From Chloroflexaceae bacterium (GTDB lineage: Bacteria > Chloroflexota > Chloroflexia > Chloroflexales > Chloroflexaceae), in the NCBI GenBank assembly GCA_035327325.1, contig DAOLDO010000001.1, positions 1-35,731 of the forward strand: 35,731 nt of DNA, written 5' to 3'. The position numbers were made by a program, and so were the translations under genes. Every line of letters begins with the position of its first letter. The stretch's first letter is position 1. The notes under the pieces are model-generated. The model did no database searches. It saw only the letters and a list, made by a program, of their open reading frames with translations, and was not told the origin of the DNA. Shown piece after piece: positions 1-35,731 of this stretch.

Positions 1-35
1 AGCGCGGCGCCCCCCCCGGCATCAGTCGCGGGGCG

Positions 36-791
36 TTGACGCTGCTCGGGCTGACCCTGCTGGTCCTGCTAGCCATCCTGCTCTTTCCTGCCCCGCTATC
101 CCAGAAGCTGTTCTGGGCCATGGGCGGCGTCTGCGGGCTGCGCCCGGCCCACTCCTATTTCGCCGGCAGCGTCCAGCTGCCGCTCGAAGCGCGCATGACC
201 GGCATCTACGGGGGTGTGAGCATCACCCTCGGCTGGCTGCTCGCCACACGGCGTTTCGGCGCCACGCGCCTCGGCAGTCGCGCGGTGCTGGCGCTCCTCG
301 CGCTGATGTTCCTGAGCGTGGTGGCCGACGGGATGAACTCAACCTTCACCGATATTGGTCTGGCGCACCCGTACACCTCGACCAACATCACCCGAATTGT
401 GACCGGCCTGCTGTCTGGCGTGAGTATCGCCGCAGTGGTGGCGTGGGTCGTCGCCGCAGTCGCGCGGCCGACGGTGCGGCCACCACAGCGCCTGTTCCGC
501 GCACCACACGAGCTACTCGCACCCCTCGGCCTCTGCGCGCTGTTTGGCCTGCTCGTCGTGAGCCAGCAGCCCTGGGGCTACGAGCCGATCGCGCTGCTGA
601 GCGTCGGCGGGGTCGTGCTCACCGTAGCCGGCTCGTTGCTCCTGCCGGTGCTGCTGATCGGTGGCTGGAGCAACCGGGTCAGCGCCCCGCGCCTGCTCGT
701 CGGGCCGGGTACGCTCGCGCTGCTGCTTGCCTTCGCGCTGCTCGCCGCTACCGCCTCGTTCCGCTGGAATACCATCGGCATCCTCGGCTAG
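36..791 (+). CDS. polytopic membrane protein, DUF2085-like
   Basis: TTG-start ORF with an in-frame alternative ATG at 120. It has several hydrophobic helices. The segment GGVCGLRPAHSYF...LPLEARMTGIYGG resembles the conserved core of the DUF2085 membrane family. The promoter is not visible because the window edge lies 35 nt upstream. Confidence 0.5.
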   Translation: MTLLGLTLLVLLAILLFPAPLSQKLFWAMGGVCGLRPAHSYFAGSVQLPLEARMTGIYGGVSITLGWLLATRRFGATRLGSRAVLALLALMFLSVVADGMNSTFTDIGLAHPYTSTNITRIVTGLLSGVSIAAVVAWVVAAVARPTVRPPQRLFRAPHELLAPLGLCALFGLLVVSQQPWGYEPIALLSVGGVVLTVAGSLLLPVLLIGGWSNRVSAPRLLVGPGTLALLLAFALLAATASFRWNTIGILG

Positions 792-811
792 CTTTGGAAA
801 GGACCGCGTTC

Positions 812-1726
812 GTGTCTACCACTTCGACGGCGCCGCAGCGGGGCCGCAAGGCGCAACCTGCGCGGCGCATCCGCCCCTTGCAGGTCGCCATTCCGGCGCT
901 CCTGATCGGCTTCCTTGTCCTGTTCTTCGCGAGCCAGAATCGCGGCGGTGGAGGCGGCGGTGCAGTCGCGCGGCTGGACACCGAGGATGTCCACGCCCTG
1001 CTGTTCAGCCCACTCGACCCGCAACAGATCTTCTTCGGCCACCACGGCGGCATCAAGGTAAGCGGCGACCAGGGCAGCAGCTGGCAGGATGGCTCGCTCG
1101 CCGGCGCCGACGCGATGAGCCTTGCCGCCTCGCCGCAGAACCCGCAGCGGATCTATGCGGCCGGGCACGAGGTCTTCTTCCGCAGCGACGACGGCGGGCA
1201 GAGCTGGGCGCCGGTTGAGGGTGCGCTCCAGGGCGCCGATATTCACGGCTTCGCGGTCAGCCCCGATGATGCGAACCTGGTCTACGCCTATGTGGCGAAT
1301 GCCGGGCTCCAGATGAGCCGCGACGGTGGGACGACCTGGCAGCCACTCGGCCCTGTGGGCCAGCTGACGGCGCTGGCGGCGGGGGCGGGCGACCAGCTCT
1401 TCGCGGGCACGGCGACCGAGGGCGTGCTCGAGTCGACTGACGGCGGGCTGAGCTGGCAGCGGGGCGGCCTCAGCAGCTTCGGGACACAGATCAGCGCCCT
1501 CGCAATCGACCCGCGCAGCGGCGAGCTCTACGCCGGTGCGATGATGGGCACCATGCCAATGCTGCACCGCCGCCTGGAGAGCGGAGCGTGGGAGACGGTG
1601 TCGTTCAGCGGGACGAACCCGATCCTGGCGATCGCGCTGAGCCCGCACGAGGATGGCCTGCTCGTGCTCGTCGATCAGGCCGGGCGGGTTTACCGCAGCC
1701 GTGACGGTGGCCAGAGCTGGGGATAG
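812..1726 (+). CDS. membrane-anchored BNR/Asp-box repeat protein
   Basis: ORF-track entry 443..1726 trimmed to the in-frame GTG at 812, which has GGAAAGGA upstream and removes the overlap with the previous gene. N-terminal TM anchor (IPALLIGFLVLFF). Five SxDxGxxW Asp-box motifs: SGDQGSSW, SDDGGQSW, SRDGGTTW, STDGGLSW, SRDGGQSW. Confidence 0.7.
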   Translation: MSTTSTAPQRGRKAQPARRIRPLQVAIPALLIGFLVLFFASQNRGGGGGGAVARLDTEDVHALLFSPLDPQQIFFGHHGGIKVSGDQGSSWQDGSLAGADAMSLAASPQNPQRIYAAGHEVFFRSDDGGQSWAPVEGALQGADIHGFAVSPDDANLVYAYVANAGLQMSRDGGTTWQPLGPVGQLTALAAGAGDQLFAGTATEGVLESTDGGLSWQRGGLSSFGTQISALAIDPRSGELYAGAMMGTMPMLHRRLESGAWETVSFSGTNPILAIALSPHEDGLLVLVDQAGRVYRSRDGGQSWG

Positions 1727-1740
1727 ACAAGGAGACGACG

Positions 1741-2073
1741 ATGCGCTCGCTCGGTAAGAAAACGCTGCTGATCACCGGAATGCTGGTCTGCCCGTGCCAC
1801 ATGCCGCTGCTGCTGCCGCTGCTGGCGACGCTGCTCAGCGGCACGGTGCTCGGGGCCTGGCTCAGCGCCAACATGGGGCTGGTGTTCCTGCTCACCACGC
1901 TGTACTTCGTCGTCGCGCTGGTCGTCGGCATCCGCTGGATCGTCCGCGCGCCGAGCGCCGGCTCACGGCCAGCGAACGCGACGACATGCCGCCCGGCTGC
2001 GGTCGAGCGCCCGTCGAATATCTCGACGGCCCCTGAGCCGACCAGGGCGACAAGCGCCGGTGAGCTCGCATAG
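1741..2073 (+). CDS. MerE-like small membrane protein (CPCH motif)
   Basis: AAGGAGA RBS 5 nt upstream. Two predicted TM helices. The first carries LVCPCHMPLLLPLL, matching the TCPCHLPIL signature I recall from MerE of Tn21-type mer operons. The C-terminal tail is longer than in classical MerE. Confidence 0.5.
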   Translation: MRSLGKKTLLITGMLVCPCHMPLLLPLLATLLSGTVLGAWLSANMGLVFLLTTLYFVVALVVGIRWIVRAPSAGSRPANATTCRPAAVERPSNISTAPEPTRATSAGELA

Positions 2074-2127
2074 CTCGTTCCACCGTTCCCGCACGATCTG
2101 AATCTGACGAGCGCCGCGGAGCAGACG

Positions 2128-3261
2128 ATGCATGCAGCACGGGAAAGCCGGAGTGGACGGTACGTTGACATGGTCGCGTCGGTCTTGCTCCTCGCTGGTC
2201 TGCTTGTCGTGTGGGCGCGGCCCGCAGCCTCGCAAGGAGTTACAGTTGACGCGGCACGCCTGCCGCGTCTCACCACGCTCTACTTCCCGCAGACGGGGCA
2301 TCATCTGAGCAACCGCAGCGGGTTTCTCGACTTCTGGCGCGCAAACGGCCAGGTGCCGATCTTCGGCTACCCCATCACTGAGGAGATCGTCGAGCAGGGG
2401 CGCATCGTCCAATATTTCGAGCGCGCCCGCTTTGAGTATCACCCGGCGCTGCTCGGGCAACCAGGGCAGGTACAGCTCGGCTTGCTCGGACGTGAACTGT
2501 TCGCCGGTGCGGCGCGTCCGCAGTTCGAGGCGGTGGCCATGAGTGTGGATGGCGGTCGCTTCTTTGCCGAGACCGGCCTGGCCATCGAGGGTGAGTTCCA
2601 GCGCTTCTGGGAGCGGCGGGGCGCACTCCCGCTGTTCGGCTTTCCAATCAGCCCGCCGCTCGACGAGGATGGGCAGGTAGTGCAGTATTTCGAGCGCGGT
2701 CGGTTTCGGGCCAATCCAGGCGATATGGAGGCGTTCTACCGCCAGATGGAGCAGATCAACGGCATCAACCTCGATACGCTGTACGAGGTGCAGCTGGACG
2801 ATGTCGGGCGGCAGGTGGCGACCCAGCGCAGCCTGAACACAAGCCCGGCGCTGCGTCTCGCCGGGGCACAGGAGTGGTCGCCGGGGCTCTGGGAGCGACG
2901 GATCGTCGTCGACCTCTCCGACCAGTGGCTTAGCGCCTACGAGGGCGACCTGTTGGTATACCGGGCGCCCGTGGCAACAGGCCGCGACGGCTTCAATACG
3001 CCCACCGGCACCTATGCCATCTACGACAGGTTGCCCGTGCAGACCATGACCGGCTCGCTCAGCGGCGAAAGCTGGTATGTGCCCAACGTGCCGTGGGTTC
3101 AGTATGTAGTCGGCGGCGTCGCACTTCACGGCACCTACTGGCACGATCTCCATGGAACCGGCGTGCGGCCATCGCACGGCTGCATCAACCTGCGCATGGT
3201 CGACGCCCAGTGGCTGTATCAGTGGGCCGATCTCGGAACAACTGTTACTATTCAAAGCTGA
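2128..3261 (+). CDS. L,D-transpeptidase (YkuD domain) with N-terminal repeat modules
   Basis: GGAG 6 nt upstream of the ATG and a signal-like N-terminus (VLLLAGLLVVWARPAASQ). The C-terminal YkuD signature is ALHGTYWH...RPSHGCINL, with the catalytic Cys in HGCINL. Two ~53-aa internal repeats end in QYFERxRF. Confidence 0.8.
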   Translation: MHAARESRSGRYVDMVASVLLLAGLLVVWARPAASQGVTVDAARLPRLTTLYFPQTGHHLSNRSGFLDFWRANGQVPIFGYPITEEIVEQGRIVQYFERARFEYHPALLGQPGQVQLGLLGRELFAGAARPQFEAVAMSVDGGRFFAETGLAIEGEFQRFWERRGALPLFGFPISPPLDEDGQVVQYFERGRFRANPGDMEAFYRQMEQINGINLDTLYEVQLDDVGRQVATQRSLNTSPALRLAGAQEWSPGLWERRIVVDLSDQWLSAYEGDLLVYRAPVATGRDGFNTPTGTYAIYDRLPVQTMTGSLSGESWYVPNVPWVQYVVGGVALHGTYWHDLHGTGVRPSHGCINLRMVDAQWLYQWADLGTTVTIQS

Positions 3262-3290
3262 TGTGGGGACAGAAATGGAACCGGACACAG

Positions 3291-4013
3291 ATGACAGCAC
3301 CGGCGACGATTCTGGTAGTCGATGACGAGGAGCGACTGCGCGAGCTGTTGCAGAGCTATCTCGCGCAGGCAGGCTTCAGGGTGCTGCAGGCCGCCGATGG
3401 ATCTCAGGCGCTCGAGCTGGTTCGCGCCCACAACCCTGACCTGCTGGTGCTCGATCTGATGCTTCCCGGCCTCGATGGGCTGGAGGTCTGTCGCCGGCTG
3501 CGCACCTTCTCCGACGCCTACGTGCTGATACTCACCGCCCGAGCTGAGGAGATCGACCGCGTGGTCGGGCTGGAGGTGGGCGCCGACGACTACTTGACCA
3601 AGCCCTTCTCGCCGCGCGAGCTGGTGGCCCGCGTGCGCGCGATGCTGCGCCGCCCGCGCGGCGGAGGGGGACGAGACGAGCTTCCCTCGGCACCCGTCCA
3701 GCCCGTGGCCTTTGTGCTCGGCGCGCTCCGCATTGACCATGACCGTCACGAGGTTACCCTCGATGGTATGCCGCTCATGCTCACTGCCACCGAGTACGAC
3801 CTCCTCATCACGCTGGCCACGCACCCTGGCCGTGCTTTCACCCGCGCTCAGCTTCTGAGCCAGGTCTGGGGCAACGACTACTTCGGTGACGACCATGTGG
3901 TCGACGCGCATATCGCCAATCTGCGCAAGAAGCTCGGCGAGGACCCGGCCCAGCCGCGGCTGATCGAGACCATCCGCGGGGTGGGCTACCGGCTCAAGGC
4001 CGGCCCAGCATAG
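3291..4013 (+). CDS. OmpR/PhoB-family response regulator
   Basis: Receiver domain (ILVVDDEE, LLVLDLMLPGLDG, KPF) followed by a winged-helix output domain (LTATEYDLLITLATHPGRAFTRAQLL...IETIRGVGYRL). An alternative in-frame ATG at 3261 overlaps the upstream stop (TGATG). Confidence 0.85.
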   Translation: MTAPATILVVDDEERLRELLQSYLAQAGFRVLQAADGSQALELVRAHNPDLLVLDLMLPGLDGLEVCRRLRTFSDAYVLILTARAEEIDRVVGLEVGADDYLTKPFSPRELVARVRAMLRRPRGGGGRDELPSAPVQPVAFVLGALRIDHDRHEVTLDGMPLMLTATEYDLLITLATHPGRAFTRAQLLSQVWGNDYFGDDHVVDAHIANLRKKLGEDPAQPRLIETIRGVGYRLKAGPA

Positions 4014-4025
4014 CGGGAGGCTCCC

Positions 4026-5156
4026 ATGCCCTTCTGGCGCCGTGGCGGCCTGCGCACCCGCCTCTTCCTGGCCCACCTGCTGGTCATCATCGCCGGTATG
4101 GCCACGCTGCTCCTGGTCACCTTCAGCACCGCCCCGACCCTGCACGACCGGTTGATGGTCGAGCTGCTCGGCCCGGAGCAGCCGATCGCGGACGACCCGG
4201 CGATGAGCGCGATGGAGCAGGCGACCAACGCGGTGTTCCAGACGGCGATGCACCAGGCGTTACTGCTCAGCGGGGGCGCGGCGACCCTGGTAGCCGTGGC
4301 GGTCAGTCTGCTCGTATCCGCCCGCATTGTCACACCAGTGCGCCAGATGCTTGCGGCCAGCCGCCGCATCGCCGAGGGACACTATGTCGAGCGCGTGCCT
4401 GCCGCCGGCCACGACGAACTGGCGGCCCTGGCCGGCGCGTTCAACATCATGGCCGCTGAGTTGGAGGCGGTCGAACGCCGGCGGGTGGCCCTGATCGGTG
4501 ATGTGGCCCACGAGCTGCGCACGCCGCTGGCAACCATCGAGGGCTACACTGAGGGCGTGCTCGACGGCGTAGTTGCCCCGTCCGAGGAAATCTGGGCGCT
4601 CATTCATGACGAGGTGGGGCGACTGAAGCGCTTGGTCGCCGACCTCCAGGAGCTCTCGCGCGCCGAGGCCAAGCAGCTCATGCTCCACCTGGCTGCGGTG
4701 GCGCTGCCCGAGGTGGTCGAGCGGGCCAGAGCGAGGCTCGCACCGCAGTTCGCCGAGAAGGGCGTTGCGCTGGTCATGGCGGCGCCGGCTGATTTGCCCC
4801 TGGTCATGGTCGACGCTGACCGCATCCTGCAGGTACTGGTCAACCTGCTGGGCAACGCGCTGCGGGCCACTCCGGCCGGCGGGCTGGTGTGTATGCGGGC
4901 GCGAGCCGACGTGGGCGCGGTGGCGATCGAGGTGACGGACAGCGGCGTGGGCATCGCCGCGGAGCACCTGCCGCACCTGTTCGAGCGCTTCTACCGCGTC
5001 GACAAGGCCCGCTCGCGCACGCTTGGCGGCCACGGTATCGGCCTGACTATCAGCAAGGCCCTTATCGAGGCCCACGGCGGGCGCATCTGGGCGACCAGCG
5101 ATGGGCCGGGGCGGGGCGCCGCCTTCGCCTTCACCCTACCCCGGCATAAACCTTGA
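4026..5156 (+). CDS. sensor histidine kinase (2 TM, HAMP, HisKA, HATPase_c)
   Basis: GGGAGG RBS 7 nt upstream. Two TM helices flank a short extracytoplasmic loop of about 45 aa. H-box HELRTPL, N-box LLGNALRAT, G-boxes DSGVGI and GHGIGL. It starts 12 nt downstream of the response regulator. Confidence 0.85.
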   Translation: MPFWRRGGLRTRLFLAHLLVIIAGMATLLLVTFSTAPTLHDRLMVELLGPEQPIADDPAMSAMEQATNAVFQTAMHQALLLSGGAATLVAVAVSLLVSARIVTPVRQMLAASRRIAEGHYVERVPAAGHDELAALAGAFNIMAAELEAVERRRVALIGDVAHELRTPLATIEGYTEGVLDGVVAPSEEIWALIHDEVGRLKRLVADLQELSRAEAKQLMLHLAAVALPEVVERARARLAPQFAEKGVALVMAAPADLPLVMVDADRILQVLVNLLGNALRATPAGGLVCMRARADVGAVAIEVTDSGVGIAAEHLPHLFERFYRVDKARSRTLGGHGIGLTISKALIEAHGGRIWATSDGPGRGAAFAFTLPRHKP

Positions 5157-5264
5157 TCGGATCTTGAGCAAACGCGGCACGGAAGCTTGACCTTACTGCG
5201 CTATCATCAGCACAGAGGCGAGAGCGACACGCGGAATGCGTGCAACAGTAGAGGAGGACCGACG

Positions 5265-5492
5265 ATGATGAGCGGATTTGGCGTGATGGCCGGCCTAGGC
5301 TGGCTTGGGATGCTGACGATGCTGCTGTTCTGGGTAGGTGTGCTGGCTCTGGTCATCTGGGGCGTGAGTAACCTGTTCCCCACCCGGCAGCTCACTACCG
5401 AGACCGACGCGGTCGAGATTGTCCGGCAGCGCTTCGCCCGCGGCGAGATCAGCCGCGAGGAATACCTGCAGGTCGTCGAGACGCTGCGCTGA
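5265..5492 (+). CDS. SHOCT-domain small membrane protein
   Basis: ORF-track entry 5187..5492 trimmed to ATG 5265, which has GAGGAGGA 6 nt upstream. One or two TM helices, then a C-terminal SHOCT-like RFARGEISREEYLQVVETLR. Confidence 0.7.
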   Translation: MMSGFGVMAGLGWLGMLTMLLFWVGVLALVIWGVSNLFPTRQLTTETDAVEIVRQRFARGEISREEYLQVVETLR

Positions 5493-5500
5493 AGGAGACG

Positions 5501-6274
5501 ATGATGCGACTACGATGGCTAGGTGTTACCGGCGTGACGCTCCTGCTCGTCAGCCTGGTGCTGACCCTGGTTGGCCCGCAGCTCTGGCCCTCAGCCTACT
5601 TCGGCGCTCGCGCCGGGATGATGCCCACAGGGATGATGGGCGGCCAGGGCGGGATGACGAGTGGCGGGATGATGGGCACCATGATGGCCGACGATGGGGT
5701 GATGCAGTCGATGATGAGCGGCGAGGTGGGTGGCGACCCGGCCCAGCCCTTCGACCTGCGCTTCCTCGACCAGATGGTGCCCCACCACCAGATGGCCGTC
5801 TACTCGGCCCAGATGATGCTTGCGAACTCGGAGCGGCCCGAACTGCGCGATCTGGCGCAGCGCATCATCAGCGCCCAGCAGGCCGAGATCGACCAGATGG
5901 CGCAGTGGCGCACCAGCTGGTTCCCTGACGCGCCCGCTGCGCCGTCGCTGACGATGATGGGCGGCCAGGGCGGGATGATGGGCGGCGGCATGATGGGCGG
6001 CCAGGGCGGGATAATGGGCGGCGGCATGATGGGCGGCCAGGGCGGGATGATGAGCGGCGGCATGATGGGCGGGCAGGAGCAGATGGACCGGCTGTTCCTC
6101 GAGATGATGATCCCGCACCACGAGGCGGCGATCAGCATGGCCGAGCAGGCCCTCGCGGAGAGCGAGCGCCCTGAGCTCCGCGCGCTGGCCGAGGCGATCA
6201 TCAGCAGCCAGACCGCCGAGATCGACGAGATGCGCGGCTATCTGCGGGACTTCTTCGGCATCGCCACGCCGTAG
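5501..6274 (+). CDS. tandem DUF305 protein with Met/Gly-rich segments
   Basis: AAGGAGA RBS and a signal/TM N-terminus. Two DUF305-like halves: FDLRFLDQMVPHHQMAV...ELRDLAQRIISAQQAEIDQMAQW and DRLFLEMMIPHHEAAI...ELRALAEAIISSQTAEIDEMRGYL. Each half is preceded by MMGGQGGM-type Met-rich runs. Confidence 0.8.
   Translation: MMRLRWLGVTGVTLLLVSLVLTLVGPQLWPSAYFGARAGMMPTGMMGGQGGMTSGGMMGTMMADDGVMQSMMSGEVGGDPAQPFDLRFLDQMVPHHQMAVYSAQMMLANSERPELRDLAQRIISAQQAEIDQMAQWRTSWFPDAPAAPSLTMMGGQGGMMGGGMMGGQGGIMGGGMMGGQGGMMSGGMMGGQEQMDRLFLEMMIPHHEAAISMAEQALAESERPELRALAEAIISSQTAEIDEMRGYLRDFFGIATP
5954..6076 (+). repeat. in-frame 36-bp tandem repeat (3 copies plus a partial copy) encoding MMGGQGG(M/I)M(G/S)GG
   Basis: Units 5954-5989, 5990-6025 and 6026-6061 differ by single nucleotides (gatgatggg / gataatggg / gatgatgag). 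A fourth partial unit starts at 6062. The repeat lies inside the DUF305 CDS. Confidence 0.9.
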
Positions 6275-6290
6275 CTAAGCCAGGGAGCTC

Positions 6291-6890
6291 ATGCAGACCC
6301 AGACCCACTTCCTGATCACCGCGGCGCTCGGCCACCTCGGCCGGCGCCGCGCGGCATTGCCTATGCATATGCCGGCGCTGCTCGTCGGCTCCGTACTGCC
6401 CGATGTGCCCTTCGCGCTGCTGAGCCTCCTCTATGGCGCCTACTACCGCTGGATCGCACCGCCTGCCGAGGGCGGCGACGTCCACGGGATGCTGCACTTC
6501 AACCTGTTCTACACCGACCCGGTCTGGATTATCGGCCACAATACGCTGCATTCGCTGGTTGTCATCGGGCTGCTCGCGTTGGTCGGGACCCTTGCAGGGC
6601 GGCGCGGCCGACGCTGGGGCTGGCCGCTCGTCTGGTTCGCTGTTGGCGCCGGCCTGCACACCGTCGTCGATATCTTCACCCACCACAGCGATGGCCCACT
6701 CTTCCTGTTTCCGCTGAACTGGTCTTACCGCTTCGCCAGCCCGCTGAGCTATTGGGAAGATGCGTACTATGCCGACGCGGTGCGCCTCACCGAGTATGCG
6801 CTGAGCGCGGTCTGTCTCATCTATCTCGCCGCAAGCTGGTTCGCGAGTAGGCGGCAGCGTCGCCGTTCGATCCACTCAGAGCGCCCTTGA
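6291..6890 (+). CDS. membrane protein, metal-dependent hydrolase-like (YdjM/DUF457-like)
   Basis: GGGAG RBS. Multiple TM helices with His-rich motifs at the helix ends (THFLITAALGH, LPDVPF, HNTLHS, HTVVDIFTHH). Family assignment is from motif recollection only. Confidence 0.4.
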   Translation: MQTQTHFLITAALGHLGRRRAALPMHMPALLVGSVLPDVPFALLSLLYGAYYRWIAPPAEGGDVHGMLHFNLFYTDPVWIIGHNTLHSLVVIGLLALVGTLAGRRGRRWGWPLVWFAVGAGLHTVVDIFTHHSDGPLFLFPLNWSYRFASPLSYWEDAYYADAVRLTEYALSAVCLIYLAASWFASRRQRRRSIHSERP

Positions 6891-6891
6891 G

Positions 6892-7803
6892 CTAGGGCTC
6901 TTGCGCGGCGAGCGCCTCCCATGCAATGGCGCCGATGCCTGCAAGGGTTAGCCCGACACCGATCCCTTCCAGCAGGCCGATCGGCTCGGCGAAGACGGTG
7001 GCGCCGAGCAGCAGGCCGAGGACCGGAACCAGGAAGAAGAACATGGAGAGCCGCCCTACATCTCCCCGTCGGATCAGCCAGTACCAGACGGCATTGGCAA
7101 CCGCGGTGCCCGGCAGCGCGAGGAAGAGGAGGAGCCCGAGGAAGCTGCTGTTCCAGGCGATCGCAACCCCAGCCTCCATGATCGCCGAGACGAGCAGCAG
7201 GGGCAGGCTGCCGGCAACCAGCTGCCACGCGGTGAGCTGTAGCACATCCAACTGGGGCTGCATCCGCTTGGCAATGATCGAACTGGCGGCCAGCCCGAGG
7301 GAGGCTGCCAGTGCGAGCAGCGGCCCGTCAACGCCCGCGGGGCCGGCAAAGGCCGGTGCGGCGATTAAGACGCCGCCAGCTAACCCAAGAAGTAGCGCGG
7401 TCCACTTTCCGCCGGACATCCGCTCGCCGAGAAAGGTGGCAGCCAGAGCGGGGACGAGCACCGGCTGAAGATTCCCGAGCACTGCCGCAACCCCGGCCCC
7501 GGTCCGTCCGGGGCTGAGAAACATCGCGCCAAACGCTACTGTCGTCGCCGTCGCGGCAAGCGCTGTGATCCAGGGCCAACTGTCGCGCGGCGGCATCAGT
7601 GTCCGGCGCGAGGCCACGAGCAGGCCCAGCAGGGCCGCCCCGCCGACCAGCCCCCGCAGGGCGGCAAACCGCAACGGCGGGGCAAAGGCGAGACCGGCTT
7701 TAATCGCCACAAAGCACAACGCGTACACCAGGGTCAGACCCAGCACGATCAGCAGGCGACGCGCCCGTCCTGCCTGGCAGGTAGACTGAACGCTCACCTG
7801 CAT
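6892..7803 (-). CDS. EamA/DMT-family transporter
   Basis: AAGGGAGAA RBS. About 10 TM helices in two EamA-like halves, Gly/Ala/Leu rich. It is convergent with the previous gene, with stop codons 1 nt apart. Confidence 0.8.
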   Translation of the reverse strand: MQVSVQSTCQAGRARRLLIVLGLTLVYALCFVAIKAGLAFAPPLRFAALRGLVGGAALLGLLVASRRTLMPPRDSWPWITALAATATTVAFGAMFLSPGRTGAGVAAVLGNLQPVLVPALAATFLGERMSGGKWTALLLGLAGGVLIAAPAFAGPAGVDGPLLALAASLGLAASSIIAKRMQPQLDVLQLTAWQLVAGSLPLLLVSAIMEAGVAIAWNSSFLGLLLFLALPGTAVANAVWYWLIRRGDVGRLSMFFFLVPVLGLLLGATVFAEPIGLLEGIGVGLTLAGIGAIAWEALAAQEP

Positions 7804-7851
7804 TGCCGTTCTCCCTTCGATGCGGCTTGCGTGGGCACGGCGGGCATCGGC

Positions 7852-8058
7852 CTAGGAACGGAACGTGCGCCTGGCCGTGATGCGGATGCAGATCGGCACG
7901 AGGACCAGGAGCACCGTGATGGCGGCTGCCCAGGCGACCATCCAGCCGAAGAGCGGTGCGACGAGGACGGCGATCAGGATCAACCCGCAGAGCCAGAGGC
8001 TCACGGTCAGGCCAAACGTTGCGGGTAGATCGTCTCCGAGCCAGCGTGGGCGTTTCAT
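7852..8058 (-). CDS. small two-TM membrane protein, unknown function
   Basis: ORF-track entry 7852..8130 trimmed to ATG 8058, which has GAGGAGGA 6 nt upstream. 68 aa with two hydrophobic helices. It lies 88 nt downstream of the CopB-like ATPase on the same strand. Confidence 0.4.
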   Translation of the reverse strand: MKRPRWLGDDLPATFGLTVSLWLCGLILIAVLVAPLFGWMVAWAAAITVLLVLVPICIRITARRTFRS

Positions 8059-8146
8059 CGTGTTCCTCCTCGTTGCGATGATGCTCCCCGTCGCACAGGC
8101 ACGAATTCTGTGCGGCGGGGAGCCGAACATACAAGCCGGCCCTTCC

Positions 8147-10555
8147 CTACCCGTGGGCGGGCGTTGCGACAGGTGCCTGTTCCGTCGCGCTCCCCGGCTG
8201 TGTCGTGTGCAGCCCAGGCAACCTGGTGCGCTTGAGGAGCAGGGCGTTCACGGCCACGAGCAGCGAGCTCCCCGCCATCGAGAGCGCGGCGATCTCCGGG
8301 CGCAGCAGCAGCCCGAACAGTGGGTAGAACAGGCCGGCGGCAATCGGGAAGGCAATGGCGTTGTAGCCCACGGCCCACCACAGGTTCTGGCGCATCTTGC
8401 GCACGGTCGCTCGACTGAGCGCAATCGCGCCAATCACGTCGTGGGGGTCGCTGCGCATCAACACGACATCCGCAGTCTCCATAGCGACATCAGTTCCGGC
8501 GCCGATGGCGATGCCGACATCTGCCTGAGCCAGCGCCGGCGCGTCGTTGATCCCGTCACCGACCATGCCGACGAGCTTCCCCTGGGCCTGGAGCGCGCGC
8601 ACCTTGTCGGCTTTCTCGCCTGGCAGCACCTCGGCGAACACGGTCGTGATCCCCAGTTCACCCGCGATGCGCTTGGCCGTCGCCCGATTGTCTCCGGTGA
8701 GCATCACGACTTCGATGCCGAGTTTGCGCATGTCACTGACCATCGCGATTGACGTTGGGCGGATGGCGTCGGCGATGGCGATGATCCCGGACAGGGCGCC
8801 ATCCACAGCGGCGTACACCACCGTCCGCCCGGCGCCCTCGAGCGTCGCGGCCCGCTCCCCAAGGGGGCCAAGGCTGATGTTGTTGTCGCGCATCAGCTTC
8901 CGATTGCCGGCGAGCACCACCCGCCCATCCACCGTCGCTCGCAGGCCGTGTCCGGGAATCGCCGCAAAATCGGCAGCGTCGGCAAGCTTCTGGCTGCGCT
9001 CCCTGGCATACGCCACGACTGCCTCAGCCAAGGGATGCTCGCTGGACTGTTCAGCTGAGGCTATGAGCCACACCAGGCCATCGATCGATAGACCGTCGTC
9101 GTTTGTATCCACCTCGACGACCTGAGGCTGGCCCACGGTCAGCGTCCCGGTCTTGTCGAAGATCACCGCCTGCAGCTGCGAGGCCTGCTCGAGGGCAGTA
9201 GCATTTTTGTAGAGGATGCCGTTCAGCGCCCCAAGACCAGTGCCGACCATCACCGCCGTCGGCGTCGCCAGGCCCAGGGCGTCGGGGCAGGCGATGATCA
9301 CCACGGTGATGGCCAGGGTCAGCGCGAAGATCAGGCTCGCCCCAGCCACCCAGTACCAGCCCACAAAGGTCGCCAGGCCGAAGACTACGGCCGCGGCAAC
9401 CAGCCACTGGGCCGCTTTGTCGGCGAGGCGCTGGGCGGGCGCTTTCGAGTTCTGCGCCTGCTGCACCAGCTTGACGATCTGCGCCAGGGCCGTGTCGGCG
9501 CCCACCCGCGTCGCGCGGAAGCGGAAGGTGCCCGTCTTGTTGATCGTGGCTCCGATCACGCTGTCGCCTGGCTTTTTGCTCACCGGCACGCTCTCGCCGG
9601 TGATCATGCTCTCGTCCACGTTCGACGCGCCCTCGGTGACGAGGCCGTCGACAGGGATCTTGTCGCCCGGCCTGATCAGCACAATGTCGTCGATCAGCAC
9701 CTCCGCTGTGGCAATCTCCACCTGCTCACCGTTGCGGATCACCGTGGCTTTGGGCGGGGCCAGATCGAGCAAGGCGCGGATGGCATCGGAGGCTCCGGCG
9801 CGAGCCCGCATCTCCATCCAGTGGCCAAAGAGCACAAAGGCCAGCAGCACAACCGCCGCCTCGTAGAAGACCTCGCTCTCGAACACAAAGGTCGCGCCAA
9901 CGCTAAAAAGGTAGCCCGCGCCGACCGAGAGCGCCACCAGCACCGACATATCCAGGGTGCGGTTCTTCAACGCGCGGTACGCGCCGACGAAGAACATCTG
10001 GCCGCCCCAGAGCACCGCCGGCGTGGCCAGGATGAAGAGCAGGAGGTCGAGCGGGAGGCCGAACGGCACAGGCAGCCGCAGGTTGAATACGTCGGTTGCC
10101 AGGGGCGAGTAGAGCGTCACCAGGATGCCGAAGATGAAGGTGACCCAGAAGCGATTGCGCATATCGCGGACCATCGCGTCCATCGTCATCCCGCCGCCGT
10201 GGCCCATCTCGTGGGCCATCTGATCAATCTGGTCGTGGCCTGCCCCCGCGGGCGTAGCGGTGTGTCCAGTATGGGCTGCAGCTTGAGCCAAGGTGCTGCC
10301 AGGGGGCGAAGCCGCCGGGGTCGCGGCAAGGTGGCGCGGCAGCGACTCGCCGCGGCAGTGGTAGCCGCACCGCTCGATCGCCTGTCTGATGACGTCCGGT
10401 CCGACCACCGTTTCATCGTAGCCAACCGTCACGGTCTGGCTGACCGCACTCGCCTCAACGTGATGAATCCCGGCGACGCGCCGCAGGGCTGTCTCCAGCG
10501 CCGGCGCTGAGCTACCGTGCAGGAGGCCCTGGGCCTCGAAGATATCCTCGCGCAT
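8147..10555 (-). CDS. P1B-type heavy-metal ATPase, CopB-like, with CPD transmembrane motif
   Basis: GGAGGGAG RBS. Motifs: TGES (ITGESVPV), [30 protein letters not shown] and SMAGSS. The TM motif is [16 protein letters not shown] rather than CPC or CPH; the codons are 9281-9289. The N-terminal HMA-like fold lacks CxxC (GLLHGSSAP). A His/Met-rich stretch follows ([34 protein letters not shown]). Confidence 0.9.
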
Positions 10556-10623
10556 GACTCACTCCCTCCGTGCGGGCGAGCGCCCGCGTTTGACTGATCC
10601 TGCCCACAGCATGCGCCCCCAGG

Positions 10624-10661
10624 TTGAGGCGGGCTTGATCACAGGCTGAGCTCCGGCTGAG
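10624..10661 (-). promoter_or_regulatory. 11-bp-phased pentamer array A upstream of the CopB-like ATPase
   Basis: On the + strand: TTGAG 10624, TTGAT 10635, CTGAG 10646, CTGAG 10657, spaced exactly 11 bp. In gene orientation these read CTCAG, CTCAG, ATCAA, CTCAA. The proximal unit is about 69 nt upstream of ATG 10555. The distal units overlap the last codons and stop of the patatin gene. Confidence 0.5.
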
Positions 10662-11538
10662 TGATCGCGGCGGCGTCAGCAGGGTCAGCCTCGGTGTCGA
10701 GCCGCCAGGCGCGTAGGGCGAGTAGCTCGTCGAGATGGTGAAAGGTGGACAGCTCCCCCGCCCAACGGCCTATGTCCGGGTGCGCCATGTCGAGCAGCGA
10801 CAGCCCGCGCAGCTCGGGGCGTAGAATCAAGGTGGGAACGTGACACGCCAGGCGCTCGTTGGTCTGGGCGCGTAGGATAGCTATAGCCCGCGAGAGGATC
10901 GCCAGGTGCTGCGGCGATTGGAGATGCTTCCACACCCCACGGCGAGGCGCGGCCAGATGAAAAGGCGTGAGCTGCTCGGCGAGTTGCACGGCGATCACGC
11001 GCTGCGCGCCGAGGCGCTCGGCAACGTCAACGGGCATGTTGTTCACCAATCCCCCATCGACGAGCACAGCGCCGCCGTATTGGACTGGAGGGAAGATTCC
11101 TGGTAGCGCGGTCGTCGCGAGCATCGCCGGCACAAGTGGCCCGCTGTCGAGCACCACCTCGCGCCCGCTCACCAGGTCCACCGTTACCACGGCACAGCGG
11201 ATCGGCAGATCGGCGAACGTCCGCTCGCCAAGCAGCTCGACGGTGAGCGCTTCCCGCTTACGGGGGCCGATCAGCCCGGCCCGCAGCGGGTCGGAACTAG
11301 CGATCCGCCGGAGCTGCGTGGCGCGGAAAAAGCGGTCGAGCGTGTCGAGGCTGAGGCCGGCGGCGTACATCACGCCGAGAGCGCCGACCGAGGTGCCCAC
11401 GATGATATCGATGGGTACCCGGAGGGCACGCAGCACGGCGAGCACACCGAGATGGGCTCCACCACGGCCGCCCCCGCCACTCAGCACGAGGCCCAGGCGG
11501 CGTGGTCCTCGCGGTGGCCGGCAAACGGGCTCGATCAT
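10639..11538 (-). CDS. patatin-like phospholipase
   Basis: ORF-track entry 10639..11763 trimmed to ATG 11538, which overlaps the upstream stop (ATGA). Oxyanion motif LSGGGGRGGAHLG, nucleophile elbow GTSVG, and a late DGG motif (LVDGGLVNNMP). Confidence 0.8.
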   Translation of the reverse strand: MIEPVCRPPRGPRRLGLVLSGGGGRGGAHLGVLAVLRALRVPIDIIVGTSVGALGVMYAAGLSLDTLDRFFRATQLRRIASSDPLRAGLIGPRKREALTVELLGERTFADLPIRCAVVTVDLVSGREVVLDSGPLVPAMLATTALPGIFPPVQYGGAVLVDGGLVNNMPVDVAERLGAQRVIAVQLAEQLTPFHLAAPRRGVWKHLQSPQHLAILSRAIAILRAQTNERLACHVPTLILRPELRGLSLLDMAHPDIGRWAGELSTFHHLDELLALRAWRLDTEADPADAAAITQPELSL

Positions 11539-12953
11539 GCCTTGGCCTCCTCCCGGGGCTGACGGTACAGATCCTCGCGGCTGAGCGGTAGGGTAGTCTG
11601 CCCGGTGCCATCCGGTTTGCTCAGGAGCAGTTGCACGATGCCGATTTGCCCACCGGCAAATGCGTGGGCTGATGCAGCCATGTAGAGCCGCCAGACACGG
11701 TACCGCGTCTCCCCGACGAGCAGGCGCGCCACCTCGGAACGCGCCTCGAGCCGGCGCACCCACTGCCGTAACGTCAGGACGTAGTGCTCGCGCAGGCTCT
11801 CGAGGTCGCGCGTCTCCCAGCCGGCGAGCTCGGCCGCTGCAACCATCGTGGCCGGCAGCACCAGCTCGCCGTCGGGGAAGACGTAGCGCTGAATGAAGGT
11901 GCCCTCCCGCCAGAAGGTACGGGCGATCCAGGCGCTCAGGCCGCCTGCAACAGGGGCGCCGAGCACAATTCCATGGTTCAGAAACAGCCCGCCCGGCCGG
12001 GTCAGCCGGTAGGCCTGGGCAAAGTAGGCCGGCAGCTTGGCTTTGCCGACGTGCTCGACCATGCCCACACTGACAACTTTGTCGAAGCGAGCGCCGGCCG
12101 ACAGGTCGCGGTAGTCACGCAGCTCGATCCGACAGCGATCCTCCAATCCGGCCGCCCTGACCTGCGCGCGGGCAAAGCTGGCCTGCGCCTCACTCAGCGT
12201 GATGCCGAGAGCGTGCGCACCGTAGTGCTGGGCAGCGTGGAGCACAAGTCCGCCCCAGCCACAGCCGATATCGAGCAGCCGTTCGCCCGGCTGAAGGCGC
12301 AACTTTCGGCAGAGATAGTCGAGCTTCGCCACCTGCGCGGCCGCGAGATCCTCGGCGCCGGTCGGAAAGTAGGCGCACGAATAGACCATGCGCTGATCTA
12401 GCCAGAGCTGGTAAAAGTCGTTGCTGAGGTTGTAGTGCGCCCGCACTGCCGCAGCGTCGCGGACGCGCGAATGGCGTGGGCCGACCATACAAGGCGCGCT
12501 GGTATTATGGAACTTCACATGTGGCGCAGGGCCATTCGGCAGCATCTGGAGCTGCGCGAGGAGCCGCACGCTCCGCAGCGGTGAGCGGAAGTAGCCGGCC
12601 AGCTCAGCAAGCAGACCGACAGCCGCCTCGACGTCGCCCTCAAGATCGTAGTCGTCGTGCAGGTACGCTTCAGCCAGCCCAAGCTCAGAGGGTGGGTACA
12701 ACATGCGCCGAAGCGCACCGGGGTGGCGCAGGACAAGCGTAAACGCCGGCGCAGCACCCGCGCCCCTCTGATCTCCTGAGCCGTCCCAATAGCGCACCGC
12801 AAAGCCGCGCGCCTCGGGTGGCCCAAACAGCTCGCACAGGATGCGCCTCGTCGAGTGTAGAGGCGTTGCCCGATCGACTTCAGTTGTGCCTGCCTCCTGC
12901 AACCTGAGGTCAGCAGCGGTCGGACTCCGCACCTCGCGTTTCGTCGTATTCAT
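11535..12953 (-). CDS. cfa: cyclopropane-fatty-acyl-phospholipid synthase family SAM methyltransferase
   Basis: Trimmed to ATG 12953 (AGGAG 6 nt upstream); the longer GTG start at 13088 has no RBS. CMAS-family motifs: HYNLSNDFYQLWLD, MVYSCAYF, LLDIGCGWGGL, VSVGMVEHVG. Confidence 0.75.
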   Translation of the reverse strand: MNTTKREVRSPTAADLRLQEAGTTEVDRATPLHSTRRILCELFGPPEARGFAVRYWDGSGDQRGAGAAPAFTLVLRHPGALRRMLYPPSELGLAEAYLHDDYDLEGDVEAAVGLLAELAGYFRSPLRSVRLLAQLQMLPNGPAPHVKFHNTSAPCMVGPRHSRVRDAAAVRAHYNLSNDFYQLWLDQRMVYSCAYFPTGAEDLAAAQVAKLDYLCRKLRLQPGERLLDIGCGWGGLVLHAAQHYGAHALGITLSEAQASFARAQVRAAGLEDRCRIELRDYRDLSAGARFDKVVSVGMVEHVGKAKLPAYFAQAYRLTRPGGLFLNHGIVLGAPVAGGLSAWIARTFWREGTFIQRYVFPDGELVLPATMVAAAELAGWETRDLESLREHYVLTLRQWVRRLEARSEVARLLVGETRYRVWRLYMAASAHAFAGGQIGIVQLLLSKPDGTGQTTLPLSREDLYRQPREEAKA

Positions 12954-13121
12954 GGCCCGCTCCTGACATCGCTCGCCAGGCTTGACACTCTGCAGCGCAG
13001 AGCGCAAGACACTATCGGCTTCGAACTCGCTACAGCAGACGTCTTGCCCCAACGGATCCGGTTGTTCGGCTACGAATCGCCCGGACACGCCGGGTGTGTG
13101 CTTGTAGTGTCGTCGTTTGCC

Positions 13122-13159
13122 CTGAGCGGTCGCTGAGGGTCAGTTGAAGTCCTGCTGAA
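13122..13159 (-). promoter_or_regulatory. 11-bp-phased pentamer array E upstream of cfa-patatin
   Basis: On the + strand: CTGAG 13122, CTGAG 13133, TTGAA 13144, CTGAA 13155, spaced exactly 11 bp. The array is oriented toward the minus-strand cfa gene, 169 nt from ATG 12953. Confidence 0.4.
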
Positions 13160-13309
13160 GGGTGAGTTCGTTTGGTTAGCGCATCACAATGTAGTTGAAC
13201 TGATGACCGTTATAGTGTAGGTGGAGGCTTGCACGACCCGTAATGCCGGCCTGCTATGCTCAAGCACGTGAAACCAGGCGCACAGAATCGCCTGAAGCTG
13301 GAGCAGAGC

Positions 13310-14557
13310 ATGTTTTCGACGCTGCGCGCCCGCTTGTTGGTCAGTGGAGCGGTGACTATTGCGGTCATTTTGGCATTGGCGGCCTTCCTGGCGATTGAGC
13401 GATTTCAAATGAACGCCACGCTGGAACGGCTGACAACCCTTGCCGCTGCGGCTGCACAGGCGCGTGAGCTAAGCCTCTACGCTCGCTCCAGCGCCCACGA
13501 TACGACGGCTCACTTACTTGGACACGCAGACGCGCGTGAGCGTTATCAAGAGCACGAGGCAGCGTTCGATGAGCGTGCGCAACTGCTCCAGGGACTGGCA
13601 GCTAGCGGCATGCTGGACGACCACGTTGGTGAAGAGGTGACCGAAATTGTGGCAACCTACCAGGGATATGATCAGGTTGCCAGAGAGCTTCTTAGCCTCT
13701 CAGCCGGTAATGTGCTTCCGGTATCGACTCGCACTGAGCAGTCGCTCACCACCTTCGAGCAGATGTCCGACACACTCGAGGCCCAATCCCTGGCCCTCTA
13801 TGAGCATATCAATCACGATGTTCAGTCTTTACAAGAACACCTCAACGCGCGTAACCGGCAGATGTTGAGTTTGCTCGCAGGCCTCGCTCTGGTGATCGTC
13901 CTCCTCGTAACCGTAATTCAGGCGATGGTGCTGCGTGCTGTAGGCGCTCCCGTCCAGGCATTGCGGTCCAGTGTCGCGCGATTTACGCGCGGTGAGCATT
14001 CGGCTCGCGCCGATGTCATGCGCCAGGATGAGGTCGGCAGCCTTGCCCTGGCGTTTAACGAGATGGCCGATACGATTGCGCAGCAGAGCGCTGAACTGCG
14101 ACGCCAATATGATGCTGCTGAGGCGGCCCGGCTTGAGGCCGAGACGGCACAGCACCGCGTCGCCGAGCAGCTTGCGCTTATCAGCGAGCAGCAAGGGGTG
14201 ATCAGGGAAATGAGTGTGCCTGTCCTCCCCTTCAGTGCATCTGTCCTTGTGCTACCACTGGTTGGAGCACTTGACACCGCGCGGCTCAGCCTGTTGCAGC
14301 AGCAGGCGCTCCATTCCATCGAGCGGACTTCGGCCCGGCACCTCATTCTTGATGTGACAGGAGTACCTGTCATTGACACACAGGTCGCACAGGGGCTCCT
14401 GCGCGTTGTCCAGGCTGCACGGTTGCTAGGTGCAAAGGTAGCGCTAGCAGGTGTGCGACCTGAAGTAGCTCAGACGATGGTGAGTTTAGGGATTGCGCTG
14501 GAATGGACAGCGACATACGCGTCACTCCAGAGCGCCATTGGGCAGGTGAGCCGTTAA
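13310..14557 (+). CDS. membrane sensor with HAMP and C-terminal STAS (RsbR-like) domain
   Basis: Start moved to ATG 13310 (GGAG 6 nt upstream). TM1, then a helical extracytoplasmic region of about 170 aa, TM2, HAMP (EVGSLALAFNEMADTIAQQ), a coiled coil, then STAS (VLPLVGALDTARLSLLQQQAL...HLILDVTGVPVIDTQVAQGLL...GAKVALAGVRPEVAQTMVSLGI). Confidence 0.75.
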   Translation: MFSTLRARLLVSGAVTIAVILALAAFLAIERFQMNATLERLTTLAAAAAQARELSLYARSSAHDTTAHLLGHADARERYQEHEAAFDERAQLLQGLAASGMLDDHVGEEVTEIVATYQGYDQVARELLSLSAGNVLPVSTRTEQSLTTFEQMSDTLEAQSLALYEHINHDVQSLQEHLNARNRQMLSLLAGLALVIVLLVTVIQAMVLRAVGAPVQALRSSVARFTRGEHSARADVMRQDEVGSLALAFNEMADTIAQQSAELRRQYDAAEAARLEAETAQHRVAEQLALISEQQGVIREMSVPVLPFSASVLVLPLVGALDTARLSLLQQQALHSIERTSARHLILDVTGVPVIDTQVAQGLLRVVQAARLLGAKVALAGVRPEVAQTMVSLGIALEWTATYASLQSAIGQVSR

Positions 14558-14559
14558 CT

Positions 14560-14702
14560 CTGCGCGGAATCGCGTGCACCGTCTCGAAAAGTGCCTCAAG
14601 CTCGCCGGAGCACCAGATCCCGATTCGTACCTCGCGCACTTGACCATGACGGTCGATCAAAAAACTGGTTGGGATTACACTCACGTAATAGGCACGGCTC
14701 AC
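14560..14702 (-). pseudogene. C-terminal remnant of a TlpA/redoxin-like thiol-disulfide oxidoreductase
   Basis: The ORF starting at GTG 14702 (GTGA overlap with the methyltransferase stop) reads AYYVSVIPTSFLIDRHGQVREVRIG...ELEALFETV. This is the typical C-terminal quarter of TlpA/AhpC-TSA redoxins. No CxxC-bearing N-terminal part exists. The frame then runs antisense into the STAS gene. Confidence 0.3.
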
Positions 14703-15328
14703 GGCGCTGCTGCCTCAATCTGCTTGACCACGTCGAGCCAGCGATCCTTAACCTGTAGCCTGGCAAACCCGGCGCGACGCACGTTCTCCACCGTCTCGCG
14801 GTTGATGTTGGCGCCGCTCAGGCGCACGACCAGCGGGTTGAGCAGCCGCCTGGCCCGGCTGAGCAGCGGGCGGTGCGACAGGACATGCTCGAGCAGCAGG
14901 AGCTGGTCGCCCAGGACAAGGACGCGCCGCAACTCACGCAGGCCAAGGATGGGGTCCGGTACCGAGCAGAACACGCACGTTGCGATCACCGTATCGAAGC
15001 TCGCGTCAGGAAACGGCAATGCCTGGACATCGGCCTCGCGCAGGTCAATCATGATCTGCTCGCGTGCTGCGCGCTGGCGGGCCTGCGCGAGCATCCGCGG
15101 TGAGAAGTCGATCGCCGTAACTCCTAGCTCGGGACGGTAGTGGGCCATACCCCTGCCCGTACCCACGCCCACCTCCAGCACGCGCGGTCCGCGGACACGC
15201 CGCCAGAGCTCTGCCCGCCCCGGCTCCAGCATGCGCTCGCTCCCGCGGGTGAGCAGGTCGTAAAAGCGCGCGTTACGGTCGTAGCGGGCTCGGGTTTCGA
15301 GCGTGATGTGGCTGTCGCTGGTATCCAT
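14699..15328 (-). CDS. class I SAM-dependent methyltransferase
   Basis: Motif I VLEVGVGTGRG, post-I acidic residue (TAIDFSPRML) and a Methyltransf_11-like core (FDTVIATCVFCSVPD). It is the last intact gene of the DUF2933 operon. Confidence 0.8.
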   Translation of the reverse strand: MDTSDSHITLETRARYDRNARFYDLLTRGSERMLEPGRAELWRRVRGPRVLEVGVGTGRGMAHYRPELGVTAIDFSPRMLAQARQRAAREQIMIDLREADVQALPFPDASFDTVIATCVFCSVPDPILGLRELRRVLVLGDQLLLLEHVLSHRPLLSRARRLLNPLVVRLSGANINRETVENVRRAGFARLQVKDRWLDVVKQIEAAAP

Positions 15329-15354
15329 ATGAACACCGTCCTTTCATGAGCGGC

Positions 15355-15966
15355 TCAGTTCGGGAGCACGGCCTCATAGCGCTTTGCGAGGAACTCATTA
15401 CGGCAGCCCCGCGAGCAGAAGAAGTAGGTCTGACCATCCTCCACAAAGCTGATCATCCACAAGGAAGTCCCATTAGAGAGGCCAACCACGGTGAAGTCGC
15501 GATCCACAATCTCGACCTGCTCGCCCAGGGCGATGCCGTGGCGATCGGCCAGCACGCGGTCGAGCACGACCTCGTAGCTACCCTGCGGCTCCGCGCCCGC
15601 GGCGAGGCGCCACGGGCCACCGCCCTGCTTGGGGTCGTAGCCGACCAAGTAGACCGGCTGCTTCTTCTCGTGGAGGTCGAGGATCACGAACTGCGAGAGG
15701 ATCGGGATCACGCGGCTCCCGCCCGTGCGCGCTGCGGCCGCGGCGCCCAGCGGCAGCAGCGAGGAGACGCCCAGCAGGTTGCGCACCTCGTCCTGGGCCA
15801 CCACGACTGAGCCGGGCGTGTTGGTGAGGTAGGCCGCGATCTGAACGAACCTCCCGCTGAGGAAGCCGCCCAGGAGCAGAATGAGCATCACCGCAAGGGC
15901 CACGCTCGTGACGCTCAGGCTGAGGCGCGCCCAATCCTGGATCAGGTTACGTCGTGCGAGCGCCAT
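15355..15966 (-). CDS. chimeric ORF: MacB/FtsX-permease N-terminal TM plus periplasmic core domain fused to a half YHS/TRASH motif
   Basis: GAGGGAA RBS. The N-terminus ALARRNLIQDWARLSLSVTSVALAVMLILLLGG and the ...VVLDRVLADRHGIALGEQVEIVDRDFTVVGLS region are typical of MacB_PCD. No FtsX TM bundle follows. Instead the ORF ends in EDGQTYFFCSRGCRNEFLAKRYEA, which is the C-terminal half of a YHS/TRASH domain. Confidence 0.6.
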   Translation of the reverse strand: MALARRNLIQDWARLSLSVTSVALAVMLILLLGGFLSGRFVQIAAYLTNTPGSVVVAQDEVRNLLGVSSLLPLGAAAAARTGGSRVIPILSQFVILDLHEKKQPVYLVGYDPKQGGGPWRLAAGAEPQGSYEVVLDRVLADRHGIALGEQVEIVDRDFTVVGLSNGTSLWMISFVEDGQTYFFCSRGCRNEFLAKRYEAVLPN

Positions 15967-15999
15967 AGTGGTTCCCTCAGCATTTCCAGACCATGCGGG

Positions 16000-16665
16000 C
16001 TACCCCTGGGGCAGGTGTGGAGGGACCGCGGCGCGGCGCGGGAAGAAGGCTGGTGTCCGGGCCATGTAGGCGGCGTACGCATCGCCGAAATACTCCAGCG
16101 ACTCGCGCTCCTCACGCCGGGCAAGGCGGACGTACATCACCACAAGGATCGGGAACATCGCCAGCGTGAGGATCGTCGGCCACTGGAGCAGGAAGCCGAT
16201 CATGATCAGCACGAAGGCGACGTACTGCGGGTGCCGGATCGCGGCGTACGGGCCGGCGGCGGCGACCTGGCCGCTCCGTTGGGCCTGGTACAGTACATCC
16301 CAGGCGCGGGCCAGTAGCACGAAGCCACCGCCGATGAAGACGTAACTGAGCAGGTGGAAGGGGCTGAAGTGGGGGTCGCCCTCCCAGCCCAGCAGGGTGG
16401 ACCAGAGGTGGCCCATGTTGTGGCTCAGCAGATCCATCCCCGGATACAGTCGGCCGAGCCATCCCGAGAGCAGATAGATGGTCAGTGGAAAGCCGTACAT
16501 CTCGGTGAATAGCGCGACCAGGAAGGCCGAAAACGCACCGAAAGTGCGCCAATCCCTCTGGGTGCGCGGCTTGAAGAAGCTGAACGCGAACATAATGAAG
16601 ATGGCGGCGTTGAGCACCACCAGCGGCCAGAGCCCGTAGGCCGGTATCCCCTCAGTCGTATCCAT
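16000..16665 (-). CDS. isoprenylcysteine carboxyl methyltransferase (ICMT)-family membrane methyltransferase
   Basis: 5-6 TM helices. C-terminal signature GPYAAIRHPQYVAFVLIMIGFLLQWPT...EERESLEYFGDAYAAYMARTP, typical of the ICMT/PEMT-like family. Confidence 0.8.
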   Translation of the reverse strand: MDTTEGIPAYGLWPLVVLNAAIFIMFAFSFFKPRTQRDWRTFGAFSAFLVALFTEMYGFPLTIYLLSGWLGRLYPGMDLLSHNMGHLWSTLLGWEGDPHFSPFHLLSYVFIGGGFVLLARAWDVLYQAQRSGQVAAAGPYAAIRHPQYVAFVLIMIGFLLQWPTILTLAMFPILVVMYVRLARREERESLEYFGDAYAAYMARTPAFFPRRAAVPPHLPQG

Positions 16666-16701
16666 TGTGTTAACCTCTATCAGGTAAGCTCTCGCGACCG
16701 C

Positions 16702-16953
16702 CTAGTGGCGGTGCTGGCTATCACCGTTCTGCTGATCCGGAGCGCGGCCGTGGCCCCCGTGGCCGCCGTGCATAAACAGATGGAGGAGCGGGCACAGGAG
16801 CAGTAGCGCGTACGGCAGGTAGCCCCAGAGATGTGCCGTGTGCTCGGTGACGAGATAAAAGCCGGCGATGGCGAGAAAGGCGAGCAGGGCGAGCCCTGCC
16901 GGTGAGCGCAAGAAGCGCCCGAGGCCGCCCGCCGACGAATGATCGCTGTGCAT
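16702..16953 (-). CDS. DUF2933-family small membrane protein with His/Gly tail
   Basis: GAGGAGAA RBS. The sequence LVTEHTAHLWGYLPYALLLLCPLLHLFMHGGHGGHG matches my recollection of the DUF2933 signature (EH.AH...LP..LLL.CPL.H.FMHGGHGGH). Confidence 0.75.
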   Translation of the reverse strand: MHSDHSSAGGLGRFLRSPAGLALLAFLAIAGFYLVTEHTAHLWGYLPYALLLLCPLLHLFMHGGHGGHGRAPDQQNGDSQHRH

Positions 16954-16990
16954 ACTGTTTCTCCTCGCGCCAATGTAGCGCTATGTTTGT

Positions 16991-17007
16991 CCCGATGCAT
17001 CATCGGG
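16991..17007. promoter_or_regulatory. perfect 7-3-7 palindrome CCCGATG-CAT-CATCGGG
   Basis: Arms 16991-16997 and 17001-17007 are exact reverse complements. The palindrome lies between the DUF2933 start codon (38 nt away) and pentamer array C-left. Confidence 0.35.
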
Positions 17008-17014
17008 CACCCCC

Positions 17015-17052
17015 CTGAGGCTCCGCTGAGGCTGCTCTTAAGGCTCCCTGAA
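17015..17052 (-). promoter_or_regulatory. 11-bp-phased pentamer array C-left upstream of the DUF2933 operon
   Basis: On the + strand: CTGAG 17015, CTGAG 17026, CTTAA 17037, CTGAA 17048. The extended units are CTGAGGCT, CTGAGGCT, CTTAAGGCT and CTGAATCT. The proximal unit is 62 nt from ATG 16953. Confidence 0.5.
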
Positions 17053-17068
17053 TCTGCCTCTGCCGGCA

Positions 17069-17095
17069 TTCAGCCGCGGCTCAGGCAGGCCTCAG
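17069..17095 (+). promoter_or_regulatory. 11-bp-phased pentamer array C-right upstream of the ABC1 kinase gene
   Basis: TTCAG 17069, CTCAG 17080, CTCAG 17091 on the + strand. The proximal unit is 44 nt from ATG 17139. A TGGAAT -10-like hexamer sits at 17103-17108. Confidence 0.5.
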
Positions 17096-17138
17096 TCGGC
17101 CGTGGAATGCTGCTGGCAACACGTCTCAAGGAGGTTCT

Positions 17139-18818
17139 ATGTCGTCAACACAGGAGCCAGCTGCGGTCAATGCCGCTGCACGCTCACGGCAGATTGCCGA
17201 AGTCCTCGCCCGCCACGGTCTTGGATATCTCGTCAACGTCTTCGGCCTGGAGCGCTATGTGCCGTTTCACCGGGGCCTGCTCGGCCACGCCCCTCGCGAC
17301 ACCCCGTACACACCGCCCGAGCATCTCCGTCTCGCGATCGAGGAGCTTGGCGCGACCTTCGCCAAGCTCGGCCAGTTGCTCTCGACCAGGGCCGACCTGC
17401 TCCCGCCAGCCTATCAGCGCGAGCTCGCCCTGCTCCAGGATCAGGTTCCCAGCGTGTCAGGGGATGCCATTGTCGCTGTGGTCGAGGTGGAGCTCGGCGG
17501 CCCTCTGGCGGGCCATTTCGCCACGTTTGAGCGGGAGCCGCTGGCTGCCGCTTCGATCGGACAGGCCCACGCGGCGACGCTACCAGACGGAACAGAGGTG
17601 GTGGTCAAGGTGCGCCGACCGGGCGTCGTCGCCCAGGTCGAAGCCGACCTCACCTTGCTGCGGGGCCTCGCCCAGACCGCACAGCGGCGCTGGTCGGCCG
17701 CCGAGCAGTACGACCTGGTCGCCCTTGCCGACGAGTTCGCGCGCACGATCCGCACCGAGCTTGACTACACCCAGGAGGCGCGCACGGTCGAGCGCTTCGC
17801 AACGAACTTCTCCACCAACCCGAACATCCATATCCCACGGGCCTTCTGGTCTCATTCGACTGACCGAGTACTCACACTGGAGCGTATCAGCGGGCTCAAG
17901 GTCACCGACATCGCCGCCCTCGACGCCGCGGGCATCGACCGCCGCGCGCTGGCGCGGCGGGCCACGGACGCAATCCTGCAGATGATCTTCGAGCACGGCC
18001 TCTTCCACGCCGATCCCCACCCCGGCAACCTCTTTATCGAGCCCGACGGGCGGATCGGGTTGATCGACTTCGGCATGGTCGGGACGGTCAGCGAGTCCGC
18101 CCGCGACGCCCTGGCGGCCGTCATGCTGGCGGTGCTGAGCCGCGACTACGAGCAACTCGTCGAGGCGCTGCTCGCCCTGGGCTTTGCGCGTCAGCGGGTC
18201 GATCGGCGGGCTCTGCGCGCTGATCTGGAGCGGCTGCTCACCCCGTACTACGGGCGTCCGATCGGCGAGATTGCCCTCGGGCCGCTGCTCGAGGCCGCCT
18301 TCGCGACGATCCGCACCCACCGGCTCCAGCTGCCGGCAGACCTGGCCCTGCTGCTGAAGACGCTGATTATGAGCGAGGGCATGGGCGCGCAACTCGACCC
18401 GCATTTCCGGCTCGCCGAGGCGATCGCACCCTACGCCCAGCGGCTGCTGCAGCAGCGCTACGCGCCCCTGCGTATAGCGCGCGAGTTGGCGTCGGCCGGC
18501 AGTGGAATGGCCAGGCTCGGCCTGGAGCTCCCGGCGCAGCTCCGCCAGATCGTCGCTGACCTCGAGCGCGGGGGACTGCAGGTCGGCTTGCGCCCAGAGG
18601 GCGTCGAGCCGATCCTGCAGCGCCTCGAACGGCTGGCGAATCGGCTCGTGCTCGGCATACTGGCCGCCGCCTTTATCGTCGGCCTGGCTGTGCTGCTGGC
18701 GGTCTTTCAACCCGCAGGGATCGAGCGCTGGGCCGGCGCGCTGTTCGCCTTCGGCTTTGCCGCTGCCCTGCTGCTGGGGATCGTGCTCGCCTGGAGCATC
18801 CTGCGCGGTGGGCGGTAG
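17139..18818 (+). CDS. ABC1/UbiB-family atypical kinase
   Basis: AAGGAGG RBS. Motifs: AAASIGQAHAATLPDGTEVVVKVRRPG, HADPHPGNLFI and IGLIDFGMVG. Two C-terminal TM helices. Confidence 0.85.
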   Translation: MSSTQEPAAVNAAARSRQIAEVLARHGLGYLVNVFGLERYVPFHRGLLGHAPRDTPYTPPEHLRLAIEELGATFAKLGQLLSTRADLLPPAYQRELALLQDQVPSVSGDAIVAVVEVELGGPLAGHFATFEREPLAAASIGQAHAATLPDGTEVVVKVRRPGVVAQVEADLTLLRGLAQTAQRRWSAAEQYDLVALADEFARTIRTELDYTQEARTVERFATNFSTNPNIHIPRAFWSHSTDRVLTLERISGLKVTDIAALDAAGIDRRALARRATDAILQMIFEHGLFHADPHPGNLFIEPDGRIGLIDFGMVGTVSESARDALAAVMLAVLSRDYEQLVEALLALGFARQRVDRRALRADLERLLTPYYGRPIGEIALGPLLEAAFATIRTHRLQLPADLALLLKTLIMSEGMGAQLDPHFRLAEAIAPYAQRLLQQRYAPLRIARELASAGSGMARLGLELPAQLRQIVADLERGGLQVGLRPEGVEPILQRLERLANRLVLGILAAAFIVGLAVLLAVFQPAGIERWAGALFAFGFAAALLLGIVLAWSILRGGR

Positions 18819-18853
18819 CACATCGCCCGGCTCGGTCTCACATGAGGCTCCAC

Positions 18854-19555
18854 TCAGCCGACCTGCGAGTCTGGAATACCGATAATCTCGTGTCGTGAGG
18901 GCAGGCCCCCATAGCGCCTAGCAACGACGAGGTAAACCCACAGGCAGGCAGCCAACCAGGCCAGCCCCGCAGCATAGCCGGCGATGACATCGCTGAGGTA
19001 GTGAACGCTCAGGTAGAGCCGGCTAAAGCCGATCAGCAGGATCAGCAGGCTCGCCCCTCCCCAGACCGACAGCCTCGCCGATCGGGCCGCTGTCTGAGCT
19101 GCGACAAGTGCGGACAGCAGCCCGTAGGTGACGAGTGCGATCATCGCGTGCCCGCTTGGAAAACCCGTGCTTTCTTCAAAGCGATCCCCATGCCCAACGA
19201 CTGGGCGCAGCACCTCAAAGTATTCCTTGAGGACACGGTTGAAGACGATCACGCCGCCAACAGCTACTATCCATAGAAACAGTTCTGGCCAAGCGCGCCG
19301 AAACATAAGGTAAGCGACTACAGCTGCCGCAATAAAGAGCAGGCCATTTCCACCGAAGAATGACACTGCATTCATGCTTAGCGTGATCCAATCAATATGA
19401 CGATCGTTCAGATCATGAAGCAGAGTCCCGAGCCACACGTCTACACGATTTACCGGGCTGCCAATGGCGTACAACACGCCCAATAGCGCAAAGACAACGA
19501 CGGCGACGATGGCCGTAACAAGCAGGATACGCGGAGGAAAGCGCAGTTCAACCAT
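18854..19555 (-). CDS. PAP2-family phosphatase (membrane)
   Basis: Trimmed to ATG 19555 (AAGGGGA 6 nt upstream). The three PAP2 motifs are present: KEYFEVLRP (KxxxxxxRP), PSGH and SRLYLSVHYLSD. Confidence 0.8.
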   Translation of the reverse strand: MVELRFPPRILLVTAIVAVVVFALLGVLYAIGSPVNRVDVWLGTLLHDLNDRHIDWITLSMNAVSFFGGNGLLFIAAAVVAYLMFRRAWPELFLWIVAVGGVIVFNRVLKEYFEVLRPVVGHGDRFEESTGFPSGHAMIALVTYGLLSALVAAQTAARSARLSVWGGASLLILLIGFSRLYLSVHYLSDVIAGYAAGLAWLAACLWVYLVVARRYGGLPSRHEIIGIPDSQVG

Positions 19556-19695
19556 CGCGATGTGTCCCCTTGGTGTGCAGTGTACTCGTGTAGCATGAGG
19601 CGTTCGGCCGGTCGCGTGAGACGAGCTCACTTCACGATACAAAGCTGCCAAGCGTTTGTCAATTGCCTGGAAAAGATGGGCATGAATTGCACGAA

Positions 19696-19730
19696 AGAGC
19701 TGCTTGTCTTGTGGTAAAACAAGCAGCTCT
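19696..19730 (-). terminator. stem-loop downstream of the copA-cupredoxin operon
   Basis: Perfect 12-bp inverted repeat AGAGCTGCTTGT (19696-19707) / ACAAGCAGCTCT (19719-19730) with an 11-nt loop. It lies 36 nt past the cupredoxin stop. On the - strand the stem is followed only by TTCGTG, a weak U-tract. Confidence 0.4.
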
Positions 19731-19765
19731 GTATGAAGTGGCACGCTCTCCAAATCGCAGCTCTC

Positions 19766-20143
19766 TCACTCGACGATCAGCTTGCCGCGCAGCATGCCCA
19801 TCTGGCACTGGAACTCGTACTCACCGGGGGTGTCCGGCAGGAACTCCACCGGCACCGTCTCGCCCTCGGGCAGCTGCGCGCTCTTCTTGAAGTCGGGCAG
19901 CAGCACCATCTCGGAGCAGGCCGACGACTCGGCCCGCACGAAGTTGAGCCGCACCGGCTTGCCGCGCTCCACGACGATCACATCGGGTGTGTAGCCGCCC
20001 TTCACCAGCACCATCAACTCCTGATAGCCGCCGGCGCTGCGCGTGGCGCGCACGCCGGGCTTCTTCACCAGCCAGAAGAACCAGACAACCAGAGCGATGG
20101 CCGCGAGGCCGCCGACGATCACCGCAATCTTATCGGGGGACAT
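19766..20143 (-). CDS. membrane-anchored cupredoxin-like (Cupredoxin_1) protein
   Basis: AAGGAG RBS and an N-terminal TM anchor. A small beta domain carries SSACSEMVLLPDF and GEYEFQCQMGMLRGKLIVE (Cys/Met ligand pattern). It sits in the usual position immediately downstream of a CopA gene. Confidence 0.7.
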   Translation of the reverse strand: MSPDKIAVIVGGLAAIALVVWFFWLVKKPGVRATRSAGGYQELMVLVKGGYTPDVIVVERGKPVRLNFVRAESSACSEMVLLPDFKKSAQLPEGETVPVEFLPDTPGEYEFQCQMGMLRGKLIVE

Positions 20144-20167
20144 GGCGTTACTCCTTCATTGCATGGA

Positions 20168-20188
20168 GGGCGCGAGAGGAACGCGCCC
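20168..20188 (-). other. GC-rich intercistronic hairpin between copA and the cupredoxin gene
   Basis: GGGCGCG (20168-20174) / CGCGCCC (20182-20188) form a 7-bp stem with a 7-nt loop. No U-tract follows, so it is not an obvious intrinsic terminator. Confidence 0.3.
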
Positions 20189-20201
20189 CTATGTACTCAT
20201 C

Positions 20202-22877
20202 CTAGACTCGAGGCTTCCAGCGCTTCAGCCGGTTAGCATTGCTGATCACGGTCACGCTGCTGAACGACATGGCCAGGGCGGCCAGCAGCGGCGAGAGTAG
20301 CAGCCCAGTGAAGGGGTAGAGCACGCCCAGGGCGACCGGCAGGCCGAGGGTGTTGTAGATGAAGGCCCCGAAAAGGTTCTGGTAGACGTTGGCCATCGTC
20401 GCCCGGCTGATCTGGATGGCGGTAACCACTCCGGTCAGGCTCCCCTTGATCAGGGTGATGTCAGCCGCCTCGATCGCCACATCGGTGCCCGTGCCAATCG
20501 CCAGGCCCACGTCGGCCTGGGCCAGGGCCGGCGCGTCGTTGATCCCATCGCCCACCATCGCGACCTTCTTGCCTTCGAGTTGGAGCCGCTGCACGTTGAG
20601 CGCCTTGTCCTGGGGTAACACCTCGGCCAGCACCCGGTCCACCCCCACCTGCCGCGCGATCGCCTTCGCGGTGCGCTCGTTGTCGCCAGTGATCATCACC
20701 ACCTCCAGGCCCAGCCGCTTCATCGCAGCGATGGCGGCCTGCGAGTCCGCCTTCACCGTGTCGGCCACGGCGACGATGCCGGCGGCCCGCCCGTCGAGGA
20801 TCACAAACATTGGCGTCTTGCCGTCGTCGGCCAGCCGCTGCGCCTCGGCCTCCAGGCGGCCCGGGTCGATCCCCGCCCGCTCGAGCAGCTTGCGATTGCC
20901 GATCTGCAGCTCGCGCCCATCCACGGTGGCAATCACGCCATGGCCGGGGACGGCCTCGAAGCCGGCGAGTGTGCCCGCGGCTAGCCCGCGCGCCTCGGCC
21001 CCCTCGACGATCGCCTGGGCCAGTGGGTGCTCGGAGGCCCGCTCGACGGTGGCGGCCAGGCGCAGCACCTCGTGCTCGTCGTAGCCCTCGAGCAGGACGA
21101 TGTCGGTGAGGGCCGGCTTGCCCTCGGTGATCGTGCCGGTCTTGTCCAGCACCACGGCGTTGAGCTTTGCCGCAGTCTGCAGCGCGTCGCCCGAGCGGAT
21201 GAGGATGCCGTGCTGGGCGCCTAACCCGACGCCCGTGGTCAGGCTCATCGGCGTGGCCATGCCCAGCGCGCAGGGGCAGGCGATGATCAGCGTCGTCACC
21301 GCGACGATCAGGGCGTAGGTGAGGGCCGGGGCCGGGCCGAAGACGTACCAGACCACGAAGCCCACGATGGCCAGGATCATCACCGCCGGGGTGAAGTAGG
21401 CCGAGACCCGATCAACAACCCGCTGGATAGGCACCTTGCTGCCCTGGGCGTCCTGCACCAGCCGGATAATGTTGGCCAGGGCAGTGTCCTTGCCGACCCT
21501 GGTGGCGCGGAAGACGAAGGCGCCGGTCTTGTTGATCGTGGCGCCAATCACCTCGTCATCCATCTTCTTCGACACGGGCAGCGACTCGCCGGTGATCATG
21601 CTCTCGTCCACCGCCGACTGGCCCTCGACCACCACGCCGTCCACCGGGATCTTCTCACCAGGGCGCACCACGATCAAGTCGCCGACCAGCACCTCCTCGA
21701 CCGGGATGTCCTGCTCCTGGCCGCCCCGACGCACCCGGGCGGTGCGGGGCTGGAGCCCGATCAGCTTCTTGATCGCCTCGGAGGTACGCCCCTTGGCCTT
21801 GATCTCGAGGGCCAGGCCGAGGACCACCAGGGCGATGACCACGACGGTGACGTCGTAGTAGACGTCGGTCATCGCCTCGTCGGGGAAGAGCTGGGGAAAG
21901 AACAGGGCGATGGTGGAGTAGAGCCAGGCCACGCTGGTGCCCAGGGCGATCAACGTGTGCATGTTCGCTGAGCGGTGCTTGAGCCCTTCCCACATGCCGA
22001 CGAAGAACTGACTGCCGGAGTAGACCAGCACGGCCAGGCTAGCGAGGCCCATCACGAACCAGGTCCACCAGAGGGCCTCGCTCCCGCGGGGAAGCCAGTC
22101 GCGCAGGCCGGGGATCAGGTAGGGGTAGGAGAGGACCATGGTCGGGACGCCGACGGCGGCGCCGAACCACCACTTGCGCATCAGCGAGCGATACTCGACG
22201 GCGGTCGCCTCAGCCTCGCGGTCCTGCTCAGGCGCGCTGGCCTCGGCGGCACGGGCGGCCTTGTAGGGGCCGGCGTGCTCCACCGCGCGGGTCAGCAGCC
22301 CCAGGTCGCCGATGACCGGGGCGTAGACGACGCGCACCTCGTTGGAGGCAGCGCTCATGGTCGCGTCGAGGACGCCGGGCACGGCCTTGAGCGCGTCCTC
22401 GATCCGGGCGACGCACTCAGCGCAGTAGAGGCCGCTCACCTTGAGGCGCAGGTTCTGGTCGGCCGGGCGGAAGCCGGCCGCGCGCACAGCGCCGAGCAGG
22501 GCCGCGACGCTCGTCTGTGCCGGGTCGTACTCGATAATAAGTTGCCGGCCTTTGACGTTCGCATTCACGCGCGTCACCCCCGGCACCAGGCCGACGGCGC
22601 GCTCCAGTGCCGGGGCGCCGGCCCGCTCGAGTTCGGCGAGCGGTAGCACGAGACGGGCCGGAGCGGCTCCGCCGGGGGGAACGCCCGTCGTTGGCGATGC
22701 AGGCGCGAGGTAGTGGGCCGGGTTGCGGTCAAAGGTGGCCGCGCAGTCGTTCGAGCAGAAGTGGAGGACGAGGCCGTCAATGGTGCGCGTTGCCGCGGCT
22801 TGCTCGGGGGCAAACTCCATGCCGCAGACCGGGTCACGCAGGCTCGTAGGTGTAGGTACAGATGTAGATGCCGCCAT
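20202..22877 (-). CDS. copA: copper-translocating P1B-1 ATPase with N-terminal TRASH/YHS domain and two HMA folds
   Basis: Trimmed to ATG 22877 (AAGGAAAGG upstream). TRASH/YHS domain: DPVCGMEF...[19 protein letters not shown]. The first HMA-like fold has no CxxC; the second has GLYCAECV. Motifs: [42 protein letters not shown] and AMSFSS. Confidence 0.9.
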
Positions 22878-22956
22878 CAGATTGCCGCCTTTCCTTGGAG
22901 GGTGGTCGTGCGGCAGAGGTGAGCCCTGCCGCCTGACGACAGCGTAGATGGCGGCG

Positions 22957-22994
22957 CTGAGTCCGGGCTGAGTCGTCACTGATAAGAGGCTTAG
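22957..22994 (-). promoter_or_regulatory. 11-bp-phased pentamer array B upstream of copA
   Basis: On the + strand: CTGAG 22957, CTGAG 22968, CTGAT 22979, CTTAG 22990. GCTGAGTC is repeated exactly (22956-22963 and 22967-22974). The proximal unit is 80 nt from ATG 22877. Confidence 0.5.
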
Positions 22995-23078
22995 GGGTAG
23001 GCGCCCACGAGTACGCGGCACAACCAGACCGCGCTGGCCGTCGGGCCAACGGGGTGCAGCACGGCGAGCATGGTGAGG

Positions 23079-23702
23079 CTACCGCACGTCGGGCACGCCG
23101 TTCCCGCCCGTGCAGGTCGCTCCTGGCTCCGGCGTCTGGGGGCCCTGCTGGTATTTGGCTACGAACTGGGCGAGGCGCACATCGGCGGGGTCGTCGACGG
23201 CAAGCTGCAGCCCCCAGGCCGTGGCAACGACCGGCGACGTGATCCGCTCGTGGGGTGCAAGCAGGACGTAGGGGCGGCCGCGGGCGAGCCGTCGCAGCTG
23301 CTCAACCTGGTCCGCCGCAAGATCGGGCCGGTAGGCCAGCCAGACGGCGCCGTGCTCGAGCGAATGCACAGCCAACTCGTCGATCACAGGTTTGCTATAC
23401 ATGCCGCAGTTCTGCCAGGCCGGGCTGTGGGTTCCACCGGCGGGAGGGATTTGCTCGTAGGCGACAGGCGCAGCCAGATGCTCCGGCGCCAGGGACGGCA
23501 GGGTGACCACGCCGTCGATCACCTCTGGTACTGCCACGTCCGGCGCACGGGCCGGGCGCAGGACCAGCGTTGCCAGGACGGCGCCGAGCACACCGACGGC
23601 GGCCATGGCGGCAATGATCCGCCAGGGGCGGCGCGACTCGGCAGGAGCCGCACGGCCGCGGCGCCGTCGAGAAGATGGTTGTTGTGAGGTGGCTCCGGAC
23701 AT
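23079..23702 (-). CDS. DUF3105-family protein, membrane anchored
   Basis: Start moved to ATG 23702 (AAGGAGAA 5 nt upstream); the listed GTG at 23720 would include this RBS. TM anchor, then PPAGGTHSPAWQNCGMY...AVHSLEHGAVWLAYRPDL...TAWG, the core I recall for DUF3105. Confidence 0.75.
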   Translation of the reverse strand: MSGATSQQPSSRRRRGRAAPAESRRPWRIIAAMAAVGVLGAVLATLVLRPARAPDVAVPEVIDGVVTLPSLAPEHLAAPVAYEQIPPAGGTHSPAWQNCGMYSKPVIDELAVHSLEHGAVWLAYRPDLAADQVEQLRRLARGRPYVLLAPHERITSPVVATAWGLQLAVDDPADVRLAQFVAKYQQGPQTPEPGATCTGGNGVPDVR

Positions 23703-23910
23703 CTTTGTTCTCCTTAACACTAGCGCCCGCCCCTCGTGCCTGGCCGTACCAGGATGCTGTGTTCATAGCAGACGATTACAACCATCGTCAAACCGAGCGC
23801 TTTTGTGTCCTCTGCTGCCCAGACATGTGCGCCAGATACCACAACTTTGCGTGATTAGGTACATCCAGCGACCTTTATTTCACGCGATTCGCCCACTCTT
23901 GCCAACAACA

Positions 23911-23939
23911 TTGCGCCTAGACCAGGCCAGTGTTAGGAT
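23911..23939 (+). promoter_or_regulatory. candidate sigma70-type promoter for the cytochrome c / DUF3105 pair
   Basis: TTGCGC (23911-23916), a 17-bp spacer ending in TGT, then TAGGAT (23934-23939), about 30 nt upstream of ATG 23973. It sits in the most AT-rich intergenic stretch of the window. This is a pattern match only. Confidence 0.25.
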
Positions 23940-23972
23940 ACAGCGACTCAACCGGCTCGAGCAGAGGTAGCT

Positions 23973-24431
23973 ATGCGCGGGTTTGTGATTGGTTTCGGCG
24001 TCATCCTCGTGGTCGGCCTGATTGCGCTCGCGGTCGCCCGCAGCGGCGAGGGCTCCGGCAGCCGTGCGAACCCCAACGACACGCGGTTGGTCGCGCAAGG
24101 CCGGATCGTCTATGGCCAGTACTGCGCCTCGTGCCACGGCGCCACCCTCGAGGGCCAGCCGAACTGGCAGGACGAGCTCCCGGAGGGCGGCCGGCTGGCG
24201 CCGCCCCACGATGCGAGCGGCCACACCTGGCACCACGCCGACGCGCTGCTCTTCGAGATCGTGCAAAAGGGCCCTGAGGCCAACCCGCTGCCGGGCTATG
24301 TCTACCGCATGCCCGCGTTTGGCGGCACGCTCAACGATGACGAGATCTGGGCCGTGCTAGCCTATATCAAGAGTACATGGCCGCCCGATATCCTGGCAGC
24401 CCAAGAAGAGGTTAACACGCAATCCCGTTAA
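23973..24431 (+). CDS. membrane-anchored class I c-type cytochrome
   Basis: N-terminal TM anchor. One heme-binding CxxCH (YCASCHG). A distal Met is available in the YRMPAFGG context. Confidence 0.8.
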   Translation: MRGFVIGFGVILVVGLIALAVARSGEGSGSRANPNDTRLVAQGRIVYGQYCASCHGATLEGQPNWQDELPEGGRLAPPHDASGHTWHHADALLFEIVQKGPEANPLPGYVYRMPAFGGTLNDDEIWAVLAYIKSTWPPDILAAQEEVNTQSR

Positions 24432-24448
24432 CGGGGAGGGATGATTCA

Positions 24449-25078
24449 GTGAGTTCTCGATCACGCCGTACACCAGCGGCGCGCGCAAAACGCCCTCGCG
24501 GCGGCCAAACCGCTCCGGCGACACCCTCGCCCACCCGAACGCTCAAAACTCCTCTGCCCAAGCCGCGTCGCCGACGGAAGCCGACTGACTTCCTGCTCCT
24601 GGGGATGGCGCTGTTCGTTGCGACGGTTGGCGGCCTGCTGATCTACCGCGGCGTCGTACGCGCAACCACCGGCGAGGGTGTTGCCGTGCTGACCTCCAAC
24701 CACGTCGGTGCGGACGCACAGCCGGTATATAACTCGAATCCGCCGACCTCCGGCGACCACGTGACGAGCGAGGCGCCGTGGGGTATCTCGGCATCACCCT
24801 TGCCCGACATTGCGCTCGTGCACAATCTCGAGCATGGCGGCATTGTGCTGCACTACCGCCCGGATCTCGATGAGGCCCAGCGCCAGCAGCTCGAGGCCAT
24901 TGCCCGCGAACTCCTCCAGCGCAACCGGAAGGTTGTGCTTGCACCGCGCCCGGAAAACGAGAACCCGATCACGGCGACCGCCTGGGGACGCATCCTCCGC
25001 CTCCAGACCGTCGACCCCGATGCGATCAGGGGCTTCTTCAGCGCTCACATCAATCAGGGGCCGGAGCGCGTGTCGTAG
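24449..25078 (+). CDS. DUF3105-family protein, membrane anchored (second paralogue)
   Basis: GTG start with GGGGAGGG 8 nt upstream. Basic Pro-rich N-terminus, TM anchor, then PPTSGDHV...LVHNLEHGGIVLHYRPDL...TAWG. This is the same core as the protein at 23079..23702. Confidence 0.75.
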   Translation: MSSRSRRTPAARAKRPRGGQTAPATPSPTRTLKTPLPKPRRRRKPTDFLLLGMALFVATVGGLLIYRGVVRATTGEGVAVLTSNHVGADAQPVYNSNPPTSGDHVTSEAPWGISASPLPDIALVHNLEHGGIVLHYRPDLDEAQRQQLEAIARELLQRNRKVVLAPRPENENPITATAWGRILRLQTVDPDAIRGFFSAHINQGPERVS

Positions 25079-25091
25079 CACTGCCTGACCT

Positions 25092-25244
25092 TTAGCTGCG
25101 CCGGCGATGTTCGGGCCGGTGGCGCTCCCAGCGCGGCTGTCGACAGCAGGAGACCTTCGGGCGCGCCAGCAGCATGGCGCCGGCGATGAGCACAAACATC
25201 GCGGCGACAATGTGATCGCTGTGGGCGAGGATGAGATCCACCAT
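25092..25244 (-). CDS. possible 50-aa single-TM peptide (below the ORF-track cutoff)
   Basis: Hand translation gives MVDLILAHSDHIVAAMFVLIAGAMLLARPKVSCCRQPRWERHRPEHRRRS. AGGGGA lies 6 nt upstream, and the ORF starts 15 nt downstream of the methyltransferase stop. There is no homology support. Confidence 0.2.
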   Translation of the reverse strand: MVDLILAHSDHIVAAMFVLIAGAMLLARPKVSCCRQPRWERHRPEHRRRS

Positions 25245-25259
25245 ACCTGTTCCCCTGGC

Positions 25260-25850
25260 TTAACGGCGCACAGCACGACCGATGACTGCCCATGGTCCCA
25301 ACTGGTACCAGGCCTGCACCTGGAAGTCGTGCGCCTCAAGGGCGGCTCGAAACTCCTCGGCCGTAAACTGGGTCTGGAGGGGATGGTCGAACAACACGGA
25401 CACGGGCCACGCGGTGGTAAAGCCGCGGAGCAGGTCCTCGAAGTAGAAGACGCCGCCCGGCCGCAGGACGCGCGCGACCTCGCCGAGAGCGTCGCGCCAG
25501 GGTGGGATGTGGTGGAGGATGGCGTACTCGACCACGGCGTCGAAGCTGCCGTCCGGCGCGCTGATCGCGGTTGCGTCGCCAACGTACGCCGCGACACCCC
25601 AACCGCCGGACGCAACGCGGGACCGGGCCAGCGCGATCATCGCCGGGTCGAGGTCAAAGCCGACCGCGCTCGCTGCACCCAAGGAGGCGAGGATCTCGAG
25701 ACCGACCCCCCGGCCACATCCAACCTCGAGCACGCGCTCCCCACGCAGCCCGTTCCGACCGCCCAACAGCAGCGGCGTCTCGACCCACCGTTGGGCGGCG
25801 GCCCGCAGCGGGTTGTTGACGACAGCGAACTCCAGCGCATTCAGCTTCAC
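25260..25850 (-). CDS. class I SAM-dependent methyltransferase
   Basis: GTG start with AAGAGG 7 nt upstream, 20 nt downstream of the HlyD stop. Motif I VLEVGCGRGVG, then GFDLDPAMI and FDAVVEYAILHHI. Confidence 0.8.
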   Translation of the reverse strand: MKLNALEFAVVNNPLRAAAQRWVETPLLLGGRNGLRGERVLEVGCGRGVGLEILASLGAASAVGFDLDPAMIALARSRVASGGWGVAAYVGDATAISAPDGSFDAVVEYAILHHIPPWRDALGEVARVLRPGGVFYFEDLLRGFTTAWPVSVLFDHPLQTQFTAEEFRAALEAHDFQVQAWYQLGPWAVIGRAVRR

Positions 25851-25870
25851 AACGCTACCTCTTGCGGTTG

Positions 25871-27370
25871 TCAGTTAAGAGAACTTGCGTTCAACAAAGC
25901 CGTCATGTTCCAGCGCAAGCGTGGATCGAGTTGCTCCAGGGAGGCCACTACTGTGTAGACAACATCGCCCTGACGCTCTCCACCAAGCGGTTTGATCTGG
26001 ATGATCTTGCCCGGCAACTGTAGCTCGGGCAGTGCGTCAAATGTGATCGTCACAGAATCGCCCTCGCGCAGTTTGACGACATCTAGTTCGGTCAGGTCAT
26101 CGGTCTCAATTTTCCAGTTGCTCAAATCGGCGATCACAATCGCCGCTGTGGCTGGACCAGCCAGAGCTCCAATATCGATGTTCATCTGGGCCACTGTGCC
26201 CTCAATGGGTGCGTGGAGCGTTGCCTGATCGAGCTCAAGTTGAGCTTGATCAAGGGCGACCTGAGCGGCATCGATCGCAACCTGGGCCGCTATCAGATCG
26301 ACTGTTCGTGGGGGGGCAGCTATTTGATCCCGCGCTGCCTCGGCTTGAGCTACGCCGGCTACAGCTACATCGAGTTGGGTAGTGCGAGCAGGGCCACGCA
26401 AGCGGGCTACGTTCGCCTCAGCGGCAGCTACTTGCGCTCTAGCGGCAGCTGCCCGGTCATCATCGGGCGGTGCAACAAGTTGATCGCGCCTAGCTTGTGC
26501 ATCGCGCACCTGGGCCTCAGCAGCAGCGATGCCCTCTACCTCGGCCTGGCGTGCCTGATCCCAGGCAACCTGAGCCTGCTCCATAAGCCGTTGCCTATCC
26601 TGGACCGCCCGCTCGGCCTCAGATTCGGCGTCGATAGCTGTCTGAGGCAGATCGCCGGGCAGTTTCTCAAGCTCCTGGTTCTCCCAGTAAATTCGGCTGT
26701 ATCCGTCCTGGGCGTTGCGTAGATCGTTAGCGGCCAGCTCCAGTTGGAGTTGAGCTGTGGTCTTCGCCGCCGACAGCTCATCGCGCCGCAGCGAGAGGTT
26801 CGCCTGGGCCTGGTCGAGCACAGCCTGAGCCTGCGTGAGCTCGGTGTCCTTCGGTCCGTTAAGCAGCCTGGCTAGAACTGCTTTTGCCTCAATCAGTTGA
26901 GCTTCCGCGGCAGTAAGATCAGGGCTCGTTACCGTAGCCACCGCCTGAGCCTGGTTCGCGCGGGCGGTGCTTACCGCAGCCTCGGCCGCCGCAAGGGCCT
27001 CAGGTGAGACGCCTACGGCCAGCTGATTGTAGCGGGCTTGGGCCTGCTCATAGTTCACCCTGGCCTGCGCAACCTTGAGCTCGAGCATTCGTGTATCAAG
27101 GCGTGCAAGAGGCTGGCCGACTTCGACACGTTCTCCCTCCGCAACCAGGATTGCGGCAACAGTGCCGGGGGTGAGAAATGAGAGCGTCACATCAACTGCC
27201 GGAAGCACTTTAGCTTCGGCAACTACCCCTTGTGTCCTCGTAGGGGCAGACGAAACACTCGTTGGCGCTTCCGCTCCAAGTGGATCCGAACTACGCTCAC
27301 GGAACAGGAAGGCGGAGACTCCGCCTCCAACGAGGACAATAATAAGCGCGGGCAATAGTAGCCTCCACAT
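25871..27370 (-). CDS. HlyD/MacA-family periplasmic adaptor (membrane fusion protein) with long coiled coil
   Basis: AAGGAG RBS and an N-terminal TM anchor. Lipoyl-like hairpin halves (VEVGQPLARLD ... LHAPIEGTVAQ) flank a long Ala/Gln/Leu-rich coiled coil, estimated at about 250 aa. A C-terminal beta domain follows (GDSVTITFDALP...GKIIQIKP). Confidence 0.85.
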   Translation of the reverse strand: MWRLLLPALIIVLVGGGVSAFLFRERSSDPLGAEAPTSVSSAPTRTQGVVAEAKVLPAVDVTLSFLTPGTVAAILVAEGERVEVGQPLARLDTRMLELKVAQARVNYEQAQARYNQLAVGVSPEALAAAEAAVSTARANQAQAVATVTSPDLTAAEAQLIEAKAVLARLLNGPKDTELTQAQAVLDQAQANLSLRRDELSAAKTTAQLQLELAANDLRNAQDGYSRIYWENQELEKLPGDLPQTAIDAESEAERAVQDRQRLMEQAQVAWDQARQAEVEGIAAAEAQVRDAQARRDQLVAPPDDDRAAAARAQVAAAEANVARLRGPARTTQLDVAVAGVAQAEAARDQIAAPPRTVDLIAAQVAIDAAQVALDQAQLELDQATLHAPIEGTVAQMNIDIGALAGPATAAIVIADLSNWKIETDDLTELDVVKLREGDSVTITFDALPELQLPGKIIQIKPLGGERQGDVVYTVVASLEQLDPRLRWNMTALLNASSLN

Positions 27371-27474
27371 GTGCTGCTCCTTTTCGTGGGCTAGAGGAGA
27401 ACGCTACGTTCCCCGCGACCGCTGGCCGAAACCAGGCGTGCCTTCCTGTTGGAAAGCGAGCTTAGCTGCCGGCG

Positions 27475-27512
27475 CTGAGTCCCTGCTGAGTATGGACTGA
27501 GCGGTCTCTGAA
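27475..27512 (-). promoter_or_regulatory. 11-bp-phased pentamer array D-left upstream of the HlyD-methyltransferase operon
   Basis: On the + strand: CTGAG 27475, 27486 and 27497, then CTGAA 27508. The proximal unit with its flank, CGGCGCTGAGTCC (27470-27482), is identical over 13 nt to the copA array (22952-22964). Confidence 0.5.
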
Positions 27513-27531
27513 GAATGAGCGCCGGATATTC

Positions 27532-27569
27532 CTCAGACGCGGTTAAGGTGCGACTCAGTTGAGCCTCAG
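27532..27569 (+). promoter_or_regulatory. 11-bp-phased pentamer array D-right upstream of the ABC permease/ATPase/FAAL/PKS operon
   Basis: CTCAG 27532, TTAAG 27543, CTCAG 27554, CTCAG 27565 on the + strand. The proximal unit is 65 nt from ATG 27634. Confidence 0.5.
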
Positions 27570-27633
27570 CAAAGCAACGCATTGTAGGCGTGTCAGCTCG
27601 CCGCATTTACGTGAGCAGAATTGAGAGCAGGGT

Positions 27634-30018
27634 ATGCTGAGTCCACGCTGGCGGAAGGTCTGGCGCGACTTGTGGAGCAACAAGACGCGAACGATTTTGG
27701 TTGTCATTTCGATCGCTGTCGGCATCTTTGCCATCGGCATTGTCGCAGGCTCGCGGGTGGTTCTGTCTCGGGATTTTAGTGAGAGTTATGCAGCAGTTAC
27801 TCCGGCCAGCGCCACCCTTGTTATCGAATCGTTTGATGATGATTTGATCCAAACCATCCGTCGCATGCCGGAGGTACGCCTGGCCGAGGGGCGCCGTCGT
27901 CTCACGGCGCGCGTGAAGATTGGGCCGGACCAGTGGCGCACACTCCAGATGGTTGCGCTCGGAGATTTCACTGATATCACCATCAACAAGCTGCGCCTGG
28001 TTCGCGGAGTCTGGCCGCCACCAAAACGCGAATTACTCCTTGAGCGCTCGGCGCTCAGCCTGCTTGCGGCTGACGTCGGCAGCGAGGTCGTGGTTGAGCT
28101 AGCGGACGGCACCCAACGCACGCTAGGCGTAGCTGGACTTGCGCACGATCTGAGCCAGCCAGCCACCTTCTTCACCAACGCCATCAACGCCTACGTGTCG
28201 CTTGACACAATTGAATGGCTTGGCGAACCGCATACCTACAACGAACTATCCGTCGTAATTTATGGCGAAACGCATACACGAACCGAGGTGGAGCGCATTA
28301 TCGCCAAAGTGCGCGACAAGATTGAGAAGAGCGGGCACACCATTATTCAAACTACTGTGCCAGTACCGCACCAACACCCTCTCGACAGCATGATTCGTGC
28401 GCTTATTCTTATCCTGGGCACACTTGGCTTCCTCTCTCTGTTTCTCAGTGTGTTTCTGGTGCTCAATACAATCTCCGCCTTGCTCACCCAACAAGTGCGT
28501 CAGATTGGCGTTATGAAGGCAATCGGCGCGCGTGCCGATCAGGTTGCGCGCATGTATGTCGGCATGGTGCTCGTCTTTGGCGCATTGTCGCTCGTTGTCG
28601 CCGTGCCACTTGGGCTTTTCGGTACGCGAGCTATCACCGCATTCATCGCTGGCTTGCTGAACTTCGACGTGACGACTGTTGGCCTGCCAGTTCAGGTGCT
28701 TGGACTCCAGGCAGTGACCGCGATCGTTGTCCCACCACTCGCGGCACTCTGGCCAATCCTCAAAGGGGCACGGATAACAGTACGTGAAGCTATTGCGAGC
28801 TATGGCGTCGAGTCAGGTGGATTCGGTACGGGGCGTATCGACGCGCTGGTGAGTCGCGTACGGATTTTTTCGCGCCCACTACTCCTCTCGTTGCGCAACA
28901 CTATCCGGCGGAAAGCGCGCTTGAGTCTTACGCTCGCAACCTTGACGCTTAGTGGCGCAATCTTTATTGCCGTCGCAAGTGTTCGTGCCTCTGCGCTGCT
29001 TTCGATCGATGAGACGATCAGCACCTGGAACCATCAGCTACGTGTGACCTTCAGCCAAACATACCGCATCGAGCGACTTGTGTCTGAAGCGCTTGCTTTC
29101 CCGGGGGTTGCGCGCGCAGAAGGTTGGTTGGTCAAGACCGGGCTGCCACAGCGCCCTGACGGCAGTGAAGGGAACAGCATGACGATCACGGCGCTCCCCG
29201 CCGCTACAGATTTGTATCGCCCGCGCCTACGTGAAGGGCGCTGGCTGCAGCCAGGCGACGCAAATGCCATTGTCATTGATAGCGGCATTCTCAAAGACGA
29301 ACCGGAGCTTACTGTGGGTAGCACCCTTGTGCTGAAGATCGATGGGCGCGAGATTGTATTTCAGGTTGTCGGCATCGTGATGGGTCAGATGCAGGGCGCC
29401 GTCGCCTATGTTGACTATCCCTCCTTTGTCTATGCGGCACGCGAGGCTGGACGTGCGAATCGACTGGCTATCGCCCTAGCATCGTCGAGTGACGCCGACG
29501 AAACGCGACTCGCCCAGACCGTTGAGCAGCAACTCCAGGCCACTGGTTTGCGAGTTCGGCTGACCGAGACTCGCGCAGACTTGCGGCTGCTCACGACGAC
29601 GCACTACAACGTTGTGATCCTGCTGCTCCTTATCATGGCGATCGTCCTTGGGGTTGTTGGCGGCCTCGGCTTGATGGGCACGATGAGTCTTAACGTCCTC
29701 GAACGTACACGCGAGATAGGCTTGATGCGTGCAATTGGTGCGTCAAACCAAGCCATCTTGCAAATCGTTATTGTAGAAGGGATTTTGATTGGTGTATTTA
29801 GCTGGTTTCTAGGCCTGATCCTGGCGTTTCCGTTGAGCAAAGTCCTGAGTGATGCTGTAGGTATTGCCATGTTACAAGTGCCGTTGAGCTACACCTTTTC
29901 GTTTGGAGGCGTACTTCTGTGGCTTGGGCTCGTCATCGTGCTCGCCGCCGTTGCGAGTTCCCTCCCAGCCTGGAATGCGTCACGGCTGACGGTGAAGGAC
30001 GTTCTCGCATACGAGTAA
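27634..30018 (+). CDS. ABC transporter permease, double FtsX/MacB-type
   Basis: The N-terminus WRKVWRDLWSNKTRTILVVISIAVGIFAIG is typical of FtsX-family permeases. Two periplasmic-core plus FtsX TM modules are present; conserved loops are QIGVMKAIGA and EIGLMRAIGA. Confidence 0.85.
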   Translation: MLSPRWRKVWRDLWSNKTRTILVVISIAVGIFAIGIVAGSRVVLSRDFSESYAAVTPASATLVIESFDDDLIQTIRRMPEVRLAEGRRRLTARVKIGPDQWRTLQMVALGDFTDITINKLRLVRGVWPPPKRELLLERSALSLLAADVGSEVVVELADGTQRTLGVAGLAHDLSQPATFFTNAINAYVSLDTIEWLGEPHTYNELSVVIYGETHTRTEVERIIAKVRDKIEKSGHTIIQTTVPVPHQHPLDSMIRALILILGTLGFLSLFLSVFLVLNTISALLTQQVRQIGVMKAIGARADQVARMYVGMVLVFGALSLVVAVPLGLFGTRAITAFIAGLLNFDVTTVGLPVQVLGLQAVTAIVVPPLAALWPILKGARITVREAIASYGVESGGFGTGRIDALVSRVRIFSRPLLLSLRNTIRRKARLSLTLATLTLSGAIFIAVASVRASALLSIDETISTWNHQLRVTFSQTYRIERLVSEALAFPGVARAEGWLVKTGLPQRPDGSEGNSMTITALPAATDLYRPRLREGRWLQPGDANAIVIDSGILKDEPELTVGSTLVLKIDGREIVFQVVGIVMGQMQGAVAYVDYPSFVYAAREAGRANRLAIALASSSDADETRLAQTVEQQLQATGLRVRLTETRADLRLLTTTHYNVVILLLLIMAIVLGVVGGLGLMGTMSLNVLERTREIGLMRAIGASNQAILQIVIVEGILIGVFSWFLGLILAFPLSKVLSDAVGIAMLQVPLSYTFSFGGVLLWLGLVIVLAAVASSLPAWNASRLTVKDVLAYE

Positions 30019-30057
30019 GCTCTGGCAACGTCGCTGGAATAGCTGAGGAAGGTTGTG

Positions 30058-30861
30058 ATGTTCAGCCAATGGTTTGCGTCCAGGGCGCCGACGAACACCT
30101 CGAACCAGCGCACGCATCTGATCGAGCTTCGTCAGGTTGTGAAAATCTACCAGAGTACTGCGGGTAGCTTCACTGCCTTGAAGGGGATTAATCTGACGGT
30201 GGATAAAGGCGAGTTCATCGCTGTCGTTGGCAAGTCCGGATGTGGGAAATCCACCCTCGTGAACATGATCACAGGCATCGACCGACCGACAGGCGGGGAG
30301 GTCGTAGTCGACGGAACGGCAGTACATCGCCTGGATGAGAATCAAATCGCAGTTTGGCGCGGTCGCAACGTGGGCGTGATCTTTCAGTTCTTTCAGTTGC
30401 TCCCCACCTTAAGTGTGGTCGAAAATGTCATGCTTCCGATGGATTTCTCCAACGTCTATACACCGACCCAGCGAAAAGAACGAGCGCTTCAGTTGCTTAC
30501 CGAGGTGGAAATGGTCGAGCACGCACACAAACTACCCTCGGCCGTCTCGGGGGGGCAGCAGCAGCGCGCAGCAATTGCGCGTGCACTCGCCAATCAACCC
30601 GCGATCATTGTCGCTGATGAGCCAACTGGTAATCTCGACTCTAAGACCGCGGAGGCTATTTTTCAACTCTTTGCACGCCTCGTCGCGCTGGGCACAACCA
30701 TCCTGATGGTGACCCACGACCCGGATCTGGCGCAGCGGATCCCGCGAGTGATTGTGATGGCCGACGGGGAAATTATCAATGAGCGGGTGAACCCGCCCGA
30801 CACACCTAAGACGGCCCTCAGCCGGCCCTCAGCGGGGACTCAGCTTTCCCTGCAAGACTAA
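30058..30861 (+). CDS. ABC transporter ATP-binding protein (MacB/LolD-like)
   Basis: GAGGAAGG RBS; the start is GTG 30055 or ATG 30058. Walker [11 protein letters not shown]-loop, signature VSGGQQQR, Walker [14 protein letters not shown]-loop MVTHD. Confidence 0.9.
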
Positions 30862-30904
30862 CGTCGGGTTCAATCCTTCGGCCAAGCGTAGCGTCGGAGC
30901 AGCA

Positions 30905-32674
30905 ATGGAGAACAGCTCGCTGGTTACGATCCTCCAACAGCATGCATCATCTCAGCCTCATCACCGCGCCTGCACGTTCCTCGTGGACGGCGAACAGACG
31001 GAAGCCCACCTGACCTACGGCCAGCTAGACCGCCGCGCCCGGGCGATAGCAGGGTGGCTGCAGCAGTACGAGCTACAGGGACAGCGCGCATTGCTACTCT
31101 ATCCGCCGGGTCTTGACTATATTGCTGCCTTCTTTGGCTGTCTCTACGCCGGCGTCGTCGCCGTTCCCGCCTACCCCCCCGATCCAGCTCGCATCGAACG
31201 GACTCTGCCGCGACTCCGTGCGCTTATAGGCGATGCGCGGCCGGCACTCGTGATGACCACGACACCCTTGGTGCCTCTAGGAGCTTTGCTTAACACGGAC
31301 GCCTTGAGCCCTCAGTCCGCTCAGTGGTTAGGCACAGATGCCATTCCCGACAGCCTGGCATTTTTATGGAGAGACCCTGCGGCGAACCCTGGGACGCTTG
31401 CATTCCTACAGTATACATCCGGCTCGACGAGTGCCCCAAAAGGGGTCATGATTACCCATGGCAACTTGATGCACAACTCTGAAGCCATCGCACATATCTG
31501 TAAACATACGTCTCGTTCGTGTGTGGTCAGCTGGCTGCCCCCATACCACGATATGGGTCTGATCGGGACGATCCTGCATCCCATCATGAGCGGCGTGCCC
31601 GTCATCCTCATGTCGCCACTCGATTTCCTCCAGCGCCCGTTGCGCTGGCTGCAGGCCCTGACACACTACCAGGCGACAGCCAGCGCCGGCCCGAACTTCG
31701 CCTACGACTTATGCGTTCGCAAGAGCACACCGGAGCAGCGTGCCCTGCTCGATCTTCGAAGCTGGACCGTCGCTTTTAACGGTGCCGAGCCTATTCGCGC
31801 CGAAACGCTCGATCGGTTCGCTACAGCCTTTGCACCCTACGGCTTCCGTCGAGAGGCCTTCGTCCCATGCTACGGATTAGCGGAGGCCACGCTGATCGTC
31901 TCCGGCACCGCAACACAGTCTGCACCAACTGTCCTGCCCCTGCAGTCAGCGGCGCTCACTCGTCGCCAGGTGCAACCGGCTGAATGCCATGGCCCAGAGA
32001 CACAGATTCTGGTTGGGTGTGGCCCGATTGTTGGACGCCAGTGCGTCGAGATTGTGAACCCCGAGACAAACTTGCCCTGCGACTCCTACGAGATTGGTGA
32101 GATCTGGATTGCAGGCTCCAGCGTCGCCAGGGGCTACTGGAATCGGCCTGAGGAGACCGCAGCGGCCTTCCAGTCCCACCTTGCGGAGACAGGAGCGGGC
32201 CCGTTTCTGCGCACCGGCGATCTTGGCTTCGTCGCCGACGGCGAACTGTTCGTTACTGGCCGATGCAAAGACCTGATTATTGTCGACGGACGCAACCACT
32301 ACCCGCAAGATATCGAGCTCACGGTGGAGCAGTGCCACCCAGCCCTGCGCCCAGGATGCTGTGCGGCATTTGCGCTACAGAGTGACGGGCCCGAGCGCCT
32401 TGTGATTGCCGTTGAGGTGGAGCGGCAGCGTCGTCAAGCAGGCCCGGATGAATCCTTTGCACCGAACGCTGCGCGAAGCGATGCAATTGCGCCGGAGACG
32501 CAGGAGATCGTCACAGCGATTCGACATGCCATCGCACAGATGCACGATCTCCGTGTTGGCGATGTCGCCCTCCTGAAAGCGGGGACTATCCCGAAGACCT
32601 CCAGTGGAAAAATTCAGCGCCATGCGTGTTGCAGGGGCTTTTTGGCCGGGACCCTCGAACGTTGGGAGGCATAG
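30905..32674 (+). CDS. fatty acyl-AMP ligase (FAAL)
   Basis: GGAG RBS. Adenylation cores: LQYTSGSTSAPKGVMITHGNL, LPPYHDMGL, FNGAEP, YGLAEATL, GEIWIAGSSVARGYW, LRTGDLGF, GRCKDLIIVDGRNHYPQDIE and PKTSSGKIQR. This motif set and the length of about 590 aa are typical of FadD32-like FAALs that load PKS carrier domains. Confidence 0.85.
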   Translation: MENSSLVTILQQHASSQPHHRACTFLVDGEQTEAHLTYGQLDRRARAIAGWLQQYELQGQRALLLYPPGLDYIAAFFGCLYAGVVAVPAYPPDPARIERTLPRLRALIGDARPALVMTTTPLVPLGALLNTDALSPQSAQWLGTDAIPDSLAFLWRDPAANPGTLAFLQYTSGSTSAPKGVMITHGNLMHNSEAIAHICKHTSRSCVVSWLPPYHDMGLIGTILHPIMSGVPVILMSPLDFLQRPLRWLQALTHYQATASAGPNFAYDLCVRKSTPEQRALLDLRSWTVAFNGAEPIRAETLDRFATAFAPYGFRREAFVPCYGLAEATLIVSGTATQSAPTVLPLQSAALTRRQVQPAECHGPETQILVGCGPIVGRQCVEIVNPETNLPCDSYEIGEIWIAGSSVARGYWNRPEETAAAFQSHLAETGAGPFLRTGDLGFVADGELFVTGRCKDLIIVDGRNHYPQDIELTVEQCHPALRPGCCAAFALQSDGPERLVIAVEVERQRRQAGPDESFAPNAARSDAIAPETQEIVTAIRHAIAQMHDLRVGDVALLKAGTIPKTSSGKIQRHACCRGFLAGTLERWEA

Positions 32675-32677
32675 CCT

Positions 32678-35600
32678 GTGGATGCTATTCAGGCCTGGCT
32701 CGTCACGCAGCTTGCCAACCTTCTGGGCGTCGAGCAAGGGGAGATTGACATTCGCGAGCCGTTTGCCGCGTATGGCATTCCTTCGAGCGAAGCGGTTGTG
32801 CTCTCCGGTGATCTGGGCGACTGGCTCGGGCGCCGTCTCTCGCCGACATTGTTATGGGAGTATCCCACGATTGAAGCCCTGGCTCGCCATCTGGCGGAAG
32901 ACGTGTCTACGCCTGGTGGCGAACAAGGGCCCCAAGCAGCGCATCAGCGACAGCAGTTTCCCAGCCTCGCTGGAGCCACCGGCCGCAAAGTTGCACGGGA
33001 GCCAATCGCCATTATAGGGATCGGCTGTCGATTCCCCGGCGCCAGCGGACCCGAGGCGTTCTGGCAGCTTTTGCGGGAAGGCCGAGACGCGATCACCGAG
33101 GTCCCCGCCATGCGCTGGGATCTCAATACGTTTTACGACACCGACCCGGAGCAACCAGGCAAGTTGAGCACACGCTGGGGTGGCTTTCTGGAGCATGTTG
33201 ATCAGTTCGACCCGCACTTCTTTGGCATCTCGCCGCACGAGGCGGCGCGCATGGATCCCCAGCAGCGCCTGTTACTCGAGGTCAGCTGGGAAGCACTCGA
33301 ACACGCCGGCCTGGCGCCGAATCGTCTTTACGGCTCGGAGACCGGCGTCTTTGTCGGCATCAGCAGCAGTGACTACTCGCTGTTCCAACTGCACGATCCT
33401 GCGCTGGTGGACGCCTACACGGGCACCGGCAACGCGCATAGTATTGCCGCCAACAGGATCTCCTATCTGCTGGATCTACGCGGGCCAAGCCTTGCCGTTG
33501 ACACGGCTTGCTCATCATCGCTCGTCGCGGTTCACCTGGCGTGCCAGAGTCTGCGCCAGCAGGAGTGTAGCCTGGCTCTGGCAGGCGGCGTGAACCTGAC
33601 CCTTACACCACAGCTCACCGTCGCCTTCTCCAAAGCGCAGATGATGGCTGCCGACGGTCGTTGTAAGACGTTCGACGCAGCTGCCGATGGCTACGTCCGT
33701 GGCGAGGGCTGCGGCGTCATTATCCTCAAACGCCTCTCCGATGCCCTCGCCGAAGGCGATGCCATTATGGCGATCATCCTTGGCTCGGCCGTCAATCAAG
33801 ATGGGCTCAGCAACGGGTTGACTGCCCCGAATGGCCAGGCACAGCAGACGGTCATCCGGAAGGCACTGGAGCAGGCGGGTGTTAACGCCCCTCAAATCGG
33901 GTATGTAGAGACCCACGGCACAGGCACGCCCCTCGGCGATCCGATTGAGATCCGGGCCCTCACGGCTGTGCTGGGCTTGAACCGGGCGCCTGACCGGACC
34001 TGTGCGTTCGGCTCGGTGAAAACCAATATCGGGCATCTGGAGGCTGCGGCGGGGATCGCCGGCCTGATCAAGAAGATCCTCATGGGGCAGCAAGGGGGGA
34101 TCCCGCCACACCTGCACTTCAAACAGCTCAACCCACACATCTCGCTTGACCGTGAACGCTTCTTCATCAACACGGAGCGCCAGCCCTGGCCAGCCGGGCG
34201 GGGGGCGCGTATCGCCGGCGTGAGCTCTTTTGGCTTCGGCGGCACGAATGCCCATGTCATCGTGGGCGAAGCCCCGCTGACTGCCGCATCCCTGCCTCCG
34301 GCCGAACGCCCGCTCCACCTGCTGACCCTCTCCGCCCAAAGCGAGGCCGCCCTGAGATCCCTGGCCGGGCGGTACAGTGAGTGGCTTCAGGAGCATCAGG
34401 ACGCCTCGCTGGCCGATATCTGCTTCACTGCGAACAGCGGGCGACTACACTTTCCGCATCGGCTGGCGAGCGCCACCGGTTCGTCCTCACGGCTGCGCGA
34501 TCAGCTGTCCGCTTTCGCCGGCGGGGGCGAGGCCCCTGGTCTGATCAGCGGCCGGCTCCAGCAGAAACAGCCGCCGCGAGTAGCCTTCCTCTTCACGGGG
34601 CAGGGGTCGCAGTATGTCGGCATGGGTCGTGAGCTCTACGCGATGCAGCCGACCTTCCGCGATGCGCTGGATCGGTGTGCCGAGCTGCTGAAGCCGCACC
34701 TGGGGTTGGACATACGCGATGTGCTCTATCCGGAGCGAACCGAGAACCACCAGACGTTCGGCACTCAGACGCCATCAGCTGGGCCACAAGAAACCGCGGA
34801 GGCTGTGCCGCTGGATCAGACATGGCTCACGCAGCCCGCGCTGTTCGCACTGGAGTATGCGCTGGCCGTGTTATGGCAGTCGTGGGGCGTCACTCCCACG
34901 GCGGTGCTTGGTCATAGCGTTGGGGAGGATGTAGCTGCCTGCATCGCGGGAGTGTTTCCTCTGGAGGATGGGCTGCGGCTGGTCGCCGCTCGTGGCCGGC
35001 TTATGCAGATGCTGACGCGCCCTGGCGAGATGGTAGCGGTTTCGGCGACTGAAGCACAGGTCAACGCCTCGATCCTGCCGTATGCCGACCAGGTCAGCAT
35101 CGCCGCCGTCAACGGCCCGCTCGATCTGGTCATCTCCGGGGCGCGTGAGGCGGTCCAGGCGGTAGTCGCGGAGTTAGGCGCCAGCGGAGTGAAGACGCGT
35201 CGGCTCGCGGTCTCCCATGCTTTTCATTCTCCTCTCATGGCCCCACTCCTTGACGCCTTCGAGGCTGTGGCCGCGGAAGTGAGCTGCGAGCCACCCCGGA
35301 TCACACTGATCTCGAATGTGACAGGCCGTCCCTACGGCGAAGGCCAGTCACCACAACCGGAGTACTGGCGGCACCACGTGCGCGAGACAGTGCGGTTCGC
35401 CGACGGGATGGAGGCTTTAGCCGGGCAAGGCTGCGAGATCTTTCTCGAGGTGGGCCCGAGCGCGACCTTGTTGGGGATGGGCCAGCGCTGTGTACTCGAA
35501 GGAAGCGGGGGGTGGCTTCCCTCGCTGCGCAAGGGTCGGCGAGATTGGGAGCAGCTGCTGGCCAGTGTTGCCGAGCTTTACATCAGAGGCGTCAAGGTCG

Positions 35601-35731
35601 ACTGGGCCGCATTTGACCGCGACTATGTACGAGGCCGCGTAGCCCTCCCAACCTATCCATTTGAGCGTCACCGCTGCTGGATCGAGCTACCGGCGCTGAA
35701 TGCGCGCTGGCAGGCCGCTGCGCCGGCGGCC
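32678..35731 (+). CDS. type I polyketide synthase, N-terminal part (ACP-KS-AT...), 3' end outside the window
   Basis: The ORF is absent from the supplied track because it has no stop in the window. Hand translation from GTG 32678 (GGGAGG 8 nt upstream, 3 nt after the FAAL stop) is open for 1018 codons to 35731. Carrier domain: YGIPSSEAVVLSGDLGDWLGRRLSPTLLWEYPTIEALARHL, with the Ser codon at 32783-32785. KS starts at 32999 (EPIAIIGIGCRFPG; DTACSSS with Cys 33509-33511; HGTGTPLGDP; NIGHLEAAAG). AT starts at 34580 (FLFTGQGSQY; GHSVGE with Ser 34916-34918; HAFHS 35216-35230, a malonyl-type signature). Confidence 0.9.
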   Translation, partial: MDAIQAWLVTQLANLLGVEQGEIDIREPFAAYGIPSSEAVVLSGDLGDWLGRRLSPTLLWEYPTIEALARHLAEDVSTPGGEQGPQAAHQRQQFPSLAGATGRKVAREPIAIIGIGCRFPGASGPEAFWQLLREGRDAITEVPAMRWDLNTFYDTDPEQPGKLSTRWGGFLEHVDQFDPHFFGISPHEAARMDPQQRLLLEVSWEALEHAGLAPNRLYGSETGVFVGISSSDYSLFQLHDPALVDAYTGTGNAHSIAANRISYLLDLRGPSLAVDTACSSSLVAVHLACQSLRQQECSLALAGGVNLTLTPQLTVAFSKAQMMAADGRCKTFDAAADGYVRGEGCGVIILKRLSDALAEGDAIMAIILGSAVNQDGLSNGLTAPNGQAQQTVIRKALEQAGVNAPQIGYVETHGTGTPLGDPIEIRALTAVLGLNRAPDRTCAFGSVKTNIGHLEAAAGIAGLIKKILMGQQGGIPPHLHFKQLNPHISLDRERFFINTERQPWPAGRGARIAGVSSFGFGGTNAHVIVGEAPLTAASLPPAERPLHLLTLSAQSEAALRSLAGRYSEWLQEHQDASLADICFTANSGRLHFPHRLASATGSSSRLRDQLSAFAGGGEAPGLISGRLQQKQPPRVAFLFTGQGSQYVGMGRELYAMQPTFRDALDRCAELLKPHLGLDIRDVLYPERTENHQTFGTQTPSAGPQETAEAVPLDQTWLTQPALFALEYALAVLWQSWGVTPTAVLGHSVGEDVAACIAGVFPLEDGLRLVAARGRLMQMLTRPGEMVAVSATEAQVNASILPYADQVSIAAVNGPLDLVISGAREAVQAVVAELGASGVKTRRLAVSHAFHSPLMAPLLDAFEAVAAEVSCEPPRITLISNVTGRPYGEGQSPQPEYWRHHVRETVRFADGMEALAGQGCEIFLEVGPSATLLGMGQRCVLEGSGGWLPSLRKGRRDWEQLLASVAELYIRGVKVDWAAFDRDYVRGRVALPTYPFERHRCWIELPALNARWQAAAPAA

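Follow-up and report, generated by a model that had tools for sequence, protein, structure and literature searches.

The question raised by this locus is whether the short pentamers that recur at regular intervals upstream of its operons are protein-binding sites and, if so, which regulator reads them and in answer to which signal. The window, i.e., the whole stretch of 35,731 nucleotides from a Chloroflexaceae bacterium, had been predicted from its letters to carry seven arrays of CTCAG-type pentamers. All 27 pentamers of the original prediction were found at their coordinates and with their sequences, and a recount gives 16 exact CTCAG units rather than 15. All seven sites are present, but an eighth, array F, had been overlooked, and array C-right, listed with three units, has a degenerate fourth one (CTCTG at 17058). 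As had been claimed, every array is oriented toward its downstream gene and the 11-bp period is exact, which holds for all eight, with the units arranged head to tail. The arrays are given below, with their units, -10-like hexamers, predicted promoters and predicted targets.

10624-10661, minus strand: array A, units CTCAG, CTCAG, ATCAA and CTCAA; -10-like CATGCT at 10608-10613; predicted promoter 10608..10661; CopB-like P1B ATPase (8147-10555), possibly orf68 and EamA as well.
13122-13159, minus strand: array E, units TTCAG, TTCAA, CTCAG and CTCAG; -10-like GACACT at 13106-13111; predicted promoter 13106..13159; CFA synthase (11535-12953) and patatin (10639-11538).
17015-17052, minus strand: array C-left, units TTCAG, TTAAG, CTCAG and CTCAG; -10-like GATGAT at 16999-17004; predicted promoter 16999..17052; operon of DUF2933 (16702-16953), ICMT-like, MacB_PCD/YHS and methyltransferase genes.
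17058-17095, plus strand: array C-right, units CTCTG, TTCAG, CTCAG and CTCAG; -10-like AATGCT at 17106-17111; predicted promoter 17058..17111; ABC1/UbiB kinase (17139-18818).
22957-22994, minus strand: array B, units CTAAG, ATCAG, CTCAG and CTCAG; -10-like TACGCT at 22941-22946; predicted promoter 22941..22994; CopA with YHS and HMA domains (20202-22877), probably also cupredoxin (19766-20143) and PAP2.
27475-27512, minus strand: array D-left, units TTCAG and three CTCAG; -10-like TAAGCT at 27459-27464; predicted promoter 27459..27512; HlyD-type fusion protein (25871-27370) and methyltransferase (25260-25850).
27532-27569, plus strand: array D-right, units CTCAG, TTAAG, CTCAG and CTCAG; -10-like CATTGT at 27580-27585; predicted promoter 27532..27585; MacB/FtsX permease (27634-30018) and ABC ATPase (30055-30861).
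30806-30843, plus strand: array F, units CTAAG and three CTCAG; -10-like AAGACT at 30854-30859; predicted promoter 30806..30859, which would be internal; FAAL (30905-32674) and PKS (32675 to the window end).

The consensus architecture across the eight promoters is four (C/T)T(C/A)AG units per array, 11 bp apart. The stronger pair of units is usually promoter-proximal, array A being the exception with its strong units distal. Array A also overlaps the stop codon of the patatin gene, and array F lies within the 3' end of the ABC ATPase reading frame, with 45 nt separating its -10 hexamer from the FAAL start codon. In the window, exact CTCAG/CTGAG pairs are found 10 times at the 11-bp spacing and zero to two times at other spacings, while three units of the form [CT]T[CA]A[GA] give 11 overlapping matches at period 11 and none at the other periods from 6 to 24. 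The shuffle control proposed with the original prediction bears this out: dinucleotide-preserving shuffles yield a mean of 0.00 YTMAR triplets at 11 bp, against 11 observed, and 0.15 CTCAG-N6-CTCAG pairs (maximum 2), against 10 observed. A riboswitch or leader does not explain the upstream regions, as the window gave no Rfam match. The arrays are thus confirmed as genuine and far above chance.

The arrays also hold a fixed position within their promoters. A -10-like hexamer, xAxxxT, begins exactly 10 bp past the last array unit; at this offset (48) it occurs in all 23 arrays chosen without regard to that criterion, compared with about 1 in 34 at other offsets. In an unbiased metagenome scan, it is present in 11 of the 18 variable-spacer matches among those listed. 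No -35 box was recognized at the array promoters, where just 1-3 of 6 positions fit TTGACA, and the array lies in its place, in the manner of a pho box. Promoters that lack a -35 element and have weak -10 hexamers usually depend on an activator. We infer that each array is bound by four head-to-tail winged-helix domains, i.e., two dimers, of one phosphorylated OmpR/PhoB-family regulator. The four units would be centered near -58, -47, -36 and -25, counted from the predicted start site. With the array taking over from the absent -35 element, housekeeping-sigma RNA polymerase would be brought to the weak -10 by the bound regulator, a case of class II activation in pho-box style.

Conservation in relatives had been proposed as a further check. 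An ABC1 kinase search of the genome collection returned two true relatives, L004 and L005, and six distant loci (L006-L011). Array A is kept in L004, array B in L004/L137 and array C-left in both L004 and L005, and the position and -10 of array C-right are kept in L005. Across relatives, 184 of 200 pentamer columns are identical (92%) versus 167 of 250 spacer columns (67%; Fisher p = 5e-11), i.e., orthologous promoters share a conserved core and a free spacer. A pattern scan of metagenomes returned at least 120 loci, mostly plain 11-bp microsatellites, with about 15 informative among the matches listed. Independent metagenome arrays lie upstream of a CopA, of DUF2933-ICMT genes and of an HMA protein.

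The prevalence in that scan of plain tandem repeats with identical spacers would suit the view that the arrays are not protein sites at all, but chance microsatellite-like 11-bp repeats or a structural bent-DNA promoter element. In the arrays, however, spacers vary both within and between sites while the pentamers are kept. Orientation, four-unit length and -10 offset are constant, and the six distant loci, about 110 kb of unrelated control, are array-free. Together with the shuffles, which expect 0.00, footprint conservation and the -10 offset effectively refute this view, whose probability is negligible. A different objection concerns the direction of control, since an array that overlaps the core promoter could also be an operator: the same kind of regulator, occupying -60 to -23, would block RNA polymerase until a signal brings de-repression. 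Another tandem-repeat binder could also be involved, such as a PKS-linked SARP; SARPs likewise bind 11-bp-phased repeats immediately upstream of the -10, and the targets include a PKS cluster. Yet promoters without a -35 and with a weak -10 carry the mark of activator dependence and the geometry fits the pho box. Neither the window nor the related loci showed a SARP/BTAD protein, and the arrays follow RR-HK operons rather than PKS genes. Repression and a different binder are, even jointly, unlikely.

The activator itself is most likely encoded outside the window and related to M. tuberculosis PhoP/PrrA, as gene linkage and protein comparison suggest. The candidate gene is found on contig L145 (2760-3440), within a DUF2933-RR-HK operon that itself has an array, and the protein has the recognition helix NVVEVYVKQLRQK. 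L145 derives from a sample that also gave contigs of the window, and its placement in the same genome as the window relies on this shared sample and on synteny in a relative of 90-95% identity, OHK40. The two are not joined, the PKS fragment of the window having no nucleotide overlap with the PKS of L138/L140. The regulator's own operon is preceded by an array in L145/L146, in L137-L141 (OHK40 type) and in L142/L143; driven by its array, the DUF2933-RR-HK operon would be autoregulated. A sister-branch regulator, 52% identical and with the helix NVLEVY[VI]GYLRKK, is common in Chloroflexota metagenomes, and its gene is preceded by an array in every locus examined (L048, L109, L132, L133 and L134-136). 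In L150, an array abuts an RR-HK pair. In two branches of one regulator family, RR-HK operons thus have an array ahead of them, and this linkage is what points to the regulator. The regulator gene of L005 has no array directly upstream, the nearest one preceding the ABC1 gene before it. A link to a cultured organism through Thermaerobacter composti was dropped, as its regulator, 70% identical, has no arrays within 20 kb. No regulator reaches an NCBIfam equivalog cut-off; for TIGR01387, the heavy-metal CopR/CusR/CzcR family, the L005 and L048 regulators score 214 and 207 bits, under the cut-off of 279, and membership of that subfamily was rejected.

A regulator closer at hand had been put forward for binding tests in the original prediction, namely the OmpR-family protein of the window (3291-4013, with its kinase at 4026-5156), which could bind the arrays and control the neighboring copper island. 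It is indeed of the OmpR type and adjoins DUF305 and copper ATPases, with array A just 6.6 kb away. But arrays are absent throughout positions 1-10000, including upstream of its own operon, and its helix, HVVDAHIANLRKK, is of the PhoB/MtrA type, reading HVVDAHI where the array-linked regulators have NV[VL]EVYV, the N-V-x-E-V-Y-V helix common to both branches. It shares only 41-46% identity with those regulators, the kinases align over the catalytic core only, and the window pair groups with an array-less second pair, L134 RR2/HK2 (regulators 49%, kinases 41%). Given its array-free region and unlike helix, it is probably not the binder, and we regard its control of the arrays as improbable. The view of the arrays as OmpR/PhoB-family tandem sites that define a specific regulon stands up in each computational test applied and is backed by the period, the -10 register, conservation and linkage to regulator genes. 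Sites of this family consist, like the arrays here, of two or more repeats in head-to-tail order, spaced by about a helical turn (10-11 bp). As a whole, it appears probable that a PhoP/PrrA-like regulator acts at four-unit activator sites to control a copper and envelope regulon.

This regulon is predicted from the arrays to comprise at least 12 promoters in the lineage. Its copper side would take in three copper ATPases of the P1B type, cupredoxin-DsbD, an HMA protein and the DUF2933 operons with DUF2933/YHS proteins, plus a multicopper oxidase in a relative. Copper export and handling would be coupled to an envelope and lipid side made up of a MacB-type exporter, CFA synthase-patatin, the ABC1 kinase and FAAL-PKS. 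The upstream regions of PAP2 and EamA had been noted as array-free. The two genes are on the same strand as copA and the CopB-like ATPase, downstream of them, and arrays B and A, respectively, may drive them as part of the same transcripts, so that an array-free upstream region does not exclude membership. Copper, or envelope stress that copper induces, is the probable signal. No evident metal site is seen in the sensor domains, and the case for copper thus comes from the content of the regulon. Tentatively, and at rather less than even probability, a PhoP/MprA-like two-component system could run a large modular stress regulon in Chloroflexota. In this scheme, a His-rich DUF2933 membrane peptide would be a possible co-sensor, copper efflux would be tied to programmed membrane remodeling (cyclopropanation, a patatin lipase, a FAAL-PKS-made lipid and the MacB exporter), and new modules would arrive as cassettes already equipped with a CTCAG array.

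The mechanism is a textbook one, and the value of these arrays lies in annotation and experimental leverage rather than in a new principle. Knowledge of cis-regulation in Chloroflexota is sparse, and we found no described regulon of this kind for the phylum in the literature. The motif is sharply defined and can be scanned for, i.e., four (C/T)T(C/A)AG units at 11 bp with a -10 after 10 bp, and it comes with a named candidate regulator. The predicted regulon joins copper ATPases with lipid-modifying enzymes and a polyketide cluster, suggests a probable stress role for poorly understood families (DUF2933, ICMT-like, ABC1 and DUF3105 neighbors) and predicts an inducer for the silent FAAL-PKS cluster. 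With these loci there is also a naturally occurring set of variants, in recognition helix as in motif, to place beside a solved PhoP-DNA complex.

Judged by their sequence, the arrays look like a familiar type of switch whose recognition sequence we have not found described. In the E. coli PhoB pho box, direct repeats spaced by one helical turn take the place of the -35 and stop about 10 bp short of the -10, and the box goes with an autoregulated two-component operon. Repeat spacing, the lack of a -35, the gap of about 10 bp and, by prediction, the autoregulated operon are the same here; the pho box differs in its CTGTCAT-type repeat, VDVHI-type helix, two units per box and response to phosphate. 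Streptomyces GlnR and PhoP boxes form multi-unit arrays of 11-nt period with short conserved cores and non-conserved spacing bases, at least two dimers binding per promoter. The present arrays share the multi-unit layout, conserved core, free spacer and 11-nt period, whereas the Streptomyces cores are GTnAC/GaAAC and GTTCACC and the regulons concern nitrogen and phosphate. The M. tuberculosis MprA box, with two 8-bp repeats and a 3-bp spacer, again has an 11-bp period. The label 'MprA' given to sister-branch regulators by JGI is a KO transfer and not orthology, and the MprA regulon holds sigE, sigB and HtrA proteases but not copper ATPases. In C. glutamicum, MprA recognizes TKTTAAGAAM, and TTTTCAGCAA at htrA, with positive autoregulation (PMC12113857); its TTAAG/TTCAG core is that of the weaker units here. 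The CopRS system of the same species is a copper-responsive OmpR-family system that binds an 11-bp-period direct repeat, TGAAGATTTnnTGAAGATTT, in a divergent intergenic region and switches on its own operon together with a multicopper oxidase and a copper ATPase (PMC3140484). It differs in its unrelated repeat sequence, in having one genomic site versus at least 12 here and in its two units versus four.

The original prediction knew of no CTCAG-N6 box, and this holds for the recognition sequence itself, but related precedents exist in C. glutamicum MprA and, above all, in M. tuberculosis PhoP. As a tandem dimer, the latter occupies direct repeats of TCACAGC-N4; it extends cooperatively to trimers and tetramers on longer repeats and contacts DNA through N212, V213, E215, S216, Y217 and Y220 (PMC4832192; complex PDB 5ED4). 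Among PDB entries, PhoP matches the lineage regulator best, a relatedness that does not imply orthology, and four of the six contact residues are kept, S216 and Y220 being replaced by V and Q. Its regulon concerns virulence lipids, compared with copper and envelope functions here, and, unlike the PhoP site, the present arrays have four units and a fixed distance from the -10. They fit the spacing of the PhoP box (TCACAGC with a strict 4-bp spacer) but not its heptamer, the core here being (A/C)CTCAG(C/G). CACAG and CTCAG nevertheless stand one base apart, at the second core position, and both systems place head-to-tail units, which the recognition helix reads in PhoP and would read here, at the same 11-bp period.

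The arrays of CTCAG-type pentamers are a genuine cis-regulatory motif that is conserved and cleanly delimited. All 27 pentamers of the original prediction are present in the window at the positions and with the sequences listed, 16 of them (by recount, rather than 15) being exact CTCAG. The proposed 11-bp phasing lies above chance in both the period scan and dinucleotide-preserving shuffles. Exact CTCAG/CTGAG pairs up to 40 bp apart occur in the window ten times at a spacing of 11 and zero to two times at any other spacing. Three units of [CT]T[CA]A[GA] give 11 overlapping matches at period 11 (0.00 expected in the shuffles) and none at the other periods from 6 to 24, while CTCAG-N6-CTCAG is found 10 times against 0.15 expected (maximum 2). 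The seven predicted arrays stand as placed, but the total rises to eight, as the pattern scan adds array F (CTAAG, then three CTCAG), within the 3′ end of the ABC ATPase gene and just 5′ of FAAL. The operons behind the arrays, assigned by Pfam scans and public gene calls, are as follows.

Genes downstream of the eight window arrays
Array A, minus strand: CopB-like P1B ATPase, then same-strand orf68 and EamA
Array E, minus strand: CFA synthase, patatin
Array C-left, minus strand: DUF2933, ICMT-like, MacB_PCD/YHS, methyltransferase
Array C-right, plus strand: ABC1 kinase
Array B, minus strand: CopA (YHS and HMA), then same-strand cupredoxin and PAP2
Array D-left, minus strand: HlyD-type fusion protein, methyltransferase
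Array D-right, plus strand: FtsX/MacB permease, ABC ATPase
Array F, 30806-30843, plus strand: FAAL, PKS

PAP2 and EamA do lack arrays of their own, as had been noted, but their exclusion from the regulon does not hold, both lying on the same strand downstream of the array-driven copA and CopB-like ATPase genes. PAP2 may be co-transcribed from array B and EamA from array A, so that the missing arrays are hardly informative on whether the two belong to the regulon. A membrane HAMP-STAS protein is encoded divergently from CFA synthase (13256-14557, plus strand), with no array directed at its gene; it could be an anti-anti-sigma-type partner-switching component outside the regulon.

In gene orientation, every array has four units. 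The two promoter-proximal units are CTCAG in most arrays, and weaker variants (TTCAG, TTAAG, CTAAG, ATCAG) take the distal positions, except in array A, where the strong units are distal. Position 6 favours C or G, giving a unit of roughly (A/C)CTCAG(C/G). In the eight window arrays, a −10-like hexamer (CATGCT, GACACT, GATGAT, AATGCT, TACGCT, TAAGCT, CATTGT, AAGACT) begins exactly 10 bp past the last pentamer and ends 27-152 nt before the start codon. Among 23 arrays picked without regard to the hexamer (from the window, L145, L005, L142, L132-134, and L150), xAxxxT occurs at offset 48 in 23/23, against about 1/34 at other offsets. At the expected place of a −35 box, only 1-3 of 6 positions agree with TTGACA. 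Because the step from array to predicted −10 is fixed at 10 bp, the unit centres fall near −58, −47, −36, and −25; judged from sequence, this geometry is that of a pho-box-type class II activator site. Two sister-branch regulator promoters (L133 9874-9950 and L134 9849-9925) also have a perfect TATAAT, 13 bp past the in-register −10-like hexamer (CACGAT/CACAAT). An Rfam search of the window returned no match.

The host is an uncultured Chloroflexota bacterium; its ABC1 protein shares 95% identity with its counterpart in 'Chloroflexi bacterium OHK40' (L004) and 77% with the one in a second MAG (L005). The arrays are kept 5′ of orthologous genes in both relatives, and unrelated control loci totalling about 110 kb (L006-L011) have none. 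In ten orthologous array pairs, identity reaches 92% in pentamer columns (184/200) and 88% in −10 hexamer columns (53/60), against 67% in spacer and pre-10 columns (167/250; pentamer versus spacer, Fisher p = 5e-11). OHK40, otherwise 90-95% identical, lacks a 3.1-kb segment carrying the CFA synthase gene, array E, and the HAMP-STAS gene (L004 5086-5132 versus window 11552-14703). Also missing from OHK40 is the stretch from D-left/D-right through FtsX, ABC, and FAAL to PKS; there, DsbD, cupredoxin, and the response regulator operon adjoin a different gene, of 457 aa. Array-bearing modules seem to be gained and lost as cassettes.

Perfect CTCAG-containing 11-bp tandem microsatellites are common across many unrelated metagenome contigs and swamp a naive pattern search; such trivial repeats predominate among the matches listed (L012-L131). 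Arrays were separated from them by variable spacers and xAxxxT at offset 48, which 11 of the 18 variable-spacer matches listed carry. In the informative set (these matches plus L022 and L062, chosen by eye), arrays lie 5′ of CopA with a TRASH/YHS domain (L091), DUF2933 and ICMT-like genes (L022, L123), an HMA protein gene (L017), and small secreted protein genes. Twice among the matches listed (L048, L109), the array lies 5′ of an OmpR-family regulator gene.

The L048 regulator belongs to a large family with high sequence conservation (75-90% identity), assigned to Chloroflexota by NCBI and labelled 'MprA' by JGI. In every locus examined (L132, L133, L134-136), a four-unit array immediately precedes the regulator-kinase operon and faces it. 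The L005 regulator is 52% identical to that of L048, its kinase aligns full-length, and the pair is flanked by the ABC1 array on one side and an array fronting a multicopper oxidase on the other. Close homologues of this lineage regulator occur in OHK40 (L137), a farmland relative (L142), and L145 (contig k141_121832, sample ERZ27240676, the source of one of the window's contigs as well). All three share the order DsbD_TM and cupredoxin (minus strand), back-to-back arrays, a DUF2933-like His-rich 79-aa ORF, regulator, and kinase (plus strand). Two further arrays in regulator loci precede a third P1B ATPase and an HMA-like protein, bringing the lineage to at least 12 array-bearing promoters. 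The regulator operon is among them, as is typical of positive autoregulation. In L138, L140, and L145, the regulator locus follows PKS-TE-PPTase genes, which do not overlap the PKS fragment of the window at the nucleotide level.

The motif has a well-supported candidate regulator in this PhoP-like lineage protein. That the arrays are instead bound by the window's own response regulator (3291-4013) is improbable: no array lies within 6.6 kb of it, its recognition helix (HVVDAHIANLRKK) is of another class than the NV[VL]EVYV of array-linked regulators, its identity to these is only 41-46%, and it groups with a second, array-less pair in L134. Of two small membrane ORFs beside the window's own two-component genes (1741-2073 and 5266-5492, both plus strand), one carries a CPCH motif and is similar to small metal-transport proteins, and the other ends in a SHOCT-like segment (RGEISREEYLQVVETLR). 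For the lineage regulator, Thermaerobacter composti (CP132508, 931634-952308), a cultured member of the Bacillota, encodes a 70% identical protein (helix NVLEVYVRQLRQK) with no CTCAG array within 20 kb of its gene; the regulator-array link may therefore be limited to Chloroflexota.

Most likely, the kinase would sense copper or copper-linked envelope damage and phosphorylate the lineage regulator, two dimers of which would fill the four units and recruit RNA polymerase to promoters without a −35 box. We infer this signal from regulon content only, and no clear metal site is seen in the sensor domains. Small DUF2933-type membrane proteins are encoded by the first gene of array-driven operons at 16702-16953 (minus strand) and L145 2385-2624 (plus strand), the latter with a His-rich tail (HGGHGGGGNDQGHRH). 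As one of these operons is the regulator-kinase operon itself, a possible accessory sensor or metal-binding role is suggested.

For Chloroflexota, a literature search turned up neither the motif nor the regulon; the original prediction of an undescribed CTCAG-N6 box is not without precedents elsewhere. Among PDB entries, the lineage regulator is matched best by M. tuberculosis PhoP. This protein occupies TCACAGC-N4-TCACAGC as a tandem dimer, assembles cooperatively up to tetramers on longer repeats, and contacts bases through N212, V213, E215, S216, Y217, and Y220 (PMC4832192). The lineage helix NVVEVYVKQ keeps N, V, E, and Y but replaces S216 by V and Y220 by Q, and the array core CTCAG differs from the PhoP core CACAG by one base; the S-to-V change could explain the A-to-T change in DNA. 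In C. glutamicum, the copper-responsive relative CopR recognizes a repeat with an 11-bp period (PMC3140484), and the MprA motif TKTTAAGAAM (TTTTCAGCAA at htrA) shares its TTAAG/TTCAG core with the weaker units of the window arrays (PMC12113857). The kind of system is thoroughly known, and the motif has very close relatives.
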